Positions 1 through 64,000 of a stretch of DNA of 64,000 nucleotides are shown one piece after another (position 1 is the stretch's first letter; each line of letters begins with the position of its first letter). The stretch spans positions 12,596-76,595 of the forward strand of contig CALRFF010000002.1 of NCBI GenBank assembly GCA_943356495.1. Reading direction: 5' to 3'. The position numbers and the translations under genes were made by a program. Under the pieces are notes generated by a model that was not told the DNA's origin, searched no databases, and saw nothing but the letters and a program-made list of their open reading frames with translations. Source of the stretch: Candidatus Nomurabacteria bacterium. GTDB lineage: Bacteria > Patescibacteriota > Minisyncoccia > Phycocordibacterales > SBAW01.

Positions 1-21
1 TACGTGCCATTTATTTGGTCA

Positions 22-52
22 AATGAAAACCTGCCTTGCCGGCAGGCAGGCG
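22..52 (-). terminator. Rho-independent terminator downstream of the M50 protease gene (GC palindrome copy 1 plus T-run on minus strand)
   Basis: Hairpin CCTGCCTTGCC/GGCAGGCAGG at 30-50 followed on the minus strand by TTTTCATTT; lies 30 nt after the stop at 80. Confidence 0.6.
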
Positions 53-79
53 CCCCGAAGGCGTTGCGCACACTCTATC

Positions 80-727
80 TTATAGAGACAAGCCTGTCAA
101 AAGAGTAAAGAGCGTCTGTAGTACGGGCGTAAACACCGGCTGTAAAATAAAGGTAAAGATAAGGATAACGACCAGTATCATCGGCAGCATGCCAATGCGT
201 TGAAAGTTGATAAGGAACGTTTCGTACGAACGCGCAAGACGGTTAGAGACGGCCTCAAACACCCCGCCAAGCACCTTGCTGCCGTCGAGCGGCGGCAGCG
301 GGATAAGGTTAAACAGCGCGAGCAGCATGTTTATATAGACTATCGTCCCAAAGGCCGTTACTAGGTCGGGCCCCAGTACCGCGCCGGCAAAACGGATAGT
401 TAAGCCGAATATAAGCGCAAGTATGATGTTAGTGGCCGGCCCCGCAAACGCCACATAGGACTCGTCATACTTGCCTTTTAGGTTGTAGGGATTGTACGGC
501 ACCGGTTTAGCGTAGCCAAAAAATATCGGCGAGTGCGACAATACCAACAGCAGCGGCAAAACAATGGTGCCCACCGGATCGACGTGCGAAATAGGATTGA
601 GTGTGAGCCTCCCCTGCAGGCGCGCGGTCGGGTCGCCAAGCCAGTTGGCCATGTAGCCGTGCGCCACCTCGTGGAGTATTACCGAGACAAACAATATAAG
701 GAGCGCAAAAATAATATCCGGTTGCAT
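80..727 (-). CDS. Site-2 protease family (peptidase M50) membrane metalloprotease
   Basis: HEVAH (HExxH) in a TM helix and NLIPLPPLDG LDG motif; start chosen at internal MQPDII with TATTGT 6 nt upstream. Confidence 0.75.
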   Translation of the reverse strand: MQPDIIFALLILFVSVILHEVAHGYMANWLGDPTARLQGRLTLNPISHVDPVGTIVLPLLLVLSHSPIFFGYAKPVPYNPYNLKGKYDESYVAFAGPATNIILALIFGLTIRFAGAVLGPDLVTAFGTIVYINMLLALFNLIPLPPLDGSKVLGGVFEAVSNRLARSYETFLINFQRIGMLPMILVVILIFTFILQPVFTPVLQTLFTLLTGLSL

Positions 728-757
728 TTCGTGACAATAATGATAGCATAGTGCGGC

Positions 758-1000
758 ATGGCAAAAGTTTGCGACATAACGGGCAAAACTTCCAAAGTAG
801 CCGGCGGCTACTCTAACCGCGTGCGCGCCACCAAGTTTAACCCCACCGGCAAGGTGCGCAAGCAGCCGAACATGCAAAAAAAGCGCATTTTCGTGCCGGA
901 GCTTAACCGCGCGGTCACTATCACCGTTTCAACCCAAGGCCTTAAGACCATCGCCAAAAACGGGGCATACAAGACGCTCAAGAAAGCCGGCCTTATCTAA
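758..1000 (+). CDS. rpmB: 50S ribosomal protein L28
   Basis: 80 aa, MAKVCDITGK..NRVRATKF..RIFVPEL, typical L28. Confidence 0.85.
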   Translation: MAKVCDITGKTSKVAGGYSNRVRATKFNPTGKVRKQPNMQKKRIFVPELNRAVTITVSTQGLKTIAKNGAYKTLKKAGLI

Positions 1001-1141
1001 TTTTTTCGAAATAAAAAGACCGCCGCGGCTCTGACTTTAGAAGACATGGGCCCCTCCAAGGCATGCCTTGTTAAGATGGTACGCACGGTTACTAAAACCC
1101 CTTCTGCCGTTACAGTACCACGCAATGTTATACTGGCAACC

Positions 1142-1735
1142 ATGCAATACACAGAGAAAAAGTTTGTAATTCCTACGCTCGACGGTATATCAGCCAAGTC
1201 GGTCGAGGAACATCTCGGACTCTACGGCGGCTATGTCAAAAATTTTAACGCCATCAGCGCGGCCATCGAAGGGTTGCTTAGCGACCCGGACAAAAACGCG
1301 CTTGCCATAGCCGAGTTGCGCCGCCGACATTCCTTTGAGTTTGACGGCATGAAGCTCCACGAGCTGTATTTCCCCCAACTCGAGGGCGGCGCGCAGCCTA
1401 TCGGTGCAGAATCGGCGCTCGCACAAGCACTCACCAAACACTGGGGTGGTGTTGAGTCGGCAGTGGCACGCGTACGACAAACAGCCATGATGCGCGGGCC
1501 GGGCTGGAGCAACTTGTACTACAACCCCGAAAACGGCGCTTTTCATATGAGTTTTGTGGGCGAACAGCACCAAGGGCACTTTGCGACACTCCCTATAGTC
1601 CTTGCGCTCGATGTATGGGAGCATGCGTATCTTTTAGACCACGGCGCGGCGGGCAAAGCCGCCTATGTCGACGCCTTTTTTAAGAATTTAAATTGGTCGG
1701 TAATCGAAGATAGATTCGTACCGCTAACCAAGTAA
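1142..1735 (+). CDS. Fe/Mn superoxide dismutase
   Basis: LDVWEHAYLLD motif and HELYFPQL, N- and C-terminal SOD domains; start at MQYTEKKF internal Met. Confidence 0.85.
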   Translation: MQYTEKKFVIPTLDGISAKSVEEHLGLYGGYVKNFNAISAAIEGLLSDPDKNALAIAELRRRHSFEFDGMKLHELYFPQLEGGAQPIGAESALAQALTKHWGGVESAVARVRQTAMMRGPGWSNLYYNPENGAFHMSFVGEQHQGHFATLPIVLALDVWEHAYLLDHGAAGKAAYVDAFFKNLNWSVIEDRFVPLTK

Positions 1736-3023
1736 GCGGTACATACACAAGCGCCGCTACAACCCAAGGGAACGGCGGTATCGTTATATGCGAAAGCGGC
1801 AGAACGCTTGCCGTCTGCGCCACAAACATAAGCCACCGCAATGCAAGGTCTGAAAGTAATGCGGGGAGAAGCCCGAGAAGCGGGTGTATAAACCCTAACA
1901 GGCCCGCAACAAAACCAAAAAGCATTGCAAACGGGATAAACGGCAACGCGACAAGGTTCGCGGGCAATGCGACGAGAGACAGCACGCCGGTGTAGTACAG
2001 CAGTGCGGGCAAAATGTACATTTGTACCGCAATAGTTGATGCGGCTATTGATTGCAGCTGCGGAAACCCGCCAAGAAACGGGCGGAGCCGCTGCTCGATT
2101 GCGGGCGCAAGCGTAATAAGTCCGAACGTTGCAAGAAAACTGAGTATAAAAGACGGATCATACAGTACGACCAACGGATTAAGAAGTACCAGCACTACCC
2201 CGGCGGCCGCAAGTGCGCGCAAAGCCACTGCCGGCCGCCGCAAATACCGCGCCAGCACGGCAATAAGCGCCATAATGCCCGCACGTAATGACGTGGAGCC
2301 TGCGCCGGTCATCAGCACAAAAAACAGCATTAGCCCGATGCCCAGCATGTACTGCGCGGTGCGCGGCAAAAATCCGGTGGCGCGCAACACCGCCTCGGCA
2401 ACAATAGAAATGTTGTAACCCGATAGCACGACCACGTGTATAAGCGAGGCAATAATAAACGCGGTCGTCAGCTCCTCCGACAGACCGCGCCGCTCGCCGA
2501 GCAAAATCCCCTCAAGTAAATGTGCGTCTTGCGCGGGCAGTATCCGCTCTATCGAGCGTTCAAACGCGTGCTTAGCGCTGTAGAGCAGACCGAACACCGT
2601 AGGATTGCTCTCTATCCGCTCTACCAACACCGCCTTTTGCATCAATGCCGAGACGCCGCGCACCCGCAAGTACCCGGGGTAATCAAAGACGCGTCCCGTG
2701 TCGGTAAGGAATGCCCGGGGCGTCTCAAGCGCACCGCGCAACACCACCGTATCGTTATACGAAACGGCTGTTCCTTTGGGCAACACGGCGAGCAGTGTAC
2801 CGCTGCCCGATACATCATCTACGCCGTGTACCCGTACCATAACGCGTACTGCCGCCTCGCGAACATCGGGATCGGCGCTTACCACGCCCTCAAGCATTAC
2901 GACGCTGCCTATATAACGCGGCAGACTTTGGGCCGCTTCGCTTGAAAATAAAAACTCTACCCGCACTATAAACAGCAGGGCGAAACACAAGACTCCTACT
3001 GCAAGCGCTGGTGCCTTCGGCAT
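1680..3023 (-). CDS. comEC: ComEC/Rec2-like DNA internalisation channel (short form, no C-terminal metallo-beta-lactamase domain)
   Basis: N-terminal DUF4131-like region plus polytopic competence domain (VVLSGYNISIVAEAV); 447 aa; start 2 nt after rnhA stop. Confidence 0.7.
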   Translation of the reverse strand: MPKAPALAVGVLCFALLFIVRVEFLFSSEAAQSLPRYIGSVVMLEGVVSADPDVREAAVRVMVRVHGVDDVSGSGTLLAVLPKGTAVSYNDTVVLRGALETPRAFLTDTGRVFDYPGYLRVRGVSALMQKAVLVERIESNPTVFGLLYSAKHAFERSIERILPAQDAHLLEGILLGERRGLSEELTTAFIIASLIHVVVLSGYNISIVAEAVLRATGFLPRTAQYMLGIGLMLFFVLMTGAGSTSLRAGIMALIAVLARYLRRPAVALRALAAAGVVLVLLNPLVVLYDPSFILSFLATFGLITLAPAIEQRLRPFLGGFPQLQSIAASTIAVQMYILPALLYYTGVLSLVALPANLVALPFIPFAMLFGFVAGLLGFIHPLLGLLPALLSDLALRWLMFVAQTASVLPLSHITIPPFPWVVAALVYVPLTWLAVRIYLRLPTNLNS

Positions 3024-3025
3024 GT

Positions 3026-3736
3026 CTACGATGAAAATGCGGCGATGATCTCGGCCTCTTCGGCCGCGGACAGTGCTTTTTTGTAGCGCGCGGAGCGGCC
3101 GCGCACGCGGGCCTCGCAGTCGGCCCATGTTTTATGTATCTCAACCACACCGTCGACGACACTTATGTATGAAAACGCTTTTGCTTTAGAGCGCGCACTC
3201 GAAGAGGATTTCGATTTTTGTTTTACGTGGTCAAACGACAGATCGGAAATATCTACCCCATAGCCGCTTGCCGGACCGGAGTACAACACTACTTTTTTAC
3301 CTTCCGCAAAGTCCGATGCAATAGTGTCGACGCGCTCGTTGCCCGCAATGCCTACGTGCCCACCTACATAACGCCACTCAATATCGCGCCCGTGCGCGGC
3401 CACGGCCGCGTCGAGCGACTGCCACAAGTCTTGGTTGATAACCGGTTTTTTGTCTTTGGTCTTCCAGTCGTTTTTCTTCCAGCCGTGTATCCACTTGGTA
3501 ATACCGTTAATAACGTACGAAGAGTCAGTATGGATAATTGTTTGTCCGCCCACGCCCACATGCCGCTCGCGCAGCGCTTCTATTGCAGCGCGCAACTCCA
3601 TACGATTGTTGGTAGTTAATTTTTCGTAGCCGCCAAGCTCGGTCACCTGCTCGCGGGCGAGCACAATAGCGCCCCACCCGCCCGGGCCGGGGTTGCCTTT
3701 GCTCGCGCCGTCGCAAAAAATCAAAATAGTTTCCAT
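3026..3736 (-). CDS. rnhA: Ribonuclease HI with C-terminal hybrid-binding-like (Cauli_VI type) domain
   Basis: CDGASKGNPGPGGWG, TDSSYVINGITKWIHGWKKN and GHVGIAGNERVD RNase H motifs; C-terminal YISVVDG..IHKTWADCEARVRGRSARYKK..EEAE resembles the RNase H1 hybrid-binding domain. Confidence 0.85.
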   Translation of the reverse strand: METILIFCDGASKGNPGPGGWGAIVLAREQVTELGGYEKLTTNNRMELRAAIEALRERHVGVGGQTIIHTDSSYVINGITKWIHGWKKNDWKTKDKKPVINQDLWQSLDAAVAAHGRDIEWRYVGGHVGIAGNERVDTIASDFAEGKKVVLYSGPASGYGVDISDLSFDHVKQKSKSSSSARSKAKAFSYISVVDGVVEIHKTWADCEARVRGRSARYKKALSAAEEAEIIAAFSS

Positions 3737-3738
3737 AC

Positions 3739-5403
3739 TTACAATATATCAACGACACGGATACGGCTCCCGCCGCGCCAGCCGGCCTCGACGTGCCCTA
3801 CCACATCAACTTTCTCCCCCGCTACCGCTTTTTTGGTAAACGACTCGGGTGTAGCAAAAAAAGACATTGCCTCTATAGCCGCACTGCCTTGCCCGAGCGT
3901 AAGCCCTAAATGATTATGTGTCTTACCAAAGGCGCGCACCGTAGTGATAGACACTGCAGGAAATATAAATAACGGCTTAGTGTTGCCCACGCCAAACGGC
4001 GCCAGTTGTTTTATGTTGTTGTACGCGCGGAACACTTCGGCAAGCTCGAGCTCGCGGTCAAGCAGTATCTCCTCGACGACGGCATTTTGGTTACGCACGC
4101 TTTCGTACGCGGCACTAAGTTTGGGGCCCAACTCATGCACCCGCTCTTCGAGCACCGAGAATCCTCCCGAGGCCGAATGTCCGCCGAAGTGGTCAAACAC
4201 TTCGCGTGCGGCGCCCATTAACTCCACCATATTGACCGAGCCATCGCTGCGGCAGCTGCCGCGCAGCTCCTCACCGCCCTGCCGGCCCCACAAAAATACC
4301 GGCTTTGCGTGCGCCTCGACCAATGTGTTGGCCACTAAACCTAAAATACCGGGGCGCCAGTTGGGGTTGCCCATGACTATAATGGGGCTTTTGGTCAAAT
4401 CGCTTTCCGACACACGCTTGTTGACCTCTTTAACCGTAGCGGCGACCAAGCCTTTGCGTTCGTCGTTAATGTGATTAAGGGCTATGGCGCGCTCCATTGC
4501 TTCTTCCTCGGTTGTCGCGGCAAGCAGCTCGGCGGCGGTTTGCGGCCGCTCCATGCGCGAAGCCGCGTTGATGCGAGGACTGAGCATAAACGTAATATCA
4601 TCCTCGGTAAGCGACGCGGTATGTATTTTTAGTAGCTTAAGCATTGCGGCGATGCCGGGGCGGCGGCCGCGGCGCATGACACGCAGCCCCGAGTGTGCGA
4701 GCATCCGGTTTTCCCCCACCAACGGCACCATGTCGCTCAGTGTCGCAATGCCCACCAAATCGAGCAGCCACTTTTCTTGCCCTTCGCCAAAGCCCGCGGG
4801 TCGCTCTTTGACGAGCAGCGCTTGCACCAACTTCCACGCGACGCCCGCGCCGCACAAACCGTCAAACGGATATTTGCTGTCGGGGCGCTTGGGGTTGATA
4901 AGCGCAAACGCTTCAGGCACGTGCTCGAGCGACGGAACCAGGTGGTGGTCGGTTACTATCGTGTCGATTCCTTTTTTGTTGGCGTGGGCAATTTGTGCGA
5001 CGTCGGTCGTGCCGAGATCGAGCGTAATCATTACTTTGACTCCCGCCGCGGCAAGTTCGTCTATGCCTTCGGTGTTCAACCCGTACCCTTCGGTGTGGCG
5101 ATGCGGTATGTAGTGTGTGACACTAAGCCCCATCGTGCGCAGAAACTCCACCAACATAACGCCGCCCGGTATCCCGTCGCAGTCGTAGTCGCTCCACACC
5201 GCCACCTTCTCGTTATTTTTTTTCGCCGAAAGAATCCGCTCTACCGCCTTGTGCATGTCAGGCAGTAAAAACGGGTCATGGCTGTCGCGGATAAAGTCGG
5301 GAGTAAGAAACTGCTCGTGCAAAAGAGGCTCAACGCCGCGGGAAAGAAGTAGATGTGCCACAAGGTCGTTATGCAGGGAATCGCGTACCTTGTAGGACCT
5401 CAT
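3739..5403 (-). CDS. recJ: Single-stranded-DNA-specific exonuclease RecJ
   Basis: DHH and DHHA1 motifs (SDYDCDGI, ITLDLG, TDHH); overlaps rnhA start, forming recJ-rnhA-comEC operon. Confidence 0.85.
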   Translation of the reverse strand: MRSYKVRDSLHNDLVAHLLLSRGVEPLLHEQFLTPDFIRDSHDPFLLPDMHKAVERILSAKKNNEKVAVWSDYDCDGIPGGVMLVEFLRTMGLSVTHYIPHRHTEGYGLNTEGIDELAAAGVKVMITLDLGTTDVAQIAHANKKGIDTIVTDHHLVPSLEHVPEAFALINPKRPDSKYPFDGLCGAGVAWKLVQALLVKERPAGFGEGQEKWLLDLVGIATLSDMVPLVGENRMLAHSGLRVMRRGRRPGIAAMLKLLKIHTASLTEDDITFMLSPRINAASRMERPQTAAELLAATTEEEAMERAIALNHINDERKGLVAATVKEVNKRVSESDLTKSPIIVMGNPNWRPGILGLVANTLVEAHAKPVFLWGRQGGEELRGSCRSDGSVNMVELMGAAREVFDHFGGHSASGGFSVLEERVHELGPKLSAAYESVRNQNAVVEEILLDRELELAEVFRAYNNIKQLAPFGVGNTKPLFIFPAVSITTVRAFGKTHNHLGLTLGQGSAAIEAMSFFATPESFTKKAVAGEKVDVVGHVEAGWRGGSRIRVVDIL

Positions 5404-5426
5404 TTCAAAAAGTATATACTGGAAGT

Positions 5427-5735
5427 ATGGAAAACTGCATTTTTTGTAAGATAGTGCGCGGTGAGATACCCACACACTTTACGTATGAAAACGAGTATGT
5501 GGTCGCCTTCCCCGATATACACCCCAAAGCGCCGGGGCATACGCTCGTAATCCCTAAGGAGCATCATCAATGGTTTTACGAAGTGCCTAAAGAGACCGCG
5601 GACGAGTGGTTTGGTGCGGCACAGATGCTCGGACTCAAATTAAAAGAGGAAACGGGAGCCGATTATTTGCAACTTTCCATCATCGGCAAAGACGTGCCCC
5701 ACGCGCACATCCACCTTATACCGCAGAAGCTCTAA
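5427..5735 (+). CDS. HIT-family (histidine triad) nucleotide hydrolase
   Basis: MENCIFCKI..., HAHIHLIP histidine triad; TATACT 6 nt upstream of ATG. Confidence 0.8.
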   Translation: MENCIFCKIVRGEIPTHFTYENEYVVAFPDIHPKAPGHTLVIPKEHHQWFYEVPKETADEWFGAAQMLGLKLKEETGADYLQLSIIGKDVPHAHIHLIPQKL

Positions 5736-6807
5736 GAGCCTCTATACCCGGCAGGGTGCCGTCGGCCAAAAATTGCAGCATTGCGCCGCCGCCGGTAGAA
5801 ACAAAAACTTTCTGCGGGTCAAATTTGTATTTTTCTACCGCCGCGGCGGTGTCTCCTCCGCCCACAACCGCCGTACCGGTGCTCTGTGTAAGTGCTCGTG
5901 CAAGCGCCTCGGTGCCCTCGGCATAGCCCTGCTCGTACATACCCAACGGGCCGTTCCACAACACAAACGGCGCTGTAGAAATTTTGCCGCTCCACAATGC
6001 GGCGGTTTGCGGACCGATATCTATCAGACTTTCGTTCTTGCGGATGTCTACCACGCTGCCCGAGCGCTCGGCGTTGCTGCCTATTTCGGCAAACACGGCG
6101 TCGGTCGGTACTACCAAACGCTCGTCAGCCGCTATTGCGGGCGGAACCGGTGTTGCCGACACCAGCGAACCGCCAAACGGGAGCCCGCGCGCTTTGATAA
6201 CATCGTTGGCAAGTGCGCCGCCAAGTAGCACTTCGGCATAGAGTGAAAGTAATTTCTGTATCAACGGCACCTTTGTTTCAAACTTTGCACCGCCTATAAC
6301 CGCTACCGAGCCTGCGGGCGGCGTAAGTGCGGCGGTCAGTTTAGTCACCTCTTCCATAAAACGCAGGCCCGCGTAGCTTGGGAGCAGCTTCGGTACGCCG
6401 GCAATCGAGGCGTGTGCGCGATGTGAGTCCGCAAACGCTTCGTTTACATACACATCGCCGAGGCTTGCCAGCTCTTGTGCAAGCCCCAGGTCGTTGGCCT
6501 CCTCGCGCGGGTCGAAGCGCAGGTTCTCGCGCATCTCAAACGGTACCGTGGTCAGTTCGCGGAGACGGGCCTCGACCGGCGCAAGACGCAAAGACTCAAC
6601 CACCTTGCCTTCGGGTCTTCCTAAACTTGTAAGAATGATTACGGTTGCGGCGCCCGCGGCATGGAGATAGTCGAGTGTAGGCAACACCGTGCGTATGCGC
6701 AGGTCGTTGGCCACTGCGCCGTCCTTAAGAGGCACATTAAAGTCCACGCGCACGAGCACGCGCTTGCCTGCAACCTCCGCCTCGGTAACACTTTTTATTT
6801 TTTGCAT
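5716..6807 (-). CDS. pgk: Phosphoglycerate kinase
   Basis: RVDFNVP N-terminal signature, 363 aa. Confidence 0.9.
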   Translation of the reverse strand: MQKIKSVTEAEVAGKRVLVRVDFNVPLKDGAVANDLRIRTVLPTLDYLHAAGAATVIILTSLGRPEGKVVESLRLAPVEARLRELTTVPFEMRENLRFDPREEANDLGLAQELASLGDVYVNEAFADSHRAHASIAGVPKLLPSYAGLRFMEEVTKLTAALTPPAGSVAVIGGAKFETKVPLIQKLLSLYAEVLLGGALANDVIKARGLPFGGSLVSATPVPPAIAADERLVVPTDAVFAEIGSNAERSGSVVDIRKNESLIDIGPQTAALWSGKISTAPFVLWNGPLGMYEQGYAEGTEALARALTQSTGTAVVGGGDTAAAVEKYKFDPQKVFVSTGGGAMLQFLADGTLPGIEALRASAV

Positions 6808-7553
6808 GCGGAAATAATTTCAACAAAGGAAGTAACATCGGCACTCGCGTGGCCTACAAGCAGGCCCGCGATGTCGCCCTCGGCGATAAGTGCGGCGGCG
6901 TTTGCAGGCTCCACCGAGCCGCCGTAGAGCACCGGCACCTTAAGCGCCGATTTACGGTCAAGCACGTCGGCCAATGTTTTGCGTATAAAAATCGCCATCT
7001 CGCGGACCTCGGCGGACGTTAGCGCGGAGTCTGCGTGCTTGCCTATCGCCCACACCGGTTCGTAGGCAACTACGAGCTTGCCGGCGAGCGACTGTGCGCC
7101 GGAGAGAGCTGACCGTATTTGTTCGGCGATAAAAGAAAAATGCCCTCCGTCTTCGGTGCGCTCCAACTCGCCGACACACAAGACCGGCACCAGCCCTGCC
7201 GATGCGGCAGCCACCAACTGGCCGTGCACCGCGACATTGTCCTCGCCTAGGGCGCGGCGCTCGGAGTGCCCGACAAGGGCAAACGTGCCTCCTGCGGTTT
7301 TAACCATGGCGCCGGACACCCCGCCGGTCTGCGCGCCGGAGAGCCCCGAAACTGTTTGAGCGCCCACACGCACCGCAGAACTTTCTAACATTGCCGACAC
7401 AACCGGAATAAAAGGTGCGGGAACGGCAAGTGCTACTTCGACACCGCTTATGCCGCGCACTTTACGCTTAAGCACACGGGCAAAGTCCTTGGCGGACTCG
7501 GCGCTCTCTATATACATCTTCCAGTTACCAATGACGAGACGTTTGCGGGTCAC
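6795..7553 (-). CDS. tpiA: Triosephosphate isomerase
   Basis: GNWKM, AYEPVWAIG, YGGSV motifs. Confidence 0.9.
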   Translation of the reverse strand: MTRKRLVIGNWKMYIESAESAKDFARVLKRKVRGISGVEVALAVPAPFIPVVSAMLESSAVRVGAQTVSGLSGAQTGGVSGAMVKTAGGTFALVGHSERRALGEDNVAVHGQLVAAASAGLVPVLCVGELERTEDGGHFSFIAEQIRSALSGAQSLAGKLVVAYEPVWAIGKHADSALTSAEVREMAIFIRKTLADVLDRKSALKVPVLYGGSVEPANAAALIAEGDIAGLLVGHASADVTSFVEIISACKK

Positions 7554-7568
7554 AGGGCAAATATACCA

Positions 7569-9050
7569 CTATTCGTTCCCTTCCTTTTCTTGAGCAAAAC
7601 GGAGCACTTCGGCTACGCTTGTTTGGCCGGCAGCGGCCTTATAGAGCGCGTCTTCGTACAGGTTAAGCAGAGGTTCGCCGCCCACCACCACTTCAAACAG
7701 GCCTACATGACCTTGATACCCACCGTCGCACTCGCTGCAACCGGTAACCGCCGGGTATCCGACCTCTTTCCAGATACGCTCTTTGTCTATAGCATCAGCT
7801 TCCTTAAGCGCGGCAAGCACTTTTGCAAAATCAGCATGCGGCTCGAGCGGCTCGAGGTGCCGGCGCTCAAGTGTGCGGGTAGCGCGGGTTTGTTTTTGAC
7901 ACAGTTTGCGCACCAGCCCCGTGCGTACGAGCACATCGGGCGCGGGGAAAAGCCGCTCATCGGCGACACCGGCAAGCACGAGTATGCCGCGCTTGCCTGC
8001 GGCAGCGGCAAGATCGGCGGTCGCTTGATCGGCAACGGCGTCGAGCATGACCACATCGGGGTCTTGGCGCAACACCGCGCGCAGCGCGCCGGCCATACTT
8101 AGACCCCCCGCGGGGTCGGCCTGAGTTTGTGCTACATACGGTAAACGGCTTGCTACTTTTTTTTCAACACTGGCGAGGGAAAGCTCGGGGGTATTGAGCA
8201 GGTCGAGCATCGTATACAACAGCGTAGTGCGGCCCGAACCTTGCGGGCCGGAGACCACCACCAATCCTTTACGGTCGTGTAATGCCGCACGTAAAGCCGT
8301 AGCGCCCGCACCGTGCAGACCCAAGCCTTCGAGCGTAAAGCCTTTGCTGGTCGAGTCTTCGCGCAACAACCTAAGTATCAATTTTTCGCCGCCCACTACC
8401 GGTACGGAAGAAACCCGTACCGACACCCCGACACCGAAGCCTAAGTCGGCTTTAAAACGGCCTTCTTGCGGCAAGGTTTTAGAACCGATGTTCGCAAGCG
8501 AGCGCACTGCGCCGATAACGCCGGCACCGGCGGCAGGGAGCTGCATTGCCTCGCGCAACTGTTTGCCGAGCCGATAGCGCACCAAGACGCCGCGGCCCGT
8601 AGTGTCTATATGGACTTCGCTCGCCTGTTGGGCCATCGCGTGGCGCAGCAACGTTTCGAGCATGGTGCGCGGATTAGACGACTGTGTTAACACGGCGCCG
8701 TACTTTTCCTTAAGGGTTTTTTGGTACAGCAGCAGCGCGCGGCGCAAAGAATCGGCGGTGGTAAGCCGCGGGACTACTCTTTTGCGCAGCTGCTGGCGCA
8801 AAGGCTCGAGCACCCCTAGGTCTTGTAGGTTAAGCAGTGCCACTTCGAGCGTGTCACCCTCTGTTTTATAGGCAACCAGCTGGTGAGCACGGCAGAGCGG
8901 CTCGGGCAGCATCTGTAAAGCCTCTACCGATATGTCGTCGCGCTCTAAGGTGACAAACGGTACCCCGAGCTCGTGGGCAAGCGCGTGCCGGCGCTCATCC
9001 TCGCTCAACAGTTCATTTTGTAGCCACCCTATAGAACGTTCCATTGACAC
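7569..9050 (-). CDS. PilB/GspE-family secretion ATPase paralog with degenerate catalytic motifs
   Basis: T2SE N-terminal domain and C-terminal C..C zinc-finger region as in GspE; Walker A reads GPQGSGRTT (Lys replaced by Arg); Asp/His boxes replaced (DAVAD.., GVADE instead of TLHTN). Confidence 0.7.
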   Translation of the reverse strand: MSMERSIGWLQNELLSEDERRHALAHELGVPFVTLERDDISVEALQMLPEPLCRAHQLVAYKTEGDTLEVALLNLQDLGVLEPLRQQLRKRVVPRLTTADSLRRALLLYQKTLKEKYGAVLTQSSNPRTMLETLLRHAMAQQASEVHIDTTGRGVLVRYRLGKQLREAMQLPAAGAGVIGAVRSLANIGSKTLPQEGRFKADLGFGVGVSVRVSSVPVVGGEKLILRLLREDSTSKGFTLEGLGLHGAGATALRAALHDRKGLVVVSGPQGSGRTTLLYTMLDLLNTPELSLASVEKKVASRLPYVAQTQADPAGGLSMAGALRAVLRQDPDVVMLDAVADQATADLAAAAGKRGILVLAGVADERLFPAPDVLVRTGLVRKLCQKQTRATRTLERRHLEPLEPHADFAKVLAALKEADAIDKERIWKEVGYPAVTGCSECDGGYQGHVGLFEVVVGGEPLLNLYEDALYKAAAGQTSVAEVLRFAQEKEGNE

Positions 9051-9181
9051 TATTATATAGTATGAAGTAGACTATAGAAGTCTGGAAACTGCCCTGAGGG
9101 GGCGGTTATTTTTTTACCGGATTTAAGGGAACACTTATGTCCCTTAACGGGATGAGAAAAATTAAATAACAAAATTAATAT

Positions 9182-10381
9182 ATGTTTGACCTTAAAGTAA
9201 TAAACTCGGTTTTGGGCGAGCTCGAGGAGGAGCGCGGCATACCGCGCGAGAAAGTAATCGAGGCTATCGAGGCCGCGCTTGCGACCGCGTACAAAAAAGA
9301 ATACGCAAAAAAAGGGCAGGTCATACGCGCGCAGATAGACCTTAACACCGGCACCACCGAATTTCAGCAGATAAAAACCGTAGTCGATGACACGACCGTG
9401 CGATTTATTACCGAAGAAGAGGAGGCAAACGAGGAGCCGCGGGAGCCCGAGCTAGATGCCGAGGGCAACCCTATCGCGCCCCTGCCCCGCTACAACGAAG
9501 AGCAGCATATAAAAATAGAAGACGCCAAGTTTATTAAACGTGACGCCAAAGTAGGCGACGACCTTGTCTTCCCGCTCGAGGCTAAGGGCGACTACGGCCG
9601 CATTGCCGCGCAAACCGCCAAGCAGGTAATCATCCAGAAAATTCGCGAGGCGGAAAAGGTCTCGGTCGTGGCCGAGTACGGTGCGCGCCAAGGCGAAATT
9701 GTGTCGGGTACCGTGCAGCGCATGGAGCGCGGCAACATTTATGTCGACTTGGGCCGCGCTACCGGCATACTCCCCTACGACGAGCAGATACCGGGCGAGC
9801 GTTACCGCCAAGGCGAGCGTATTCGCGCACTTTTGTACCAAGTAGAGGAGTCGCCCCGCGGTATCTACCTGCGCCTGTCGCGTGCCAAGGGCGAGTTTTT
9901 GGCGAAACTCTTCGAGATGGAGGCCCCCGAAGCCGCGCACGGCACAGTTGTCTTTAAGTCTATTGCGCGCGAGGCGGGCAGCCGCTCTAAAGTAGCCGTC
10001 GCCTCGACCGACCCGCATGTCGACCCGGTCGGCTCGTTGGTCGGCCAGCGCGGTGTCCGCGTATCGACCGTCACGTCCGAACTCGGCGGCGAAAAGATAG
10101 ACATCATCGAGTGGAACGAGGACCCGAAAGCATTTATCCAAGAAGCCCTTTCTCCGGCGCGGATTCTTGAGGTAAGCCTCGATGAAGAGGAGCACAAAGC
10201 GACCATTAAAGTCGCCGAGGACCAGCAGAGTCTCGCCATCGGCCGCGGCGGTCAGAACGTGCGCTTGGCGGCCAAGCTTACCGGCTGGCGCATCGACATC
10301 CAGTCGCAGGGCGGCAAGGTGGTAGAGGGGGTAGAAGGCAAAGACCTCCCCGCTCCCGAAGCTATCCCCCCGATTGAGTAA
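9182..10381 (+). CDS. nusA: Transcription termination/antitermination factor NusA
   Basis: N-terminal domain, S1 and two KH domains recognisable; 399 aa. Confidence 0.9.
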   Translation: MFDLKVINSVLGELEEERGIPREKVIEAIEAALATAYKKEYAKKGQVIRAQIDLNTGTTEFQQIKTVVDDTTVRFITEEEEANEEPREPELDAEGNPIAPLPRYNEEQHIKIEDAKFIKRDAKVGDDLVFPLEAKGDYGRIAAQTAKQVIIQKIREAEKVSVVAEYGARQGEIVSGTVQRMERGNIYVDLGRATGILPYDEQIPGERYRQGERIRALLYQVEESPRGIYLRLSRAKGEFLAKLFEMEAPEAAHGTVVFKSIAREAGSRSKVAVASTDPHVDPVGSLVGQRGVRVSTVTSELGGEKIDIIEWNEDPKAFIQEALSPARILEVSLDEEEHKATIKVAEDQQSLAIGRGGQNVRLAAKLTGWRIDIQSQGGKVVEGVEGKDLPAPEAIPPIE

Positions 10382-10404
10382 CTATTAAGTAGTACAATAT
10401 TCTT

Positions 10405-10935
10405 ATGAATCTCTGGCACGACATTGCTCCGGGTACGCCTGAAGAGCTGAACGTTATTATCGAGATACCCAAAGGCTCACACAACAAGTACGAGGTAGAC
10501 AAAGACACCGGCCTTATCAAGCTCGACCGCGCCAACTACTCCGACGCGGCCTACCCGTTTGACTACGGTTTTGTACCGCAGACGCTGTGGGACGACGGCG
10601 ACCCGCTCGACGTAGTGGTGCTCACCACCTACCCACTCGCCCCGGGCATCTTGGTGGCGGTGCGTCCGGTTGCCGTGATGGACATGATCGACTCGGGCGA
10701 AGGCGACGCTAAAATCATCGCCGTACCGGTCGAGGACAAGCGATGGGAGGACGTGCAGGACCTTGCGGATGTTAACAAACACTCGCTTAAAGAGTTCCAG
10801 CATTTCTTCGAAACCTACAAAGCGCTCAAGGGCAAGCCCGCGCCGGTAGAGATCCGCGGCATCCAAGGCAAGGCCGAGGCTGTTGCCGCCATCAACAAAT
10901 CTATCGAGCTCTACAAACAAAAGTTCGCTAAGTAA
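10405..10935 (+). CDS. ppa: Inorganic pyrophosphatase
   Basis: DYGFVPQT and DGDPLDV motifs, 176 aa. Confidence 0.9.
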   Translation: MNLWHDIAPGTPEELNVIIEIPKGSHNKYEVDKDTGLIKLDRANYSDAAYPFDYGFVPQTLWDDGDPLDVVVLTTYPLAPGILVAVRPVAVMDMIDSGEGDAKIIAVPVEDKRWEDVQDLADVNKHSLKEFQHFFETYKALKGKPAPVEIRGIQGKAEAVAAINKSIELYKQKFAK

Positions 10936-10983
10936 TATCCACACTCAAAAAAGGGCGCCGGCGGCAGCAGGTATACTTAAGGC

Positions 10984-11787
10984 ATGAAACGCCTTATACA
11001 CACTGCAGCTATTATCGGCGCCCTTTTGCTTGCTCCCGCTTTGGTGTTTGCACAAGAAACATCCGTGGACGCACAAGCAACCGTGACCGCATCGACCAGC
11101 CGTCCGCTCCCTAAGCCTAAACTGGGGCCCGCTATTAAAAACACTATCCAAGATACCCGCGCCGGAGTAAAAAACCTTGCTTCTACCACACGCGAGGCAG
11201 TTAAGTCCCGTGTTGATGCTATACAGAATCTTATAGGCGAACACAAGCTTGATGTGCAGGCGATAGTAGAGCTTAAACGGCAGGGCGTAGGGAGCTCCAC
11301 ACCCGAGGAGCGCGAAGCGGCGCGCCTCGAAACCCGCCAAAAAATAGAAGACAGGCGTGCGGAAGTGCAGGCCCGCGTCGAGGCCGCTAAAGCAAAGGCC
11401 GCGGAAAAGTTTAGCGAGGCGGTACAAAAAAATGTCGGTGCCATCGTCGACCGTCTTACCAAGGCAATCTCCGACCTTAGCGCTATCGCCGAGCGCATAG
11501 ACGCCCGTATTAAAGAGCACGAGGCCAAGGGTACCAATATGAACATATCGGCAAGCTTGCTCGCCACAGCGCGCATCGACATAGCCTCTGCGCAGGACAA
11601 AGTAACTGCCGTTGGTACCGCACTAACCACGGCACTTTCCGCTACTAACCCCAAAGAAGCCGTGGCGCCGGTGCGCGCGGCGGTAAAGGATGCCGAGGAC
11701 GCGCTCAAGGTAGCAAAAGACTCCCTTAAAAAGACCCTCGAGTCGATGCGCGCCGAGGCACAGGCCACTACAACGACGACTATTTAA
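10984..11787 (+). CDS. Secreted alpha-helical/coiled-coil protein of unknown function
   Basis: Signal peptide (LLLAPALVFAQE), Ala/Lys/Glu-rich helical repeats; no recognisable domain. Confidence 0.5.
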   Translation: MKRLIHTAAIIGALLLAPALVFAQETSVDAQATVTASTSRPLPKPKLGPAIKNTIQDTRAGVKNLASTTREAVKSRVDAIQNLIGEHKLDVQAIVELKRQGVGSSTPEEREAARLETRQKIEDRRAEVQARVEAAKAKAAEKFSEAVQKNVGAIVDRLTKAISDLSAIAERIDARIKEHEAKGTNMNISASLLATARIDIASAQDKVTAVGTALTTALSATNPKEAVAPVRAAVKDAEDALKVAKDSLKKTLESMRAEAQATTTTTI

Positions 11788-11808
11788 TTAATTAGTAATT
11801 ACATTCTC

Positions 11809-12168
11809 ATGCCTCCTCAAACACCTATCGCCCCGCAGCCCGCAGCCCCCGCTCCTACGCCCGCACCTACGCCGATTACCCCGCCGCCGGCAGCTCCGCC
11901 TGTACCAGCACCCGTCCAACCTGTAGCGGCGGCTGCAGCAGGAAACGGCGCTGTATGGGGCAGTGTCGCCGCGCTAGCCGTGGTATTACTGCTTGCGGCC
12001 GGCGGCACATACTACTACTTCTACGTGTTAAACAGCGCTCCCGCATATACCGCACCGGTCGTCCAAGAACAAAATCCTACCAACGAAGACGCCATACAGG
12101 CCGACCTCGACGCCGCAGCAAGCGGCAGCTCGCAGTCCGATGTAGACGCGCTCAGCGGCTCTCTGTAA
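11809..12168 (+). CDS. Pro/Ala-rich membrane-anchored hypothetical protein
   Basis: Low-complexity PAPTP repeats then one TM helix; codon usage consistent with genome. Confidence 0.4.
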   Translation: MPPQTPIAPQPAAPAPTPAPTPITPPPAAPPVPAPVQPVAAAAAGNGAVWGSVAALAVVLLLAAGGTYYYFYVLNSAPAYTAPVVQEQNPTNEDAIQADLDAAASGSSQSDVDALSGSL

Positions 12169-12219
12169 GACTCACAAAAAAGATGCTGTGGATAGCGCCT
12201 TTGGCGCTATACTGGCGGC

Positions 12220-12384
12220 ATGGATGAGACACCTCTTTCAGCCGAACAGAACGAGCATGGCATCGGCCCGACGCTCGGCATTGTGGTCGTGGTTATATTA
12301 GTTGCTATAGGCGGCATCTATTTTTTTATCGAGGAGAGCAAGCGGCTGCATACGCCGCCCGTTGAAGAGCATTTGAACGCTTAA
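12220..12384 (+). CDS. Small (54 aa) single-TM hypothetical protein
   Basis: ATG ORF MDETPLSAEQNEHGIGPTLGIVVVVILVAIGGIYFF...; TATACT exactly 6 nt upstream of ATG (leaderless pattern); below ORF-track threshold. Confidence 0.35.
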   Translation: MDETPLSAEQNEHGIGPTLGIVVVVILVAIGGIYFFIEESKRLHTPPVEEHLNA

Positions 12385-12401
12385 GAAAATGATGCTACTA
12401 T
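12373..12401 (+). promoter_or_regulatory. Sigma70-type promoter for tig: TTGAAC-N17-TACTAT, hexamer ends 6 nt before ATG (leaderless)
   Basis: TTGAAC 12373-12378, TACTAT 12396-12401, ATG 12408. Confidence 0.55.
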
Positions 12402-12407
12402 CGCGCG

Positions 12408-13466
12408 ATGTCCGAAAAAAACAGTAGCCTAAAAGAAACGGCCGAAACTTTTGTACGTAAAGAGCTGCCCGAGTCGGAAATAGAGTTTGTGGGCGAGGTG
12501 CCCGCCGAGAATATTGCCCCCTACAAAGAGCAGGCCTTGGCGCATATATCACAGAGCATCGAGCTACCCGGTTTTCGCCCCGGCAAAGTACCCAAAGACA
12601 TGGCTCTTAAAAAAGTCGGCGACATGGCCGTACTCGAAGAGGCGGTAGAACTTTTTGTAAAAGATTTTTACCGCGAGTTTATCGACACCGTACAGGTAGA
12701 GGCCGTCGGCCGCCCGGACATACGCATTACTAAGCTTGCGCCCGACCAGCCGGTCGGGCTGACTATCCGCGTAACCACGTATCCGGAAGTTACGTTGCCC
12801 AAACACTGGAAGGACTTGGCCGAAAAAATTGCGCTTGAACCGTCGCTGCCCGCTACCGAGGAAGAGGTCGCCAAAACACTCGAGGACCTGCGCCAGTCAC
12901 GCAAGAAAGACGGTTCGCCAGCCGGCGAAGTGCCCGAGCTTAGCGACGAGTTTGCCAAGTCGCTCGGCGCGTTTGACAGCGTCGCGCACTTGCGGGAGCA
13001 AATTACCAAAGGTATTACCGAAGAAAAGGCCCGTTCGGCGCGCGATGCCCGCCGCGGCAAACTTATCGACGCGCTGCTCGAGCAGACCACCGTGGCCGTG
13101 CCGCGCCTGTTTATCGAAAGCGAGCTCGAAAAGATTTTGGCCCAAATGCGCGAGGACGTGACGCGTTTTGGTATGACCTTCGACGATTATCTGAAACGCA
13201 CCGAAAAAACAGAAGAAGCGCTCCGCGACGACTTTCGCGAGCAGGCTAAAAAGCGCGCCAAGCTACAGTTAACTCTCAACAAGGTCGCGCAAGAAGAGAA
13301 AGTGGAGGCCGACCCAACCGCGGTCGAAGCCGAAATGAAGCATGCGATAGAACACTTCCCCGATGCCAACCCCGAGCTGGTCAAAATCCACATCGAAACA
13401 GTCATGCGCAACGAAGGCGCGCTTAAAATTTTGGAGGGAGAACTAAAAGGAGAGCCTCTGAAATAA
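12408..13466 (+). CDS. tig: Trigger factor lacking the central FKBP/PPIase domain
   Basis: Ribosome-binding signature GFRPGKVP; N-domain joins directly to C-domain (PELSDEFAKSLG...); 352 aa versus ~430 canonical; followed by clpP. Confidence 0.8.
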   Translation: MSEKNSSLKETAETFVRKELPESEIEFVGEVPAENIAPYKEQALAHISQSIELPGFRPGKVPKDMALKKVGDMAVLEEAVELFVKDFYREFIDTVQVEAVGRPDIRITKLAPDQPVGLTIRVTTYPEVTLPKHWKDLAEKIALEPSLPATEEEVAKTLEDLRQSRKKDGSPAGEVPELSDEFAKSLGAFDSVAHLREQITKGITEEKARSARDARRGKLIDALLEQTTVAVPRLFIESELEKILAQMREDVTRFGMTFDDYLKRTEKTEEALRDDFREQAKKRAKLQLTLNKVAQEEKVEADPTAVEAEMKHAIEHFPDANPELVKIHIETVMRNEGALKILEGELKGEPLK

Positions 13467-13505
13467 AAATAGCCTCGGCTCCTACTATTTGTTATAGTGT
13501 CGCGT

Positions 13506-14132
13506 ATGAAAGACTCAAACATCTACAACCAGCTGGTGCCGATGGTCGTCGAAAAGTCGCCCTTGGGCGAGCGTGCCTATGACATCTTTAGCCGCCTGCT
13601 AAAGGAGCGCATCATCTTTTTGGCCGGGCCTATCGAGGACTACACCGCCAACTTGGTTATCGCCCAGCTGCTCTTCCTCGAGTCCGAAGATCCTAAAAAA
13701 GATATCCAGCTGTACATCAACTCCCCCGGCGGCTCGGTAACCGCGGGGCTCGCGATGCTCGACACGATGAACCATATTAAGCCCGATGTCGCGACGGTGT
13801 GCGTCGGCATAGCGGCGTCGGCCGCGGCGATTATCCTTGCCGCCGGCGCCAAAGGCAAGCGCTACGCGCTCCCTAACGCCGAGGTTATGATCCACCAGCC
13901 GTGGGGCGGGGCGCAGGGCCAAGCCACCGACATCGAGATTACGGCCCGCCACATCATCGCCACCCGCGCCCGCCTTAACAAAATACTCTCCAAGGCGACC
14001 GGCCAGACTATAGAAAAGATAGAAAAAGACGTCGAGCGCGACTACTTTATGTCCGCCGAAGAGGCTAAAAAGTACGGTCTTATTGATGAAATCTTCACCC
14101 AAAAAGGGGTGGTAGCGGCTGCCAAAAAATAG
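13506..14132 (+). CDS. clpP: ATP-dependent Clp protease proteolytic subunit
   Basis: [19 protein letters not shown], catalytic Ser/His/Asp context (IGIAASAA, MIHQP); ATG 13506 preferred over GTG 13497 because TATAGT sits 7 nt upstream. Confidence 0.9.
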
Positions 14133-14181
14133 TGGTATTGTGGGGAAGTGCTTTTCTTAATGAAATTTATGCTTTCTTCAT

Positions 14182-15711
14182 ATGTCTATAAAAATAATAC
14201 TCCTGCTACTCGGGGGCTCGGCGCTCGTGGGCGCGGTGATTGGCTACGTATTCCGCTGGCTCCTTCTTTTAGCTCGTAAAGGCTCGATAGAGGTCGAAAT
14301 AAAACACATACTCTTAGACGCCCGCGAAAAAGCGGAGCGGATTACCGCCGATGCCGAAGCTGCCGCGCGCGAAAAGGTTGCGTTAGCGGAAGGCACCTTG
14401 GGCGAAAAGGAAGAAAAACTGCTTAAGCAGGAAGAGCGTGTATTTAAACGCGAAGAGTCTTTGGACAAAAAGCAGGCCGAGCTCGACGCGCAGGTCGAGG
14501 GCATAAAGACGAAAATAGAGGAGGTCCGCACCATTAAAGAGCGTGCCGAGGCGCTGGTAAGCCAGCGCGGCGACGAGCTTGCCAAGGTGGCTGGACTTAC
14601 CAAAGAGCAGGCCAAACAAGAACTTATACGCGAAATGGAGCGTGAGAACGAGGAAGACCTGATGATGCGCGTGCAAAAGCTCGAGCGTGACGGTGCCGAA
14701 AAGCTCGAGCGTCGCGCCAAGGAAATTTTGACCACCTCGATACACCGTCTTGGCAACTCGGTGGCCGCCGACACGATGGCCACCGCTATTACTATCCCCA
14801 ACGACGACATTAAAGGTAAAATCATCGGCAAAGAAGGGCGCAACATTAAAGCGTTCGAGCGCGCTTCTGGGGTAGAGGTTATTATCGACGACACACCCGG
14901 TTCTATCGTACTTTCAAGCTACGACCCGCTGCGCCGCGCAATCGCCCGCATGGCGCTTGAGAACCTTATTATCGACGGCCGCATCCAGCCCGCAAAAATT
15001 GAAGAAACGGTAGAAAAAGCGAAGGCTGATGCCAATAAAATTATTAAAGAAAAGGCCGAGGCCGCCGCGTTTGAAACCGGCGTGCTTAATCTCGACCCGC
15101 GCCTGCTTATGATCTTGGGCCGGCTGCACTTCCGTACCTCCTACGGGCAGTCGGTGTTGCAACACAGCATCGAAATGGCGCACATCGCCGGCATGATTGC
15201 CGAGGAGTTGGGTGCCAACCCGCAGGTTGCCCGCGCCGGCGCGCTGTTGCACGACATCGGCAAAGCGCTCGACCACGAGGTGCAGGGCACCCATGTAGAA
15301 ATCGGCCGCCGCATACTGCAAAAATTCGGTGTGAGCGAAGAGGTGGTTAAGGCTATGCAGGCGCACCACGAGGAATATCCGTACGAAACGGTAGAGAGTA
15401 TTATCGTGCAAGTAGCCGACGCTATCTCCGGCGGGCGCCCCGGCGCACGCCGCGACAGTGTCGAGCAGTACATCAAACGCTTGCAGGACATCGAGGCTAT
15501 CGCCAACTCCTTCGGCGGGGTCGAGAAATCGTACGCTATTTCCGCCGGCCGCGAGGTGCGCGTGTTTGTTAAACCGGAGGAAATGTCGGACTTTCAGGCG
15601 CGCGAGTTGGCGCGCAACATCGCCAAGCGCATCGAGGAGGACCTTAAATACCCCGGCGAAATAAAAGTAAACGTTATCCGCGAGCTGCGCGCTATCGAGT
15701 TTGCGCGCTAA
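14182..15711 (+). CDS. rny: Ribonuclease Y
   Basis: N-terminal TM helix, coiled coil, KH domain, HD domain (LLHDIGKA); 509 aa. Confidence 0.9.
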   Translation: MSIKIILLLLGGSALVGAVIGYVFRWLLLLARKGSIEVEIKHILLDAREKAERITADAEAAAREKVALAEGTLGEKEEKLLKQEERVFKREESLDKKQAELDAQVEGIKTKIEEVRTIKERAEALVSQRGDELAKVAGLTKEQAKQELIREMERENEEDLMMRVQKLERDGAEKLERRAKEILTTSIHRLGNSVAADTMATAITIPNDDIKGKIIGKEGRNIKAFERASGVEVIIDDTPGSIVLSSYDPLRRAIARMALENLIIDGRIQPAKIEETVEKAKADANKIIKEKAEAAAFETGVLNLDPRLLMILGRLHFRTSYGQSVLQHSIEMAHIAGMIAEELGANPQVARAGALLHDIGKALDHEVQGTHVEIGRRILQKFGVSEEVVKAMQAHHEEYPYETVESIIVQVADAISGGRPGARRDSVEQYIKRLQDIEAIANSFGGVEKSYAISAGREVRVFVKPEEMSDFQARELARNIAKRIEEDLKYPGEIKVNVIRELRAIEFAR

Positions 15712-15776
15712 GGTTGCTAAATAGGCCGCTCGGGCGTATCGTTTTCTTAGACTGGTCTTAATGCGGGGAGGGTTGT

Positions 15777-16205
15777 ATGCGAGTGTTCTTCGCTATCGAC
15801 GAAAAATCCCACATCGGAGCCTCGACGATCCGAAAACTGCTGTCGTTGCAGCTCTCGAACAGGCGCTACGAGATTCTGCGGCTTGGCGACGAGCACTTTC
15901 ATTGTTCGCGCGGCAGTCTCGACGCGCTGTTTACCGTAGCGACGTTCGAAGGAAGAAAGATACTGAGCCGCTACGCCGACGCCACGGCCTGCGTTGTTAT
16001 CGCAGGCGCAAAAGCGAGGGACATACACTGCAAAGGCCAAACGGCCCCTCTCGACTATGGGGTTGTGGTGACTCCGCGCTTGGCGATAGGACGCCTACTC
16101 AACCCAAAAATACGGGGTGAGGTCTACTGGGCATCAAGTCCCGCGCTGCAGCCCGAGCTTGCCGAAGCGGCAATCGAGCTCGCCGGCTTTGAACTAACGA
16201 GCTGA
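15777..16205 (+). CDS. Hypothetical protein (142 aa), possibly RNase H-fold/YqgF-like
   Basis: Longest ORF in region with genome-typical codon usage; weak resemblance only; followed by strong terminator. Confidence 0.35.
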   Translation: MRVFFAIDEKSHIGASTIRKLLSLQLSNRRYEILRLGDEHFHCSRGSLDALFTVATFEGRKILSRYADATACVVIAGAKARDIHCKGQTAPLDYGVVVTPRLAIGRLLNPKIRGEVYWASSPALQPELAEAAIELAGFELTS

Positions 16206-16208
16206 TAC

Positions 16209-16240
16209 CCGGCCCCACCTAAGGTGGGGCCGTTTTTTTG
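16209..16240 (+). terminator. Rho-independent terminator
   Basis: GGCCCCACC taa GGTGGGGCC followed by TTTTTTT. Confidence 0.85.
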
Positions 16241-16342
16241 CCCCTTTTGGCCCTGTGGACTACTCCAAATGGCTCTATTGCAAGGTTTTTTGAGGGGGGT
16301 ATACTACCCCCACAGGGTTTGGTAGAGGTTTTCCATTATCGT

Positions 16343-16400
16343 CTAGCGAAGCGAGAGAACAAAAGCTTGCTTTTGATTCCGAGCGAGCGACGACGATATG
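16343..16400 (+). repeat. Copy A of a three-member structured intergenic element family (GA-rich flanks plus variable perfect hairpin), directly upstream of hup
   Basis: CTAGCGAAGCGAG..CAAAAGC tt GCTTTTG..CCGAGCGAGCGACGACGATATG; aligns with copies at 20404-20472 and 25003-25060. Confidence 0.6.
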
Positions 16401-16431
16401 AATTATTATTCATATCAATTAACTATCCATC

Positions 16432-16704
16432 ATGAATAAGCAGGATATTGCAGAGAAGGTGCACGGCGTACTTGGTACCACCAAGGCAGACGCCGAACGC
16501 GCCGTCGAAGCCATGATAGAAGGCATTGTCGGAGAGCTCAAAAAGGGCGGCGAAGTCTCCGTGGCCGGTCTTGGCATCTTCAAGACCAAAATGCGCGCCG
16601 CACGCCAAGCGCGCAACCCGCGCACCGGCGCGACCGTACAGGTCCCCTCGATGCGTGTGCCGAAGTTCCAACCGGCAAAAGCGCTTAAAGAAGCGGTAAA
16701 GTAG
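16432..16704 (+). CDS. hup: DNA-binding protein HU
   Basis: 90 aa, GFGKF-like arm (GLGIFKTKMRAARQARNPRTG), classic HU/IHF fold sequence. Confidence 0.9.
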   Translation: MNKQDIAEKVHGVLGTTKADAERAVEAMIEGIVGELKKGGEVSVAGLGIFKTKMRAARQARNPRTGATVQVPSMRVPKFQPAKALKEAVK

Positions 16705-16724
16705 CCAGACAGGATCCTCTCAAA

Positions 16725-16760
16725 ACAAAAAACCCCGACCAAAGTCGGGGTTTTTTGTTG
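16725..16760. terminator. Bidirectional rho-independent terminator between hup and the convergent DUF3298-like gene
   Basis: AAAAAACCCCGAC caaag TCGGGGTTTTTT, U-runs on both strands. Confidence 0.85.
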
Positions 16761-16761
16761 C

Positions 16762-17517
16762 TTACTGGATATCCTTAAGTTGTATCCGCACTTCAAAGCT
16801 CCCCACCGCATAGGCGGCTACTTGGTAGGGCGGCAAGGCCAGCACCAGCGTGTCGCCGTCTATAACAAAGGTAGAAAAGTTTTCTACCTTAGGGGCAAGG
16901 CCTTCGGCAAAGATTGAGCCGCTTACATCGTCTACTCCGGTGCGGGCCTTCATTTGAGCGGTTACGTCGTTAGAGACAAGCAGTGATAGTTCCTCGAGCC
17001 CGTTGGGGTTTGTGGCAAGTATGTCGGTAATGCCTAGCTGTTTACCCTGCTTATCAAACACAAAACTCATAAAGTACGCGTTCGGGTGCGCGCCGAGCGT
17101 ATCCTCATAAATCGCATATAAGTACGACACCGTGTCCGCGCCCGCATAGGCCTTGTACTCCATACCCAAAGCATATTTACGGTCGACGCCCAAGCCCTGG
17201 ATCTTTATATCCTCGGCAGTAAGTGCGGCAAAGTTGCCGTTTTCTTTAAACTCGGCGATGCGCTCTGCTATAGCGCTCTCAATAGTCATACGGACCTTTG
17301 CGTCCGCTGCCGGCGATAACTCAGTCGAAAAAGGGTACAGCGCTTCTATCGTATAGTAGGCTTCGTTTTCGTGATACACCATACTCCCCTCGCCTAGCTG
17401 CTCCCCTTGCAGCACCGGCGTATACACAACACTTTGCGGCGCCTTAACTAAACTTAGGCCCCACACTACCCCCGCGGCTACTATCACAAGCCCTACAATT
17501 GCGAGAAATTTATTCAT
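16762..17517 (-). CDS. Membrane-anchored DUF4163/DUF3298 (RsiV-like) domain protein
   Basis: N-terminal TM then ~230 aa beta-rich domain resembling the DUF4163+DUF3298 pair; start at MNKFLAIV. Confidence 0.5.
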   Translation of the reverse strand: MNKFLAIVGLVIVAAGVVWGLSLVKAPQSVVYTPVLQGEQLGEGSMVYHENEAYYTIEALYPFSTELSPAADAKVRMTIESAIAERIAEFKENGNFAALTAEDIKIQGLGVDRKYALGMEYKAYAGADTVSYLYAIYEDTLGAHPNAYFMSFVFDKQGKQLGITDILATNPNGLEELSLLVSNDVTAQMKARTGVDDVSGSIFAEGLAPKVENFSTFVIDGDTLVLALPPYQVAAYAVGSFEVRIQLKDIQ

Positions 17518-17542
17518 ATATTCGGAGTATATCAATCTTTTG

Positions 17543-17613
17543 TGCGGGATGGGAGAATCGAACTCCCAACTACAGTTTGGAAAACTGTCGTTTTACCACT
17601 AAACTAATCCCGC
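17543..17613 (-). tRNA. tRNA-Gly (anticodon UCC)
   Basis: Cloverleaf: GCGGGAT acceptor, anticodon loop TTTCCAA, T-arm GGGAGTTCGATTCTCCC; CCA not encoded. Confidence 0.85.
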
Positions 17614-17636
17614 TTTTCGGTATACTGAGAGTATAT

Positions 17637-18779
17637 ATGGAAGTTATATATGCGCTACTGCATCAGGCGCTCGCCGTGGTTATAGGCGTGCTTGTTGCAC
17701 TTGGATCATTTTTTACCGGACACACAGAGACGGCACATGCACCCCTCCCCGTCCCTGCCGCAACAACTACAGCAACAGCCTCTTTTCCGGTTGCCTCGAG
17801 CGCACCAAAAACTATCGCGACCAGTACTCCAGCAAAAAATCCTCCTCAAAAGTCCTCGGATCTCCTGTCCGAGCCGAAAGCTGCCGGCTCGGCAGGCCAG
17901 ACTTTTGCTCCAGATTCTTTGCCTACGTTTTCAACGGAGCAATTAAATACATTGGCGCGCGGGGCGTTGGTTAATATTTTGTGCACTACCCTTTCAGGCG
18001 GCTCGTTTAACCCCATATCGGGCTCGGGCGTCGTAGTAGACAGCCGCGGCGTCATACTTACCAATGCGCATGTTGCGCAATACTTTTTATTGCGCGACTA
18101 CCCTACCACCAACAGCATCGATTGCGTCGTGCGTACCGGCAGCCCCGCCCAGCCGCGCTATCGCGCAGAGCTGTTGTACCTGCCGCCCACGTGGGTAGTG
18201 GCAAACGCCGCGCAGATAAAAAAAGACACGCCGACAGGCACGGGCGAGTTTGACTACGCTTTTTTGCGCATTACAGGCAGCACCAACCCGCAAGGCACTA
18301 TTCCCTCTTCGTTTGCAGCCTTGCCGATGGAGTCGGGCGACCCATACGTACAGCAACGGATATTGTTGGCGGCGTATCCCGCCGGATTTTTAGGCGGCAT
18401 TGCCATAAGTCTTAATCTCTACCCTACCTCGGCGCTTGCCACCGTGGGCGACGTATACACCTTTGGCGGCGAGACGAACATCGACCTCTTTTCGCTCGGT
18501 GGCACGGTAGTCGCACAAACCGGCTCTTCCGGAGGCGCAGCCGTCTCCGCCCAAGGCAAACTTATAGGACTTATAGCCACCGAGGTGCCGGGGGCTACTA
18601 CCGCCGAGCGCGACCTGCGCGCTATTACTATGGCCCACATAGACCGCAGCTTACGTGCCGCCGGACAAGGAGGCATACTCACGCTACTTTCTCGCGATGT
18701 CGTACAGTTTGCCGCCGAGTTTAACGCCGCCACCGCCCCGATAGAAACAAGACTTCTTCTCGACGCGCTTACGAAGTAG
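17637..18779 (+). CDS. Secreted trypsin-like (S1 family) serine protease
   Basis: TM/signal, Pro/Thr-rich linker, catalytic His (LTNAHVA), GSSGGAAV serine motif; ORF start inside tRNA rejected, start at MEVIYALL. Confidence 0.7.
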   Translation: MEVIYALLHQALAVVIGVLVALGSFFTGHTETAHAPLPVPAATTTATASFPVASSAPKTIATSTPAKNPPQKSSDLLSEPKAAGSAGQTFAPDSLPTFSTEQLNTLARGALVNILCTTLSGGSFNPISGSGVVVDSRGVILTNAHVAQYFLLRDYPTTNSIDCVVRTGSPAQPRYRAELLYLPPTWVVANAAQIKKDTPTGTGEFDYAFLRITGSTNPQGTIPSSFAALPMESGDPYVQQRILLAAYPAGFLGGIAISLNLYPTSALATVGDVYTFGGETNIDLFSLGGTVVAQTGSSGGAAVSAQGKLIGLIATEVPGATTAERDLRAITMAHIDRSLRAAGQGGILTLLSRDVVQFAAEFNAATAPIETRLLLDALTK

Positions 18780-19647
18780 CGCTCCACCGGGCAAAAATGC
18801 CGCAAGGCAAGGCGCGGCCCGCAGTATCGGCAATGGCAAGGTCGCCGTACTCTATTTCGCCGCCGAATTTTTTTACAAACTGCTCGAGGTTGTATGCAAA
18901 CGCCAGCGATGAGTAGCCGGCTGCGTATCCGTTGATTAAAAAGAATGCAGGTGTGTCGCTCAAAAGCTCACCGCACAACTTAACAAGCTCGACAAAATCT
19001 TCTTCTATCTTCCACAACTCTTTTTTTGGGCCGTGGCCGAACGCCGGCGGGTCCATAATTATCCCGTCGTACTTTGCCCCCCTTTTTATTTCGCGTTTTA
19101 CAAATTGCAGCGCGTCCTCGACAATCCAACGGACAGGTTTGTCCTCCAAACCGGAGAGTGCGGCATTTTCGCGCGCCCACGCGACCGCAGTTTTACTTGC
19201 GTCGACATGCGTTACCGATGCGCCCGCTTGCGCCGCGGCAAGCGTCGCCCCGCCAGTGTACCCAAAAAGATTTAAAACAGTGTTTGGTTTTTGCGCGGCA
19301 ACCCACTCCCAGTTAGACAGTTGTTCAGGGAAAAGTCCTGTGTGTTTAAAGCTAGTAGGCTTAATTAAAAACTGCAGACCGCCAAGAGTTATCTGCCAGC
19401 TCTTCGGTAACTCTTTTTCAATCCACTTCCCCTGCCTACCGGCAGGCAGGCTTCCCTGCCCTTTTGTTCTTTCGTAGCGGCCTTGGGCTTTGGCCCACTC
19501 GGCTTCGCCCAACTGCTTTTGCCACAAAGCCTGCGGGTCGGGGCGCGCCAATAGTACATCGCCAAAACGTTCAAGCTTCTCTTCCCCACCGGAGTCGAGC
19601 AGCTCGTAGTCTTTGCTTGGGTTGGTGGTGAGGGTTATCTGTTTCAT
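18769..19647 (-). CDS. Class I SAM-dependent rRNA methyltransferase, RlmI/RlmK-like
   Basis: VLNLFGYTGGATLAAA SAM-binding motif and IIMDPPAFG; 292 aa; contains GC palindrome copy 2 in frame. Confidence 0.7.
   Translation of the reverse strand: MKQITLTTNPSKDYELLDSGGEEKLERFGDVLLARPDPQALWQKQLGEAEWAKAQGRYERTKGQGSLPAGRQGKWIEKELPKSWQITLGGLQFLIKPTSFKHTGLFPEQLSNWEWVAAQKPNTVLNLFGYTGGATLAAAQAGASVTHVDASKTAVAWARENAALSGLEDKPVRWIVEDALQFVKREIKRGAKYDGIIMDPPAFGHGPKKELWKIEEDFVELVKLCGELLSDTPAFFLINGYAAGYSSLAFAYNLEQFVKKFGGEIEYGDLAIADTAGRALPCGIFARWSATS
19430..19450. repeat. GC palindrome copy 2, embedded in frame in the methyltransferase CDS (encodes LPAGRQG)
   Basis: CCCTGCCTACCGGCAGGCAGG. Confidence 0.6.
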
Positions 19648-19655
19648 GTGAAATA

Positions 19656-19729
19656 TGGTCGGGGCGCCCAGAATCGAACTGGGTCATTCTGCTCCCAAAG
19701 CAGACGTACTACCGGTATACGACGCCCCG
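19656..19729 (-). tRNA. tRNA-Pro (anticodon UGG)
   Basis: Acceptor CGGGGCG/CGCCCCG, anticodon loop TTTGGGA, T-arm GGTTCGATTCTGG; CCA encoded. Confidence 0.85.
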
Positions 19730-19748
19730 AATGTCTTTTATGTGTCCT

Positions 19749-20144
19749 TTAGAGTATTACGTTCTCTATAACCTCTACTTTAGCCCGCCGAGTCGAAAAA
19801 TCCAAGTAAACACAAGCTAAATCGATCTGCCACGGCCGCCGCTCGGGTACATGGTGGTCCAATAGATAGGTTTGCACTGCCCTATGGAGCCTTTTGAGCT
19901 TAGCAGGATGCATATTTTCCTCCGGCCTTATCCGCAAACTGGCAGATGTTTCGCGTGAAACCGACTTTACCTCGACAAAACTAAGCAAATCCCCTTTTTC
20001 TGCAACGATATCTATCTCTCCCCAAGGCTTGAGGTAATTACGCTCAAGTACCCGAAATCCCCTTTTTTCGAGCCATTTACAGGCGACATCCTCCCCTATA
20101 TCGCCTATTTTCCTCTTTATTGTCCTTTTGGAGTCAGTTTTCAC
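19749..20144 (-). CDS. YraN/UPF0102-family endonuclease
   Basis: 131 aa, IGDIGEDVACKWLEKRGFRVLERNY..GEIDIVAEKGD..VFVEVK matches YraN family. Confidence 0.8.
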   Translation of the reverse strand: MKTDSKRTIKRKIGDIGEDVACKWLEKRGFRVLERNYLKPWGEIDIVAEKGDLLSFVEVKSVSRETSASLRIRPEENMHPAKLKRLHRAVQTYLLDHHVPERRPWQIDLACVYLDFSTRRAKVEVIENVIL

Positions 20145-20332
20145 GGGAAACGTCTAAATATGTTACTAAGTAACAAAAACGGCTATTTTACCTGAAAAAG
20201 GCATGAAGGACAGGTTTTTAGTGTCTTTTAATGCACATGTCCCCAACCTTATCCACAGCTTTTGGGTTTTTTGTTGCCCCAAAAGGGGATTTTTGTCCCC
20301 ACCCTTGCTGTCTTTGAGAAACTGTTACTGCT

Positions 20333-20406
20333 TGGTGCGGTCAGGGAGAATCGAACTCCCGCCTGCTCCTTGGCAAGGAGCCGTCCTACCACTAAACTAT
20401 GACCGC
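20333..20406 (-). tRNA. tRNA-Gly (anticodon GCC)
   Basis: GCGGTCA acceptor, anticodon loop TTGCCAA, T-arm GGGAGTTCGATTCTCCC, CCA encoded. Confidence 0.85.
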
Positions 20407-20472
20407 GAGTGAGGTATCGAGTACAAGCTTGCTTGTACTTCGACCGAGCGAGCGGGGCATATCGAAGATATG
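20404..20472 (+). repeat. Copy B of the structured intergenic element family, forming the spacer between tRNA-Gly(GCC) and tRNA-Arg
   Basis: GCGAGTGAGG..CGAGTACAAGC tt GCTTGTACTTCG..CCGAGCGAGCGGGGCATATCGAAGATATG. Confidence 0.55.
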
Positions 20473-20514
20473 ACCGCTTGCGATGAAGACTATATCATAA
20501 AATCTGACCTCTTG

Positions 20515-20586
20515 TGCCTCCGGAGGGACTCGAACCCCCAACAACTGCTTCGAAGGCAGCGATGATATCCATTTCACCACAGAGGC
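20515..20586 (-). tRNA. tRNA-Arg (anticodon UCG)
   Basis: GCCTCTG acceptor, anticodon loop CTTCGAA, T-arm GGGGGTTCGAGTCCCTC; CCA not encoded. Confidence 0.8.
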
Positions 20587-20606
20587 CTGCCTGCCGGCAG
20601 GCAGGC
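20585..20606. repeat. GC palindrome copy 3 (GCCTGCCTGCCGGCAGGCAGGC), abutting 5' end of tRNA-Arg and 17 nt upstream of cca
   Basis: Perfect 22-nt palindrome sharing the 13-mer CCGGCAGGCAGGC with copies at 30-50 and 19430-19450. Confidence 0.7.
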
Positions 20607-20622
20607 GTGCTAGAATCATGCC

Positions 20623-22095
20623 ATGCAACTGCGCCCCAGCCAAATACCCGCCGAGGTACTGCGGGTGGTGGAGGGCCTAACAAAAGGGGGGTTTGAGGCA
20701 TGGGTAGTAGGGGGGTGCGTACGCGACCTTTTACTTGGCCGCCGACCTAACGACTGGGATATCACGACCAACGCCAACCCCGAGCAGATACAAGCCTTGT
20801 TCGAAAACACCTTTTATACCAACGAATTTGGCACCGTCGGTGTAGTAAACGACGCTGTTGTGGACGAAACGCTAAAGGTGGTGGAAGTTACTCCCTATAG
20901 GCTAGAGGGGAGGTATAGCGACGCCCGACGCCCGGACAGTGTCATTTTTAGCCAAAAAATAGAGGACGATCTTAAGCGTCGCGACTTTACTATCAATGCG
21001 CTTGCTTACGATCCCACTAAAGGACAGTTAATCGACCTGTATGACGGTATAAAAGACATCTCTGCGGGCCTTATACGGGCCGTAGGCGAGCCAAAATTAC
21101 GTTTTGACGAGGATGCACTGCGCATACTGCGCGCCGTGCGTATCGCCGCCCAGTTGAGTTTTACGATAGAGCTAAAAACAGAGGAGGCAATGGGGGAGAC
21201 CGCCGCCCAGCTAGGAAAGATCTCTAAAGAGCGCGTCCGCGACGAATTTGTACGTATTATCAACTCGCAAAAGCCTATGGATGCCCTTATTTTGAGCCAT
21301 AAACTGGGCATTTTGCAGTACATACTGCCGGAGCTCGAGGAGGGGATAGATGTCGAGCAAAATCAGGCCCATAAATACGATGTATACGAGCACAACTTAC
21401 GCGCACTCCAACATGCAGCCGATAAGGAGTGGGGTTTCGACGTCCGGCTAGCCGCACTACTGCACGACATAGGAAAACCCAAAAGCCGGCGCTGGTCGGA
21501 CGACAAAAAGGACTGGACCTTCCACGGCCACGACGTCGTAGGGGCAAAAATGGCCAAAAAGATTCTTACGGACCTTAAATTTTCACGTGAAACGATAGAA
21601 AAAACGGTAAAGATGGTGCGTTGGCACATGTTCTTTAGCGATCCGGAGAAGGTAACGCTCTCGGCGGTGCGCCGTATTATCGTTAATGTTGGCAAAGAAA
21701 ACATAGATCAGCTTATCGAGCTGCGTATCTGCGACCGTATAGGCACCGGCCGGCCTAAAGCACAGCCGTTCCGCCTACGTAAATACCAAGCGATGATAGA
21801 CGAGGCTTTGCGGGACCCTATATCGGTCGCCATGCTCAAAATAGACGGTCACCGGTTGATAGAGATGGGGGAGAAGCCCGGCCCACGGCTGGGTTGGACG
21901 CTCCACGCATTGTTGGAGGAGGTGCTCGAAGACCCTACAAAAAATACTGCCGAATATTTGGAAGGGAGGGCAGACGAGCTGCTTGAGCTGACTGACGCTG
22001 AGCTCAAAACGCTCGGCGTAGAAGGTAAGGAAAAGAAAGAGGAGCTAGAGGAAGCGGAGATAAAAGACATTCACAAGAAGCATTTCGTAGACTAA
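20623..22095 (+). CDS. cca: CCA-adding tRNA nucleotidyltransferase with HD domain
   Basis: GGCVRDLLLG..DWDI head motif, HD domain LLHDIGKP; 490 aa. Confidence 0.85.
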   Translation: MQLRPSQIPAEVLRVVEGLTKGGFEAWVVGGCVRDLLLGRRPNDWDITTNANPEQIQALFENTFYTNEFGTVGVVNDAVVDETLKVVEVTPYRLEGRYSDARRPDSVIFSQKIEDDLKRRDFTINALAYDPTKGQLIDLYDGIKDISAGLIRAVGEPKLRFDEDALRILRAVRIAAQLSFTIELKTEEAMGETAAQLGKISKERVRDEFVRIINSQKPMDALILSHKLGILQYILPELEEGIDVEQNQAHKYDVYEHNLRALQHAADKEWGFDVRLAALLHDIGKPKSRRWSDDKKDWTFHGHDVVGAKMAKKILTDLKFSRETIEKTVKMVRWHMFFSDPEKVTLSAVRRIIVNVGKENIDQLIELRICDRIGTGRPKAQPFRLRKYQAMIDEALRDPISVAMLKIDGHRLIEMGEKPGPRLGWTLHALLEEVLEDPTKNTAEYLEGRADELLELTDAELKTLGVEGKEKKEELEEAEIKDIHKKHFVD

Positions 22096-22380
22096 CAAGA
22101 GTATAAAAGACACTTGTCCACAGGTATGTCCTTTACAGTGTCCTTTATAACCGTATTATTACTCTTAGATAAAAAGTTTAGCTAATTCCTTTAACCCTGT
22201 AGGAGTTGGTATTAAACATCAGTTCATTCGTTCACGACATGTCAGGGTCGTTTCTTAATCTCATTGTCAACGTCGAGCAGTGTGGTATTCCCTCACTCTT
22301 CGAAAAAATTGTGGAATTTACCACACGTTAGTTCTTCGCAGAACCGCAAGGTTCCCGGTTTAAGAAACACCGACCCCGTA

Positions 22381-22414
22381 GCCCGCCAACCTCTGTGGCG
22401 GGCTTTGTATTTCT
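22381..22414 (+). terminator. Plus-strand rho-independent terminator ending a ~290-nt AT-rich untranslated region after cca
   Basis: GCCCGCCAACCTCTGTGGCGGGC then TTTGTATTTCT; on the minus strand the hairpin is not followed by a U-run. Confidence 0.6.
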
Positions 22415-22415
22415 A

Positions 22416-23219
22416 CTACTTAAGCTCTATAACCACCGGGCAGTGGTCGGAGCCGTAGACCTCGGGCAGGATGTACGCCTTTTTTAAACGGGGGAGGAGT
22501 TTTTTAGAGACGAACCAGTAGTCGATGCGCCAGCCGACGTTGCGTGCCCGCGCATTGGCCCAGTGCGTCCACCACGTATAGTGACCGTTACCTTTAGGTA
22601 CAAAGTGACGGAACGAGTCTGCAAAGCCGGCTTTTATTATATTGTCGATGCCCTCGCGCTCCTCATCGGTAAAGCCGTGCTCGCCGACGTTGGGCTTGGG
22701 GTTGGCTAGGTCATCCTCGGTGTGCGCAACGTTGAGGTCGCCGCTAAAGAGGACCGGCTTTTGTTTATCAAGACGCTTCATGTACTCGAGAAACGCCGGA
22801 TCCCATTGCTTGTGTCGCAGACTAAGCCGCGAGAGATCGTCTTTGCTGTTGGGTGTATAGGAAGTAACGACAAAAAAGTCTTCGAGCTCGACGGTAACCA
22901 CACGTCCCTCGCGGTTGGGGTCGCCATAACTGTCGTCGTGCAATTTATATTTTTTGCACAGATCCTCCGGCAGACCGTGCATCTCATCTATTACTTCGAT
23001 GTCCTTTTTTACAAAAATGGCCGTGCCGCTGTAGCCTTTTTTCTCAGCACTGTTCCAATATTCCTCATACTCTTTTAAATCAACTTCCGCTTGCCCCCGC
23101 TCGGCCTTGGTTTCCTGCAAACAAACAACATCGGGCTTATACGCCTTCATAAAAGCTTGGAAATCACCCTTCTTAACGACCGCGCGTATGCCGTTGACGT
23201 TCCATGACGCAAGCTTCAT
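22416..23219 (-). CDS. xth: Exodeoxyribonuclease III
   Basis: WNVNGIRA, LQETK, GSDHCPV endonuclease/exonuclease/phosphatase motifs. Confidence 0.9.
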   Translation of the reverse strand: MKLASWNVNGIRAVVKKGDFQAFMKAYKPDVVCLQETKAERGQAEVDLKEYEEYWNSAEKKGYSGTAIFVKKDIEVIDEMHGLPEDLCKKYKLHDDSYGDPNREGRVVTVELEDFFVVTSYTPNSKDDLSRLSLRHKQWDPAFLEYMKRLDKQKPVLFSGDLNVAHTEDDLANPKPNVGEHGFTDEEREGIDNIIKAGFADSFRHFVPKGNGHYTWWTHWANARARNVGWRIDYWFVSKKLLPRLKKAYILPEVYGSDHCPVVIELK

Positions 23220-23326
23220 ATCGAGACAATACCATATTGTTCTTTCATAAAGTCTTCAGACAAGCTTGGCTATACATACGAGCGGACTGCACCTCTGTCG
23301 GAAGGGGAGAGAAAGTGAAAAGACTC

Positions 23327-23617
23327 ATGGCTGCCCAACCTGACTTGACGACCGCCCAAGCGCGTCTTGACGCTTTGCTGCCGGACCCGCGGGGCAAAAC
23401 CCTTATCGAGCTCATACAATGGGTTATTGCCAACGACTCGGACTATAAGGGCCTGGAGGAACGGGAAATCTTTGTCAAAGCCTGCGGCGACCCGAAGGAA
23501 GGCCTAGCCAAATACAAAGAGGCCTGCAAAACCGGTGACGACGTATGCGTACGCACTTTCTGCCTCGCACGTATGCACAAGCTAACAAAAGGCATACTTG
23601 CCCAACCCCTCGCCTGA
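23327..23617 (+). CDS. Hypothetical protein (~96 aa)
   Basis: ORF with typical codon usage; start uncertain (ORF extends upstream over xth start). Confidence 0.3.
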   Translation: MAAQPDLTTAQARLDALLPDPRGKTLIELIQWVIANDSDYKGLEEREIFVKACGDPKEGLAKYKEACKTGDDVCVRTFCLARMHKLTKGILAQPLA

Positions 23618-23639
23618 AATACGGCGGGGGATTTCTTTA

Positions 23640-24521
23640 TTATTTTCTTCGTTGACCGTGGAATTTTTTGTGTATCTCGCGCAAGTGTTTGTCGGTAACG
23701 TGCGTGTAGACCTGTGTAGTGGCGATGTTGGCGTGGCCGAGGAGCGCCTGCACACTGCGCAAGTCGGCGCCGTTTTCTAAAAGGTCAGTGGCAAAGCTGT
23801 GACGGATAACATGCGGAGTTACTTTGCGGGTAATACCGGCCGCGATAGCGTGTTTTTTGACTATGCGCTCAACCGAGCGCGGAGTAAGAGGAAAGAGCGC
23901 GTCACTGTCGAGGTCGGTACGCTTTTTTTCGTACGCTCTCAAAGCCTCCTTCGCACCACTACTTAAAAATACTACCCGTATTTTTTCGCCTTTGCCGCGC
24001 ACGCTAAACTCGTCGCGCGAAAGATCGAGGTCGCGGTTGAGCCGGCATAGCTCGCTTACGCGCAAACCGGTGCTAAACAGAAGCTCCATAATCGCCTTAT
24101 CGCGCAGTGCCGCGAGGCCCGTGCCCTTAACATTGATTAAACGGTTTAACTCGTCTGTCGAAATCAAATCCAAATCTCTCGCGCCCACTTTAGCCAACTC
24201 GATGCGCTCGGGATTTAAACTTTCAAAATCGCGCTTGCGCAAAAACTTTAAAAACGCGCGCAAACTGATCATGTAGTAGTTTTGCGTCTTATGCTTCATC
24301 GTGCCGGTCGTACCCGCCTGGCGATTAAGGTGTATGCGGAATTCGCGCACCATCGCCTCGGTAATTTTGGCAGGGGAGGACACCTTAGTGTGGGTAAGAA
24401 AGCGGGTGAGGTACCTATCATAATTCTCGACCGTCTTAATAGAACGGCCCTTCTCTATCTCCAGATACTCCAAAAACTGGTTCTTGAGCTCGTGTAGTTG
24501 GTTTGGTGCCATGCGTCGCAC
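23640..24521 (-). CDS. Tyrosine recombinase, XerC/XerD family
   Basis: N-terminal SAM-like core-binding domain; C-terminal catalytic R..HxxR..Y (HVIRHSFAT, LGHANIATTQVYTH). Confidence 0.8.
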   Translation of the reverse strand: MRRMAPNQLHELKNQFLEYLEIEKGRSIKTVENYDRYLTRFLTHTKVSSPAKITEAMVREFRIHLNRQAGTTGTMKHKTQNYYMISLRAFLKFLRKRDFESLNPERIELAKVGARDLDLISTDELNRLINVKGTGLAALRDKAIMELLFSTGLRVSELCRLNRDLDLSRDEFSVRGKGEKIRVVFLSSGAKEALRAYEKKRTDLDSDALFPLTPRSVERIVKKHAIAAGITRKVTPHVIRHSFATDLLENGADLRSVQALLGHANIATTQVYTHVTDKHLREIHKKFHGQRRK

Positions 24522-24579
24522 AATATTTTAGCACTCTTTTTGCCATATTCTATATATATGGTGTTTTGCGGGGCACCCC

Positions 24580-24608
24580 TTGCGGAAAAGTCGTGCGCGT
24601 GATAGAGT
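24580..24608 (+). promoter_or_regulatory. rpsO promoter TTGCGG-N17-TAGAGT, hexamer 6 nt before ATG; upstream GGGGCACCCC hairpin may be an S15 autoregulatory leader
   Basis: Spacing and hexamers read directly; leader function inferred. Confidence 0.4.
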
Positions 24609-24614
24609 GCTGAC

Positions 24615-24881
24615 ATGCTGACCAAGCAGAAAAAGGCTAAAACTATAAAGGAATCCGCTGTTCATGATAAGGACACCGGCTCTCCCGAGGTGCAAATCGC
24701 CCTTTTGTCGAAGGGAATTGAAGAGCTTACCTCGCATTTGAAAAAGCACTTGAAGGACAAGCACAGCCGCCGCGGTCTCCTCCAGATGGTGGCCGATCGC
24801 CGCACCCATTTGAAGTATTTGGAAGGTAAAGACAAAAAGCGCTACAACGCTATTGTGAAGAAGCTCAGTTTGAAGAAGTAA
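24615..24881 (+). CDS. rpsO: 30S ribosomal protein S15
   Basis: GSPEVQIALLS..HSRRGLLQMV..RYNAIVKKL. Confidence 0.9.
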   Translation: MLTKQKKAKTIKESAVHDKDTGSPEVQIALLSKGIEELTSHLKKHLKDKHSRRGLLQMVADRRTHLKYLEGKDKKRYNAIVKKLSLKK

Positions 24882-25002
24882 ACTTTTTTGGGCGTTTGTG
24901 TAAGAGCTTCACTACTTCTTCGTATATACTAAGGTAAGGTCTATTTTGTATTGGTTGGCGCGTTCTTTTTATTTTGTTCGTAATTGTTTTAATTTTTATG
25001 GC

Positions 25003-25060
25003 CTAGCGAAGCAGGCAAACGAAAGTTTACTTTCGATTTGCTGCGAGCGACGGACATATT
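25003..25060 (+). repeat. Copy C of the structured intergenic element family, directly upstream of the NYN-domain gene
   Basis: CTAGCGAAGCAGG..GCAAACGAAAGT tt ACTTTCGATTTGC..TGCGAGCGACGGACATATT. Confidence 0.6.
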
Positions 25061-25066
25061 CCTAAT

Positions 25067-25735
25067 ATGGCTATCATTAAGCATAAAAGCCAGCGTGTCG
25101 GCATTTTTATAGACACGCAAAACCTGTATCACTCGGCGAAGAATCTTTACAAAAGCAAAGTTAACTTTGGCGCAGTAGTTAAAGAAGCAGTGGCGGGGCG
25201 CAATCTTATCCGCGCCATCGCCTATGTTATCCGCACCGAAAGCGAGGAGGAAAAGGGTTTTTTTGAGGCCCTGAACAAGCTGGGTATCGAAACCAAAGTC
25301 AAAGACATCCGTATCTTCGCCGGCGGCGCCAAAAAGGCCGACTGGGACATCGGCATGGCTATCGACGCCGTGGCGATGGGCCAAAAGCTCGACACAGTAA
25401 TCTTGGCAACCGGCGACGGCGACTTTGTACCTTTGGTTGAGTATCTTAAGTACACCTACGGTGTACAAGTTGAGGTTATAGCCTTCGGCAAATCGTCCTC
25501 GGGCCAGTTGCGCGAGGCGGCCGACGACTATATCGACATATGCGAAGACCCGCGTGCCTTCCTTATAGGCTTTCGCGGCGGGGTAGGGCGCTACCTCGGG
25601 CTTGGCGGCAAGTCCGGCAATGGTGGCGGCAAAGAGGGCCGCATAGACGCCGACACCAGTATCGAAACCACCGAAGCGCCCGAGGAGTGGAACGGCCAAG
25701 GGGAGGACCCCGCTATCCGCATGTCGGGTGAATAA
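25067..25735 (+). CDS. NYN-domain (LabA-like/DUF88) protein with Gly-rich C-terminal tail
   Basis: VGIFIDTQNLYHS.., AIAYV.., LATGDGDFVPLV NYN/PIN-like motifs. Confidence 0.7.
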   Translation: MAIIKHKSQRVGIFIDTQNLYHSAKNLYKSKVNFGAVVKEAVAGRNLIRAIAYVIRTESEEEKGFFEALNKLGIETKVKDIRIFAGGAKKADWDIGMAIDAVAMGQKLDTVILATGDGDFVPLVEYLKYTYGVQVEVIAFGKSSSGQLREAADDYIDICEDPRAFLIGFRGGVGRYLGLGGKSGNGGGKEGRIDADTSIETTEAPEEWNGQGEDPAIRMSGE

Positions 25736-25753
25736 CTAAAACATTTAATTTTT

Positions 25754-25792
25754 GAAAAGCCCTGATGCTCCTTGCGAGCATAGGGCTTTTTC
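25754..25792 (+). terminator. Rho-independent terminator
   Basis: AAGCCCTGATGCTC cttgc GAGCATAGGGCTT then TTTTCG. Confidence 0.7.
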
Positions 25793-25830
25793 GTTACTGT
25801 AGCGGCAGAAGGAAACTACAGGGGAGAGTC

Positions 25831-26202
25831 ATGAACGACCAAACAATGAAACTGTGCCCGCAGGGTGTTTGCGTGTGCGGCGCCAGTTCGACAAACAACT
25901 ACCAGCACGACCCGGACTGCCGCTCCAATGCGCCGTGGCCGATTGAGCACACAGCCCATTACTGGAACTACGGTGCCCAAGATGCACTGAGCGGCAAGCT
26001 ACACCAACTCGTGGGTATGCTTAAGCTTACCCAGCCGAGCGTTCAGCAGAAAGTCGCTTATATGCAGGGGTGGTTCTGCACTCGGCGCAAGCTGCATCGC
26101 GGGTCGGAGCGCACTCTGCAGTCGCTCGACCAAGCCATCGACCTTGCCAAAGGCCGACAGCAGCGCGACCACGTCACGCTCGATCCCAGCCCCGCCACAT
26201 AG
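25831..26202 (+). CDS. Cys-rich hypothetical protein (123 aa), monocistronic
   Basis: GGGGAGAG Shine-Dalgarno 3 nt before ATG (unlike most neighbours); flanked by terminators on both sides. Confidence 0.45.
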   Translation: MNDQTMKLCPQGVCVCGASSTNNYQHDPDCRSNAPWPIEHTAHYWNYGAQDALSGKLHQLVGMLKLTQPSVQQKVAYMQGWFCTRRKLHRGSERTLQSLDQAIDLAKGRQQRDHVTLDPSPAT

Positions 26203-26220
26203 GCGGGGCTTTTTCTTTTT
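26189..26220 (+). terminator. Rho-independent terminator (stop codon lies in loop)
   Basis: GCCCCGCC acatag GCGGGGC then TTTTTCTTTTT. Confidence 0.85.
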
Positions 26221-26245
26221 ACGTGCTTTCTGTTACAGTTTCACG

Positions 26246-28360
26246 ATGAAAACTAAAAGTTATTCGCTTGAGGTGGGCGGCAAGCAGATGGTCGCCGAGT
26301 TTACCGACCTGGCCGAACAGGCTAATGGCTCGGTAATACTCCGCTACGGCGACACGGCTGTACTCGCCACTGCGGTTATGAGCGGCCGCACACGCGACGA
26401 CATCGATTATTTTCCCCTCACCGTCGATTACGAGGAGCGCTTCTACGCCGCAGGTACCATAGGCGGCAGCCGTTTTATGCGCCGCGAGGGCCGGCCGTCT
26501 GACGCCGCAATACTCAGCGGCCGCATCGTTGACCGTACTATCCGCCCGCTCTTCCCTCAACATATCCGCAACGAAGTACAAGTAGTCATTACTATGTTGG
26601 CGCTGGGGGACGAAAAACCCGCGACGATCGCGGTCAACGCTGCGTCTATTGCGCTCGCGGTGTCTGACATACCGTGGAATGGACCCGTTGCGGCAGTGCA
26701 CTTGGTCGAAAAAAACTTCGACCTTGTTGCCTGCGGCAAAGACGGCACTATTAATATGATCGAGGTCGGCGCGCAGCAGGTTGACGAGGCAACCATTGCA
26801 AACGGTTTTGCCAAGTCGGTAGAGGAGCACAACAAAATCTTGGCGTGGCAAAAACAAATTATCGCCGAGCTGGGCAAACCTAAGCGCGATGCGACCAAAC
26901 CCGAGTTGCCGGCCGAGGTTGCGCAACTGTTTGAGGCCGAATTTGCCGCCAAGGTAACGCCCGCGGTCTTTTGCGGCATTGCCGGCAAAGACGAAATCCA
27001 TCACCTGACCGACGCGTGGATGGCCCGCGCTAAAGAGATAGAGACGCTTAAAGACATTAAATCCGGCGTACTCAAACGTTTTATCGAAGACAAAGTAGAC
27101 GAAGAGATCCATCGCGGCGCAATAGAGGACAACAAGCGCGCCGACAACCGCCCGTTCGACCAGCTGCGCCCGCTGTTTGCCAAAGCCGGCGGCGTTTCGC
27201 CGGTACTGCACGGCTCGGGGATCTTTTACCGCGGCGGTACGCACGTGTTTACCGCGCTTACCCTCGGCGGCCCCGGCGACAGCCAAGTCATCGATACGAT
27301 GGAGGAGCACGACGGTAAAAAACGCTTTATGCATCACTACAACTTCCCGCCGTACTCGGCGGGGGAAACCGGCCGCATGGGCGGTGTTAACCGCCGCGCC
27401 ACCGGCCACGGTGCCCTTGCCGAAAAAGCTTTGGCCGCGGTTATACCCGATGCAGTCGACTTCCCCTACACCATACGCTTGGTCTCCGAGTGTTTGGCGA
27501 GCAACGGCTCGACCTCGATGGGCTCGGCTTGTGCATCGACGCTCGCGCTCATGGACGGCGGCGTACCGATAAAAGCGCCGGTTGCGGGTATTGCGATGGG
27601 TGTCATGACCCACAACGGCAAACACAAAGTGATGACCGATATCCAAGGCCCCGAAGACGAATTTGGCGGCATGGACTTTAAGGTGGCGGGTACGCGCAAC
27701 GGGGTTACCGCGATACAGCTCGACATCAAACTCGACGGCATCCCGCTCGAGGTACTGACCGAGGCTCTGCAGGGCGCAAAAGTTGCCCGCGCGCAGATAC
27801 TCGACGTGATAGAGAAGGAAATTGGTGCACCGCGCGCAACCATTAGCCCACGCGCGCCCGAAATTTTGACTATGCGCGTCAAACCCGACCAGATCGGTAT
27901 GGTTATCGGTGGTGGTGGCAAAACAATCAACGGTATTAAAGATGTATGCCAGGTAGATGATATTACGATAGAAGACGACGGCTCGATATTTATCACCGGC
28001 AAAAACGGTAGCGCCCAAAAAGCCAAAGTCATGATCGAGGCTATTGTTAAAGAGTACAAAGCGGGCGAGGTCTACGACGGCGAAGTTACCCGCATGATGG
28101 ACTTTGGCGCGTTTATGCGCGTCGGGGTGGGCAAAGATGCCGAGGGGCTGGTGCATGTTTCTGAAGTGGCGCCGTTTCGTATCGACAAAATAGGCACGGC
28201 GCTTAAAGTGGGGGACAAAGTCCGCGTTATGATAAAGGAGATAGACGACAAAGGACGCATCAACCTGTCTATCAAAGCCGTAGACCCCGAGTGGGCAACA
28301 AAAAAAGGCCTTACCCCAAGCACCAATGCCGGACCAACCAGCAGACCCCCTAGATCCTAA
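26246..28360 (+). CDS. pnp: Polyribonucleotide nucleotidyltransferase (PNPase)
   Basis: Two RNase PH domains, KH (MVIGGGGKTINGI) and S1 domains; start at MKTKSYSL with TACAGT 6 nt upstream. Confidence 0.9.
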   Translation: MKTKSYSLEVGGKQMVAEFTDLAEQANGSVILRYGDTAVLATAVMSGRTRDDIDYFPLTVDYEERFYAAGTIGGSRFMRREGRPSDAAILSGRIVDRTIRPLFPQHIRNEVQVVITMLALGDEKPATIAVNAASIALAVSDIPWNGPVAAVHLVEKNFDLVACGKDGTINMIEVGAQQVDEATIANGFAKSVEEHNKILAWQKQIIAELGKPKRDATKPELPAEVAQLFEAEFAAKVTPAVFCGIAGKDEIHHLTDAWMARAKEIETLKDIKSGVLKRFIEDKVDEEIHRGAIEDNKRADNRPFDQLRPLFAKAGGVSPVLHGSGIFYRGGTHVFTALTLGGPGDSQVIDTMEEHDGKKRFMHHYNFPPYSAGETGRMGGVNRRATGHGALAEKALAAVIPDAVDFPYTIRLVSECLASNGSTSMGSACASTLALMDGGVPIKAPVAGIAMGVMTHNGKHKVMTDIQGPEDEFGGMDFKVAGTRNGVTAIQLDIKLDGIPLEVLTEALQGAKVARAQILDVIEKEIGAPRATISPRAPEILTMRVKPDQIGMVIGGGGKTINGIKDVCQVDDITIEDDGSIFITGKNGSAQKAKVMIEAIVKEYKAGEVYDGEVTRMMDFGAFMRVGVGKDAEGLVHVSEVAPFRIDKIGTALKVGDKVRVMIKEIDDKGRINLSIKAVDPEWATKKGLTPSTNAGPTSRPPRS

Positions 28361-29435
28361 GAGCTTTCTCCTCCCCAAAAAAGAGGGCGGTCCTTCGCCT
28401 ATCTCTGCCCAGCGCGTAAACGCGGGGGAGCTTTTGGCACAGGAAGTTAAAGCTGAATTACCGAAAGCGCCAGTGCCTGTCGCCAGCGCTCCAGCCGCAC
28501 CAAAAAAAGAAGAGTCGCAGGTGCGCGCAGTCCAAACATACACCAGCGATATCAGCCGCGTCGTCGAGCAAGGCGGTGTTTCGACCGTTTCTATCGCCGC
28601 GGCCGAGGCCGAGCGCCGCCACAAAGGCACCGAGGATGGGGTGGTAGAAGTGGCGCGCCAACCCGCGCAAGACGGCCCTTCGCGCCTGCGCTTGGTGCTT
28701 ATCGCCACCAGTATTATCTTTGTGTTGTCGGGCATTATTATACTGGCCGCGTTTTTGATACCGCCGGCTGCGCCACAGCAAGCGGCAGAGCCGCAGACGC
28801 CGTTTATTGCGGTCGATAAAACAACCCCTATTGCCACCGACGGCACGGGTGCACGCGATATTGTAATGACCGAGCTCGAGGCGGCACGCGAGCAGGTTAA
28901 CCTTTCCTTAGGGTTGATAGAGCGTCTGCTGCCCGCCACCCCCAACGCCATAACCGGCCTTGCCGACGCACTACCCGCACAAAAGTTTTTTGAGCTTATC
29001 GCCCCCAACATGCCGGTGGACCTGCTGCGCACCGTAGCGCCGGTGTTTTTGCTGGGCGTGCACTCGTTTGATGAAAACCAGTCCCTGTTGATACTGCGCG
29101 TCGACTCCTACCAGCAGGCCTACTCGGGGTTGCTCGCGTGGGAGCACACCATGCCGCAGGAGCTTGCACCGCTGTTTACCCGCCGGCCAAGCCTGCACAT
29201 ACCGGGTACCGCGCCGGCGCCCACCGCCTCGACCACTCCGCAGTTTATACAAACAGGGTTTGTCGACCGCGTGGTCGAAAACCATGACGCCCGCGTGTTG
29301 GAAAATAGTACCGGCGACATATTGCTGCTGTGGACATTCTTGGACCGCAATACGGTCATTATTACGACCAACGAGTTTACCTTGCGCGAGGTATTGCGCC
29401 GCCTTACCACCGCCGCATTGGTGCCGAGGATGTAG
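28326..29435 (+). CDS. Single-pass membrane protein of unknown function
   Basis: 369 aa; Pro/Ala-rich N-terminus, one TM helix, conserved-looking C-terminal domain; overlaps pnp 3' end in another frame. Confidence 0.5.
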   Translation: MPDQPADPLDPKSFLLPKKEGGPSPISAQRVNAGELLAQEVKAELPKAPVPVASAPAAPKKEESQVRAVQTYTSDISRVVEQGGVSTVSIAAAEAERRHKGTEDGVVEVARQPAQDGPSRLRLVLIATSIIFVLSGIIILAAFLIPPAAPQQAAEPQTPFIAVDKTTPIATDGTGARDIVMTELEAAREQVNLSLGLIERLLPATPNAITGLADALPAQKFFELIAPNMPVDLLRTVAPVFLLGVHSFDENQSLLILRVDSYQQAYSGLLAWEHTMPQELAPLFTRRPSLHIPGTAPAPTASTTPQFIQTGFVDRVVENHDARVLENSTGDILLLWTFLDRNTVIITTNEFTLREVLRRLTTAALVPRM

Positions 29436-29465
29436 ACAACGGAGCCGTGTGCTATACTCTTTTGC

Positions 29466-29780
29466 ATGAATAATGCAGAATTGAAAATAAAATTAGAGGA
29501 AGAATTAGATGTAGTGAGCCAAGAGTTGGCCGATTTGGGTGTGGAGGATATTGACCACACCGCCACCGAGCCCGACGAGCTGGCCGACCGCATGGAGGCC
29601 GCCGAGGAAAGCGCGGGGGAGACCGCGGTGCTTAGCGCCCGCCGCAAAGAGATAACCGCGGCGCTTGCCCGCATGGCAGACGGCACCTACGGTATATGCG
29701 AAGAGTGCGGCGAGAAGATAGAGGAGGACCGCTTGGAAGCCAACCCCGCTGCCCGCACCTGCCGGGCGCACATGGAGTAG
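29466..29780 (+). CDS. DksA/TraR-family zinc-finger protein
   Basis: Coiled-coil N-terminus, C-terminal CEECGEKI...C zinc-finger region; 104 aa. Confidence 0.7.
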   Translation: MNNAELKIKLEEELDVVSQELADLGVEDIDHTATEPDELADRMEAAEESAGETAVLSARRKEITAALARMADGTYGICEECGEKIEEDRLEANPAARTCRAHME

Positions 29781-29896
29781 GGCTCCATAAAACGAAGTTT
29801 CCAGGAACGCAGAAAATTTCCTGCTGATAAATTTTCCTAATGCACGGCCTCGACAGGCCTGCATACATTCCTGAAAACTTGTTTTACTCCGCTGCG

Positions 29897-29925
29897 AAAA
29901 CCCGCCAAGGCGGGTTTTCTTGAAC
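29897..29925 (+). terminator. Rho-independent terminator, 117 nt after the dksA-like stop
   Basis: AAAACCCGCC aagg CGGGTTTTCTTG. Confidence 0.75.
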
Positions 29926-29934
29926 CTAAAAAGA

Positions 29935-29969
29935 AAAACCGGCGGACTTTCGTCCGCCGGTTACTTTTT
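29935..29969 (-). terminator. Rho-independent terminator of the minus-strand hypothetical gene
   Basis: Minus strand reads AACCGGCGGAC gaaa GTCCGCCGGTT TTTCTTTTT starting 6 nt after the stop. Confidence 0.85.
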
Positions 29970-30351
29970 ACTTCTGATCGAACAGAAACTGATGCTTCAG
30001 ACCGAAGGGCATATTGACCGTCTCGGTAAAGTTGACCAGTTCAAGGATCGGCCTCTGGGGCACCGGGGGAGGAACACGGAATTCGAGAGTAAAGAACCCC
30101 TTTGCCCAGTCGGTCGTAACCAAAACCCACGACCCCGGTCCGGGCGCTGACAAGAGCCCATTTTCATACCTGACCAGAATTTCGCCCAGACGGTTATGAT
30201 CAAAAGGGACGAGGCCCTTCTTTTCAGCCTTCTGGACAATCTCCTTGAACAGAATCCGATCCTGAGCAACGCTCGACAGGGGAAGTTCGCCAGGCGACAG
30301 GGGACGGCTGGTGGCCGCTAAAACAGTGCGCGCGTTCTGGGACAAATTCAT
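29968..30351 (-). CDS. Hypothetical protein (127 aa)
   Basis: ORF with own terminator, divergent from the TrmB-like regulator; no recognisable domain. Confidence 0.45.
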   Translation of the reverse strand: MNLSQNARTVLAATSRPLSPGELPLSSVAQDRILFKEIVQKAEKKGLVPFDHNRLGEILVRYENGLLSAPGPGSWVLVTTDWAKGFFTLEFRVPPPVPQRPILELVNFTETVNMPFGLKHQFLFDQK

Positions 30352-30432
30352 CTTGCTCTCCTCGGGTTAAGAAGCGTCTGGATTGACCTTCTGCTCTATA
30401 TTTTGCGCTTAATTGGAGTAAAAGTCAATACT

Positions 30433-30512
30433 TAGTCATGGTTTTTATTGCAGTTTTTGATGATTAAAATGCTTGACAAACAAAGAATATTTGCTATCTT
30501 AGTCATATATTT
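30433..30512 (+). promoter_or_regulatory. Divergent promoter/operator region: TTGACA-N16-TATCTT promoter and two CTTAGTCAT direct repeats, second inside an AGTCATATATTTATGACT palindrome
   Basis: Read directly; AT-rich relative to flanks. Confidence 0.5.
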
Positions 30513-31247
30513 ATGACTGTTTACCTAAAAGATGCAATTAAAGGAGGGCTCTCCGCTAAGGCTTCCGCAGTCTATGTTGCCCTCTTAGAGGCGGGAGTAG
30601 CCTTGCCGCCCAAGGCCCTTATTTTGCGCACCAAGCTCCACCGGCAATATGTCTACGACGCCTTGAGGGAGCTGAAAGATCGCCGGCTCGTCGTGACCGA
30701 GGGACAAGGGCACCGTATAAAATATGTCGCTGGGAGCCCAGAAAAACTCTTGCAAGAGGCCGAGAAGGCGCGCCTAGATGCACATGACGCCGTACATGAG
30801 TTGATGAAACTCTACGATCGTTCGCCGGCCGGTGTTGTAGAAATCATCCGCGGACGCGAGGCCGCGATGGAATATGACCTGCGTTCAGTACAAGAAGCGG
30901 AAGACGGAGACCCGCTCGACATCATCGGAGGCGGTGGCCTGCGCTGGGTACACATGGTAGGAAAAGAATTCGAAGAGAAGTGGGGTCGGATTGGCAAAGC
31001 AAAACATATAAAACTGCGCTACATCGGTACAGAAGAGGAAAAGCGCTACAACCGCGAGGAGAGCCCGCTCGAAAATGAATCGCGCGCTATCCCAGGAATT
31101 GGAGATATTGTTACTGTCGTAATCCGCAAAGAAAGTATGCACTTTTGCATTTATGAACCGGAAGTCATGTATGTATTCGTAAAAAATAAAGACGCGGTCA
31201 AAAGCCAACGCGCATTGTTTGAGGTGTTGTGGACCGCGGCAAAATAA
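30513..31247 (+). CDS. TrmB-family winged-helix transcriptional regulator
   Basis: N-terminal wHTH (AVYVALLEAGVALPPKALILRTKLHRQYVYDALRELKDRRLV) typical of TrmB; 244 aa. Confidence 0.6.
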   Translation: MTVYLKDAIKGGLSAKASAVYVALLEAGVALPPKALILRTKLHRQYVYDALRELKDRRLVVTEGQGHRIKYVAGSPEKLLQEAEKARLDAHDAVHELMKLYDRSPAGVVEIIRGREAAMEYDLRSVQEAEDGDPLDIIGGGGLRWVHMVGKEFEEKWGRIGKAKHIKLRYIGTEEEKRYNREESPLENESRAIPGIGDIVTVVIRKESMHFCIYEPEVMYVFVKNKDAVKSQRALFEVLWTAAK

Positions 31248-31375
31248 CCGACGGTATACTAAATCATAGAAGACCAAGCGGAGGGCGGCGTGAGCAAATA
31301 TATAGTCGACGCATTTTGCGGGTATCCCTTCAAACGTAAAAAGGGAAAGAAGAAACACAAGAAGAAAAAGAAAAA

Positions 31376-31406
31376 GCAGCGCCCCAGCTCGGGGCGTTTT
31401 TCTTTT
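31376..31406 (+). terminator. Rho-independent terminator
   Basis: GCGCCCCAGCTCGGGGCG then TTTTTCTTTT. Confidence 0.8.
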
Positions 31407-31441
31407 GAGCGGGCGATGAAATCTTCATTTATACTGTTTGC

Positions 31442-32995
31442 ATGCAGTACGCCAAGGTGTACGGGGCTCAATCATCAGCATTAACTCCCTATCTCGTGGA
31501 GGTCGAGACGGATATTTCTGCCGGACAATTGCACAAATTTGATATCGTGGGTCTTCCCGGCAAAGCTGTTGAAGAGGCGTTGGACAGAGTTGCGGCGGCG
31601 ATAAAACATTCTGGATTTAAATCTCCAAAAGTAAAAAACCAAAAGATTGTTATATCGCTGGCGCCCGCGGATTTAAAAAAAGAGGGGCCGATGTTTGACC
31701 TGCCGATAGCGCTTTCTTACCTGCTTGCGGCCGATGATATCAAGTTTGACCCAGACCCATATGTGTTTGTGGGGGAGCTGTCGCTCGACGGACAAGTAAG
31801 GGGAGTGCGCGGACTGTTACCTTTGGTCGCCGAGGCAAAGCGCAAAAAGAAAAAGGCTATCTTTGTACCAAAAGAAAACGAGTTAGAGGCCGCGCTGGTA
31901 GGTGGTATCGAGGTCTATGGGGTAGAGAGCTTGCAGGAAGTAATCGGATTTTTAAATACCAAAAAATCTCAAGATAAAAAGAAGGTCGGGCAAGAAATAA
32001 AGCTTAGAGCCGCGCCGCAGACCAAGCTACCGGTACCCGACATAGAAACACAATTTTCGTTCGAGGATATACGCGGACAAGAAGGCGCCAAGCGCGCGGC
32101 GGTTATCGCCGCGGCCGGCGGACACAACCTGGGGTTGAGCGGCCCGCCCGGCACCGGCAAAACTATGTTGGCCCGCGCGCTTGCATCGGTACTCCCGCCG
32201 CTTAGCTTCGACGAAGTGTTGGAAGTTAACGGCATACACTCGGTGGCCGGAGCATTGCGCGGCGAGCTGATGGTGATGCCGCCGTTTCGCAGCCCGCACC
32301 ACACATCTTCTTACGTTTCGATAGTCGGCGGCGGTTCGACGCCGCGCCCCGGCGAGGCAACGCTTGCACACCGCGGCGTATTATTTCTCGACGAATTTCC
32401 TGAGTTTGAGCGGCGGGTCATCGAGGCGCTGCGCCAGCCGCTTGAAGATCGGGTAATTAGCGTAGCGCGCGCCAAGGGCACGGCGCAATTTCCCGCGCGG
32501 TTTTGTTTAGTCGCTGCTATGAACCCCTGCCCGTGCGGCAACTACGGCCACCCGGAAATTTCTTGCATATGCACGCCTATCGCGCTCGAGCGCTATCGTC
32601 GCAAAGTATCGGGCCCGATTGCCGACCGCATTGACCTGTGGAGCACGATGGGGCCGGTCGAGCTAGGCGAGCTGGGCAAGCGCAACCCGCACGGGACAGA
32701 AACCGCCGCCGCGCGCGGCCGTATACTCAAGGCCCGCGCCGCGCAAGAAAAACGGTTTAAAAAGTCAGGCAAAACAAATAGCGACCTTAGCCCCCGCGAG
32801 CTCGACGAGCTGGTGCCCCTGCGTCCAACCGTGCGAGTGGTGCTGGAAAAGGCGGGTACGCGGCTCAACCTAAGCCCGCGCGCATTCCATCGCGTCATTA
32901 AAGTCGCGCGCACCATCGCCGACCTCGACGAGTCGCCCGACATTAACGAGTCGCATATTTTAGAGGCCTTGCAATATAGAGAAAGAAAAAGTTAG
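31442..32995 (+). CDS. comM: YifB/ComM-family Mg-chelatase-like AAA+ ATPase
   Basis: Lon-like N-domain, Walker A GPPGTGKT, ChlI-type AAA core, C-terminal domain; TATACT 6 nt upstream of ATG. Confidence 0.85.
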   Translation: MQYAKVYGAQSSALTPYLVEVETDISAGQLHKFDIVGLPGKAVEEALDRVAAAIKHSGFKSPKVKNQKIVISLAPADLKKEGPMFDLPIALSYLLAADDIKFDPDPYVFVGELSLDGQVRGVRGLLPLVAEAKRKKKKAIFVPKENELEAALVGGIEVYGVESLQEVIGFLNTKKSQDKKKVGQEIKLRAAPQTKLPVPDIETQFSFEDIRGQEGAKRAAVIAAAGGHNLGLSGPPGTGKTMLARALASVLPPLSFDEVLEVNGIHSVAGALRGELMVMPPFRSPHHTSSYVSIVGGGSTPRPGEATLAHRGVLFLDEFPEFERRVIEALRQPLEDRVISVARAKGTAQFPARFCLVAAMNPCPCGNYGHPEISCICTPIALERYRRKVSGPIADRIDLWSTMGPVELGELGKRNPHGTETAAARGRILKARAAQEKRFKKSGKTNSDLSPRELDELVPLRPTVRVVLEKAGTRLNLSPRAFHRVIKVARTIADLDESPDINESHILEALQYRERKS

Positions 32996-33002
32996 ATAGG
33001 GT

Positions 33003-33608
33003 ATGCACCGGACTTCTATCAAACACTTATCTAAGGATAAGCACTTGGGCGCGTTTATCCGCGGCTACGGGCCATTGCAATTTCGGCGCGACCACACGCA
33101 AGAACCGTTTCAGGCATTGTGTGAGTCTATTATCTATCAGCAAATTTCAGGCAGCGCGGCCGCGACAATTTTGGCGCGCTTTAAAGCACTGTGGCGAAGA
33201 AAAAAATTCCCTACACCTGCAGATGTACTAAAAATAAAAGTAGACAAGCTGCGCAGTGCAGGCGTTTCTCAACAAAAGGCGGCATATCTTAAAGACTTGG
33301 CTAAAAAATTTACCGACGGCACCGTCGACCCCAAACAATTCCCCACGATGACCGATGCCGAGATTATCAAACACGTTATGGCCGTTAAGGGAATAGGCGA
33401 GTGGACGGCGCAGATGTTCCTCATGTTTACGCTCGCGCGCCCCGACGTGCTGCCGACGGGCGATCTTGGTATACAAAAAGCGTTTCAAAAACTTTTTTCG
33501 CTGCGGAAAAAACCGTCGCCTGCGCGTATGGAAAAGTTGGCGCGCGTCTGGGCCGGCCACCGCACCGTGGCGTGCTTTTATCTGTGGCGCACACTCGACA
33601 GTAAGTAG
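33003..33608 (+). CDS. HhH-GPD DNA glycosylase (AlkA/3-methyladenine glycosylase II-like)
   Basis: HhH motif (VKGIGEWTAQMFLMF) and catalytic Asp context (DLGIQKA). Confidence 0.75.
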   Translation: MHRTSIKHLSKDKHLGAFIRGYGPLQFRRDHTQEPFQALCESIIYQQISGSAAATILARFKALWRRKKFPTPADVLKIKVDKLRSAGVSQQKAAYLKDLAKKFTDGTVDPKQFPTMTDAEIIKHVMAVKGIGEWTAQMFLMFTLARPDVLPTGDLGIQKAFQKLFSLRKKPSPARMEKLARVWAGHRTVACFYLWRTLDSK

Positions 33609-33662
33609 GGTTTCATGCCAAGGGTAGGGAACTTTTGTTTGCGGGCTATGTTATACAGAGGT

Positions 33663-33971
33663 ATGACCAAAAATCCTTTTATAAACGCGGGGGCGGCGGC
33701 TGTGTATATCGGGGGAGTGGTGCTGTTCATCAGCTCCTTGCCCGGCCCTGACCCCGACACGGTGCTTATGCCTATCACTATGCTGTCGCTCTTGGTGCTC
33801 TCGGTGCTTGCTATGACATACTTCTTTTTCCTTGTGCCGGTGCAGCTGTATTTCGACGGGCATAAAAAAGAGGCCGTGAGCCTTTTTACACAAACAACGG
33901 CCATCTTCGCCGTCTTTGTGGCCGCGCTCCTCGGCGCACTCTTGTTATTTATTTCCTACTCGACGGTTTAA
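33663..33971 (+). CDS. Small polytopic membrane protein (start uncertain: 33615, 33648 or 33663)
   Basis: Three predicted TM helices; no recognisable domain. Confidence 0.4.
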   Translation: MTKNPFINAGAAAVYIGGVVLFISSLPGPDPDTVLMPITMLSLLVLSVLAMTYFFFLVPVQLYFDGHKKEAVSLFTQTTAIFAVFVAALLGALLLFISYSTV

Positions 33972-35050
33972 TTTGCAAACGGGTTGACCGCGCCGCGGAC
34001 CTCGAAGTGGAGGTGCGAGCCGGTCGAGGCGCCGGTCGAACCGACCTTGCCTATTATTTCGCCCTGATCAACCGACGCGCCGACCGAGGTCGAGACACGG
34101 CTGAGGTGCGCGTAGAGTGTCTGCGTACCATTACCGTGCGACACCACTACATAGTTACCGTAACCGCCGTTCCAACCGCCGCCCGAGCGAGCGACAATAA
34201 CCGTGCCGGCGGCGGCGGCGTACACATTGTTGCCGGTCGGCGCACCGAAGTCGACACCATTCCAACCGTGGAGACCTTGCGTAATGACGCCGCCCTGCAG
34301 CGGGCGGGAGAAGTAGCCGGAGAGCGCCGGGCCCGAGCCGCCTAGGAAAGGTTCCCCGCTCTTAAGTACTTTAGAAATTGCTTTCGTGCGCGCGGTCGCG
34401 GCAACTTGCGCGGCCGTGGGCGGCGCTTCGCCGTTGGGGACAATCACCACATCGCCGACCGCAAGTACGGCATCATCGGCAAGGTTGTTAAACTGCGCTA
34501 TCTCGCCCGCATCGGCTTTGTGCTTTTTAGCAACCGACGCAAGCGTATCGCCTTTGGCTACCGTGTAGCGCACGCCGGTGACCGGCAAAATAATAAGCTG
34601 GTCGCCTTCTTTAATAACACGCGTATTGTTGGCCCAGACAATGGTGTTGACCGTAACACCGAACATTTTGGCAATGCCCGCGAGCGTGTCGCCTTGGTGC
34701 ACGGTGTACACCGAGATGGCAGAGCTTTGCGGCGCATTGGCGATGTCGGCTGCGGTGCCCTCCGGGCCTTCTTGGGGAAGGAGCGCCGAGCCCTCTACTA
34801 CGTTTACCTCGCCGCCGCCGACCGACGGGCTTGGGTCGATGTTAACGGCAGGGGACAAAAGGGGCACCGTCTGTGAGTTGTATGAGCCGCCGGCCGCGCG
34901 CGTCTCGGTCGCCGTGTGCGACAACAAAGAGCCGAGCGAGAAAAAGCTCGCCGCCGCGGCAAACGGGGCGAGCATAGCGTAAGAGGCGCTGGCTACCACG
35001 GCCATATGCACCAATGCTTTTTTGCACTTATGTAGAAAACTTGAGTTCAA
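33968..35050 (-). CDS. LysM-domain M23-family peptidoglycan endopeptidase
   Basis: Two LysM repeats (YTVHQGDTLAGIAKMFGV.., YTVAKGDTLASVAKKH..) then M23 domain with HLHFEV motif. Confidence 0.85.
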   Translation of the reverse strand: MNSSFLHKCKKALVHMAVVASASYAMLAPFAAAASFFSLGSLLSHTATETRAAGGSYNSQTVPLLSPAVNIDPSPSVGGGEVNVVEGSALLPQEGPEGTAADIANAPQSSAISVYTVHQGDTLAGIAKMFGVTVNTIVWANNTRVIKEGDQLIILPVTGVRYTVAKGDTLASVAKKHKADAGEIAQFNNLADDAVLAVGDVVIVPNGEAPPTAAQVAATARTKAISKVLKSGEPFLGGSGPALSGYFSRPLQGGVITQGLHGWNGVDFGAPTGNNVYAAAAGTVIVARSGGGWNGGYGNYVVVSHGNGTQTLYAHLSRVSTSVGASVDQGEIIGKVGSTGASTGSHLHFEVRGAVNPFAN

Positions 35051-35250
35051 AGGGGTATTTTAACCTGATTTCTGCGTGATTCCGCTAAAAAATGGCTCAA
35101 CTAGGCCATATTTGTAGCTCCCATCCCTGTACTTAACCACTATTACAGGTGCCAACCCGCGGGTCAACGCTTGTACGTGAAGGGTGGGGATAACTGAAGC
35201 CAAAATGAACAAAAAACCTTGTAAATCAAGGGTATTGGGGGTACCCTTGC

Positions 35251-37104
35251 ATGATGAAGCAGGGTGCCAATCTTAACACTGCACAACAGGAAGCCGTTTT
35301 GGCAACAGAGGGACCGCTTTTGGTACTGGCGGGGGCGGGGGCGGGCAAGACAAAAGTGATTGCCGAGCGCATTGCCCAAATAGTAAGGCAGGGCATAGCA
35401 CCCGAAAAAGTGCTGGCAATCACCTTTACCAACAAGGCTGCGGGGGAAATGCGGGAGCGGATTATCCCCGGGCCCTTTGTATCGACCTTTCATAGCCTTG
35501 GGCTCGTACTTATAAAGGAGAACTACCGCCTGATGGGGCTCAAGCGCTTTCCTTCTATATATGATCGGGCGGACTCCCTGCGGGAAATGAAGCAGGCGCT
35601 CAAAGCGATAGGCGCCGAGGACATCGAGCCGCGGGCGGCGCTGGCTATGGCGAGCCGGCAAAAAGGGGCGGGCGTTACGGCAAGCGAGTATGCCGAGGGT
35701 CCCGAAAGTCCGTACGAGCGGCAGATAGCGCTGGCGTGGCTTAAGTACGAACAAGCACTAGGCAAAGACAGCGCCATGGACTTTGACGACCTGCTACTGC
35801 GCTCGATGCGCCTGTTGCGCGACAACCCCGAGGTGCGTAAAAAATATCAGGAGCGTTGGACCTACTTGCACATCGACGAATACCAAGACACCAACGTGGT
35901 ACAAGCACAGCTCGCGGAACTTTTGGTGGGCCCCGCGCGCAACATCTGCGCGGTCGGCGACATCGACCAAACTATTTACGGCTGGCGCGGCGCGGAGATA
36001 GCCAACATTTTGTCGTTCGAAAAAAAATATCCCGGAGGGAAAGTAGTATTTTTAGAGCAGAATTACCGCTCGACCAAAACTATATTGGCCGCGGCCAACG
36101 AAGTGATAGCAAAAAATATCTACCGCCGCGAAAAACATTTGTTTACCGACAACCCCGACGGCGAACCGCTGAGTTTGTATATTGCATTCGACGAGTTGGA
36201 CGAGGCGGGTTTTATCGCGCGCAAAATAAAAGAGCTGGTAGCAGAGGGTAAACAGCCGCGAGACTTTGCCGTGCTGTACCGCGCCAACTTTCAGTCACGC
36301 GCAATAGAAGAGCAGCTGCTTGCCGCCGACGTACCGCACCAAGTGCTTGGCACGCGCTTTTTTGAGCGCAAAGAAGTTAAAGACGTGCTGTCGTTTATCC
36401 GCGGCGCCGTACAAGGCGGTGCGGTAGACATTGCGCGCGCGGTGGGCGCCATACCGCGCGGAATAGGGAAGGTAACACTTTTAAAAATGCTGTCGGGCGA
36501 GCCGGCGGGCGAAAAGGCTGCTGCTTTTTACCGGCAACTGCAAAAAATAAAAGAGGCCGCAGAGCTGTTGCCGCCCTCGCAGCTAGTGCGTTTGGTTATC
36601 ACCGAAAGCGGTATGGAGCGCCATTTTAAAGAAGACAAATATGAGGGTGCCGAGCGGCTAGAGAACCTGCGTGAGCTGGCGACACTTGCGGCGCGCTACG
36701 ACAAACTGCCTATAGGCGAGGGGTTGCAGGCATTTTTGGAGTCCGCGGCGCTCGCGAGCGACCAAGACGAGCTTAAAGACGAGCAAAATGCCGTGCGCCT
36801 AATGACCGTCCACGCGGCCAAAGGGCTCGAGTTTGTACAGGTGTTTATTACGGGGCTTGAAGAGGGTTTGTTTCCGTACGAGCGGCAGGACAGCGACGCC
36901 GCCGACAAAGAGGAGGAGCGCCGCCTGATGTACGTAGCGCTTACTCGTGCGCGCGAAAAAATATTTTTGTGCTACGCTTCGTACCGCACAATATTTGGCG
37001 CCAAAATGCCTACGGTACCGTCGCAATTTTTGGGCGACATTTCCGACGACCTAAAACAAAACGAAAATCCGGAGCGCTTGGGCCGCACAATTTACCTCGA
37101 CTAA
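35251..37104 (+). CDS. pcrA: UvrD/PcrA-family ATP-dependent DNA helicase (compact form)
   Basis: Walker A AGAGAGKT, motifs II (DEYQDTN), IV, VI; 617 aa. Confidence 0.85.
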   Translation: MMKQGANLNTAQQEAVLATEGPLLVLAGAGAGKTKVIAERIAQIVRQGIAPEKVLAITFTNKAAGEMRERIIPGPFVSTFHSLGLVLIKENYRLMGLKRFPSIYDRADSLREMKQALKAIGAEDIEPRAALAMASRQKGAGVTASEYAEGPESPYERQIALAWLKYEQALGKDSAMDFDDLLLRSMRLLRDNPEVRKKYQERWTYLHIDEYQDTNVVQAQLAELLVGPARNICAVGDIDQTIYGWRGAEIANILSFEKKYPGGKVVFLEQNYRSTKTILAAANEVIAKNIYRREKHLFTDNPDGEPLSLYIAFDELDEAGFIARKIKELVAEGKQPRDFAVLYRANFQSRAIEEQLLAADVPHQVLGTRFFERKEVKDVLSFIRGAVQGGAVDIARAVGAIPRGIGKVTLLKMLSGEPAGEKAAAFYRQLQKIKEAAELLPPSQLVRLVITESGMERHFKEDKYEGAERLENLRELATLAARYDKLPIGEGLQAFLESAALASDQDELKDEQNAVRLMTVHAAKGLEFVQVFITGLEEGLFPYERQDSDAADKEEERRLMYVALTRAREKIFLCYASYRTIFGAKMPTVPSQFLGDISDDLKQNENPERLGRTIYLD

Positions 37105-37106
37105 TT

Positions 37107-37832
37107 ATGTTAAAGAAAAAAAGCTTAGGTCAACATTTTTTAAACGCGCAAAGTTATTTGCGTGCCGTTGCCGACGCGGCAGAGATCGCGGCGGGGGAGC
37201 GCGTGCTTGAGATAGGCCCCGGCGAAGGCGCACTGACCGCGGTGTTGCTCGAGCGCGGCGCGCATGTAACCGCTATCGAAAAAGATTCCCGCCTGATACC
37301 CCTGCTTAAAGAAAAATTCGCCGGCAAGAAATTTGAAGTGGTAGAAGACGATGCGTTAATGTATGAACCACAGTTACAAAACTATAAAGTAGTGGGGAAT
37401 ATCCCGTACTATATTACCGGCGCATTACTGAAGAAATTTCTTTCCGGCGAGGTACAGCCGAGCGCCTTAGTGTTCTTGGTACAAAAAGAAGTTGCCGAGC
37501 GCATTGCGCGGTCAACAAAAGAAAGCATTCTCTCGCTTTCGGTAAAAGCATACGGGGAACCTACATATATTAAGACCGTGCCGGCGGGAGCATTTTCTCC
37601 GCCGCCCAAAGTAGACTCGGCGATTCTGCGCGTTACCGGCGTATCAAGAAAAAACTTTGCAGACAAACAGCACGAAGCGCGTTTTTTCGAACTCCTTAAA
37701 AAAGGATTCGGGCAGAAGCGAAAACTGTTGAAATCAAATCTCAAACCCCTGCTCGGCGAACGCGCCGAAGCATTGGGAGCTGTCCGTGCTGAAGATATAA
37801 GCCTAGGGGAGTGGCTAAAGTTGTCGGCTTAA
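37107..37832 (+). CDS. rsmA: 16S rRNA (adenine1518/1519-N6)-dimethyltransferase
   Basis: LGQHFL.. N-terminus, SAM motif LEIGPGEGALT, VVGNIPYYIT; start at MLKKKSLGQHF internal Met. Confidence 0.85.
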   Translation: MLKKKSLGQHFLNAQSYLRAVADAAEIAAGERVLEIGPGEGALTAVLLERGAHVTAIEKDSRLIPLLKEKFAGKKFEVVEDDALMYEPQLQNYKVVGNIPYYITGALLKKFLSGEVQPSALVFLVQKEVAERIARSTKESILSLSVKAYGEPTYIKTVPAGAFSPPPKVDSAILRVTGVSRKNFADKQHEARFFELLKKGFGQKRKLLKSNLKPLLGERAEALGAVRAEDISLGEWLKLSA

Positions 37833-38158
37833 ATACTGACGCCGTCTATTTGTATACGCTGGCCGACAAAAGGTACTTTGCCCACGACACAACCATAGGG
37901 GATATCAGCGACACCCAAAATCTGCTGCGCCACATGGACCGGCGGCAGCCCAATTGTAAGGGGTGTCCATATATAGGTGATAGGAAAGAGCCCTGCAGGC
38001 AAAATTTTAATCCAGACGGCCGGGCCACTAAGGCTCATACACGGAGTAATAGCCAGAATTTTACCCCCAAAGGAGGTCCCGAGCGCCGAAGCGTACAACG
38101 GCACCAAAAGAAGTGCCCCTGCAAGCAATCCGGCAAAAGACACAATGAAGCGATGCAT
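37829..38158 (-). CDS. Small secreted protein (signal peptide with ASA cleavage site, ~85-aa mature, 2 Cys), divergent from the secretion operon
   Basis: MHRFIVSFAGLLAGALLLVPLYASA...; TATAAT exactly 6 nt upstream of its ATG on the minus strand. Confidence 0.5.
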   Translation of the reverse strand: MHRFIVSFAGLLAGALLLVPLYASALGTSFGGKILAITPCMSLSGPAVWIKILPAGLFPITYIWTPLTIGLPPVHVAQQILGVADIPYGCVVGKVPFVGQRIQIDGVSI

Positions 38159-38182
38159 ATTTACATTATATAATGAATACAA
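38159..38182. promoter_or_regulatory. 24-bp divergent intergenic region with palindromic CATTATATAATG serving as -10 element for both the small secreted gene (minus) and the 11-gene secretion operon (plus)
   Basis: TATAAT-N6-ATG on minus; TATAAT-N8-ATG on plus. Confidence 0.5.
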
Positions 38183-39076
38183 ATGAGCCTTCAGACATAC
38201 CTGCCCAGTGCAAAATTTGCCGTCATGGCGGGGGCGATAGCACTCTCGGGCGGGTTAGTGGTAGCGGCGCAGTATGTAACCAACCCCGCGCCCAGTACTG
38301 CGGGGCTTAGCGCCGAAGCGCAGGCGGCCCAAGCGGCGCAGTCGGCAAACTGGCAGCAGGTCTTGCGCGACATAGAGTCCCAGTCGGGTATTAAAGCGCC
38401 CGAGGCGCCCAGTACCGACACGGTTAACGCCCTGCTTACCGCGGCGCAAAGCACTAATCTTACAACCCAAGTAGGCAGAACCTTGCTGGTAAGCCTTAGT
38501 AACGCCAACGCCCAAGGGCTTGGCAGCGATATCCCGACACAAGAGCAGCTCATTGCCGAAGCAACCGCCCAGCTCGACGCGCAAGCAAGCGGGCCGGCAT
38601 ATGCAGTAGGCGATTTGCAGATAACAGTCCAAAGCAGCGCGTCGGTGCGAGCCTATGGCAACGCCATAATGAAGGCACTTAACGCTCACGGCGGCGCGAG
38701 CGCCCAAAACACCTATCTTGCGATAGGCGCTATCACCGACTCCCAAAATGCCGCGGCTATTGCGGAGCTAAAAACAATAGGGGCGGCGTACCGTGCGCTT
38801 GCCGAGGCTATTGCCGAAACCCCCGTACCCCAAACCTACTCTCCGTTGCACCTACAACTCGCCAACGACTTTGCCGCTATCGCCGCAAGCTATCCGGACA
38901 TGCAAACCATGCTCGACGACCCACTGCGCGGACTTGCGGGGGTGCAGCGCTACAGCGCTCTTATTGACGAAGCGAGGCGCGTGTTAACAAACATCGCTCA
39001 GTTATTGAGTAAAGACGGTATACTTTTCAGTAAAGACGAGCCAGGCGCTGCCTGGAGCGGCTTGCTTGCCACGTAA
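38183..39076 (+). CDS. Operon gene 1: membrane-anchored Ala/Gln-rich protein of unknown function
   Basis: N-terminal TM helix (AVMAGAIALSGGLVVAA), 297 aa, no recognised domain. Confidence 0.55.
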   Translation: MSLQTYLPSAKFAVMAGAIALSGGLVVAAQYVTNPAPSTAGLSAEAQAAQAAQSANWQQVLRDIESQSGIKAPEAPSTDTVNALLTAAQSTNLTTQVGRTLLVSLSNANAQGLGSDIPTQEQLIAEATAQLDAQASGPAYAVGDLQITVQSSASVRAYGNAIMKALNAHGGASAQNTYLAIGAITDSQNAAAIAELKTIGAAYRALAEAIAETPVPQTYSPLHLQLANDFAAIAASYPDMQTMLDDPLRGLAGVQRYSALIDEARRVLTNIAQLLSKDGILFSKDEPGAAWSGLLAT

Positions 39077-39081
39077 CTTTC

Positions 39082-41046
39082 ATGAACCGACGAACCCTTA
39101 TCACTATCCTGATCGCGGTCCTTGTGGCCGTCGTCATCGGGGCGCTGTGGTTGTGGTTTTTTAGAGGGGTCGGGACCGCGCCAGCGCCGCAAACAGGCTC
39201 CTTCGGCACCGGACAAACCCGCAATACCGGAACCACCGGCGCAAGCACCACGCCCACCAACATACCGAGCTCTATCGGACAGACGACTTCTACGGGAGGG
39301 TCAGTTACCCAAAGCGGCATTTATGTTTCGGGTATAACCGGCGGCGGCGCAGGCACCACCACAGGCGCCGCTGCGGTGCCCGGCGTTAGTTGGCTGGCGG
39401 GGGGCGCGGGCGGGATAAGCGGCGGATCGGGTACCGCATTTAACCCCAGCACCATAAACCAACTTAACAACGGACAGGTGGGCGGGAGCGTTAATGTGCT
39501 GGGCACCTTTACTACCCCGGGCGGGAGCAGCTCCGGCGGGGGAGGTCTCGGCATCGGCGGCTCGGCGGCCATTATCGCCGGCACTGCGGTCGCTTGCACC
39601 GCATTTTTACTGGGCGGAGCCGCCGGCATGTTTACCAGCTCGTCGTTTGTCGCCGTACAAGTTAACGCACCCACCGACAACAATAAAAAGTTTATGGACT
39701 GCATCGCGCGCACTATTGCGCGCGCGGCGATACAGCAAATAACGGCAAGCGTCGTCAACTGGATAAACTCCGGATTTAACGGCAAGCCCTCCTTTGTCAC
39801 CAACTACCAAAGCTTTTTTGCGAACGTGGCCGACCAAGCGGCGGGAGAGTTTATAAAAACGCAGACCAACTTTGCGCCGTACTGCACCCCGTTCCGCACG
39901 CAAATACAAATAGCGCTCGCCCAAAGCTACGCGCGCCGCAACAACGCGCAGTCGTGTACCCTTTCTACTTTATTAAGCGGTACAGGCATAAACCTATTCG
40001 GTAAAAACACGGGGGGCACTACCGGTTGGGGAAATTTTATCTCCTTTACCACCGTACCGAGCAACAACCCCTACGGCTCCTACATGAGCGCGCAGGCACA
40101 ACTGCAAAGCACGCTCTTGCAAGCAAACCAAAATGCTAATCGCAACATTTCTACCGGCGGGTTCCTTAACTTCCAGCAGCCGTACGATTGCCAAGCCACC
40201 GTGCCGCAGGCGGGAGAAACAGCGGGCACTAATGGCGGCGGAGGTGCGGGGGGCAGTATAAACTTCGGCGGCTCATCACAAAACTACGGCTATTCCTGCC
40301 CGTCCAACTGCAAGTGCAAAATTACGACTCCCGGAGGCATTATCGAAAGTTCATTAAGCAAAACGCTCAGCGTGTCGCAAGACACGCTTACGCAGGCGGG
40401 CATCTCGGGCAGTTTTGACGCTATTATCAGCGCGCTTATAAGCCAATTGATGACCCGCGCGCTCCAAGGCGGCGTGTCTAACCTTAGCGGCACCAGCGGC
40501 TATGCTTCGTACTACCTGACCGCCGACCAGCAGGCGGCGCAAACAAACGGGCAAGGGCTCCTTACCCAACTGCAAGGGTTGGTGGTAATGGCGCAGCAGT
40601 TCGGACAAAACAAGCAGGGCAGCGCGCAGGATATACAAAATGCGCAGAGCCAACTTAATGGCCTTGCCAACTGCTGGCAAACGGCCGCGTCCTCGACGGC
40701 ACTTACCGATACCAAACAAAATATCGCCTTCAACAACGCGCAGAACGCGCTTGCAACATTGCGCTCTTACGACGGGCAAATTGACAGTATCAACGGCCAG
40801 ATAACCCGGGCCAACGCGGCCGTGGCGCTGTTGCAAGACCTACAGACTCGTACGCTCGGCGTCGGTTCGACGGCAGAGGTGTCGGCTATACAAAACGCGC
40901 TTGCCGCCGCCGAGGCGCGGGGCGGTATCATAGGACAAGCGGACATTACCACCGCGGCGCAAGACCGCACGACTCTGCAATCGCAGCTAAACTCTCTCAG
41001 CAGAACAGTAGACTCGCAGCTCTCCCAATGCTATGCGTTCCAATAA
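39082..41046 (+). CDS. Operon gene 2: large surface protein with TM anchor, Gly/Thr-rich linker, Cys-containing globular region and C-terminal Gln-rich coiled coil
   Basis: 654 aa; N-terminal TM (LITILIAVLVAVVIGALWLWFF); paired cysteines; no recognised domain. Confidence 0.6.
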   Translation: MNRRTLITILIAVLVAVVIGALWLWFFRGVGTAPAPQTGSFGTGQTRNTGTTGASTTPTNIPSSIGQTTSTGGSVTQSGIYVSGITGGGAGTTTGAAAVPGVSWLAGGAGGISGGSGTAFNPSTINQLNNGQVGGSVNVLGTFTTPGGSSSGGGGLGIGGSAAIIAGTAVACTAFLLGGAAGMFTSSSFVAVQVNAPTDNNKKFMDCIARTIARAAIQQITASVVNWINSGFNGKPSFVTNYQSFFANVADQAAGEFIKTQTNFAPYCTPFRTQIQIALAQSYARRNNAQSCTLSTLLSGTGINLFGKNTGGTTGWGNFISFTTVPSNNPYGSYMSAQAQLQSTLLQANQNANRNISTGGFLNFQQPYDCQATVPQAGETAGTNGGGGAGGSINFGGSSQNYGYSCPSNCKCKITTPGGIIESSLSKTLSVSQDTLTQAGISGSFDAIISALISQLMTRALQGGVSNLSGTSGYASYYLTADQQAAQTNGQGLLTQLQGLVVMAQQFGQNKQGSAQDIQNAQSQLNGLANCWQTAASSTALTDTKQNIAFNNAQNALATLRSYDGQIDSINGQITRANAAVALLQDLQTRTLGVGSTAEVSAIQNALAAAEARGGIIGQADITTAAQDRTTLQSQLNSLSRTVDSQLSQCYAFQ

Positions 41047-43519
41047 ATACATAATTTATTTTTTTGCGCTCGTGGCGCTTATAGTGGCCCCCGTGAGCCT
41101 GACTTCTTACAAGGGCACCTTAAAAATTGAGCCTGCAAAAGTCCAGGCTGCCGTTATTTGCAAACAAGGGGGGAGTTTTACTTCTTTTCCGAGCACTTGT
41201 CCCTTTGGCTTTACCAATGCTTCAGAAAGCGAGTCCGCTGCTTATACAAACAATCCCGCGAACGCAGCCGACTTGGCCCGTACTAAAAAAGCGGAGACTG
41301 ACCCATATGGCACAGCCAACAATGCTTGTTCAGGCCTCACCGGATGTCTTGCTTGGGTTATGTATTGGATAGGCCCCGGCTTTGCTTCGTGGGTAGCCTC
41401 AATAGCAGCTTTTTTCTTTAATTACATAGTCAAGATTTCTCTCAACAGCACCGCCTATGCGCTCGGGTTTTTGACCACCAGCTGGAGTTTAGTACTCAAC
41501 CTCGCCAACATGTTCTTTATTTTTATTCTCATATATACCGCGTTCGTAATTATGCTGAAGGCGGAGACCACGCGCACCATGCAAACACTGGCGTGGGTTA
41601 TCGCAATCGCGCTGGTGGTTAACTTTAGCTTTTTCTTTACGCGCGTAGTGATAGACGCGGGGAATATTCTTGGCGTACAGTTTTACAACGGCATCATCGC
41701 ACAACCTAATATAGCAGGGGTGACTATCACCAACGAGCCAAATGCGCCTGTTGATATCACACGCGGCATCATGCAAGCGCTCGGGGTAGAAAAACCACTT
41801 ACACAACAAGGATTTACAAACGCACAGGCAGTAACAGGCAACAATGCATGGAGCACTCTACTTGTTTTAACAGTCGTATTTCTCTCTACCGCGGTCATGT
41901 TTTGGATGCTCGCGCTTGGACTGATAATGATTGCCATCAAGTTTCTTATCCGTATTGTAGGATTATGGCTCGTGCTTATCGCCTCACCGATCGCTTTTGT
42001 TTCTAAAACACTACCAAAAACCCAACATTTTTTTGAGATGTGGTTGCGAACGCTGGTAAGCTTTGCCTTCTATCCGGCGATATTTCTCTTTATGTTCTAC
42101 GTACTCAACATGTTTGTGGCGGACCTTGCAGGCAACAAATTGTTTGCGGCACTCTCAAGTAAGCAGGGCATGGCAACAGATTTAAATCCATTGCCGCTTA
42201 TCGCCCAACTTGCGGAAATATTTATCCGCATGGGATTCCTTATCGTCATGATGTACATCATGCTTAAGGTTGCCGATTGGATTATGGACCAAGCCGGCGG
42301 TATGGCGGGCACGATTATGAACAAAGCGAGTGGGGCTATTTTGGGCGGCGGCTTCCGTGGAGCCGGAGTTGCACTTCGTGCCACGTCAGCGACTGGTGCA
42401 TTTGCTGGACGTAACGTAGGAGGTCGCGGAGCATTTGCGACACTACAAAATTCAACAATTAAATCTTGGGAAGGACAGAGTGGCCTGCGCGGTACTTTGT
42501 GGCGCGGCCTCACAGGTGTCAGCAAAGGTACTTGGGATATACGTAACGCCCCTGGTGGCAGCATATTGAAAAAAGCCACCTCAAAAATCGTAGGCGATGT
42601 CAATGTTGGTACTGCAAGTAAACGTAACTTTGCCAAAACAGTCGCCGACAAGGCCAAGCGTGACGAAGAACGTGGAAAGACCCTTAAAGCGTCCGAAGGG
42701 GAAATCTGGAATGCACAACAAGACTTCCAAAATAGGTATGATACACGAAACGGCCCAGGTTCCTACACAACCAGAATAAACGACCTACAGACACGTATGC
42801 GAATGGCGCGGGAGGAGGCTGTGCGACAGCACGCTAGAGCAGCTCTCGACCCAGCAGGAGCGGCAGGATTTAAAGCACTCGCTAGAACTAACGAGAATGA
42901 AGAAAGACGGCTGGCTGGAGAACTTAAAAACCATACCGAGCAAGGTAAGAAAATCGCAGAAGATTTTGCAAAAACACGCATAATGCAATTTGCCGATAGG
43001 CTCGATAAGAGAAATGTTGAGGGTAATATGTTTAATCCGTCATGGGGTCATGTCGAAGGCGCTGCGCGACTCAGAAAACTGGTTGAAGGAAAAACTTCTA
43101 CCCAAAAAATTAAGGATGCTGTGAAAGAAGCCACTGAAGAAGATGGTGATGATCACCCGCCAGCGGGAGGTGGCGGTGCAGGAGGTGGAGGACATGGCCC
43201 CACAGCACCGGCAGGAGGAGCACATGGTGCGGGCGGAGGAGGTTCGGCCTTTACCAAAGCGGCCGGTACTGAGCATGCGCTTGCCGACGCAATAAGAGAG
43301 GCCAGCGAAAAAACACATAAAGACTTTAAGAATTTGGAGAAAAGTCTGCATGAAGCTGCGGGGAGTAACGGACCTGCCCATGTTCCCACAACAGAGCCCA
43401 CTCTCAATGTTAAAAAAATGAGCCAAAACATCGCCGACCGTCTTGGCGAACATCTGCAGCCGGGTAATACGCCGCCTACTACCCCCAAGCCGCCCGAAAA
43501 ACCGGAAGAGAAGAAATAA
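41033..43519 (+). CDS. Operon gene 3: VirB6/TrbL-like polytopic membrane protein with signal peptide, extracellular Cys domain, ~8 TM helices and Gly-rich cytoplasmic tail
   Basis: 828 aa; architecture (periplasmic N-domain, multi-TM core, long C-tail) is the VirB6/PrgH pattern; assignment by topology not motif. Confidence 0.5.
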   Translation: MRSNKYIIYFFALVALIVAPVSLTSYKGTLKIEPAKVQAAVICKQGGSFTSFPSTCPFGFTNASESESAAYTNNPANAADLARTKKAETDPYGTANNACSGLTGCLAWVMYWIGPGFASWVASIAAFFFNYIVKISLNSTAYALGFLTTSWSLVLNLANMFFIFILIYTAFVIMLKAETTRTMQTLAWVIAIALVVNFSFFFTRVVIDAGNILGVQFYNGIIAQPNIAGVTITNEPNAPVDITRGIMQALGVEKPLTQQGFTNAQAVTGNNAWSTLLVLTVVFLSTAVMFWMLALGLIMIAIKFLIRIVGLWLVLIASPIAFVSKTLPKTQHFFEMWLRTLVSFAFYPAIFLFMFYVLNMFVADLAGNKLFAALSSKQGMATDLNPLPLIAQLAEIFIRMGFLIVMMYIMLKVADWIMDQAGGMAGTIMNKASGAILGGGFRGAGVALRATSATGAFAGRNVGGRGAFATLQNSTIKSWEGQSGLRGTLWRGLTGVSKGTWDIRNAPGGSILKKATSKIVGDVNVGTASKRNFAKTVADKAKRDEERGKTLKASEGEIWNAQQDFQNRYDTRNGPGSYTTRINDLQTRMRMAREEAVRQHARAALDPAGAAGFKALARTNENEERRLAGELKNHTEQGKKIAEDFAKTRIMQFADRLDKRNVEGNMFNPSWGHVEGAARLRKLVEGKTSTQKIKDAVKEATEEDGDDHPPAGGGGAGGGGHGPTAPAGGAHGAGGGGSAFTKAAGTEHALADAIREASEKTHKDFKNLEKSLHEAAGSNGPAHVPTTEPTLNVKKMSQNIADRLGEHLQPGNTPPTTPKPPEKPEEKK

Positions 43520-43540
43520 TTACCCCTAACCACAAGGCTT

Positions 43541-44092
43541 ATGGACACTACCGTTGCAGCACAAATAGAAAAACGCCTTGCCGAGCTCCCTGAAGACGTC
43601 CGCGCGGCTGTTATGTCGGTCGAGTGGGAAGAAAAGGTACGACAGATAGCCGGCAAACACGCCTTGCATATAGACCAGACCGGCGCGCTGGGCGACACCA
43701 CTCTTATGGCGATGCTCGGGTTCTTCGATATGGCCGACTTTCCGGTCCATCTCACTGAGGAGCTTAAAATACCTACTGATCAAGCCGCCGCCATAGGGGG
43801 AGAGATAACGGCTGAGGTCTTCAGACCCATACGCGAGTCGCTCAAAAAGTTTACCGAAGGAAACAAAGCGACTATACCCGCTCCGACGGCACCCAAACCC
43901 GACCTTGTAGCCGCCGAGGCCATGTTACAAGCCAAAACAGTGAGTGCACCCGCTCCGGCGGTGCCCGCCCAACCCGTAGTACCCCAAAAAACTGTCCCTA
44001 CAGCGGCGCCTGTCATGCCGCCAATAGCAAAACAAGAGCCGCCGAAGCCCGGCGCGTATGCCGCCGACCCGTACCGCGAGCCGCCGCTATGA
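43541..44092 (+). CDS. Operon gene 4: soluble protein with Pro-rich C-terminus, unknown function
   Basis: 183 aa, no TM, no recognised domain. Confidence 0.5.
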   Translation: MDTTVAAQIEKRLAELPEDVRAAVMSVEWEEKVRQIAGKHALHIDQTGALGDTTLMAMLGFFDMADFPVHLTEELKIPTDQAAAIGGEITAEVFRPIRESLKKFTEGNKATIPAPTAPKPDLVAAEAMLQAKTVSAPAPAVPAQPVVPQKTVPTAAPVMPPIAKQEPPKPGAYAADPYREPPL

Positions 44093-44116
44093 AAACCTAC
44101 GCTATACTTGTAAGTA

Positions 44117-44557
44117 ATGGCGCAGTACCAAGTACCCCAGTTTATTGAGGTTGAGGATAAGATTTTCGGCCCCCTGACGCTCAAGCAATTTATCTATCTT
44201 GCCGGCGGGGCGGGGATATGTCTTATGTTCTTTACGCTTCTGCCGTTTTGGCTGATGTTTATCTTGTCTGTACCGGTTATGTCCTTTTCGGCGGCACTCG
44301 CCTTTTACAAAATAAACGGGCGGCCGTTTATCGTGGCGCTTGAGCATGCGGCATCATATACCTTTGGCAGCAAGCTTTATTTGTGGAAGCAGCGCGAGGC
44401 AAAAGCCAGTACCGAAGTGCAAAACGCCCCCGCGACAGCTGCGCCGGTGCCCAGACTCTCTAACAGCAAGCTTAAAGATCTGTCGTGGTCGCTCAATATT
44501 AAAGACCGCAACCAAATGGGCGTCACGTCGACGGAGCGCAGCGGGTTTGAAGTCTAA
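44117..44557 (+). CDS. Operon gene 5: PrgI-family (VirB3-like) two-TM protein
   Basis: N-terminus YQVPQFIEVEDKIFGPLTLKQFIYLAGG followed by two TM helices, the PrgI/VirB3 signature; sits immediately upstream of VirB4 as in Gram-positive T4SS. Confidence 0.6.
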   Translation: MAQYQVPQFIEVEDKIFGPLTLKQFIYLAGGAGICLMFFTLLPFWLMFILSVPVMSFSAALAFYKINGRPFIVALEHAASYTFGSKLYLWKQREAKASTEVQNAPATAAPVPRLSNSKLKDLSWSLNIKDRNQMGVTSTERSGFEV

Positions 44558-44562
44558 TTACT

Positions 44563-45216
44563 ATGGCTACCAATACCTCTCCACAAGTTACGGCGCAGGC
44601 AACACAGGACTTTGTGCCTATAAAAGAGGTGCGCGACGGCATTGTAATACTTAAAGACGGCTCCCTACGGTCACTACTTATGGCGTCGAGCATCAACTTG
44701 GCGCTCAAGTCGCAGGACGAACAACAGGCGATTATCGGGCAATTTCAAAATTTTCTTAACTCGCTGGAGTTTACAGTGCAGTTTTTTGTCCAAAGCCGCG
44801 AGTTGGACATACGCCCCTATATCGCCCTGCTTGAAGAGCGGTTGGTGGCCGAGCTTGATGACCTGATGAAGATACAGATACGCGAGTACATTACCTTCAT
44901 TAAAGACTTTACCGAGCGGGCCAATATTATGACTAAAAACTTTTTTATCGTCGTGCCGTACGACCCCGCGCTTATCGCGCGCGGTACGGGCATCGCATCG
45001 TTTATCCCCGGGAGAGGCAGTTCTTCGACCACGCTTACCGACGAGCAGTTTGAGCAGTACCGCACCCAGCTCGAGCAGCGTATCGCCGTTATCGAGCAGG
45101 GGCTGGTGCGCACGGGCGTGCGCGTAGTGGGCCTAGGGACCGAAGAGGTGATAGAGCTCTTTTACAAACTCTTTAACCCCGGCGAACTAGAGAAGCCGCT
45201 GCAGCTCGTTAAATAA
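44563..45216 (+). CDS. Operon gene 6: VirB4 N-terminal-domain-like protein (separate ORF)
   Basis: FVPIKEVRDGIVILKDGSLRSLLMASSINLALKSQDEQQAIIGQF matches the extreme N-terminal region of Gram-positive VirB4/TrsE-type ATPases; stop TAA at 45214-45216, next ATG at 45218 in another frame. Confidence 0.55.
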   Translation: MATNTSPQVTAQATQDFVPIKEVRDGIVILKDGSLRSLLMASSINLALKSQDEQQAIIGQFQNFLNSLEFTVQFFVQSRELDIRPYIALLEERLVAELDDLMKIQIREYITFIKDFTERANIMTKNFFIVVPYDPALIARGTGIASFIPGRGSSSTTLTDEQFEQYRTQLEQRIAVIEQGLVRTGVRVVGLGTEEVIELFYKLFNPGELEKPLQLVK

Positions 45217-45217
45217 T

Positions 45218-47035
45218 ATGAAAGGCTTTGACTTCTTAAAATACAAGCACGCGCCCGAGCAACCGTCGCAGATGGCGCCTATACTCCCCGAGCAGATATA
45301 CAAGCAGGGAGTCTTGGAGCTGCAAGACGTCATAGCCCCCAGCGCGCTTAAGATAACCCCGCGCGAGATAAACTTAGGCGACAAAATCGCCCGCACCTTC
45401 TTTGTGATGTCGTACCCGCGCGTCCTTACCGACAGCTGGTTCGGGCCAATCATCAACCTCGACCGCGTGCTCGATGTGTCTATTTTTATCCACCCCATCG
45501 ACTCGGCCGAGATACTGAAGAAGTTTCAAAAAAAAGTTGCCGAGGTACAAAGCCAGATTATGGCTCGGGAAGAAAAGGGTATGGTCCGCGACCCGATACT
45601 CGACACCGCCTACAAAGACCTCGAAGACTTGCGCGACCAGCTGCAGCAGGCGCAGGAGCGCATCTTTGACGTCGGCGTGTACATCACCATCTACGGCACG
45701 ACGGTCGAAGACCTGGACAAGGCCGAGTCCGAAATTAAGTCCATGCTCGAGTCGCGTCTGGTGTACGTAAAGCCGGCGCTCTTCCAGCAAGAGCAGGGCT
45801 TTAAGTCGGTGCTGCCGCTGGGCCACGACGAGCTCGGCGTAAATTCAAAGCTTAACTCTTCGCCGCTTTCGAGCATCTTCCCGTTTGTGTCCTTTGACCT
45901 CACTTCTGACAAGGGGATTCTCTACGGCGTTAACCGTCACAACGCGTCGCTCGTGCTCTTTGACCGCTTTAGCCTCGAGAACTACAACTCCGTTATCTTT
46001 GCCAAATCGGGCTCGGGCAAAAGCTATGCGACCAAGCTCGAAATACTGCGTACCCTGATGTTTGATACCGAGGTTATTGTTATCGACCCCGAGCGCGAGT
46101 ACGAGTTCCTTAGCCAAACGGTAGGGGGGCGGTACTTCAACATTTCGCTCAACTCAGAAAACCATATCAACCCGTTCGACCTGGCCGCCCCGCGCGAGGA
46201 CGAGTCGCCCGCCGACGTATTGCGCAGCAACATTGTGGCGTTGGTAGGTATGTTCCGCATTATGCTCGGCGGGCTCACCCCCGAGGAGGACGCCATCATG
46301 GACAAGGCAATTACCGAAACCTACGCGCTCAAAGATATTACGGTGGACAGCAACTTTGCCGAGATAGAGCCGCCGCTCCTTTCTGACTTCGAATTGGTGC
46401 TTGCGGGCATGCAGGGCAGCGAATCGCTGGTGCAGCGCCTTAGTAAGTACACCAAAGGCACGTGGGCCGGGTTTATTAACCAGCCGACCAACGTCGACTT
46501 AAACAAAAAGTTCGTCGTCTTTTCGGTGCGCGACATGGAAGACGACCTTAAACCGGTCGCGATGTATCTGATTACGCATTACATATGGAACGCGGTGCGC
46601 AAAAATCTTAAAAAGCGTCTGCTGGTTATCGACGAGGCATGGTGGATGATGAAGTCCGACGACACGGCGTCGTTTCTATACGGCATGGCCAAGCGCGGAC
46701 GCAAATACTTTCTTGGGCTTGCAACCATTACCCAAGACGTAGATGACTTTTTAAAGTCGCCGTACGGCCTGCCGATGATTACCAACTCTTCTATCCAAAT
46801 ACTGCTCAAGCAGTCGCCCACAACCATCGACACGCTGCAAAAAACCTTTAACCTTTCCGACGAAGAAAAATATCTACTGCTTGAGTCTGACGTAGGAGAG
46901 GGGATATTTTTTGCGGGGCTTAAGCATGTTGCCATCAAAGTCATAGCCTCGTACACCGAAGACCAGATAATTACCTCCGATCCCTCCCAAGTACTGGCGC
47001 TTAAGCGCGCACGGACCGAAGGCTCGGCACAATAA
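45218..47035 (+). CDS. Operon gene 7: VirB4-family type IV secretion ATPase
   Basis: Walker A AKSGSGKSYATK, Walker B LLVIDEAWWMM, VirB4 middle-region motifs (RTFFVMSYPR, DVSIFIHPI); 605 aa. Confidence 0.85.
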   Translation: MKGFDFLKYKHAPEQPSQMAPILPEQIYKQGVLELQDVIAPSALKITPREINLGDKIARTFFVMSYPRVLTDSWFGPIINLDRVLDVSIFIHPIDSAEILKKFQKKVAEVQSQIMAREEKGMVRDPILDTAYKDLEDLRDQLQQAQERIFDVGVYITIYGTTVEDLDKAESEIKSMLESRLVYVKPALFQQEQGFKSVLPLGHDELGVNSKLNSSPLSSIFPFVSFDLTSDKGILYGVNRHNASLVLFDRFSLENYNSVIFAKSGSGKSYATKLEILRTLMFDTEVIVIDPEREYEFLSQTVGGRYFNISLNSENHINPFDLAAPREDESPADVLRSNIVALVGMFRIMLGGLTPEEDAIMDKAITETYALKDITVDSNFAEIEPPLLSDFELVLAGMQGSESLVQRLSKYTKGTWAGFINQPTNVDLNKKFVVFSVRDMEDDLKPVAMYLITHYIWNAVRKNLKKRLLVIDEAWWMMKSDDTASFLYGMAKRGRKYFLGLATITQDVDDFLKSPYGLPMITNSSIQILLKQSPTTIDTLQKTFNLSDEEKYLLLESDVGEGIFFAGLKHVAIKVIASYTEDQIITSDPSQVLALKRARTEGSAQ

Positions 47036-47037
47036 TT

Positions 47038-47625
47038 ATGAAAGGCTTTTTACTTATACTTTTTGCACTGTTCATAGACGGCTTACAGGCCATGCTTATG
47101 CTTGTCTTTACGGTCATGCAGTTTGTCACGCCTATTGGAGGTGGAATTGCCGGTGCTTTGGCGGCCGGGCAGTATTGCTGGAGTATCTCTTCAGGTATTT
47201 TTAGCGGCGCTTACAGTTGGGCCTCATGCGCGCTAACTGGTGGGGTTGTAGGTGCAGGGGTGAGTGCTTTTGCTATACCTATAGGCGTCGCTGTCGATGT
47301 AGCCATAACTATTACCTTCGGTGGCGTGTTGGTTATGGTGCTGGCATGGATGGGGATGTTTTACCCCGGTACCGTATTGGGAGTCTTTTTTGGAGAGTCT
47401 ATTCCGATTATTAACATCTTGCCCGGCTGGACACTGATGACCTGGCGCTGCTTGCACAAAAAGAATCAGGAAGAAAAAGATAAGCGTAAAGGTTTTAGCG
47501 GAGCAATGCCGGGAGTGTCGCTCAACGCTGTGCCGGGCCGCGAGGACACTGCGTTTGAAAAAGCCCAATGGGCCACGCGTAGAATCAACGACTCCCGCCA
47601 GGTAGACGGTATACGTCATGCATAA
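47038..47625 (+). CDS. Operon gene 8: Gly-rich polytopic membrane protein
   Basis: 195 aa, 4-5 predicted TM helices; unknown family. Confidence 0.5.
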   Translation: MKGFLLILFALFIDGLQAMLMLVFTVMQFVTPIGGGIAGALAAGQYCWSISSGIFSGAYSWASCALTGGVVGAGVSAFAIPIGVAVDVAITITFGGVLVMVLAWMGMFYPGTVLGVFFGESIPIINILPGWTLMTWRCLHKKNQEEKDKRKGFSGAMPGVSLNAVPGREDTAFEKAQWATRRINDSRQVDGIRHA

Positions 47626-48640
47626 CTTCCGCCCTATATTTTTTATACTTGCCGCCCTGCTGTATGCGGGTACCGTACACGCGCAAGGCTCGGGCGTGGA
47701 CCCGGTGCAGTACATTATTGCGCCGGAAACTCCGGGGCCCAATGCTCCGGTGCAGATAACCGTACAAGGGGTGGGGAGCTTCCTCGGTGACGCAACCATC
47801 ACCTGGAGCGTGGGCGGCAAAACGGTTGCGAGCGGCACGGGTTTAGCCGCGTTTAGCTTTACCACCGGCGAGCTGGGCACGCAGAGTATAGTGCGCCTTA
47901 CTATCAGCTCGGCAACGCAAGGGCTTATTACGCGAACCTTTACCTTTACGCCGTCGGTCATCAACCTTGTATGGGAGGCGGACACCTCGGTACCGCCGCT
48001 TTTTGCCGGCAAGGCGCTGTACAGCGCAGGCTCTCCGCTGCGGGTGGTGGCCTTTCCGACCGTTATTGTGGCGGGTAAAAAAGTTGCCGCCGAAAGTCTG
48101 TCGTACCAATGGTCGGTAAACGAGCAGCCGGTGCCCGCGTTGTCGGGCACCGGCAAACATATACTGACCTACACGGGCGACCAGTTACAAAGCGCCGAGG
48201 TGGTGTCGGTGGAGGTATATTTTGGGAGTCTAAAGGTCGGGCGCGCCGAAATTGCCGTACCCGCAAGTGAAACACAGGTGCTGTTGTACCACAAAGATGC
48301 ACTGCGCGGAGTCGTGTGGGACAACAGTATGCCCGCAAGCATTGCGCTCGGAGGAAAAGAGCTTACGCTGCAGGCACAGCCGTACTTTTTTGCCAACACC
48401 GCATTAAAAGGCGGCGCGGTGTCATGGACATGGACACTCAACGACGAGGTGGTTACCGGCCCCGACTCGGCAAAAGGCCTGCTTACCCTGCGCCAAACCG
48501 GCGAAGGGAAGGGGAGCGCGTCACTTACGGTAGAGCTGCAAAACCAAAACTCATCGCAGTTGGTGCAGTCGGCAAAAACGATACTTAGTATTATCTTCGG
48601 CAGCGCGCAATCGGGCTTTTCTTCCTTCTTCGGCCTATGA
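47618..48640 (+). CDS. Operon gene 9: secreted beta-rich protein
   Basis: Signal peptide (LAALLYAGTVHAQG), 340 aa, Thr/Ser/Val-rich. Confidence 0.55.
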   Translation: MHNFRPIFFILAALLYAGTVHAQGSGVDPVQYIIAPETPGPNAPVQITVQGVGSFLGDATITWSVGGKTVASGTGLAAFSFTTGELGTQSIVRLTISSATQGLITRTFTFTPSVINLVWEADTSVPPLFAGKALYSAGSPLRVVAFPTVIVAGKKVAAESLSYQWSVNEQPVPALSGTGKHILTYTGDQLQSAEVVSVEVYFGSLKVGRAEIAVPASETQVLLYHKDALRGVVWDNSMPASIALGGKELTLQAQPYFFANTALKGGAVSWTWTLNDEVVTGPDSAKGLLTLRQTGEGKGSASLTVELQNQNSSQLVQSAKTILSIIFGSAQSGFSSFFGL

Positions 48641-49146
48641 AATATCTAACCAAAGAAAAAATACAGGGAATACTGCTGGCGGGGATTACATACACTCCGC
48701 TTGAGCCCTTCCCCAACGCCACGACGGCCACATACAACTCACTCGGCCTGTATCTTAATTTTGTGTTTAAGATTTTGCTTTCTTTGGGGGCCATGGTGGC
48801 AGTAGTAACGCTCGTATTCGGAGGCATAGCCTACATGGTGTCCGAAATTGCGGACAAAAAAACCGAGGCAAGAAAACGCATACAGGCGGCACTCCTCGGG
48901 CTCTTTCTGCTACTGACTTGCTGGCTCATTTTGTATGAAATCAACCCAAATCTGGTTAAATTCTGTCTACCCGGTCTCGACGCCGCTTGCCAGGGGGCTA
49001 TGGCTCCCTCCACTGCGCGCCCTGCCGCCCAGCCTTCGACCGCAAGTGTTGCCCCGAAGCCAGACAACGCAGACAAGGCTGATTGTGAGTCGGTAGCCGG
49101 CAGAACCTTGCATGCAACCGGTCCGGGCACGTGGGAATGCAGATAA
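48637..49146 (+). CDS. Operon gene 10: VirB2/TrbC-like pilin candidate
   Basis: Two hydrophobic helices flanking a short charged loop (SEIADKKTEARKR), the T-pilin topology, preceded by a leader region; 169 aa with Cys-containing tail. Confidence 0.45.
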   Translation: MKYLTKEKIQGILLAGITYTPLEPFPNATTATYNSLGLYLNFVFKILLSLGAMVAVVTLVFGGIAYMVSEIADKKTEARKRIQAALLGLFLLLTCWLILYEINPNLVKFCLPGLDAACQGAMAPSTARPAAQPSTASVAPKPDNADKADCESVAGRTLHATGPGTWECR

Positions 49147-49150
49147 CATT

Positions 49151-50392
49151 ATGAACAAAACGTACCTATATTACATCGGGGGGACCATAACAGCAGTAGT
49201 AATTTCAGGCGTACTTGCGTTCTTTATTTTCTCGAACGGCCCGGCGACACAAACACAAGGACCGGCCGGTAGTGGTTTCGGCTCAACTGAAAATACAACA
49301 ACTAACGCCGGGGCCTCCGGCACTAACGGAGGGGCAGGGGGAGTGTCACAAAATACCGGCGCGCAAACCTCTCAGCAAAAAATATTCAAAATTTCAGACG
49401 GCCCGGTCGCAGGCGCCACGTTTGTACAGACACTGCGCCCCACGACAACCCTGGCGCGCTTTGTAATGGCAGAAAATGGTCACACGTTCGACCTGGTACT
49501 CGACTCGCAAGGCGCGGTTCCTAAAGCGCTATCCAATACCACTATCCCCGGCGCCCAGAGTACGCTTTGGGTAGAAAAAGGCAATGCCACTGTATTGCAA
49601 TACCTCGACGGTACAACGCCTAAAACTGTGTACCTTGGATTTGCAACAAGTAGCGCTTCTACCAACCCGATCGTGCGCCTGCAGTTTTATCCAGACGGCA
49701 TCGTGTCGTTTGCGGGTTCGCCCGACGGAACGCAGGTTGCCTATCTGTTGCGCACCGCAAGAGGGGTGGACGCCTACACAGCAAAAACGGACGGCACCCA
49801 AGGCAAACGGCTCTTTTCGCTCCCGCTCTCAGAGGTGCAGCTGCGCTGGCCGGCGCAAGGCACCTTGCTTGCACATACCAATGCCGCTGTCGGCGTGCCG
49901 GGGATTGCCTTTGCCATAGACGCAAAAACGGGCGTAGTAACCCCGCTCGTATATGCGCCGGGGCTGACCGCAACAGCCGACCTCACTTTTGACCATGTGA
50001 TGTACCAAACCACACCAGCTAGTTCCGGTATGCGGGCAACCTACTCGCGCGAGGTCAGCTCGGGCACCAACCGTGCGCTTTCATTTGATCCCTACCCGGA
50101 GAAATGTATACAGAGCCCGCGCGCCGCAACCGTACTGTATTGTGCAACTCCGCTCGACTACGTAGCTACAACCTACCTTGATATGTGGCACCAGGGTGCA
50201 GCGAGCACTGCAGACAGTGTTATTTCATTTGACCTTGTGGCAGGCACCTCGCAGATACTCGCAACGCCGGGTGGGGCCGAAGGGGGAGTGGCTACCGATA
50301 TGTTGCAGCTCGCAGCCTCGGGAGACGGGCGCTATCTGCTGTTTGTATCAAAATACGATCGCTCCCTGTGGGGCGTTAGGCTCCTGCCGTAG
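49151..50392 (+). CDS. Operon gene 11: membrane-anchored protein with Gly/Thr linker and TolB-like beta-propeller (PD40-type repeats)
   Basis: N-terminal TM, SPDGTQVAYL and SGDGRYLLFVS PD40-like repeats. Confidence 0.5.
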   Translation: MNKTYLYYIGGTITAVVISGVLAFFIFSNGPATQTQGPAGSGFGSTENTTTNAGASGTNGGAGGVSQNTGAQTSQQKIFKISDGPVAGATFVQTLRPTTTLARFVMAENGHTFDLVLDSQGAVPKALSNTTIPGAQSTLWVEKGNATVLQYLDGTTPKTVYLGFATSSASTNPIVRLQFYPDGIVSFAGSPDGTQVAYLLRTARGVDAYTAKTDGTQGKRLFSLPLSEVQLRWPAQGTLLAHTNAAVGVPGIAFAIDAKTGVVTPLVYAPGLTATADLTFDHVMYQTTPASSGMRATYSREVSSGTNRALSFDPYPEKCIQSPRAATVLYCATPLDYVATTYLDMWHQGAASTADSVISFDLVAGTSQILATPGGAEGGVATDMLQLAASGDGRYLLFVSKYDRSLWGVRLLP

Positions 50393-50849
50393 CGCCCGCT
50401 TTATATTTGAGTACGATATGGCGGAATTTACCCTCGCCGGCGGACTCGGTTTTGATCTCGGCGTCGTCGGCGAACAATTCATGCACCACCAGCCGCTCAT
50501 ACGACGACATCGGCGGCAGCTCTACATCATGTTTAAACAATCGTGCGCGCTGCGCCAGCATAAGCGCGTTTTTACGTACGACCTCAAGCTGGTTCTCGTG
50601 GTAATCGTTGATGTCTATAAGGAAATTTGCGGCTTCTTCGCCGTGCTTTTTTTCAACCATGCGGCGGGCGATAGTGTTGAGCGCCCGCAACGATTCGCCG
50701 TCTTGGCCGACAATGGCCTGCGCGTCGGGGGACTGCACGCGGACCACCGTGCGAGGTCCTTCTGACAGCGCAATTGAGTCGGTAGAAACCCCGAGCTTAC
50801 TAAACAGTTCTGTAACAAATGCGTGGAGATCGGGCATGGGTTTAACCAT
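50376..50849 (-). CDS. jag: Jag/KhpB-like RNA-binding protein (Jag-N, KH, R3H)
   Basis: Position after yidC; R3H-like C-terminal region; start ambiguous (50849 or 50837). Confidence 0.7.
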   Translation of the reverse strand: MVKPMPDLHAFVTELFSKLGVSTDSIALSEGPRTVVRVQSPDAQAIVGQDGESLRALNTIARRMVEKKHGEEAANFLIDINDYHENQLEVVRKNALMLAQRARLFKHDVELPPMSSYERLVVHELFADDAEIKTESAGEGKFRHIVLKYKAGATAGA

Positions 50850-50862
50850 ACCCCGACCTGAA

Positions 50863-51576
50863 CTACTTCTGCAACTTGTGCTTAATAAGCCACTCTTGTC
50901 CCAAGGAAATGAGGTTGCCGGCAATAAAGTAGACGCCTACCGCAGCAGGGAAGAAGTACCCAAATACGCCGAGGAGCCCCGGCATAAGGTAGAGCATCAT
51001 AGCGCTCTGCATCTTTTGAGCCGCGGCCTTTTCAGGGGAAAGGGTGGTTTGAGAAACGTTGGTGCGCGCGAGCGTCAGCTTGATAGTAAGGTATTGCGTA
51101 ATGCCAACCAACGCAGCCACTACGATATGGTGAGGGGTCAGAAGGTCGATAAACCCAAGGAAGTGCGTATTAACCACGGCCGGCACCTGCACAAATGAGT
51201 AGAGCAGATGCTCCTCAATGGCCGGAAAGCCTTCACGAAACATTGCGTAATACAGCGCAATGAGCACCACGAGCTGTATCGCCAACGTACCGATGCCCGC
51301 GAGGGGATTAACTTTATGTTTTTTTAACAGCTCAAGGCGCGCCTTGGTAAGCTCCTCGGGCTTGTCTTTAAGTTTTTTTGTAACCTCATCGAGGTCGGCC
51401 TGCATGGCCTGCATACCCATTTGGGTGCGAATGGACGAGGTAAACACCGGATACAGTACCGCGCGCATAATAATAGTGAGCGCAATAATCGCGAGTCCCA
51501 CGTCGCCGCCCGGCACCACCCCGATAAGAAACACAAACAGGTTATAGATAGGCTGTATGAAGTAGGTGGTAAACAT
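50863..51576 (-). CDS. yidC: Membrane protein insertase YidC (short form)
   Basis: Five-TM core typical of YidC/Oxa1; conserved position between rnpA and jag. Confidence 0.85.
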   Translation of the reverse strand: MFTTYFIQPIYNLFVFLIGVVPGGDVGLAIIALTIIMRAVLYPVFTSSIRTQMGMQAMQADLDEVTKKLKDKPEELTKARLELLKKHKVNPLAGIGTLAIQLVVLIALYYAMFREGFPAIEEHLLYSFVQVPAVVNTHFLGFIDLLTPHHIVVAALVGITQYLTIKLTLARTNVSQTTLSPEKAAAQKMQSAMMLYLMPGLLGVFGYFFPAAVGVYFIAGNLISLGQEWLIKHKLQK

Positions 51577-51582
51577 ATAGGT

Positions 51583-51837
51583 TTAATTACGGACAAAAAG
51601 CGCCAAAAGTCCTTTGTGCGGCAGGTCGAACCCCTTAAGGTCGCGATAGGCCTTACGGCGCATACGGTTGCGCTTGGTGGCAAGGCGGGCGGTCTTTTTA
51701 GACACAATGACCGCAACCCCGAGCGGGGCGCGGCCATCAAGGTATTTGCCGGTATAGGGGCCTACTTTCAGGCTTTTACCGCGGGCAAGCACCTCTTTAA
51801 CCTCTAACGCACGCAATCGCGAACGTTTGGGGAGCAT
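51583..51837 (-). CDS. rnpA: Ribonuclease P protein component
   Basis: 84 aa basic protein, conserved position after rpmH. Confidence 0.75.
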   Translation of the reverse strand: MLPKRSRLRALEVKEVLARGKSLKVGPYTGKYLDGRAPLGVAVIVSKKTARLATKRNRMRRKAYRDLKGFDLPHKGLLALFVRN

Positions 51838-51842
51838 AGGAG

Positions 51843-51977
51843 TTAGGCTGAGAGGCGAGCGCGGCCCTTGCGGCGGCGGCGGGCAAGCGTAGCGCGGCCT
51901 GCGGGGGTAGCCGCGCGCTTAAGAAACCCGTGGGAACGGGCCCGTTTGCGCTTTTTGGGCTGGTACGTTTGTGACAT
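51843..51977 (-). CDS. rpmH: 50S ribosomal protein L34
   Basis: 44-aa ORF absent from ORF track: [44 protein letters not shown]. Confidence 0.85.
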
Positions 51978-52075
51978 GTGTCAACTATACCGTATCCCCA
52001 GTTTCTCCACAACAAGTGCACACCTGTAGGAATTTTGACGGACGGGGCAATGGCGCGTATTCTTTAATAACTTCA

Positions 52076-53419
52076 ATGACAACCACAAAAGAACTTTGGG
52101 AAAACGCACTGGTAGAGCTCGAGCTCACCATATCGCGCCCGAACTTTAATACGTGGTTCCGTGACACACACATTACGCGCTTTGAGGAGGGGGTAGTATA
52201 CCTTGGCGTCCCGTCGCAGTTTGCCCGCGACTGGCTTTCCTCTAAGTTCCATAAGGATATTCTGCGGAGCCTGCGCGTGCTCTCGGAAAGTGTCCGCAAT
52301 GTCGAGTATGTTATTTCGCGCGGCCCCAAACGCACAGAGGAACCGCGCACCGTACCGCCCCCCGTTACCGAGCTGCCGCTCGAGCCGGTGCATGCTCGCA
52401 CCAACCTCAACCCACGTTTTACCTTTAACAATCTGGTGGTTGGGCCGTTTAATGAGCTCGCAAATGCCGCTGCACAGGCCGTAGTACGCAAACCGGGCAT
52501 CGCGTACAACCCCTTACTGGTCTACGGACCGACCGGGTTGGGCAAAACACACCTCGTGCAGGCTATCGGCAATCACTTCCGCCTCCAAGCGCCCGACCGC
52601 AAGGTGTATTACGTCACTTCGGAAAAGTTTTCTATGGACTATGTCTCCGCTCTACAGGAGGGGGGCGGCAAAATAACAAGCTTTAAAGAAAAATACCGCC
52701 AGTATGACCTGCTTATTATGGACGATGTACAGTTTTTGGCCGGGCGCGACAAGATAAAAGAAGAGTTCTTCCACCTCTTTAACTACCTGCACGACAACAA
52801 CAAGCAGTTGGTCTTTTCTTCCGACCAGCACCCAAACGTCATACAAAACCTTGAAGACCGCATAAAAAGCCGTCTCTCGGCCGGCATGATCGTCTCAGTA
52901 ACGCCCCCAGACCACCAGTCGCGCTTGGCAATCGTGCGGGCTAAGGCCTCCGCACATAACTTTATTCTTGCCGACGAGGTGCTGGAGTATTTAGCTACCA
53001 CTATTGCGGGCAATGTACGCGAGCTCGAGGGCGCGCTTAACACGCTTTTGTGCCAATTTGAGATGCGGGGGACGCCGCTGTCGCTTGCAGACGCTAAAAC
53101 ACTCCTACGAGGCTCCGGCGCCACACAAAAGAAGGCGGTGTCGGTGCAGGAAGTGGTTAAAACGATAGCCAACTTTTACGGAGTAGAGGAGGGGAGTATT
53201 TACGAAAAGACGCGCCGCAAAGAGGTAGTGCGCCCCCGGCAAGTCATTATGTTTTTGTTGCGGGAAGACTTCCGTATTTCCTTCCCCACTATAGGAGAGA
53301 AGCTCGGCGGCCGAGACCACACCACCGTCATACACTCCTGCGACAAAATAAAGAACGATTTACGCCAAGACAGCATACTTTCCAACGAACTCCACCAAAT
53401 TCGCCTCATGTTGAAATGA
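52076..53419 (+). CDS. dnaA: Chromosomal replication initiator DnaA
   Basis: AAA+ Walker A GPTGLGKTHL, box VII, C-terminal DnaA-box-binding HTH; start at MTTTKELW. Confidence 0.9.
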   Translation: MTTTKELWENALVELELTISRPNFNTWFRDTHITRFEEGVVYLGVPSQFARDWLSSKFHKDILRSLRVLSESVRNVEYVISRGPKRTEEPRTVPPPVTELPLEPVHARTNLNPRFTFNNLVVGPFNELANAAAQAVVRKPGIAYNPLLVYGPTGLGKTHLVQAIGNHFRLQAPDRKVYYVTSEKFSMDYVSALQEGGGKITSFKEKYRQYDLLIMDDVQFLAGRDKIKEEFFHLFNYLHDNNKQLVFSSDQHPNVIQNLEDRIKSRLSAGMIVSVTPPDHQSRLAIVRAKASAHNFILADEVLEYLATTIAGNVRELEGALNTLLCQFEMRGTPLSLADAKTLLRGSGATQKKAVSVQEVVKTIANFYGVEEGSIYEKTRRKEVVRPRQVIMFLLREDFRISFPTIGEKLGGRDHTTVIHSCDKIKNDLRQDSILSNELHQIRLMLK

Positions 53420-53620
53420 TGTGGATAGCGATGTATAACAAGAGTCTCCTACACACTACCCACACTTCTATGCACAGTTTTCCTCAGAAATGTGGCGGTA
53501 GCAGGGGATCAGATAAACCTTATGTTTAAACAATAAAGTAACTTATCCCCCTTACCCACAAGGCTAATAGTAATAAGGTTTATATATACAACCCTTTCCA
53601 CACAACTCTTTTAAACCCGT
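53420..53620. promoter_or_regulatory. Candidate oriC in the dnaA-dnaN spacer
   Basis: DnaA-box-like TGTGGATAG (53410-53418), TTATCCCCC (53544-53552), TTTCCACAC (53596-53604) plus AT-rich TAATAGTAATAAGGTTTATATATACAA unwinding-type stretch. Confidence 0.55.
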
Positions 53621-54718
53621 ATGAAATTCGAAACCACTACAGACCAATTACTACAAGGAGTTACAACCGCAGCACGGTTTGTAGAACGCCGGGCAAACTT
53701 GCCGGTATTGGCCGCTATACTTATTACCGCCGACGGTAACCGTATTATTTTACGCGCGACCAACCTTGAGTGTGGGGTAGAGATTTCTGTACCAGGTAAG
53801 GTGTCGGTAGATGGGACGGTGGCGGTGCCGGGGGGAGTACTTGCCGGTTTTTTAAGCAATGCGCGCGGCAAGTCAGTGTTGGTGGAACTTAAAGGCGAAC
53901 TATTAAAACTTCATACCGAGCGTGCGGAAGCATCTATTAAAACTATCCCGCATCAGGACTTTCCGGTGCTGCCGCGCGTACCCGCCACTAACTCTTTTGG
54001 GCTTAAGGCCCAGGACTTCGTAAAGGCTATACGGGGGGTTGCGTACTGCGCGTCTATGTCGGCGGTCAAACCCGAGCTCCAAAGTGTGCTTTTATGGGCT
54101 GAGGGGGCAAAATTAACTGCGGTTGCCACAGACTCCTTCCGCCTTGCGGAAAAGACGGTGGCGCTGCGCAAAGGCGGCAGTATTCCGCAGTTGTTGGTGC
54201 CGGCGCGTAACGCGGCCGAGCTTATGCGTATACTCGAAGGTGTCGCCGGTGATGTGGAGATTTACTACAGCGAAAATCAAATTTCTACCCAAACGGACAG
54301 CACCTACTACACCAGCCGCCTGCTCGACGGCGCGTTTCCTAACTACAAACAAATACTGCCTAAAAGCTTTTCGACCGAGGCGGTAGTGTTGCGTGAGGAC
54401 TTTGGCGGGGCGCTTAAATCACTGTCTATTTTTGCGGACAAATTTGCGCAGGTATCTCTTTCTATTGAGCCGGCTAAAAAGGCCATTCTTCTTTCTTCGC
54501 GCAACCCCGACGTGGGCGAGCAGACCAGTACCGTTAAGGCGACTGTCTCGGGCGACGGCGCAGCGATGTCGTTTAACGGTCGCTACTTGGCCGACAGCCT
54601 GCAGTCTATCAACGGCGACTCGGTGCGGCTCTCGAGCAACGGTCCCGGCAAAGCAATGCTTATTAAAGATGCCTCCGACGACTCCTTTTTGTACCTCGCA
54701 ATGCCGATGAACCGCTAA
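53621..54718 (+). CDS. dnaN: DNA polymerase III beta sliding clamp
   Basis: Three-domain clamp, 365 aa, conserved position after dnaA. Confidence 0.85.
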   Translation: MKFETTTDQLLQGVTTAARFVERRANLPVLAAILITADGNRIILRATNLECGVEISVPGKVSVDGTVAVPGGVLAGFLSNARGKSVLVELKGELLKLHTERAEASIKTIPHQDFPVLPRVPATNSFGLKAQDFVKAIRGVAYCASMSAVKPELQSVLLWAEGAKLTAVATDSFRLAEKTVALRKGGSIPQLLVPARNAAELMRILEGVAGDVEIYYSENQISTQTDSTYYTSRLLDGAFPNYKQILPKSFSTEAVVLREDFGGALKSLSIFADKFAQVSLSIEPAKKAILLSSRNPDVGEQTSTVKATVSGDGAAMSFNGRYLADSLQSINGDSVRLSSNGPGKAMLIKDASDDSFLYLAMPMNR

Positions 54719-55251
54719 TGGCACTCTATTTCATTACGGGCAGTAAAAATAAGGTGGCAGAGGTTAAGGCCGTACTTCCCGAGATTGAGCAACTGGAGAT
54801 TGACTTGCCCGAAATACAGGAGCTTGATGCACACAAAATAATCGCAGCCAAGATCTTCGAGGCACGTCGACATCACAGCAACGCGTATATGGTGGAGGAT
54901 ACATCGCTGTATCTGGATGGAATGAACGGTCTACCAGGGCCCCTGAATAAATGGTTTCTTAAATCTATAGGGGAGGCCGGACTCGTTAAGCTCGCACAAA
55001 CTTTTGGTAGTGCAGGCGCGGCGCGCACCATAATCGGGTACGCCGACGAGACGGGCGCGGTAGAATTTTTTGAAGGAGAGACGCGTGGTGTAGTTGTACC
55101 TCCGCAAGGAGTGAGCCATTTTGGGTGGGATGCCATTTTTGTGCCTGAAGGACAGAGTAAATCGTATGCAGAAATGTCGATGGAAGAAAAAAATGCCATT
55201 AGCCACCGCGGCAAAGCACTCAAAAAATTGGCAGAATTTCTAAAGAAGTAA
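54718..55251 (+). CDS. rdgB: Non-canonical purine NTP pyrophosphatase (RdgB/HAM1 family)
   Basis: TGSKNKVAE N-terminus, SHRGKAL C-terminal motif. Confidence 0.8.
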   Translation: MALYFITGSKNKVAEVKAVLPEIEQLEIDLPEIQELDAHKIIAAKIFEARRHHSNAYMVEDTSLYLDGMNGLPGPLNKWFLKSIGEAGLVKLAQTFGSAGAARTIIGYADETGAVEFFEGETRGVVVPPQGVSHFGWDAIFVPEGQSKSYAEMSMEEKNAISHRGKALKKLAEFLKK

Positions 55252-55283
55252 AAAGACTACGATATATCGTAGTCTTTTTATTG
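55251..55283. terminator. Bidirectional rho-independent terminator between rdgB and the convergent PBP gene
   Basis: AAAAGACTACGATAT/ATCGTAGTCTTTTT, 14-bp perfect stem. Confidence 0.85.
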
Positions 55284-55291
55284 TCTCGTTT

Positions 55292-57523
55292 TTATTGAGG
55301 AATAATGGAGCCGCCGCTGGGGGAGAAGGCGGGGTTAAAGCTAGGGGGCACGTAGGGAATAGTCTGCGGCTGGTTGGGGCTCGAAGGGCCAGAATAGCCT
55401 CCTGCAGCGCCGTAGCGCGCTACTACGGGCGGATCCCACAGACGGAACTGGGAGTCCGTATTGGGGTTGCTCGGCGCGGGGCCCAGCGGGTCGGCTTTAT
55501 TAACCCAGTACAAAATTTCGTGTATCTGGCCGTCGCTTCCCGGTACCTGCCACTGGCCGCGCAGCACGGGCTTGAGTTGCGAGGTGTCTGTTTCGGTGCG
55601 GGTAAAGGATTCCGCGGGGACTTTGGTAAGAGCGTAGTTCATAAACTCGCTCCACGCGGGGCCGACGATAAAGCCCGAGACGCGCTTAACCATCGAGCTG
55701 TTGTCGTTGTTGCCCGCCCATACACCGACCGCAAGGTTGGGGGTGTAGCCGACCGTCCATGCGTCGCGGTAGTCGTTGGTGGTACCGGTCTTCATCGCCA
55801 CGTCGCGGCCGGGGAAGGCAAAGAGAGAATTTTCCCCCAGCGGCGCGCGGGCAACAGGGTCGGAGAGTATATCGTTTATGTCTTCTGCGGCATGTTGGGC
55901 AAGCACCTGCGAGCCGATGGCCTCGGTGTTGTCCTCTATGACATGTCCGACCGAGTCCTCTATTTTAAGTACCGCAAGCGAAGGGAAGTGCGTGCCGTTT
56001 TGTGCAAACGCGCCGTAGGCGCTCGTCATTTCAAGCAAGCTCACTTCGCCGCCGCCGAGCACCAATGTTAGGCCGTATTGGTCCGCTTGCCCAAGCGTGG
56101 TAAGTCCCATCGCTTTTGAAAGTTTAAGCACGTCGTTGATGCCGGCAAGGTACAGCACTTTAACCGCGGGTACGTTGATAGACTGCGCCAACGCCTCGCG
56201 CAGGCTCATCGGTCCGCGGAACTGGTTGTCATAGTTGACCGGCGCATAACATCCGGTGTCCGGGTCGGTAGTAAAGTCGTCGGCCTTACAGCCGGTAGAA
56301 AACTGGGTTTGCACGTCAAACACAACGGTGGCCGGGGTGTACCCTTCGCTAAACGCTTGCGCGTAGGCAAAGGGTTTAAAGGCCGAGCCCGGCTGACGCT
56401 CGGCGAGCGCGATATTGTAGTTGCCCTCTATGGCGTCGTCAAAATAGTCGCGCGAGCCCACCATGGCCAATATGTGGCCGGTCTTAGGGTCAATGGCGAC
56501 AAGTCCCATGTTGGTGGCGTTGTATTTGTCGACGTTGGCAAGCGCATTGCGGTTAACTATCTCCTCGGCATGGGTTTGCAGGTCTACATCGAGCGAGGTA
56601 GTTATCTTCCATCCGCCGGCGTCGAGTGCGTCTTGGCCGTACTTGTCTTCGAGGTACTGCTGCACATAAAAGACAAAGTGCGGCGCCACTATCGAGTTTT
56701 TACGCTGCGGCAAAAAGTCCACTGTAGCTACTTTGGCTTCGTCGCGCTGCGTTTCAGTGATGTAGCCATGCTCAAACATTTTGTCGAGCACCAAGTTTTT
56801 GCGCGCGTCGAGCCTGTCTTTGTGGTTGCCGTACGGCGAATAAAAAGTGGGGGCGGGCATCACGGCGGCAAGATAGGCGGCCTCGGCGATAGAAAGGTCG
56901 CTCGCCGCTTTGCCAAAAAAACCTTCCGACGCGGCCTCGGCACCGTACATAGGCCCTCCATAGGGCGCTTGGTTTAAGTATATTTCGAGTATTTGGTCTT
57001 TGGTAAGCGTACGCTCGAGCTTGAGCGCGAGTATCCACTCTTTGAGTTTGCGGGTAATACTTTTATCGTTGGTCAGCAGCGTCAGCTTTACCACCTGCTG
57101 GGTAATAGTGGAACCGCCCTGGTCAAACTTGAGGGTTGTAAGGTCGACAAACAGCGCGCGCATAATACCCATGGGTGAAATACCGCGGTGTTGGTAAAAT
57201 GCCGGGTCTTCAATCGCAATGGTCGCCGCCTGTATGTTGGTGCTTATCTTGGTAAGCGGCACCACGGTGCGATCGACGTTTTGGTTAAGGTCGTACAGCA
57301 GTACCTGCCCGGTGCGGTCAAATATCTGCACCGACTGGTCTATGCGGCGGTTTTCGAGTGCGGAAAGGTCGGGTATTTGGAGCGTGGCGGCCCACAGCAT
57401 GGTGCCCCCTACAAACACCAAACCGGCGCTTATGACCCATATACCGATGAGCCGCCAGTGATGGCGGACAAAGCGCAAACCGTCTTTGAGCCCCCGGCGG
57501 GCCCTAAGGAGAAACCGGTGCAT
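55292..57523 (-). CDS. Class A penicillin-binding protein (glycosyltransferase GT51 + transpeptidase)
   Basis: GT51 motifs (EDPAFYQHRGISPMGI), transpeptidase SxxK/SxN/KTG context; ATG at 57523 (MHRF) has TATACT 6 nt upstream; TTG at 57541 possible. Confidence 0.85.
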   Translation of the reverse strand: MHRFLLRARRGLKDGLRFVRHHWRLIGIWVISAGLVFVGGTMLWAATLQIPDLSALENRRIDQSVQIFDRTGQVLLYDLNQNVDRTVVPLTKISTNIQAATIAIEDPAFYQHRGISPMGIMRALFVDLTTLKFDQGGSTITQQVVKLTLLTNDKSITRKLKEWILALKLERTLTKDQILEIYLNQAPYGGPMYGAEAASEGFFGKAASDLSIAEAAYLAAVMPAPTFYSPYGNHKDRLDARKNLVLDKMFEHGYITETQRDEAKVATVDFLPQRKNSIVAPHFVFYVQQYLEDKYGQDALDAGGWKITTSLDVDLQTHAEEIVNRNALANVDKYNATNMGLVAIDPKTGHILAMVGSRDYFDDAIEGNYNIALAERQPGSAFKPFAYAQAFSEGYTPATVVFDVQTQFSTGCKADDFTTDPDTGCYAPVNYDNQFRGPMSLREALAQSINVPAVKVLYLAGINDVLKLSKAMGLTTLGQADQYGLTLVLGGGEVSLLEMTSAYGAFAQNGTHFPSLAVLKIEDSVGHVIEDNTEAIGSQVLAQHAAEDINDILSDPVARAPLGENSLFAFPGRDVAMKTGTTNDYRDAWTVGYTPNLAVGVWAGNNDNSSMVKRVSGFIVGPAWSEFMNYALTKVPAESFTRTETDTSQLKPVLRGQWQVPGSDGQIHEILYWVNKADPLGPAPSNPNTDSQFRLWDPPVVARYGAAGGYSGPSSPNQPQTIPYVPPSFNPAFSPSGGSIIPQ

Positions 57524-57543
57524 TAGTGTAGTATATAACAAAT

Positions 57544-58731
57544 ATGGGGTTTTTCAGCCGCAAGCCAAAACTCAACACTACGGGCACCTCTATGAAGTTA
57601 TCCGGAATTCTCCGCGAGCGCGGGTATGTACACCAACACTCCGCAGGGCTCGAAGAAATAACCGACGGTGCGCAGCGCACGGTGTACCAAGGTTTTGATC
57701 CTTCGGCGGATTCCTTGCATGTAGGTAATTTGATGGGCTTGTTGGTGATGCGCCGCTTTTTGGAGGCCGGACACAAAGTACTATTTGTATTGGGCGGCGG
57801 CACCGGCATGATAGGGGACCCGTCCGGTAAAAGCGAAGAGCGTGTACTGCTCACACCCGGCCAGGTTGCTCATAACGGCAAGCTCATCGCAAAACAGGCT
57901 GCAGCGTTGCTCGGCTCCGGCGACTTTCGCGTGGTCAACAACGCCGACTGGCTCGGTAAAGCGAACCTGCTTGAGTTTTTGCGCGACGTAGGCAAACACT
58001 TTTCGGTAAACGCAATGATCCAACGCGACTCGGTCAAAGAGCGTCTTGACGGCCGCGAGCAGGGGATCTCATACACCGAGTTTTCCTATATGTTGTTGCA
58101 AGCGTATGACTTCCTGTATCTACACGAGCATTACGGCTGTGATTGGCAACACGGCTCGTCCGACCAATGGGGCAATATTGTCTCCGGTATCGATCTTATC
58201 CGACGCAAAACCGGTAAGACGGCATACGGGACTACCCACGGGCTATTGATAAATAAATCAACCGGAAAAAAGTTTGGTAAAACCGAAGGAGGAGCTGTAT
58301 GGCTTGACCCGACAAAAACGAGCCCGTTTGAGTTTTACCAATTTTGGCTCAACACCAGCGACGCCGACGTGGAGGAGTATCTGCTTAAGATGACGCTGTT
58401 GCCTAAAGCCGACATCGACGCGGTCATGGTGGAGCAAAAAGCCGCCCCTTCCTCGCGCGCTGCGCAAAAAAAGCTGGCCTACGAGGTCACCACTTTGGTG
58501 CATGGGGCCTCAGAGGCGGACAAAGCGCGAGACTTCAAAAATATACCCACCATACTTGCAGGCAAGTTACGCGATGCGATTAAAGATGTTTCGACAAGCG
58601 AATTGCGCCGGTTGGTTGAGCAGGGGGGTGTCTCGATCGAAGGCGGCGAAAAGATAACCACCATCGACGAGCAACTGGTTGCCGGCAGCACGGTGCGCGT
58701 GGGTAAGAAAAAGTTTTACCGGGTCGAATAG
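57544..58731 (+). CDS. tyrS: Tyrosine--tRNA ligase
   Basis: HVGN (HIGH-class), KFGKT (KMSKS), C-terminal S4 domain; TATATA 6 nt upstream of ATG 57544; alternative start 57592. Confidence 0.85.
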   Translation: MGFFSRKPKLNTTGTSMKLSGILRERGYVHQHSAGLEEITDGAQRTVYQGFDPSADSLHVGNLMGLLVMRRFLEAGHKVLFVLGGGTGMIGDPSGKSEERVLLTPGQVAHNGKLIAKQAAALLGSGDFRVVNNADWLGKANLLEFLRDVGKHFSVNAMIQRDSVKERLDGREQGISYTEFSYMLLQAYDFLYLHEHYGCDWQHGSSDQWGNIVSGIDLIRRKTGKTAYGTTHGLLINKSTGKKFGKTEGGAVWLDPTKTSPFEFYQFWLNTSDADVEEYLLKMTLLPKADIDAVMVEQKAAPSSRAAQKKLAYEVTTLVHGASEADKARDFKNIPTILAGKLRDAIKDVSTSELRRLVEQGGVSIEGGEKITTIDEQLVAGSTVRVGKKKFYRVE

Positions 58732-58765
58732 CAAACCCCCGCAGGTGCGGGGGTTTGCTATTTAC
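58731..58765. terminator. Bidirectional rho-independent terminator
   Basis: GCAAACCCCCGCA ggtg CGGGGGTTTGC then TATTT. Confidence 0.85.
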
Positions 58766-58942
58766 AACTCTTCTTCCTCTTCGACTGCGGGGACTTCCGT
58801 CTCCTCAGCTTCTTCCTCTTCGCTAAGGCCGTCTTCGTCCAGTTCCGGCTCGTCGAGCAAGAACTCCTCTAACTCGTCCATGGTTTTGCGCTGGTTACTT
58901 ACTAATTTTTTTAAAGGGACAAACACCAGAAGTTATATCAAC

Positions 58943-59425
58943 TTATCGGCGCGACGCAAGGCAGGTAATCCCCACGGCAATAGCATCAAGCTCGTCGTCA
59001 AGCCGGGGGCGCTTGGGCAGCTCGATAAGTTTAGGCACCATAAGCGCAATGGCGGCCTTGCTGCTGCCTCCGTGGCCGGTCACCGCCACCTTAACTTCGC
59101 TCGGGGTGTACTGGTAGACCTCGAGCCCGCGTGTTGCGGCCAGATAGGTTAAGACTCCGCGTACCTCGGCTACTTGCATAGCGGTCTTTGCGTTCTTTTC
59201 AAAAAAGACTTCCTCAAGCGCTACGGCTCCGGGCTGCCACTCCTGTATAAGCGCTTCGGCGGCGGCGCCCACTAACTTCAGACGTTCGTGAAAAGGAAGG
59301 TCGGCGGGCGTGCGCACACACTCGGAGTGCAGCAGCACCTCTTTACCTTTTTGCTTTTCGAGCACGGCCGCACCTAGGCGCTCGTAGCCGGGGTCAAATG
59401 CGAGTACTCGGGTGTTACGCGGCAT
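58943..59425 (-). CDS. ruvC: Holliday junction resolvase RuvC
   Basis: VLAFDPGYERLGAAV.. catalytic Asp, 160 aa. Confidence 0.85.
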   Translation of the reverse strand: MPRNTRVLAFDPGYERLGAAVLEKQKGKEVLLHSECVRTPADLPFHERLKLVGAAAEALIQEWQPGAVALEEVFFEKNAKTAMQVAEVRGVLTYLAATRGLEVYQYTPSEVKVAVTGHGGSSKAAIALMVPKLIELPKRPRLDDELDAIAVGITCLASRR

Positions 59426-59945
59426 TGGTGTAAATGTCGTTTACATCGTCGTGGTCCTCCAGCGCATCGCTTAGCTCCGCCATTTTTTGGGCATCTTCGT
59501 CGCTCAACTCAATAGGGGAGAGCGCCTCGAGTTTGCCCTCCGTGTTTTTAGTAAACGCCCACATAGCGGCACCGGGGTTGGCAAGCGAACCGCCGTGAAG
59601 CGAGAGAAGATGCTTCAATTCTTGCACCGTGCGGTTGCGGCTGTCGGTGTAGCCCTCTATCACCAACGCGCAGCCGCCGGGACCGTAAGCCTCGTATACT
59701 ACCTGCTCGACCGCGGCGCCCTCGCCCGAGCCTTTGGCTAGCGCGCGTTCTATATTGTCGGCGGGCATGTTGGCGGCCTTGGCTTTCTCTACCGCGGTGC
59801 GCACTCCGGCGGCATTGCGGTCGCCTTTGGATTTTTTTATCTCGATGGTGATAAACCGCACGAGCTTGCTAAAGGTTTTTGCCTTTTGGGCGTCGGTCTT
59901 GCCTTTAACGTGCTTGAGCTTGGCCCATTTGCTATGTCCTGCCAT
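59415..59945 (-). CDS. YebC/PmpR-family protein (short form)
   Basis: MAGHSKWAKLKHVKG N-terminus diagnostic for YebC family; 176 aa. Confidence 0.8.
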   Translation of the reverse strand: MAGHSKWAKLKHVKGKTDAQKAKTFSKLVRFITIEIKKSKGDRNAAGVRTAVEKAKAANMPADNIERALAKGSGEGAAVEQVVYEAYGPGGCALVIEGYTDSRNRTVQELKHLLSLHGGSLANPGAAMWAFTKNTEGKLEALSPIELSDEDAQKMAELSDALEDHDDVNDIYTNAA

Positions 59946-59961
59946 ATCAAAAGAGAATACT

Positions 59962-60963
59962 CTACAAAAGTTTTTGGTTCAAATCTTTGGGGACCTCTTT
60001 ACCTAAATGCTCATACGCGCTTGCGGTGGCGACGCGGCCGCGGGGCGTGCGCTCGATGAGGCCGAGTTGCAAGAGAAACGGCTCGTGCACCTCGGAGATG
60101 GTGGCAGGCTCTTCGGAGAGCGCCGCGGCAAGCGCGTTAACGCCGGCGGGGCCGCCGTTAAAACGCTCTATCAGTACGGCGAGGAGTTTGCGGTCGAGCG
60201 GCGTAAGACCAAGGGCGTCAACCTCGAGCATGCCCAAAGAGTCGTCGACCATTTGTTTAGTAAGCCCCGAACGTTTAAGTTGCGCGTAGTCGCGGGCGCG
60301 CTTAAGCAGATAGTTAGCGGTGCGCGGGGTAGCGCGGGCGCGCTTGGCAATTTCTTGCACGCCGTCTTTGTCTATTTCAACGCCGAGTATGCCGGCCGAG
60401 CGCTTAACAATTTTGGCGATATCATCCTCGCTATAAAACTCGAGCCTAAAGGTGCCGCCGCTAAAACGGCTGCGTAGCGGTGCCGAGAGGTCGGCGACAC
60501 GCGTGGTGGCGGCAATAAGCGTAAACGGCGGCAGGGGCAGTTCAATGGTGCGCGCGCTCGGGCCTTTGCCGATAATAATGTTGAGCATGCCCGACTCCAT
60601 AGCGGGGTAGAGCACCTCTTCGATGCTGCGGGAAAGCCGGTGAATTTCGTCGATAAACAAAATGTCTCCGCTGCCCATGTTGGTAAGGAGGGCGGCCAAG
60701 TCACCGACTTTTTCAATGGCAGGCCCCGAGGTCGAGCGCAGTTGGCCACCCAGTTCGTGAGCTATTAAGTGGGCAAGAGTGGTCTTGCCGAGCCCTGGGG
60801 GGCCGTAAAAAAGGATATGTTCGGGCGGGGAGGAGCGCTCTTTGGCGGCCGAAATAAGGATATGAAGGTTGTTTTTGATGCTTTCCTGCCCCACATACTC
60901 GTCCCACGACGAGGGGCGTAGGGTGGCGTCCAAAAAGACAGGATCTTCGGCAGGGCTTGACAT
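59962..60963 (-). CDS. ruvB: Holliday junction branch-migration helicase RuvB
   Basis: Walker A GPPGLGKTTLA, sensor motifs, C-terminal winged helix. Confidence 0.9.
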   Translation of the reverse strand: MSSPAEDPVFLDATLRPSSWDEYVGQESIKNNLHILISAAKERSSPPEHILFYGPPGLGKTTLAHLIAHELGGQLRSTSGPAIEKVGDLAALLTNMGSGDILFIDEIHRLSRSIEEVLYPAMESGMLNIIIGKGPSARTIELPLPPFTLIAATTRVADLSAPLRSRFSGGTFRLEFYSEDDIAKIVKRSAGILGVEIDKDGVQEIAKRARATPRTANYLLKRARDYAQLKRSGLTKQMVDDSLGMLEVDALGLTPLDRKLLAVLIERFNGGPAGVNALAAALSEEPATISEVHEPFLLQLGLIERTPRGRVATASAYEHLGKEVPKDLNQKLL

Positions 60964-61211
60964 GGAAATGATAGTATGCTAGGCTCTTTAGTAGCAGTGC
61001 TCTCCCACCGGGGGATTTTTTGTTGGGAAGAGTACACCCTCAAGCAATACGACTTAACCGTTTTGACACCGTACCGAGGACGTTCCGGCCTTTTGTTTAT
61101 TCAAACTGCCGCGGGGACTATCCTTATCTACGCCTGTCGCTTCATCGCTTGCGATGATGTGTATTGCTTGGTGGTGTACTCGCCCTAACCCTTTCAACTT
61201 TACACCCCCAG

Positions 61212-61245
61212 AAACCGCACGCAAGATGGCGGTTTTCTGTTTTTA
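61212..61245 (+). terminator. Plus-strand rho-independent terminator closing the ruvB-pilB spacer
   Basis: AAACCGC acgcaagatg GCGGTTT then TCTGTTTTTAT. Confidence 0.5.
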
Positions 61246-61255
61246 TGTCGTCTAT

Positions 61256-62938
61256 TTAGGCCAGCGCGTCGAGGTCTACCACGCGGCGTAGCTCATCAAG
61301 AGAGGTAACCCCGCGCAGAATTTTGATAATCCCGTCTTCCGGCATAGTGGGGATACCCTGCGGGCGGGCCGCCGCTGCCACCTCGCGCTCGCTCGGCTTG
61401 TTGCGCAAAATTTCTTCGATAGCGCGGTCCATAAACACCGCCTCAAAAATACCGATGCGGCCTTTGTACCCGCGCCCGTGGCACGCCTCGCACCCCTGTG
61501 GGTTAGCGTCGTATAGGTTGGCGGTGTCGCCGGGTACCAACGCGCGGTCGACTACATTTTTTAATATGCGGTCGATAAGCGCGCGCTCCTCGGTTGTGGC
61601 GGGGCGTTGTTTTTTACATTTCTCGCACAGTTTGCGGACCAAGCGCTGCGCGAGCGCGACATTGACCGACGAGGACAGCACCTTTTCTGAAACCCCGAGG
61701 TCAATCAGGCGGGGGAAGGAGCCCGCGGCATTGTTGGTGTGGAGCGTCGAGAACACGAGGTGGCCGGTAAGCGCGGCGTTAATCGCCGTTTCGGCCACCT
61801 CGGCGTCGCGGATTTCGCCGACCATGATAATGTCGGGGTCCTGCCGGAGCGCGCTGCGCAAACCGTTGGCGAAGGTGTAGTTTTTTTTATCGACCTGTGT
61901 CTGCACAATGCCCTGCAGGTGGTACTCGATAGGGTCTTCGATGGTAATTATTTTGGTCGAAGGGGAGTTTACTTTGCGCAAAAAAGCGTACAAGGTGGTG
62001 GTTTTACCCGAGCCGGTCGGGCCGGTCGTGAGTATCATGCCGTTAGGCTTGGTAATTTCTTTTTCGATCCGCAGGCGCAGTTTTTCCTCCAACCCCAGCT
62101 GCTCGAGCGGCACTACTATCGACTGCGGGTTAAGGATACGCAGCACCACCGTCTCGGCATAGTTACCGGGGAGCACCGAGGTGCGCAACTCTATCTCGTC
62201 GCCTTTTATTTTTATCGAAAAGCGGCCGTCCTGCGCGTCGCCGTCAACGTTGAGCTTAAGGCCCGACAAGAGCTTAAGGCGGCTGAGCATCAGCTTGTAG
62301 GTGTCGTGGTCGAAGGTGAGTGCGTCGGTAAGCACACCGTCTAAACGGTAGCGCAGACGCACCGCCGCGTCCTCCGGCTCAAAGTGCACATCACTAGCGC
62401 CGGTAGCAAGCCCGCCCGCTAAAATAACTTCCAGTATCCGCGTAATGCGGTATGCACGCTTAAGCTCGACCGCCTCTTGTATAAGTTTTCCTACGTCTTC
62501 GAGCCCGCTCACTTTTGCCAGCAGCTCCTCAAGCTCTTCGTTGGAAAGCTCAAACACCCCCGCCTTGGTTTGTGTGGCGTAGGAAAGGTCGGCATAGCGC
62601 TGATACGCGCGGGCAAGGCTGGCCTGTGAGCACATAAACACCGTTACGGCAAAGCCTTTTTCGGTCAGTTTGGCGACGATTTGTTTGACGGTCGGATGTT
62701 CGGGCGCGCGCGCGGCAAGCGACACGCGTTTGCCCACTTGGCCAAACACCGCCACCTCGGCGGCGCGCGCCTCTTGCTCGCCAAGCAGGCGCAAAGCGTC
62801 GACATTGACCGCCACCAAAGAAAGGTCGACGTACTCGACGCCGTATTTATGCGACAATACCTGCGCCAACTCCTCTTCCTCGCGGCGGCGCAAAAAGTCT
62901 ATGCGTTTCTCCTGCTCTTGGTCGGCAAAAACTACCAT
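61256..62938 (-). CDS. pilB: PilB/GspE-family type IV pilus/secretion assembly ATPase (canonical motifs)
   Basis: Walker A GPTGSGKTT, Asp box, Walker B IIMVGEIRD, His box STLHTNNA, C-terminal tetracysteine CxxC..CxxC. Confidence 0.85.
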   Translation of the reverse strand: MVVFADQEQEKRIDFLRRREEEELAQVLSHKYGVEYVDLSLVAVNVDALRLLGEQEARAAEVAVFGQVGKRVSLAARAPEHPTVKQIVAKLTEKGFAVTVFMCSQASLARAYQRYADLSYATQTKAGVFELSNEELEELLAKVSGLEDVGKLIQEAVELKRAYRITRILEVILAGGLATGASDVHFEPEDAAVRLRYRLDGVLTDALTFDHDTYKLMLSRLKLLSGLKLNVDGDAQDGRFSIKIKGDEIELRTSVLPGNYAETVVLRILNPQSIVVPLEQLGLEEKLRLRIEKEITKPNGMILTTGPTGSGKTTTLYAFLRKVNSPSTKIITIEDPIEYHLQGIVQTQVDKKNYTFANGLRSALRQDPDIIMVGEIRDAEVAETAINAALTGHLVFSTLHTNNAAGSFPRLIDLGVSEKVLSSSVNVALAQRLVRKLCEKCKKQRPATTEERALIDRILKNVVDRALVPGDTANLYDANPQGCEACHGRGYKGRIGIFEAVFMDRAIEEILRNKPSEREVAAAARPQGIPTMPEDGIIKILRGVTSLDELRRVVDLDALA

Positions 62939-62946
62939 AAGGTATA

Positions 62947-63420
62947 TTGTACCGTATGCAGAAAGTGCTTTTAAAAGATCTGTCCGAGTTTGCGGGCAAC
63001 GTACTTGCCACGGTATGGATGGGCGGGCCGCAACACAAAGCTACTATCATCGCTTTGCGCGGCGACTTGGGCGCGGGCAAAACCACCTTTGTGCAGGCGC
63101 TGTGCAAACGGCTTGGTATTACGGCAACCGTGCAAAGCCCGACCTATGTGTTAATGAAAAGCTACCCGCTTGAGGGTCCGACCACGACATTCGGCGCGCC
63201 GCGCCGCTTTAACCGCGTTGTGCACATAGATGCGTACCGGCTTGAGAAGCCTCAAGAATTCTCCGCGCTCAAACCCGAGCAGTTTTTGCAAGACCCGAGC
63301 GCTCTGGTGTTGGTCGAGTGGCCTGAAAAGCTCGGCACCCTGTTGCCCAAGCCTACTCTGACGGTCGTTTTTTCGGCAGAGGCGGCGGGGGAGGGAGAGA
63401 GGTATATTGAGGTGATATGA
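62947..63420 (+). CDS. tsaE: tRNA threonylcarbamoyladenosine biosynthesis ATPase TsaE
   Basis: P-loop GDLGAGKTTF, 157 aa. Confidence 0.8.
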   Translation: MYRMQKVLLKDLSEFAGNVLATVWMGGPQHKATIIALRGDLGAGKTTFVQALCKRLGITATVQSPTYVLMKSYPLEGPTTTFGAPRRFNRVVHIDAYRLEKPQEFSALKPEQFLQDPSALVLVEWPEKLGTLLPKPTLTVVFSAEAAGEGERYIEVI

Positions 63421-64000
63421 AGAAGCGGCTGGTTATACTCGACACCCACGCGATACTGCATCGGGCATATCACGCTTTACCGGAGTTTAGCTCCAGCAAG
63501 GGCGAGCCTACCGGCGGACTGTACGGGCTTTTGTCGATGCTTATAAAGATAATCAACGACCTGCGGCCCGACTATATAGTCGCGGCTATCGACCTTCCCG
63601 GCGCCACCTTTCGCGACGCGGTGTACAAAGAGTACAAAGGCACGCGTGCTAAAACCGACGACGCGCTGGTGATGCAGATTAAAAAGACGCCCGGCGTGCT
63701 CGAAGCCTTTGGTGTGCCGGTGTACTCGGCTAAAGGGTTTGAGGCCGACGACGTGATAGGTACGATGGTTGAGACGCTGAAGAAAAAGAAAGACCTAGAC
63801 ATTGTTATCGCCTCGGGTGACAAAGACGCACTTCAGCTTATCGACGGCACGCGCGTACAGGTCTTTACGCTGGGCAAGGGTCTTAACGACACGGTGATGT
63901 ACGACGAGGCAGCCGTTAATGCGCGCTACGGCTTTGGCCCCGAGGTCATAGCCGATCTAAAAGGTATTGCGGGTGACCCTTCGGATAATATTAAAGGCGT
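63416..64000 (+). CDS. 5'-3' exonuclease (PolI N-terminal/FEN domain), 5' partial at window end
   Basis: LVILDTHAILHRAYHA, GGLYG, FEADDVIG motifs; runs off the window. Confidence 0.8.

Follow-up and report, generated by a model that had tools for sequence, protein, structure and literature searches.

Probable organization of gene expression around leaderless mRNAs in an Adlerbacteria-like member of the Parcubacteria

Introduction

Many genes in the 64,000-nucleotide stretch of DNA analyzed here (the window) are preceded by a hexamer of the form TAnnnT that ends only six or seven nucleotides before the start codon. The initial annotation read these hexamers as promoter -10 elements placed at the distance characteristic of leaderless mRNAs, with the Shine-Dalgarno (SD) sequence largely unused. 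This arrangement raises the question of whether the hexamers are indeed promoters, and of how translation would begin at the genes that carry them.

Results

For the window and for the related loci used in comparison, coding potential alone decided which start codons were used, and the motif played no part in their choice. On these starts, TAnnnT ended 6, 7 and 8 nt upstream (N6, N7 and N8) in 14, 7 and 5 of 67 window genes, where the local background predicts ~2.3 genes per spacing (P = 5e-8 at N6 and P = 7e-10 for N6-8). Counts at N6, N7, N8 and N9 among the 576 genes of 35 related Parcubacteria loci were 101, 46, 31 and 35, with ~16 expected at N6 (P = 7e-49), and the spacing distribution is sharply peaked, N6 being the dominant class in these loci. 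The identical pipeline applied to E. coli found TAnnnT at N6-8 in 1 of 52 genes, with an SD fraction of 0.48. The pattern described at many genes in the initial annotation is therefore confirmed on motif-blind starts, and the positional enrichment that it had proposed as a check is borne out in the window and the related loci. Inside genes, TAnnnT-N6/7-ATG showed no detectable depletion in what is a low-power test (~14-18 non-start occurrences per spacing versus a background of ~16).

Overall, 31-33 of 69 window genes (about half) have a box at leaderless-type distance, or ~60-65% of the window genes once those tightly coupled to a preceding gene are set aside. Another four window genes have boxes at N9-N12, and at about one third of the non-coupled genes a box is lacking throughout N6-N12 (nusA, hupA, NYN, dnaN, hyp119 and the methyltransferase after tRNA-Pro). 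Box-bearing genes start with ATG (86%), GTG (10%) or TTG (4.5%). The frequency of boxes depends on the same-strand gap, at 59% for gaps of 11-30 nt, 50% for 31-60 nt and only 13% for gaps of 10 nt or less; the gene caller is crude, and wrong starts dilute the counts and could also bias these context classes.

Individual instances are collected in Table 1. Ten of the eleven genes originally listed (tig, rpsO, pnp, HIT, comM-like, clpP, the 54-aa TM ORF, PBP1A, M50 and the small secreted gene) have exactly the arrangement given for them. The exception is tyrS, for which TATATA-N6 had been proposed; this hexamer is missing the final T, and the sole TAnnnT there is TAGTAT-N9. The leader of tyrS is probably 3 nt long. 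Within the T4SS cluster, the box ahead of the PrgI-family gene is a possible internal promoter. In most relatives pnp is leadered, so no single gene is tied to the leaderless geometry. The relatives also yielded a covarying leader RNA of pnp that is not in Rfam.

Table 1. Boxes, SD sequences and operon junctions in the window (positions counted from its first letter; "added" marks instances beyond the initial list)
Feature	Positions	Strand	Arrangement and support
M50 protease	725..739	-	TATTGT (734-739), N6, ATG 727; Pfam Peptidase_M50
rpmB (L28)	744..760	+	TGn-TAGCAT (744-749), N8, ATG 758; -35 TTGCAT at 16-nt spacer; Ribosomal_L28 from residue 3
Fe/Mn superoxide dismutase (sod), added	1129..1144	+	TGn-TATACT, N7, ATG 1142; Sod_Fe_C position fits 197-aa protein
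rnhA, added	3734..3748	-	TGn-TATATT, N6, ATG 3736; promoter within recJ 3' end; RNase_H from residue 3
recJ (ATG 5403, -) / HIT (ATG 5427, +)	5401..5429	-/+	23-bp spacer; palindrome AGTATATACT (5411-5420) holds TATACT-N7 and TATACT-N6; Pfam
tpiA, added	7551..7565	-	TGn-TATATT, N6, GTG 7553; leaderless-type GTG; conserved N-terminal GNWKM motif after GTG
T2SSE/PilB-like ATPase, added	9042..9062	-	TACTAT-N6-GTG 9050 or TATAAT-N7-ATG 9044; Pfam
ppa, added	10393..10407	+	TACAAT, N6, ATG 10405; Pfam
Hypothetical 267-aa secreted protein, added	10972..10986	+	TATACT, N6, ATG 10984
54-aa TM ORF	12208..12222	+	TATACT, N6, ATG 12220
tig	12373..12410	+	TTGAAC-N17-TGn-TACTAT-N6-ATG 12408; Trigger_N from residue 18
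clpP	13493..13508	+	TGn-TATAGT, N7, ATG 13506; Pfam
rny, added	14168..14184	+	TATGCT, N8, ATG 14182; A at -2
SD-led hypothetical, 142 aa	15765..15779	+	GGGGAGGG, 4 nt, ATG 15777
DUF3298 protein	17515..17531	-	TGn-TATACT, N8, ATG 17517
cca/poly(A) polymerase family, added	20611..20625	+	TGn-TAGAAT, N6, ATG 20623; box in 13/19 orthologues
xthA-like exonuclease, added	23217..23231	-	TGn-TATTGT, N6, ATG 23219; N6-7 box in 23/24 orthologues; Pfam from residue 4
SD-led hypothetical, no orthologue in loci	23304..23317	+	GGGGAGAG, 3 nt, GTG 23315
xerC-like recombinase, added	24510..24526	-	TATTGT, N7, ATG 24512; box overlaps conserved 12-mer ATATTGTGCGAC (24515-24526); box in 22/32 orthologues
rpsO	24580..24617	+	TTGCGG-N17-TGn-TAGAGT-N6-ATG 24615; cTTGCG-N17-tgTGATAnnnT-N6 kept in 32/38 orthologues
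SD-led Cys-containing, 123 aa	25821..25833	+	GGGGAGAG, 2 nt, ATG 25831
pnp	26188..26248	+	Intrinsic terminator 26188-26210 and T-run, then TGn-TACAGT (26234-26239), N6, ATG 26246
dksA/traR-type zinc-finger protein, added	29453..29468	+	TGn-TATACT, N7, ATG 29466; box in 19/20 orthologues
SD-led hypothetical, no orthologue in loci	30349..30363	-	GAGGAGAG, 4 nt, ATG 30351
Short-leader type gene	30473..30515	+	TTGACA-N16-TGn-TATCTT, N12, ATG 30513; predicted leader ~5-6 nt
comM-like	31378..31444	+	Terminator 31378-31398, then TATACT (31430-31435), N6, ATG 31442; box in 18/28 orthologues
Small secreted gene (ATG 38158, -) / first T4SS-operon gene (ATG 38183, +)	38156..38185	-/+	24-bp spacer; palindrome CATTATATAATG (38164-38175) with TATAAT-N6 for the former, TATAAT-N8 for the latter; box of T4SS gene 1 in 9/11 orthologues
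T4SS operon junctions 39082, 41033, 44563, 45218, 47038, 47618, 48637, 49151	39076..49153	+	Eight junctions; start -14 to +5 nt from preceding stop; neither SD core nor -10 box
PrgI-family gene inside T4SS cluster, added	44103..44119	+	TATACT, N8, ATG 44117
rpmH (L34), added	51975..51989	-	TATAGT, N6, ATG 51977; -35 TTGTGG at 17 nt; heads rpmH-rnpA-yidC-jag
dnaA	52035..52078	+	TTGACG-N17-TATTCT, N12, ATG 52076; predicted leader ~5-6 nt
PBP1A (ATG 57523, -) / tyrS (ATG 57544, +)	57521..57546	-/+	20-bp spacer; common 7-mer TAGTATA (57529-57535) gives TATACT-N6 to PBP1A, TAGTAT-N9 to tyrS
yebC, added	59943..59959	-	TTGAAC-N17-TATTCT, N8, ATG 59945
ruvB, added	60961..60976	-	TACTAT, N7, ATG 60963
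pilB (ATG 62938, -) / tsaE (ATG 62956, +), added	62936..62958	-/+	17-bp spacer; TACAAT-N7 and TATATT-N7 overlap within TATATTGTA (62943-62951)

Promoter features that had not been used for box selection were measured on 175 boxes, whose hexamer consensus is TA(T/c)(A/t)(A/c)T. A TGn extended -10 is found at 45% of them versus 6%, with T at -5 in 52% and a purine at -4 in 67%, giving together with TGn the motif TRTGn. A -35 TTG at a 17-nt spacer accompanies 18.3% of boxes versus 2.3%, and the nucleotide at -1 is a pyrimidine in 78%. Among N8 boxes 58%, and among N9 boxes 52%, are followed 7 nt downstream by an A, that is at -2 or -3, which points to leaders of 2-3 nt rather than none. Orthologues retain the box even where the surrounding sequence has otherwise diverged, and two boxes lie directly downstream of intrinsic terminators, at a distance of 23 nt for pnp and 31 nt for comM. 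Judged by these features, the boxes are genuine sigma-A-type promoter -10 elements, and the predicted housekeeping promoter combines TAnnnT with a Gram-positive-like TRTGn extended -10 and, at a 17-nt spacer, a weak -35 TTGnnn.

Four divergent gene pairs had been described as sharing a single palindromic -10 element across spacers of 30, 23, 24 and 20 bp. The spacer lengths are correct and both palindromes that had been spelled out, AGTATATACT and CATTATATAATG, are present. Overlapping -10 boxes are shared at recJ/HIT, at the small secreted gene and the secretion operon, and at PBP1A/tyrS; for M50/rpmB the single palindrome is rejected, as this pair has two separate boxes. Orthologous pairs of the small secreted gene and the T4SS operon exist in two of the related loci (L002 and L017). 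A fifth divergent pair, pilB/tsaE, was absent from the initial annotation. In a divergent pair of leaderless genes with a spacer of 17-24 bp, the boxes overlap by geometry, and the overlap is no separate phenomenon: opposite-strand -10 hexamers would merge into a pseudo-palindromic bidirectional promoter. With the predicted transcription start sites (TSSs) at start codons, the whole spacer would be promoter and both -35 regions would lie inside the neighbor's coding sequence, an arrangement that the extended -10 would make tolerable.

SD 4-mers at -17 to -4 precede 9% of window starts, compared to 8.3-8.6% at random positions or any ATG, which is chance frequency. No SD core was found before any of the 18 coupled internal genes of the window (0/18). 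Five small accessory genes in the window do have a strong SD, including the one previously noted before 25831, and the SD-led minority, which would have a 5' UTR, amounts to ~5% of genes, mostly small and lineage-specific. The SD peak is small but positional, and canonical GGAGG precedes a few genes, which suggests that the anti-SD may be retained in this lineage. Downstream genes of operons, without SD, start -35 to +7 nt from the preceding stop, and termination-reinitiation or coupling is most likely how they would be translated.

Discussion

In model bacteria, a 5'-terminal AUG is recognized by 70S ribosomes or by 30S subunits with initiator tRNA. We consider it highly probable that gene expression in this Adlerbacteria-like Parcubacteria member (Paceibacterota, candidate phyla radiation (CPR)) is organized around leaderless mRNAs. 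RNA polymerase would initiate on the A of the ATG, or 2-3 nt earlier at N8-N9 boxes, and ribosomes would bind the 5'-terminal AUG directly without SD pairing. The initial reading, -10 elements at leaderless distance with SD largely unused, is supported in all sequence-based tests run; as to the widespread leaderless translation that it proposed, the box geometry and the chance-level SD stand, and from these we infer leaderless transcription and translation themselves.

Several alternatives need to be weighed. The hexamer could be a non-SD translation-initiation element of leadered mRNAs, comparable to the A/T-rich motif of Bacteroidota (GeneMarkS-2 group B), with the promoters further upstream. 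As SD is essentially unused, another initiation signal would be needed, and the motif is located where a ribosome-binding site would be; indeed, GeneMarkS-2 places promoter boxes and ribosome-binding sites at the identical 6-8-nt distance (Lomsadze et al. 2018, PMC6028130). However, T-A-n-n-n-T in combination with TRTGn and a -35 TTG at 17 nt would be meaningless to a ribosome, and the pyrimidine at -1 with A at +1 fits TSS selection. Group B motifs stand ahead of every gene (PMC6028130), but the box is infrequent where an internal gene is coupled to the one before it. Furthermore, the terminators at pnp and comM leave 23-31 nt upstream of the boxes, and in the 17-24-bp divergent spacers an upstream promoter is only possible inside the neighbor's coding sequence, making this explanation very unlikely. 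We give equally little credence to mis-assigned start codons, by which the true starts lie downstream and the boxes are ordinary promoters with normal 5' UTRs resembling N-terminal coding sequence. Starts in a metagenome-assembled genome are unverified, several genes have alternative in-frame starts, and both the caller and the initial reader could have favored whichever ATG comes first behind an AT-rich spacer. Nevertheless, the starts were picked blind to the motif, and the downstream candidates all lack SD. The Pfam domains of L28, RNase H, HIT/DcpS_C and ExoIII start within residues 1-4, that of DnaA at residue 6, and those of PPase, ClpP, Trigger_N and cca at residues 17-26. Dozens of orthologues share, directly from the ATG onward, N-terminal peptides such as MKLISWNV, MLTKQKK and MQYA(K/R)VYG. 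For pnp, public gene calls yield an identical 704-aa product, and close divergent neighbors leave no space for longer ORFs.

It is somewhat less improbable, although still unlikely, that the promoters are real but transcription starts a few nucleotides off the A of the ATG, yielding mRNAs with mini-leaders of 2-8 nt whose translation relies not on classical 5'-terminal-AUG recognition but on some factor or ribosomal feature specific to the lineage. The N8, N9 and N12 classes, with their A 7 nt after the box, fit such leaders; genes 0-14 nt after tRNAs would acquire processed mini-leaders; and CPR ribosomes are unusual, having lost uL30, uL1, bS21 and, in some, the anti-SD (PMC9297842). Against this, N6 outnumbers every other spacing in the related loci and, with the pyrimidine at -1 and A at +1, is the canonical distance for a start on that A. 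In addition, leaders shorter than 6 nt behave as leaderless in Deinococcus deserti (PMC4007540), so that mini-leaders would differ from our preferred explanation, leaderless mRNAs, in degree and not in kind.

An organization of this kind is already known from GeneMarkS-2 "group C", D. deserti and bidirectional promoters. Actinobacteria and Deinococcus-Thermus are the main groups from which group C genomes have been described (Lomsadze et al. 2018, PMC6028130). As in D. deserti, mycobacteria and group C, TAnnnT lies 6-8 nt before the ATG or GTG of operon-first genes; also shared with them are a weak or absent -35, ATG as the dominant start (leaderless genes of D. deserti are 83% ATG and 17% GTG; PMC4007540) and a minority of 1-5-nt leaders. 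The share of transcription units with leaderless type is 60% in D. deserti versus an estimated 60-70% predicted here from sequence. Unlike all three, the present lineage belongs to another phylum and has a prominent TRTGn extended -10. In group C genomes SD is found on internal and leadered genes, and 62% of leadered mRNAs of D. deserti use it (de Groot et al. 2014, PMC4007540), whereas here it is at chance and absent from every coupled internal gene.

In bidirectional promoters, divergent starts 7-25 bp apart flank overlapping -10 hexamers on opposite strands, with a preferred A-to-A distance of 18 bp and a secondary peak at 23 bp (Warman et al., bioRxiv 10.1101/2020.01.31.928960). The A-to-A distance at pilB/tsaE is the preferred 18 bp. 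At PBP1A/tyrS, the A at -3 of tyrS and the A of PBP1A are likewise 18 bp apart, and A-11 and T-7 of both hexamers pair mutually within the common 7-mer. recJ/HIT and 38158/38183, at 24-25 bp, are inside the 7-25-bp definition and near the secondary peak, and M50/rpmB (31 bp, separate boxes) falls outside the pattern. Unlike the promoters of Warman et al., both predicted TSSs here are at, or nearly at, start codons.

In Haloferax volcanii and other haloarchaea, leaderless mRNAs are the majority and SD is dispensable for internal genes. The window resembles them in its predicted combination of first genes that are mostly leaderless with downstream genes that are tightly packed and initiate independently of SD. 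In archaea, the promoter has a TATA box ~26 nt upstream, and the initiation factors are archaeal; the promoter here, in contrast, is of the bacterial sigma-70 type. This comparison draws in part on the GeneMarkS-2 description of group D (PMC6028130).

The anti-SD motif has been lost in a Parcubacteria subgroup of the same superphylum and class-level group as this lineage (Tsurumaki et al. 2022, PMC9297842); that paper does not state the initiation mode of the anti-SD-less organisms, and the word "leaderless" is absent from it. Unlike in that subgroup, the anti-SD here may be retained. Our literature search turned up no paper that connects leaderless mRNAs with Parcubacteria or CPR. What is new here is the lineage in which this probable leaderless organization occurs, together with the near-absence of SD.

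Position of the -10 hexamer relative to start codons

One start per gene was chosen by maximal downstream coding potential, with all upstream sequence ignored in order to avoid circularity, and TAnnnT -10 hexamers (hereafter boxes) were then counted at each distance from the start codon. In the window, boxes end 6, 7 and 8 nt before the start codon (N6, N7 and N8) at 14, 7 and 5 of 67 genes, respectively, that is, at 26 of 67 genes where ~7 are expected for N6-8, and the remaining spacings between 0 and 20 nt average 2.3 each (P = 5e-8 for N6). The identical pipeline applied to 35 related Parcubacteria loci gave 101, 46 and 31 of 576 genes versus ~16 per spacing (178 of 576 in total), with the peak visible individually in nearly all of them. 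In a 50-kb E. coli control, 1 of 52 genes had a box and the Shine-Dalgarno (SD) fraction was 0.48, and a distant Patescibacteria locus (L039) was E. coli-like, with an SD fraction of 0.7 and no box. The lack of a peak in these two indicates that the trait is lineage-specific and not an artefact of the method. The positional enrichment of TAnnnT proposed as a check in the initial annotation is therefore present, in the window and these 35 loci. A low-power test for depletion of spurious internal TAnnnT-N6/7-ATG gave no signal. The start calls are crude, and the histogram of same-strand stop-to-start gaps was too noisy to serve as a test of coupling.

Curation of 69 window genes placed a box at N6-8 in 31 to 33 of them and at N9-12 in four (tyrS, a trypsin-like protease, hyp244 and dnaA, the last two with good -35 hexamers). 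Eighteen genes are tightly coupled, five are SD-led, and no recognisable signal was seen at nusA, hupA, NYN, dnaN, hyp119, g43541, jag, hyp54 and the methyltransferase gene that follows tRNA-Pro. These counts put the predicted leaderless share at ~60-65% of non-coupled genes, compared with 60% in D. deserti (PMC4007540). Eleven genes had been listed as having a hexamer 6-7 nt before the ATG, and ten are exactly as described. The exception is tyrS: its hexamer, TATATA, does not end in T, and the sole TAnnnT is TAGTAT at N9.

Orthologues were identified by tblastn, and their conserved N-terminal ATGs were examined for a box at N5-9. The box is kept while flanking sequence diverges, as seen in 23 of 24 orthologues of xthA, 32 of 38 of rpsO (in which cTTGCG-N17-tgTGATAnnnT is conserved), 19 of 20 of the dksA-like gene, 22 of 32 of the xerC-like gene, 18 of 28 of comM, 13 of 19 of cca, 12 of 16 of uvrD and 9 of 11 of the first gene of the T4SS operon. 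It is not kept at operon-internal ksgA (4 of 19) or at the methyltransferase gene after tRNA-Pro (1 of 11). Among 176 box-bearing genes, the start codon is ATG in 151 (86%), GTG in 17 (10%), of which tpiA is a well-supported case, and TTG in 8 (4.5%), part of which are probably miscalls. This usage is like that of D. deserti (83% ATG, 17% GTG; PMC4007540).

The boxes have the features of sigma-A promoters

The hexamer served to align 175 box-bearing ATG starts, which had been selected solely on T1, A2, T6 and spacing. TG lies two bases 5' of the hexamer in 45% of these boxes versus 6% at all TAnnnT, and the TGn is extended to TRTGn by T in position -5 (52%) and a purine in position -4 (67%). 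The TRTGn "-16 region" is typical of Gram-positive promoters. A -35 TTG at a 17-nt spacer accompanies 18.3% of the boxes versus 2.3%, and the interior positions of the hexamer tend to TATAAT. A pyrimidine directly precedes the ATG in 78% of N6 and N7 cases. Boxes of the N8 and N9 classes are followed 7 nt on by an A, at -2 in 58% and at -3 in 52%, respectively. Under the Y-1/R+1 start-site rule, transcription is predicted to initiate on the A of the ATG for N6 and N7 and to leave leaders of 2-3 nt for N8 and N9. The boxes thus combine an A-11/T-7 hexamer, a -35 TTG and/or TGn, and a purine start after a pyrimidine, as expected of sigma-70/sigma-A promoters. A generic scan for TTGACA-N16-18-TATAAT found no excess over shuffled sequence (16 versus 10.6, 12 versus 13.3 and 9 versus 13.0), and is the wrong test here because these promoters rely on the extended -10 and less on the -35.

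Genomic context points the same way. Intrinsic terminators end 23 nt 5' of the pnp box and 31 nt 5' of the comM box. A box is found at 50-59% of genes with same-strand gaps of 11-60 nt and at 13% of those with gaps of 10 nt or less, and in the T4SS operon of the window it occurs solely at the PrgI-family gene. The motif is a property of operon-first and not of internal genes, and the layout matches that of GeneMarkS-2 group C genomes, in which a -10 motif is localised ~6-8 nt 5' of operon-first starts (PMC6028130). Promoter features, conservation and context therefore agree with the original description of -10 boxes at leaderless distance, from which leaderless mRNA itself is predicted.

Other origins for the motif were considered. 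Boxes could arise by chance in AT-rich spacers, which we reject given the enrichment at N6-8 in the window (P = 7e-10) and at N6 in the related loci (P = 7e-49). Mis-called starts are likewise rejected, as Pfam domains begin near residue 1 (residues 1-4 in L28, RNase H, HIT/DcpS_C and ExoIII, and residue 6 in DnaA), and longer ORFs of M50, recJ and PBP1A are ruled out by their divergent neighbours rpmB, HIT and tyrS. A third reading takes the motif as a non-SD ribosome-binding site of the Bacteroidota-like group B, genomes of which carry an identical non-SD motif 5' of all genes, first and internal (PMC6028130). Here few internal genes have the motif, which comes with promoter-specific -35 and TGn elements, so that this reading too was rejected in favour of promoters.

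Shine-Dalgarno usage

An SD core, defined as GGAG, GAGG or AGGA at -17 to -4, is found at 9% of window starts versus 8.3-8.6% at random positions or any ATG. None of the 18 coupled internal genes (start -35 to +7 nt from the upstream stop) has one, and these include T4SS junctions, comEC, pgk, ksgA, yidC, rnpA, rdgB and ruvC. The scarcity of SD sites noted initially is thus borne out, with counts at chance level in the window and none at coupled genes. The remaining genes, internal or leadered, largely do without an SD-type ribosome-binding site. In this they differ from group C and D. deserti, and resemble haloarchaea.

Strong SD sites precede five window genes, including the one at 25831 for which a site had already been reported. 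In the related loci, SD sites form a minor positional peak at spacings of 6-7 nt (21 and 17 versus ~5), with canonical GGAGG sites, to which ~5% of genes contribute. Most SD-led genes are short, specific to the lineage and low in coding score. The positional peak, together with these few genes, suggests that the SD pathway probably still works and is used by ~5% of genes. Four of the SD-led window genes, those listed with both ends in the table, have GGGGAGRG or GAGGAGAG sites. These four are small and Pfam-less and score low for coding potential, at least two are without an orthologue in the 43 related loci, and the SD-led genes of relatives look alike. Such genes may be recently acquired accessory genes that retain the initiation signal of the donor. 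An Rfam scan of the window returned four tRNAs only and no rRNA, and the 16S 3' end (GTCGTAACAAGGTA) had no match in the window or the 43 loci.

Divergent gene pairs

The spacers of 30, 23, 24 and 20 bp given for M50/rpmB, recJ/HIT, 38158/38183 (a small secreted gene and the first T4SS-operon gene) and PBP1A/tyrS are correct, as are the palindromes at 5411 and 38164. The claim that a common palindrome supplies the -10 of both genes holds for the last three pairs, in which the boxes overlap, and fails for M50/rpmB, in which they are separate. A further overlapping pair, pilB/tsaE, was absent from the initial annotation. The four overlapping pairs conform to the bidirectional promoters described by Warman et al., which have divergent transcription starts 7-25 bp apart with 18 bp preferred, taking the start positions predicted here from the sequence. 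The overlap is a corollary and no separate element, because the geometry forces it once two leaderless genes abut. Related loci contain 8 close divergent pairs in total, too few to define a preferred ATG-ATG distance, and the majority of their divergent pairs are >60 nt apart, so that the common-palindrome layout is occasional and not the rule.

Coordinates of features in the window (A-to-A, predicted distance between divergent transcription starts)
Feature	Position	Details
recJ/HIT	boxes 5411-5416 and 5415-5420	A-to-A 24 bp
38158(-)/38183(+)	boxes 38165-38170 and 38169-38174	A-to-A 25 bp
PBP1A/tyrS	boxes 57530-57535 and 57529-57534	7-mer TAGTATA; A-to-A 21 bp, or 18 to A at tyrS -3
pilB/tsaE	boxes 62946-62951 and 62943-62948	A-to-A 18 bp
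M50/rpmB		31 bp; does not qualify as a bidirectional promoter
nusA leadered region	9044-9182	
nusA promoter	9044-9073	TTGACA-N18-TAGACT
nusA terminator-like hairpin	9087-9107	
SD-led gene	15777-16205	start 15777
SD-led gene	23315-23617	start 23315
SD-led gene	25831-26202	start 25831
SD-led gene	29968-30351	start 30351
SD-led gene		start 63417
tRNA-Pro	19647-19729	methyltransferase ATG 8 nt later
xerC-associated 12-mer	24515-24526 (-)	ATATTGTGCGAC(G)
Region 5' of pnp	26211-26245	conserved leader absent
PNPase	26246-28360	
T4SS cluster	38183-50392	twelve same-strand genes
Origin neighbourhood	50376-54718	gaps rpmH/dnaA 98 nt, dnaA/dnaN 201 nt

Gene content and additional features

The window has a GC content of ~54% and 67-69 called genes, the majority named via Pfam: M50 protease, rpmB, sod, comEC, rnhA, recJ, HIT, pgk, tpiA, nusA, ppa, tig, clpP, rny, cca, xthA, xerC-like, rpsO, pnp, comM, uvrD, ksgA, the PrgI/VirB4/T4SS-pilin operon, rpmH-rnpA-yidC-jag, dnaA, dnaN, PBP1A, tyrS, ruvCB, pilB and tsaE. 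Its PNPase shares 83% and 80% identity with proteins from MAGs that carry the labels Candidatus Nomurabacteria and Candidatus Adlerbacteria, and 55-78% with proteins from another 41 Parcubacteria/Paceibacterota (CPR) MAGs. Six public metagenome contigs encode an identical PNPase, and the called start agrees. The T4SS cluster encodes PrgI-family, VirB4/TraG-P-loop and T4SS-pilin proteins together with large Pfam-less proteins, and the distance from the upstream stop is -14 to +5 nt at eight of its junctions, none of which has an SD. The cluster appears similar to the monoderm-type T4SS reported for Patescibacteria (bioRxiv 10.1101/2025.01.22.634366). In the origin neighbourhood, jag-yidC-rnpA-rpmH diverges from dnaA-dnaN, and the non-coding gaps are candidates for oriC. 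One of the few leadered genes is nusA, whose promoter is followed by a terminator-like hairpin and then an A/T-rich leader of ~75 nt, an arrangement that could be an attenuator.

In most relatives, pnp is preceded by a terminator, a ttttGCTACAGT promoter and then a leader of ~95 nt. The leader is gone from the window, L021 and L037, where an identical GTTACAGT box stands at N6 from the pnp ATG, and from L015, L016 and L042, which have related boxes at N6-N7. Where conserved (L004:9924-10003 and the equivalent stretch in ~30 loci; alignment A1), it folds into a covarying two-helix structure, in which an outer helix of ~12 bp is separated from an inner hairpin by an internal loop that does not vary (5'-AGG / 3'-AA, within GAUAGGUAG...CCUAAAAUC). 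In the alignment, 93.9% of cells are paired and compensatory changes affect 16 of 20 pairs, values matched by 0 of 500 shuffles. An alternative pairing is available between the 3' strand of the outer helix and the bases directly 5' of the ATG, which would constitute a riboswitch-like platform. The leader had no match in Rfam, and may be a new cis-regulatory RNA or a site of RNase III/PNPase autoregulation. By this comparison the window lineage has lost the leader, and its pnp is predicted to be leaderless.

The 12-mer ATATTGTGCGAC occurs once per locus and marks the start of the xerC-like (tyrosine-recombinase) gene, which it adjoins in nearly all of the 43 loci, in either orientation and at variable distance. 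It lies within codons 1-4 of the gene in L024 and L041-L043 (ATGTCGCACAAT), and forms an inverted pair in L027 (ACATTGTGCGAC-N8-GTCGCACAATGT). Possible roles are an operator or, by analogy with xerS/difSL, a dif-like Xer site kept beside its recombinase.

Some protein genes without a -10 box of their own begin 0-14 nt 3' of a same-strand tRNA. Besides the methyltransferase gene of the window, this layout is found in L007, L009, L011, L014, L016, L020, L029, L042 and L043. A tRNA is followed by cca in L001, L020, L022 and L042, and the ATG directly abuts the 3' end of tRNA-Gly in L042 and L043. Processing of such tRNA-mRNA co-transcripts would yield near-leaderless mRNAs, reminiscent of mitochondrial tRNA punctuation.

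Implications for translation initiation in Parcubacteria

A leaderless-rich organisation is known in kind, and the lineage described here is a new addition, predicted from sequence. Full-text literature searches found no paper connecting leaderless mRNAs with CPR, Patescibacteria or Parcubacteria. Tsurumaki et al. reported that roughly half of Parcubacteria have no detected anti-SD motif, and gave no other mechanism of initiation for them (PMC9297842). Leaderless initiation would offer a concrete answer. It is possible, if on balance doubtful, that this Adlerbacteria/Kaiserbacteria-like lineage has all but abandoned SD. Its proteins would then be made almost exclusively by two routes, initiation at the 5'-terminal AUG of an mRNA that is leaderless or tRNA-processed, and reinitiation at packed downstream genes.

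For annotation, start calls by SD-trained gene finders would be systematically unreliable in CPR/Parcubacteria MAGs. The TRTGn-TAnnnT-N6/7-ATG rule is usable as a model of both start and promoter, and uncovers genes that over-long ORFs had masked, for example rpmB, HIT and rpmH. Intergenic regions can also be compacted, as one spacer of 17-24 bp can serve two genes. Leaderless-dominated expression would reach into a third major bacterial lineage, in which ribosomes are reduced. This is relevant to whether leaderless initiation is ancestral or minimal, and provides a testable link between leaderless starts and CPR ribosome reduction. If the reading of near-complete SD abandonment is true, an initiation regime like that of haloarchaea or mitochondria would exist within Bacteria, the reported erosion of anti-SD, uL1 and bS21 in CPR ribosomes would have a mechanistic explanation, and leaderless initiation would be a component of the CPR minimal-cell strategy.

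Follow-up and report, generated by a model that had tools for sequence, protein, structure and literature searches.

A degenerate PilB-like pseudo-ATPase of Parcubacteria, probably orphaned from a second pilus or pseudopilus operon

PilB/GspE-type motors and the degenerate homologue

The extension ATPases of type IVa pili, represented by PilB of G. metallireducens (5TSH) and PilF of Thermus thermophilus, possess an N1E/MshEN-N2E-CTE architecture that is common to the degenerate PilB described here, and their solved structures match it with E ~1e-42 by sequence and 1e-28 in Foldseek comparisons. The arginine fingers and the first glutamate of the Asp box are kept. Unlike PilB and PilF, the degenerate protein lacks the Walker A lysine, the magnesium-coordinating glutamate, the catalytic glutamate, the His-box histidines and one zinc cysteine, carries a 17-residue deletion after the His box, and is encoded without an adjoining pilC, pilM or pilin gene. 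Over its full length, the degenerate protein is structurally closest to GspE/EpsE of type II secretion (4PHT, GspE with the cytoplasmic domain of GspL), and this match takes in the GspL-binding N1E domain. In GspE, however, the ATPase is active and the zinc site complete, whereas the degenerate gene has neither a GspL nor a PilM gene nearby. Other likenesses are found in ArlH (FlaH) of the archaellum, a KaiC/RecA-like and not PilB-like protein that binds ATP, hydrolyses it poorly or not at all and partners the ArlI motor, and in ComGA of Bacillus, a catalytically intact PilB-like ATPase encoded in the comG operon with extra, non-motor regulatory roles. Both are analogies of working only. Systems with two motors have also been described, namely PilB with TfpB in Acinetobacter baylyi (PMC8213720) and PilT with PilU (PMC6821130). 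As in these pairs, two PilB/PilT-family proteins are present per cell, and one of them may need the other or support it. In both described pairs the ATPase motifs are intact in each member, whereas here one member is degenerate and would derive from a lost second system.

The degenerate gene lies at positions 7569–9050 on the minus strand of the window, the whole 64-kb stretch of DNA that was analysed, and was characterized through its open reading frame (ORF), Pfam domains, an AF2 model and Foldseek searches. Translation from a GTG start codon gives 493 residues; the call in public data (P0001) begins at an ATG at 9044 and gives 491. Pfam assigns T2SSE (PF00437) to aa 130–468 (E 8.5e-53, 179.7 bits) and an N1E/MshEN-type domain to aa 28–112 (8715–8969, minus strand; E 2.3e-14, 53.6 bits), bearing out the GspE N-domain recognized in a previous sequence-only reading of this DNA. 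N1E is the best conserved domain of the degenerate family (mean conservation 0.64), and many of the 20 invariant columns of the family alignment fall within it, including P49, E50, R54 and L73. The AF2 model of the 493-residue protein (pLDDT 93.4, pTM 0.86) shows the fold of the GspE/PilB superfamily, with N2E and CTE forming the RecA-like core alongside N1E/MshEN, and its top Foldseek matches are GspE (4pht), PilF, EpsE and PilB with E values from 1e-31 to 1e-25. Against the NCBIfam equivalog models the protein scored below the cutoffs for both PilB (TIGR02538, 205.9 bits against 675.65) and GspE (TIGR02533, 189.5 bits against 630.25).

The nucleotide site and its conservation

The roles of residues within the PilB motifs, including the magnesium-coordinating E357 of G. 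metallireducens PilB (GmPilB), have been described (PMC5424180), and residue equivalences such as position 300 were obtained from offsets counted on the PDB alignment. The motifs that had been read as Walker A, Walker B, Asp box and His box were assigned correctly, and none of the four has its catalytic form, in agreement with the view of the protein as a catalytically degenerate PilB/GspE homologue. The Walker A motif GPQGSGRTT (8223–8249, minus strand) has arginine in place of the lysine of GxxxxGK[ST], with R274 encoded by CGC at 8229–8231. The degenerate Asp box reads ASVEKKVASRL (8142–8174, minus strand) where the canonical protein has ITIEDPIEYHL; its first glutamate, E296, is invariant across the degenerate family, and the equivalent of GmPilB E357 is Ala300. 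The Walker B region DPDVVMLDAVAD (8028–8063, minus strand; canonical counterpart DPDIIMVGEIRD) departs from the atypical hhhhG motif with its catalytic glutamate and reads VVMLD-A, the canonical glycine being replaced by Asp337 and the catalytic glutamate by Ala338. Both histidines are gone from the former His box KRGILVLAGVADE (7956–7994, minus strand; canonical counterpart TGHLVFSTLHTN), which is followed by the 17-residue deletion relative to the active orthologue. The His-box motif TGHxxxxTxHT is missing from all 109 aligned members of the degenerate family and, beyond these, from 114 of the 150 top-ranked representatives of clusters built at 50% identity.

Other features of the motor are retained in part. 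The N2E arginine fingers (8415–8459, minus strand) are present as R198 in EGRF and R212 in VRVS, and are found in 72/109 and 81/109 family members, respectively. The C-terminal zinc-finger region reported earlier is present as a remnant of the tetracysteine subdomain (7728–7901, minus strand), although the zinc site itself is incomplete, with three of the four cysteines (C384, C438 and C441) kept and the second cysteine of the first pair replaced by glutamine. The tetracysteine motif was lost already in the active PilB orthologues that occupy the same genomic slot. At positions 300 and 337, exactly one acidic residue is found in 94 of the 109 members and at least one in 100. Given the conservative lysine-to-arginine change, the retained arginine fingers and a carboxylate at the classical Walker B position, the degenerate PilB may still bind Mg-nucleotide. 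Elsewhere in the family, the Walker A lysine position is occupied by an uncharged residue (V/T/N/I/S/G) in 21/109 members and the P-loop is shortened or lengthened in approximately 20, which suggests that some of the family can do without nucleotide binding.

Conservation of the lysine-to-arginine change among orthologues, proposed as a check on the sequence, was found. The CGC codon is the same in four orthologues (L001, L003, L005 and L006), and GxxxxGR[ST] occurs in 15 of the 109 family members. A sequencing error is ruled out as the source, because CGC lies two positions off the lysine codons and is identical in four independent orthologues. A decaying pseudogene is likewise ruled out by full-length, intact orthologues, a pN/pS of ~0.3 and the confident AF2 model. 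The search with the degenerate PilB returned 267 matches at E <= 1e-10, and more than 100 full-length relatives at 40–74% identity are present in Parcubacteria. Some matches of ~1000 aa were considered as possible joined pairs of one dead and one live PilB; this is ruled out, both halves being canonical. The pN/pS of the degenerate gene is 0.27–0.35 at a pS of ~0.65, indicating purifying selection. The Walker A lysine has been lost independently at least 12 times within the family on a neighbour-joining (NJ) tree. In 5/5 cases the degenerate PilB has diverged more quickly than the canonical PilB encoded on its contig (40–74% versus 78–90% identity). With homology to an enzyme family, lost catalytic residues, purifying selection and orthologues intact down to 40% identity, the protein has the properties of a pseudoenzyme, here a pseudo-ATPase.

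An active pilB operon in the same genomic slot

The degenerate gene is flanked by nusA (9182–10,381, plus strand), a divergent neighbour that is always found at the left end of the syntenic slot, and by tpiA (6795–7553, minus strand; Pfam TIM), which begins 15 nt past its stop codon and is followed by pgk (5716–6807, minus strand; Pfam PGK) with a 13-nt overlap. Given this 15-nt gap and the overlap between tpiA and pgk, co-transcription of the three genes is plausible from their spacing. A scan of positions 5300–9400 for promoters and terminators returned counts at chance level. Neither pilC, pilM, pilN, pilO or a pilin gene nor a third T2SSE-type gene was detected in the 64-kb window by tblastn (E <= 0.01), and no prepilin motif was found in it by regular expression, in agreement with the earlier remark that pilins, PilC and PilM are absent near either PilB of the window.

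The gene order nusA<-|->gene-tpiA-pgk-(HIT)-recJ-rnhA-comEC is kept in 11/11 degenerate loci, and in each of the 11 loci fetched pilC and pilin genes are missing beside the degenerate copy; relics of these genes were sought there and none were detectable. In at least six related metagenomic loci (L017, L019, L020, L021, L023 and L026) the order is instead nusA<-|->pilB-pilC-pilin genes-tpiA-pgk-recJ, and the slot operon in these related Parcubacteria comprises pilB, pilC, a 587-aa pilin-like gene, an N-methyl pilin gene and a 472-aa gene. The PilB proteins of these slots are fully canonical (GPTGSGK[ST]T, TIEDPIEY, VGEIRD and TGHLV..T.HTN) and ~90 aa longer than the degenerate protein, which has no such pilC and pilin genes downstream. 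They scored 525–566 bits on an HMM of the degenerate family and 363–389 bits on an HMM of the group to which the canonical PilB of the window belongs. The degenerate PilB shares 35% identity with the active syntenic PilB (E 1e-95), its nearest active relative among the matches listed, and 26% with the PilB of the window (E 5e-33). The NJ node uniting the degenerate family with the syntenic active PilBs has a bootstrap of only 30–49%, so the argument for orthology leans mainly on synteny and HMM scores. On these grounds, the degenerate gene is the positional orthologue of an active pilB, the first gene of a pilB-pilC-pilin operon that relatives carry between nusA and tpiA, and this origin is what is new here.

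Given the absence of pilC and pilins beside the degenerate copies, the gene now abuts tpiA and the glycolytic ‘operon’ is best read as a deletion scar. The placement in an operon with tpiA and pgk suggested previously holds as far as the tight spacing is concerned, but the adjacency itself would be a product of deletion. A functional coupling to glycolysis was considered and ruled out, the adjacency being part of a long conserved housekeeping block combined with the loss of pilC and pilins. In three loci (L009, L010 and L012) other DNA lies between the degenerate gene and tpiA, and the ORF is nonetheless intact. Two further features of the window were set aside: there is no evidence for a link to the T4SS-like cluster at 38–50 kb, which is 30 kb off and unrelated in relatives, and an rRNA beneath the 937-aa ORF at 26,219–29,032 is ruled out, since four tRNAs are the only Rfam matches and the ORF runs antisense to the gene for PNPase.

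The canonical PilB of the window (61,256–62,938, minus strand; 560 aa, Pfam T2SSE 380 bits) has all motifs in canonical form and belongs to a strongly conserved lineage, with orthologues at 78–90% identity. Its lineage separates from that of the degenerate and slot proteins at 99–100% bootstrap. The suggestion that the degenerate gene is a paralog of this canonical PilB does not hold in the sense of a close relationship, given the 26% identity and the separate lineages. The canonical protein is a possible partner of the degenerate PilB and not its nearest relative.

Taken together, the degenerate PilB is probably the orphaned descendant of the assembly ATPase of a second pilus or pseudopilus operon and now a probable scaffold or regulator. 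In the ancestor, nusA and tpiA-pgk-recJ would have been separated by this second operon, for a type IV pilus or a pseudopilus; once pilC and the pilins had been deleted in the lineage of the window, the ATPase gene would have come to lie beside tpiA. The orphaned ATPase would then have lost, stepwise and in a tentative order, the His box, the catalytic glutamate, the magnesium-binding glutamate of the Asp box and the Walker A lysine, with four sequence segments also dropped; intermediates without the His box and with the Walker A lysine are represented by P0315, P0293 and P0342. Throughout, the remaining protein (N1E, N2E and CTE) would have stayed under purifying selection while its motor work ended.

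Possible roles of the degenerate PilB

Because the catalytic residues and the pilus partners are lost while the gene remains intact in a wide range of the ultra-small Parcubacteria, the protein probably has a non-motor job now. It would most likely scaffold or regulate without catalysis and touch its partners through the conserved N1E domain, the candidates being PilM or PilC from the pilus system that remains, or the canonical PilB. The last of these recalls the mixed motor proposed in the sequence-only reading, in which the degenerate and canonical proteins form hetero-hexamers or stacked rings that modulate pilus extension. The two genes share a contig in 5/5 checkable genome pairs, N2E, CTE and the arginine fingers are kept, and the equivalent of the inter-chain arginine, R381, is basic in 92/109 family members. 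Such a motor is nevertheless unlikely in light of the 99–100% bootstrap and 26% identity that set the lineages apart, and of the 17-residue deletion adjoining the former His box, where PilB chains couple. A rewired but active ATPase, with the magnesium ligand at the classical Walker B D337, arginine standing in for lysine and another catalytic base, is very improbable. The near mutual exclusivity of the carboxylates at 300 and 337 (one or both in 100/109), with many independent changes, and the recreation of a classical hhhhDE Walker B in four family members are in its favour, but alanine occupies the catalytic glutamate position, the histidines for contact with the gamma-phosphate are gone, and repeated lysine loss together with altered P-loop lengths shows no constraint on catalysis. 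A lysine-to-arginine change in Walker A also classically abolishes hydrolysis, as in RecA K72R, which counts against retained activity.

Two readings without any ATPase role were also weighed. The ORF could be a functionless relic, kept only as the carrier of the promoter or 5’ region of the tpiA-pgk operon, as its location between divergent nusA and tpiA, only 15 nt from the latter, and its faster evolution than most neighbours would allow. This has very little likelihood, since a 493-codon frame would not be preserved by promoter function, over 100 lineages retain full-length ORFs at identities as low as 40%, with a pN/pS of ~0.3, invariant residues and an AF2 pLDDT of 93, and the ORF is intact in L009, L010 and L012 despite its separation from tpiA. 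Alternatively, the MshEN-type domain could bind c-di-GMP and make the protein a signalling adaptor. The MshEN motif for this ligand comprises two tandem 24-residue copies of RLGxx(L)(L)xxG(L)(L)xxxxLxxxLxxQ. Pfam MshEN matches the degenerate protein better than it does the canonical PilB (E 2e-14 versus 2e-5) and N1E is the most conserved domain, but only one partial copy of the motif, the second, was recognized by eye (aa 7–28), and the ~32 N-terminal residues with the first tandem motif, present in the active orthologue and the intermediates, are missing. A second-messenger receptor is highly unlikely.

The reading preferred here, an orphaned assembly ATPase that is probably now a scaffold or regulator, can be extended tentatively to a clade-wide ‘dead motor’, in which a pseudo-PilB that binds nucleotide without hydrolysing it would regulate, or serve as a scaffold for, whatever type IV pilus or DNA-uptake machinery Parcubacteria still have. 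This extension is speculative and somewhat doubtful at present; such a protein may act, for example, by docking to PilM or PilC or by joining the ring of the canonical PilB. No description of the degenerate family was found in a full-text literature search and, if true, PilB/GspE-type motors would gain in the dead motor their first described pseudo-ATPase subunit. The shift of the magnesium carboxylate out of the Asp box and into the classical Walker B position would then point to a remodelled, switch-like site and not to mere decay.

In the ultra-small CPR/Patescibacteria, type IV pili are regarded as central to host attachment and DNA uptake, and ‘PilB’ genes are counted as evidence of pilus systems in genome surveys. 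A whole clade of Parcubacteria carries a PilB-annotated gene whose product is probably unable to be a motor and which has no adjoining platform or pilin partners, and PilB counts would therefore overestimate the number of pilus systems. The degenerate PilB also provides a dated, stepwise natural case of a secretion ATPase becoming a pseudoenzyme after loss of its machine, and with active and dead orthologues in the same genomic slot, the question of what a dead PilB does becomes directly testable.

Degenerate catalytic motifs in a GspE/PilB fold

The open reading frame at 7569–9050 on the reverse strand was confirmed to encode 493 residues from a GTG start; the public gene call (P0001, 491 aa) begins two codons further in and is 100% identical. 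Pfam places an MshEN/N1E domain at aa 28–112 (E 2e-14) and a T2SSE ATPase domain at aa 130–468 (E 8.5e-53). An AlphaFold2 model with the family alignment as input was confident (pLDDT 93.4, pTM 0.86) despite four missing segments and the lost catalytic residues, and its top PDB matches are full-length GspE (4PHT), PilF, EpsE and PilB. Judged by homology and predicted fold, the protein is a member of the GspE/PilB superfamily. It reached 206 bits on the NCBIfam PilB model and 190 bits on the GspE model, against curated cutoffs of 676 and 630. It falls short of these equivalog thresholds and lacks five defining catalytic or zinc features, so a PilB annotation would be inappropriate.

The motifs are as described in the sequence-only reading, with Walker A as GPQGSGRTT, the Asp box as ASVEKKVASRL, the Walker B and catalytic glutamate region as DPDVVMLDAVAD and the His box region as KRGILVLAGVADE. 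The zinc-finger region reported there is incomplete, with only three of the four zinc cysteines retained. Catalytic residue roles were taken from structures of Geobacter metallireducens PilB (GmPilB; PMC5424180) and transferred via PDB alignment, allowing for a 14-position offset in the chain numbering there. The phosphate-binding Walker A lysine is replaced by Arg274, the Mg-coordinating Asp-box residue E357 by Ala300 and the catalytic E395 by Ala338, and both His-box residues that contact the gamma-phosphate and couple the chains, H413 and H420, are missing. The equivalents of arginine fingers R271 and R286 are kept as R198 and R212, as is the first Asp-box glutamate (E296), and the atypical Walker B glycine has become Asp337. 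Compared with the closest active relative, approximately 32 N-terminal and 33 linker residues are absent, with two further gaps, one of 17 residues downstream of the His box and one of 22 near the C-terminus. Eight consecutive A (GAA AAA AAA; 8157–8164, reverse strand) within the degenerate Asp-box codons form a potential hot spot for slippage or sequencing error; the frame is intact here.

A large family under selection

A word-indexed search returned 267 homologues at E ≤ 1e-10, those with names all belonging to Patescibacteria/Parcubacteria (Adlerbacteria, Kaiserbacteria, Paceibacterota). Among 109 full-length members, aligned at 40–74% identity to the protein, the His box is missing from every one and the catalytic glutamate is retained in just 14. 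Of these members, 53 have a canonical Walker A (GxxxxGK[ST]), 15 have Arg, 12 Val and eight another residue in place of the lysine, and the P-loop is shorter or longer in about 20; at least 12 losses of the lysine fall on the neighbour-joining (NJ) tree. Twenty columns are invariant and N1E is the most conserved domain. When 1.84 billion cluster representatives were searched with a profile, the best 150 matches included 114 further clusters without a His box.

Two alternative explanations of the degeneracy were weighed against these data. A sequencing error in Walker A was rejected, as the Arg codon CGC is two positions away from Lys codons and the identical codon occurs in four orthologues from independent assemblies, which also bears out the conservation of the substitution. 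A decaying pseudogene is similarly at odds with a large family of full-length proteins with invariant columns, and with an uncorrected pN/pS of 0.27–0.35 against four orthologues, for which pS is close to saturation. The degenerate family is instead large, old and under selection, and catalysis is not the selected property.

Genomic slot, origin and the canonical PilB

In the window, tpiA starts 15 nt downstream of the gene and overlaps pgk by 13 nt; as previously noted, pilus genes are lacking nearby, with pilC, pilM, pilN, pilO, pilins and a third T2SSE all undetected across the window. All 11 fetched family loci (40–74% identity) share one order, which the window shows in reverse: a divergent nusA, then the gene, tpiA, pgk, (HIT), recJ, rnhA and comEC, within a larger conserved block of HU, RNase Y, ClpP, trigger factor and pyrophosphatase. 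As in relatives, comEC and recJ flank an RNase H gene in the window (approximately 3000–3720, reverse strand); an over-extended comEC ORF obscures it when ORFs are simply listed.

A fuller version of this slot came to light in at least six loci (L017, L019, L020, L021, L023, L026) when metagenomes were scanned using less degenerate relatives as seeds. Here a divergent nusA is followed by pilB, pilC (T2SSF), a 587-aa pilin-like protein, an N-methyl pilin, a 472-aa protein, tpiA, pgk and recJ, with the identities supported by Pfam. The six PilB proteins have fully canonical motifs and scored 525–566 bits on the degenerate-family HMM versus 363–389 on that of the window's canonical PilB group; the degenerate protein matches an active fuller-slot PilB at 35% identity (E 1e-95). 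NJ trees separate the canonical PilB lineage of the window from the fuller-slot PilBs and degenerate family with 99–100% bootstrap, internal nodes of the latter clade reaching just 30–49%. A related operon in L015/L016, with a histidine kinase and response regulator ahead of it and pilM, pilN and pilO behind, borders the conserved housekeeping block in the opposite orientation. Such a kinase/regulator pair directly upstream of pilB-pilC (6688–8011 in L015/L016; also L024, L034, L037, L039 and L091) suggests two-component control of pili in several CPR contigs.

Across the fetched loci, pilC and pilins accompany canonical PilB motifs (6/6) and degenerate motifs accompany the absence of pilC (11/11); a search for relics of pilC or pilin genes in the degenerate loci found none. 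Because basal members without pilC retain the lysine, and sometimes the catalytic glutamate (e.g. P0094, L012), the His box and operon appear to have been lost first, with the remaining residues decaying later and differently by sublineage.

The canonical PilB (61256–62938, reverse strand) is 26% identical to the degenerate protein (E 5e-33). Orthologues of both share a contig in five cases (323328, 129211, 651177, 207289 and 143664 nt, identical sizes in both homologue lists), and over the same genome pairs the canonical PilB is 78–90% identical versus 40–74% for the degenerate protein, which evolves at a rate close to that of ComEC or TpiA, with NusA and ClpP changing far more slowly. This co-occurrence is compatible with the partnership raised in the sequence-only reading and is no proof of one. 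The canonical gene is flanked by ruvB and tsaE, with pilus genes absent there; relatives on other CPR contigs (L036, L047, L063) lie near tsaE or ruvB and sometimes pilM. To the same lineage belong covalently linked PilB dimers, proteins of about 1000 aa from the representative search comprising two tandem modules with canonical Walker A and His boxes in both halves (P0263, P0276, P0278, P0286, P0300, P0303, P0311, P0323, P0327, P0332, P0333, P0339, P0345).

Elsewhere in the window, a conjugation/type IV secretion-like cluster (38183–50392, forward strand) encodes an 828-aa multi-pass membrane protein (41033–43519), a PrgI-family protein (44117–44557) and a VirB4/TraG-type P-loop ATPase (45218–47035), all on the forward strand, and several large ORFs without a Pfam match. 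The longest ORF (937 aa; 26219–29032, reverse strand) overlaps the polynucleotide phosphorylase gene on the opposite strand (26144–28360, forward strand), has a nonsense-like composition and is almost certainly spurious. At 50376–54718, in what is probably the region of the replication origin, jag/yidC/rnpA (reverse strand) adjoin dnaA (51971–53419) and dnaN (53621–54718; both forward), assigned by eye from translations. Rfam matches are limited to four tRNA genes (17543–17613, 19659–19729, 20336–20406 and 20515–20586; reverse strand).

Nucleotide site and proposed role

The protein has lost the motor chemistry and its original platform and pilins, and retains the fold and N1E; we infer a non-motor role. 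A Walker A lysine-to-arginine change is conservative, typically sparing binding and abolishing hydrolysis. An acidic residue is present at position 300 (the Asp-box Mg position), 337 (the classical Walker B) or both in 100 of the 109 members and at exactly one in 94, rarely at both. This near mutual exclusivity (Fisher p 4.5e-15, uncorrected for phylogeny), with each position changed at least 11–14 times on the tree, suggests relocation of the Mg ligand, the present protein having the moved arrangement (Ala300, window 8151–8153; Asp337, 8040–8042). The conservative substitution and the retained acidic residue together point tentatively to a continuing importance of Mg-nucleotide binding in most family members. 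In some other sublineages, Walker A Val, Thr or Asn variants and altered-length P-loops suggest that binding is dispensable.

We favour a scaffold or regulator, possibly nucleotide-sensitive, that would dock through N1E onto remaining pilus or DNA-uptake machinery. In GspE, binding of the PilM-like protein GspL is mediated by N1E (4PHT). The closest functional analogies are the two-motor systems PilB/TfpB and PilT/PilU, although both proteins are active there. Archaellar ArlH, an ATP-binding, non-hydrolysing partner, and ComGA, with its moonlighting roles, are also comparable. Full-text literature searches returned no description of a catalytically degenerate PilB/GspE or of this Parcubacteria family; one published paper describes the Walker boxes of Saccharibacteria PilB proteins as well conserved. 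A single genomic slot here holds a natural series of motors, cleanly graded from live to dead, and pilus gene counts in CPR genomes need caution.

Follow-up and report, generated by a model that had tools for sequence, protein, structure and literature searches.

What are the three short intergenic elements that lie upstream of hup, in a tRNA-Gly/tRNA-Arg spacer and at the start of an NYN-domain gene in the 64,000-nt stretch of Patescibacteria DNA analysed here (the window)? An earlier note on this DNA had proposed an RNA leader or small RNA motif, with a protein-recognised DNA hairpin or cruciform as the alternative. We consider it reasonably probable that the elements are copies of a non-coding, non-autonomous and structure-dependent mobile repeat of about 60-100 nt, specific to Patescibacteria.

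Copies in the window

The description of three intergenic copies in the same orientation was borne out. All three are on the + strand where the earlier note had placed them, and they share a layout of GA-rich 5' box, hairpin and GA-rich 3' box. Each copy has the form D-core-D'-loop-D, in which D, a directly repeated stretch of native target DNA, contains YAT, and D' is an inverted copy of it, specific to that copy of the element (D/D' are also written X/X'). D' can pair either with the left D, forming the outer helix P1, or with the right D, forming the 3' hairpin P4. Coordinates of all parts are given in Table 1.

Copies 1 and 3 align without gaps. CTAGCGAAGC is found at 16343 and 25003 and GCGAGCGACG at 16383 (copy 1) and 25043 (copy 3), the distance between the two being exactly 40 nt in both copies. 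The hairpin arms had been called entirely different in sequence; those of copies 1 and 3 are in fact homologous and differ in two compensatory pairs, and only copy 2 of the three has a clearly different, longer stem. The CTAGCGAAGC box is missing from copy 2, where the 5' side reads GCGAGTGAGG and begins inside the 5' end of tRNA-Gly. With P1 and P4 included, each copy is longer than the approximately 58 nt first assigned, the full extents being about 16334-16416 (copy 1), 20398-20477 (copy 2) and 24994-25071 (copy 3).

Two copies had also been said to end shortly before a start codon. For copy 1, the promoter-like site upstream and the hup ATG at 16432 place the copy inside the hup 5' leader. 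For copy 3 the statement needs correcting: the real NYN start codon (ATG at 25067) lies within the P4 3' arm, with TATGGC (25066-25071) as the right target copy. The core of copy 3 is 100% identical to the core at an unrelated locus, L184. In copy 1, X pairs with 16393-16398 in the model alignment. The empty sites in L024 and L029 read ccattattcgtcaattaa, matching the left target of copy 1, and comparison with them identifies the P4 3' arm as a second, decayed target copy (ATTATTCATATC). In copy 2, TATG, the first four bases of the right D, forms the end of the P4 3' arm (GATATG, 20467-20472).

Table 1. Parts of the three copies and the hup promoter-like site, in window coordinates.
Feature	Position	Strand	Description
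hup promoter-like site TTGCAA-16-TATACT	16278..16305	+	promoter scan; relatives conserve the box upstream of hup
Copy 1, left target copy D/X (CATTATCGT)	16334..16342	+	native hup-leader sequence; P1 5' strand
Copy 1, core	16343..16392	+	5' GA box CTAGCGAAGCGAGA, hairpin, 3' GA box CCGAGCGAGCGACG
Copy 1, core hairpin	16357-16380	+	GAACAAAAGC-TT-GCTTTTGaTTC, bulged A
Copy 1, tail	16393..16416	+	X' ACGATA (complementary to X), then P4 GATATGAAT-tatt-ATTCATATC
Copy 2, left target copy D (TATGACCGC)	20398..20406	+	matches nt 1-9 of tRNA-Gly(GCC) in reverse complement
Copy 2, insert	20407..20468	+	degenerate 5' box GAGTGAGG, hairpin, 3' box CCGAGCGAGCGGGG, X', P4 5' arm and loop
Copy 2, hairpin	20418-20442	+	CGAGTACAAGC-TT-GCTTGTACtTCG
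Copy 2, X' (GCGGGGCATA)	20452-20461	+	followed by P4 5' arm and loop CATATC-gaa
Copy 2, right target copy D (TATGACCGC)	20469..20477	+	repeats 20398-20406 directly and perfectly (9 nt)
Copy 3, left target copy D/X (TTTTATGGC)	24994..25002	+	decoy copy of the NYN start-codon context
Copy 3, core	25003..25052	+	CTAGCGAAGC, hairpin 25011-25044, GCGAGCGACG
Copy 3, tail	25053..25071	+	X' GACATA, then P4 CATATT-cct-AATATG

Covariance models and structure

Covariance model searches of the window returned the three copies and nothing else. A model trained on copies 1 and 3 plus one foreign copy, with copy 2 withheld, recovered copy 2 with E=0.13 when 1.27 Mb was searched. The family model, run with filters off, found the window copies at E=1e-27, 8e-22 and 3e-11, and the next-best match in the window at E=0.08. 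The unaided RNAalifold prediction was the same structure as that drawn by hand. Paired cells amounted to 92.6%, compared to 81% in shuffles and 35-47% in slid controls, changes on both sides were seen in eleven pairs, and the inner hairpin covaries between lineages.

The conserved unit of this structured family is a rod-like hairpin, the stem of which is tipped by AAAG(C/T)TT(G/A)CTTT, usually with a bulged A. The stem is bracketed by GCGA-type purine boxes, which on the forward strand give facing G-C steps separated by G.A/A.G mismatches; by forward strand we mean this purine-rich strand of the element. The two strands are not equivalent: folding is better on the forward strand in 88 of 99 copies, and U.G wobbles at two G-C steps occur on this strand only. 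Counts of G.U versus A.C in P1, used as a test for the functional strand, were 11 versus 13 and without bias. The strand inference is drawn from the G-C steps, the loops and the folding energies, not from the P1 wobble counts. The core also contains GCGAAGC and GCGAAAGC, both of them known mini-hairpin motifs of very stable DNA folds.

The covariation of the inner stem, the purine-rich internal loops and the forward-strand wobbles are equally expected of a functional RNA. The claim that compensatory variation argues for selection on structure is supported in part: the secondary structure is conserved and the inner hairpin covaries, but much of the seeming compensation, namely that in the outer helix, is set per insertion.

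Family size and distribution

A pattern scan gave 110 metagenome stretches, and together with genome loci and the window a set of 99 distinct copies was obtained, all from Patescibacteria genomes and metagenomes. Further copies outside the window, as the idea of a family called for, were thus found in large number and with the structure conserved. They fall into an Adlerbacteria-like subfamily, which is the type of the window copies, and a Magasanikbacteria-like one. Additional copies are sporadic among relatives (of 80 related NYN loci, together 1.2 Mb, only about 8 contain any), and the copy number per genome looks low (three in the 64-kb window, none in most relatives). Copies are single or at most double, with tandem units at one site in L173.

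The 5' sequence CTAGCGA is conserved and the core is nearly invariant across two Patescibacteria classes. A host function could be the cause of this, for instance a DNA signal in the form of a protein-binding hairpin or cruciform for nucleoid organisation or for replication and priming, or a portable promoter module. The extreme conservation of the core, the two mini-hairpin motifs and TTGATT-like and TAT-rich hexamers at sigma-70-like spacing would fit such a signal. Against it, the distribution is sporadic with most close relatives lacking the element, presence is polymorphic within one population (see below), and a simple promoter scan is empty inside the window copies; we regard a host DNA signal as very unlikely. 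The promoter module itself had been picked out by eye (TTGATT, 16-17 nt, TATATG) and was discarded, since the consensus scan found no promoter-like site within any window copy.

In subfamily I, the core is immediately preceded by a TTATA(A/T)TT box that is 96-100% conserved, T-rich sequence comes after P4, and in L085 P4 is scored as a forward-strand intrinsic terminator. This invariant upstream box of TTATAAT type and the terminator-like hairpin at the 3' side look as they would in a small RNA gene, and one can picture a multi-copy gene on the forward strand with its own promoter and terminator, acting in trans or antisense. The better folding of the forward strand and the antisense orientation to neighbouring genes agree with this. 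A -10 box at that position would, however, start the transcript inside the core and omit the P1 5' strand, although P1 is strictly maintained, and no -35 signal is present. The window subfamily is without such a box and shows no promoter-like site in or beside its copies, the T-rich tail seen in subfamily I corresponds, in reverse complement, to secA-type KKYK codons, and there is no Rfam match. A small RNA gene is accordingly quite improbable.

Two further candidates were rejected. Coding of a leader peptide or other protein on the reverse strand does not agree with the sequences: the conserved TAG has no in-frame start codon, and the changes are of the compensatory kind, unlike those of codons. 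The Shine-Dalgarno-like AGGA on the reverse strand of subfamily I is unconserved and varies with P1 (GGAA, GCAA, GAAA).

Neighbouring genes

The neighbours of family members are functionally unrelated, including recR-, rarA-, HIT-, gap-, obg- and secA-like genes as well as tRNAs, and the members are mostly antisense to the adjoining genes. Copy 2 is antisense to the tRNA transcription unit around it. In subfamily I the forward strand is the C-rich strand at 28 of 32 loci; the GC skew of the window is too weak for replication-strand inference.

Closest to the earlier proposal is a cis-acting RNA leader or regulatory motif, in which translation or processing would depend on a co-transcribed rod and on whether P1 or P4 has formed, these two helices excluding each other; a start codon or a tRNA 5' end might, for instance, be made accessible or masked in this way. 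Copies 1 and 3 are indeed in sense between a promoter-like site and a start codon, the NYN AUG is within P4, and in one sub-lineage the adjoining start codon is exactly 3 nt from the core, inside P1, in many genes. The structure covaries, and the pairing of D' with either D has the logic of a switch. Opposed to this, the orthologous leaders of relatives are without the element, the target genes are of unrelated function, and copy 2 and most other members are antisense to the surrounding units, where the purine loops become pyrimidine loops and folding is weaker. P1 is moreover re-set per insertion while the core stays identical. The family is thus not tied to one gene family, in sense and conserved at orthologous loci, as a cis-regulatory element or riboswitch would be. 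We find such a leader unlikely, and the same observations speak against an RNA leader or small RNA motif belonging to these particular genes.

Empty sites and junctions

Relatives have no element at the position orthologous to any of the three window copies, whether in the hup leader, in the tRNA spacer (element absent in 26 of 26 relatives) or at the NYN start codon, where they read ...tttttATGGC directly. Empty orthologous sites were also found for L060, L076 and L033. The flanks of L144 and L173 are 100% identical, and one of the two loci has exactly one 81-nt unit more than the other, which makes insertion polymorphic within one population. At the same NYN start-codon site, the window and L024 hold copies of different core lineages. 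Judged by these sequence comparisons, all three window copies are insertions.

The direct repeats vary from 4 to 14 nt and are most often 9 nt, with 9 nt in copy 2 and L060 and 14 nt in L161, among others. The ends of the element are at no fixed position relative to the core. In the set of 99 copies, X/X' is more than 90% Watson-Crick paired at six positions, with 3-5 pair types at each. Yet between copies whose 50-nt cores are 100% identical the D/D' pairs differ while remaining complementary. It follows that each insertion sets its own outer helix, which gives no evidence for selection on RNA; the 'compensation' in P1 is a footprint left at the DNA level, not the result of slow RNA selection. 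A heritable guide, with X' directing targeting as in IS200/IS605 or group II introns, was disfavoured, as identical cores have different X'.

Repeats of 8-9 nt are seen in several young-looking copies (copy 2, L060, L055, L097, L169), and with the insertion polymorphism they would suit a conventional MITE, moved by a DDE transposase with target duplications of about 9 bp and having its outer helix perfected later by template switching in a quasi-palindrome. This is an improbable explanation in view of the 4-14 nt spread of repeat lengths, the ends that are not fixed relative to the core, the missing terminal inverted repeats at any repeat-defined boundary, and the fact that about 2 Mb of loci yielded no parent IS sharing these ends. 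Lacking terminal inverted repeats and flanked by repeats of variable length, the element fits none of the textbook transposition mechanisms.

No cognate transposase or recombinase was found in the approximately 2 Mb of fetched DNA. Using tblastn with IS200 and IS608 TnpA sequences, a weak probe for distant RAYTs, a single IS200-type gene was obtained in L084. It lies 4.5 kb from a copy, has unrelated hairpin ends, and was rejected as the cognate TnpA. The only nearby tyrosine recombinase (23640-24521) is XerC/D-like and is also present in relatives without the element.

Proposed mechanism

For the mobile repeat that we favour, a putative trans-acting enzyme would recognise the folded single strand, and mobility would proceed via a single-stranded, structure-dependent step. 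Here the protein-recognised DNA hairpin of the earlier note comes closer than its RNA motif. Insertion would take place at AT-rich YAT sites such as promoter -10 boxes, start-codon contexts and tRNA 5' ends. D' may be made or corrected at the DNA level, either when the target is copied by fold-back from a hairpin primer or through template-switch 'palindrome correction'. The target duplication would restore the interrupted gene end, so that insertions are tolerated. Effects on neighbouring genes would probably be incidental, such as a 5' leader gaining a stable hairpin, or a weak hairpin enclosing a start codon or tRNA 5' end.

Significance

The tiny genomes of Patescibacteria (CPR) are thought to contain little mobile DNA and few known regulatory RNAs. 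A structured repeat common to at least two CPR classes and still polymorphic within populations, landing precisely on promoters, start codons and tRNA ends, offers a handle on the genome dynamics of unculturable organisms and a useful metagenome marker for strain-level variation. The target-derived inverted junction points to an insertion mechanism undescribed for REPs, MITEs and IS200/IS605. It also calls for caution, as strong 'covariation' in a repeat family may be an insertion footprint instead of RNA selection.

More tentatively, and possible rather than probable, the family may represent an undescribed class of tiny mobile elements in which every insertion creates an inverted target copy beside a GA-bracketed hairpin. 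If so, its insertion chemistry would go beyond the known transposon families, e.g. fold-back target copying or folded-single-strand recombination, and alternative helices would be built around the start codons, tRNA 5' ends and -10 boxes of streamlined CPR genomes.

Comparison with known systems

Only four tRNAs passed the gathering threshold when the window was searched against Rfam 15. The search, proposed in the earlier note as a check, brought no family to threshold for the elements, whether gathering scores or E-values were used as the cut-off, and on loci of subfamily I or II nothing was found. The best sub-threshold scores on copy 1 were lactis-plasmid (RF01742; 20.4 bits, gathering 70) and whalefall-1 (RF01762; 17.0 bits, gathering 37). 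Both resemble the element in having hairpins with GA-rich internal loops, and lactis-plasmid also has a second 3' hairpin, the weak alignment spanning the whole element. Being below both thresholds, the element is a member of neither. To our knowledge, neither motif has a known function.

A match in viral contigs, as phage origin would suggest, was not obtained. A literature search for CPR MITEs or related RNA motifs gave nothing relevant, and one for Patescibacteria hairpin repeats gave TIGR arrays only. These guide-RNA arrays consist of 5-15 tandem 36-nt units with two independent spacers, next to a gene for a Nop-domain Tas protein (PMC12045711). They were rejected as the identity of the element, which has single or double copies, two variable segments that are mutually complementary, and no Tas gene.

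Integron attC sites and CTX-phage attP(+), used with XerCD, share the arrangement D-cargo-D'-loop-D, in which the D'/D hairpin recreates a duplex site; attC-like folded substrates also show strand-specific folding, bulged bases and tandem 'cassette-like' units (compare L173). The present element differs in having no RYYYAAC/GTTRRRY core sites (none were found in the alignments), integron integrase, attI or ORF cargo, and D differs per copy. By analogy, then, the likeness appears to be one of logic only.

MITEs such as the Neisseria Correia elements (CREE), ERIC and the Rickettsia palindromic elements are likewise small, non-autonomous, interspersed, gene-adjacent and co-transcribed, with stable hairpins, presence/absence differences between strains and target duplications. 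The present family differs in the apparent lack of a fixed duplication length and in having no terminal inverted repeats, no inverted-repeat relation being found at the repeat-defined ends of copy 2, L060 and L055, and in that its conserved part is the internal GA-bracketed rod, not the termini.

REP/BIME elements with their RAYTs (Y1/HUH) and the IS200/IS605-derived PATEs differ in other respects. A GTAG-type tetranucleotide 5' of a 20-40-nt palindrome and a REP-flanked RAYT gene were not found here, nor was there any RAYT or TnpA nearby. PATEs insert 3' of a fixed 4-5-nt target without duplication and have subterminal hairpins at both ends. A YAT/TTAT motif at the left flank and right end and the presence of two hairpins (core and P4) point towards such an element; the long direct repeats (up to 14 nt; IS200/IS605 has none) and the dissimilarity of the two hairpins point away from it. 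Each copy carries its own inverted target copy D', and copy number is apparently low. REP/BIMEs and PATEs are nevertheless alike to the present family in being short, non-coding and extragenic, in an imperfect hairpin that keeps a conserved irregularity, in the lack of terminal inverted repeats, in strand-asymmetric conservation with biased orientation, and in lying at gene boundaries, tandem and single, with a short motif (here YAT) at the left flank and right end. The repeat is best read as akin to REP or MITE elements, but without terminal inverted repeats and with an unusual junction signature.

Copies in the window

The three copies of a structured element reported in the earlier note were confirmed at their positions, all on the plus strand (full extents in the table; L-numbers denote loci or contigs fetched from related genomes and metagenomes). 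Copies 1 and 3 can be aligned without gaps, and CTAGCGAAGC and GCGAGCGACG occur once in each, at a spacing of exactly 40 nt. The hairpin arms had been described as entirely different in sequence, which fails for these two copies: each arm has two differing positions, both changes being compensatory, and we therefore regard the hairpins as homologous. Copy 2 is more divergent: its stem is longer, CTAG is missing and the 5' box starts within the 5' end of tRNA-Gly. It was nevertheless recovered by a model trained without it (E=0.13, 1.27 Mb searched). With filters off, the family model gave exactly three matches in the window (E=1e-27, 8e-22 and 3e-11), the next match having E=0.08. The window genome is of the Adlerbacteria/Paceibacterota type of Patescibacteria, with 54% G+C.

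As the tRNA-Gly/tRNA-Arg unit is on the minus strand, copy 2 is antisense to it. Both hup and NYN are preceded by a conserved TATACT box, which relatives have at the same positions, and TTGCAA-16-TATACT appears, judged by sequence, to be the promoter type of the clade. The box upstream of NYN argues that this gene is served by a promoter of its own, situated after rpsO. With a NYN (LabA-like) gene inserted between the classical partners rpsO and pnp, the locus may merit attention with regard to RNA turnover in the clade.

Positions of the elements and of neighbouring features
Feature	Locus	Position (strand)	Remark
Promoter-like TTGCAA-16-TATACT	window	16278-16305	
Copy 1	window	~16334-16416 (+)	downstream of the promoter-like site, upstream of hup start codon (16432)
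Copy 2	window	~20398-20477 (+)	between tRNA-Gly(GCC) and tRNA-Arg(TCG), both minus strand
TATACT box upstream of NYN	window	~24925-24932	
Copy 3	window	~24994-25071 (+)	between rpsO and the NYN-domain gene preceding pnp; NYN ATG within the element's last hairpin
rpsO, NYN-domain gene, small unknown ORF, pnp	window	24615-28360	gene order conserved (L001, L002)
secA overlap	L124	7334-10093 (-)	also 3' flanks of L089, L107, L178, L183
Tandem subfamily I pair	L134	~4950-5100	head to tail, own 3' hairpin each
Tandem subfamily I pair	L173	5630-5800	head to tail, own 3' hairpin each
Divergent element copy	L017	4944-5008	directly after tRNA-Gly
IS200/IS605-type Y1 transposase gene	L084	3593-4060 (+)	hairpin ends CCCCGCAC...GTGCGGGG; flanks 3530-3600, 4060-4140

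Family and structure

About eight further copies, at unrelated places, were found among 80 NYN-orthologue loci from GTDB genomes. A metagenome scan with the pattern AAAGYTTRCTTTN{7,11}GCGAGCGACG returned 110 stretches and, together with the genome loci and the window, 99 distinct copies were obtained. The viral contigs searched held no copy. A search of Rfam gave no family at threshold, the best resemblances below it being lactis-plasmid (20 bits, threshold 70) and whalefall-1 (17 bits, threshold 37), and no description of the repeat was found in the searchable literature. Two subfamilies were distinguished: subfamily II (window type) comes from contigs of about 50-58% G+C and subfamily I from AT-rich ones. 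In the sole subfamily I contig examined (L124), the best named SecA relatives are from Candidatus Magasanikbacteria and Parcubacteria-group bacteria. The tandem pairs of subfamily I are reminiscent of a cassette array.

The forward (purine-rich) strand is a rod. An outer helix of 6-7 bp (P1) is followed by two isolated G-C steps, with loops between them in which GA faces AG (UAGCGAAGCGAG opposite CGAGCGAGCGAC), and by an inner stem of 10-12 bp, in which an A is usually bulged and whose tip is AAAG(C/U)UU(G/A)CUUU; a second, smaller hairpin (P4) lies on the 3' side. RNAalifold independently predicted the same structure. Across 37 subfamily II sequences paired cells account for 92.6%, compared to 81% after shuffling and 35-47% for slid controls, and two-sided changes occur at eleven pairs. 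In 88 of the 99 copies folding is better for the forward strand than for its complement, and U.G at the two G-C steps (4 and 14 cases) is tolerated on this strand only.

The earlier note took compensatory pairing as a sign of selection on structure. This stands for the inner stem, which covaries between lineages (C-G to U-A, A-U to G-C), so that the core hairpin is under structural constraint, but not for P1, where pairing is set per insertion.

Insertion sites and junctions

All three window copies are insertions. In the hup leader, relatives read ccattattcgtcaattaa and the window ccattatcgt[core...gatatga]attattattcatatcaattaa. The element is absent from the tRNA-Gly/tRNA-Arg spacer of 26 relatives; the closest of these (L016) has the flanking aactatgaccgc and GACTATATCATAA in common with the window, which carries 71 nt extra including a perfect 9-nt duplication, TATGACCGC, of the first 9 nt of tRNA-Gly. 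At the NYN start most relatives run ...tttttATGGC directly into the gene, where the window has TATGGC[element]TATGGC. This site is also filled in L024, by a copy of a different core lineage, which indicates repeated use. Empty sites exist likewise for the copies in L060 (insertion at the -10-like TAGGGTATAAT), L076 and L033. The flanks of L144 and L173 are 100% identical and the two differ by exactly one 81-nt unit, which is gain or loss within one population.

A dedicated leader, as the earlier note had considered, or a riboswitch is contradicted by these empty orthologous sites, by the mutually unrelated functions of the neighbouring genes and by the existence of antisense copies. A DNA signal of the host is hard to reconcile with a distribution this sporadic and polymorphic.

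Each copy has the layout D-core-D'-loop-D. The left D is native, since the empty sites show the target sequence there; D' is its reverse complement, placed after the 3' box, and the right D repeats the left one directly over 4-14 nt, always including YAT. D' has two possible partners: the left D, with which it forms P1, and the right D, with which it forms P4. The inverted repeats that define a classical MITE are lacking. Over the 99 copies, more than 90% of the pairs at each of six P1 positions are Watson-Crick, with three to five pair types per position. Cores of 46-51 nt that are 100% identical carry different, still complementary X/X' (D/D') at different loci: TATAAC/GTTATA (L135), TATTTG/TAAATA (L150) and TACAAC/GTTGCA (L166) in one group, TATGGC/GACATA (copy 3) and CATCGC/GCGATA (L184) in another. 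P1 is therefore set at each insertion. Slow compensatory evolution of P1 is ruled out by the same pairs, and a heritable guide that chooses the target is unlikely, as identical cores would then have X' in common.

Other inserts occur near these sites. In several relatives (L047, L069, L064, L033, L071, L078) the tRNA-Gly/tRNA-Arg spacer holds a conserved insert of another kind, about 110 nt long and reading GTGGTCACGa.taat...CGACCCCGnCTCGCGG...CATCGCTCCG..., which may represent a further repeat family or a further structured RNA gene. In many genomes other, unrelated hairpin-like sequences occupy the 40-70 nt directly before the NYN start (L010, L015 and L060, of the CTAGTGGCTAGTGGCTAA type; L041, L053, L051, L050, L066, L068, L069), and small insertions or rapidly evolving structures seem to concentrate at this position. 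Beyond the 3' end of tRNA-Gly, L069 has repeated tRNA 3'-end-like fragments (GTGACCGATTCCC..CCGCAC) resembling att-site remnants of integrative elements.

Orientation and neighbouring genes

The forward strand of subfamily I coincides with the C-rich strand at 28 of 32 loci, and the genes on its two sides usually lie on the other strand. One lineage of subfamily II has the start codon of the neighbouring gene (CAT, read on the forward strand) at a distance of exactly 3 nt from CTAGCG; judged from the flanking sequence, the N-termini of these neighbours look like those of RecR, RarA, a HIT protein, GAPDH and Obg. Several copies adjoin tRNA 5' ends (copy 2, L135, L161).

The 3' hairpin and T-rich tail of subfamily I resemble, in their sequence, a fossilised secA-type 3' end (...KYKRCHGA*, other strand). 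The hairpin overlaps the final secA codons (KYKRCHGA*, or KYKRCCGA* ending in the element's TGA) and the fossil also accompanies copies at loci that lack secA, as though flanking DNA had moved along with the element. For this subfamily, whose TTATAAT-like box is invariant and whose P4 resembles a terminator, an independent sRNA gene is possible; neither P1 nor the window subfamily, in which no promoter-like site was found, fits such a gene.

Proposed mechanism and known systems

A non-autonomous mobile repeat is the simplest account of the family, its structure, insertions, junctions and orientation. The conserved rod would be recognised as a folded single strand and inserted at sites that contain YAT, the target being duplicated. 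D' would then be made at the DNA level, either through fold-back synthesis, primed by a hairpin, on the single-stranded target or through template-switch correction of the quasi-palindrome. Insertions survive in the compact genomes of these bacteria because the duplication restores the start codon, tRNA end or -10 box. Effects on hup, NYN and tRNA-Gly, such as a stable leader hairpin or a weak hairpin over the AUG, are probably incidental. The search for a mobilising enzyme gave none; in about 2 Mb of fetched DNA a single IS200-type TnpA was encountered, with ends unrelated to the element, except that its right-end hairpin loop holds GGAGCGAAGCGGA, resembling the 5' box.

The defining features of each known family compared are, where tested, not those of the present elements, which we rate as interspersed structured repeats with an unusual, unexplained junction signature. 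Most similar in genomic behaviour are single-strand elements of the REP/PATE type and MITEs, and the D-cargo-D'-loop-D layout recalls the logic of integron attC.
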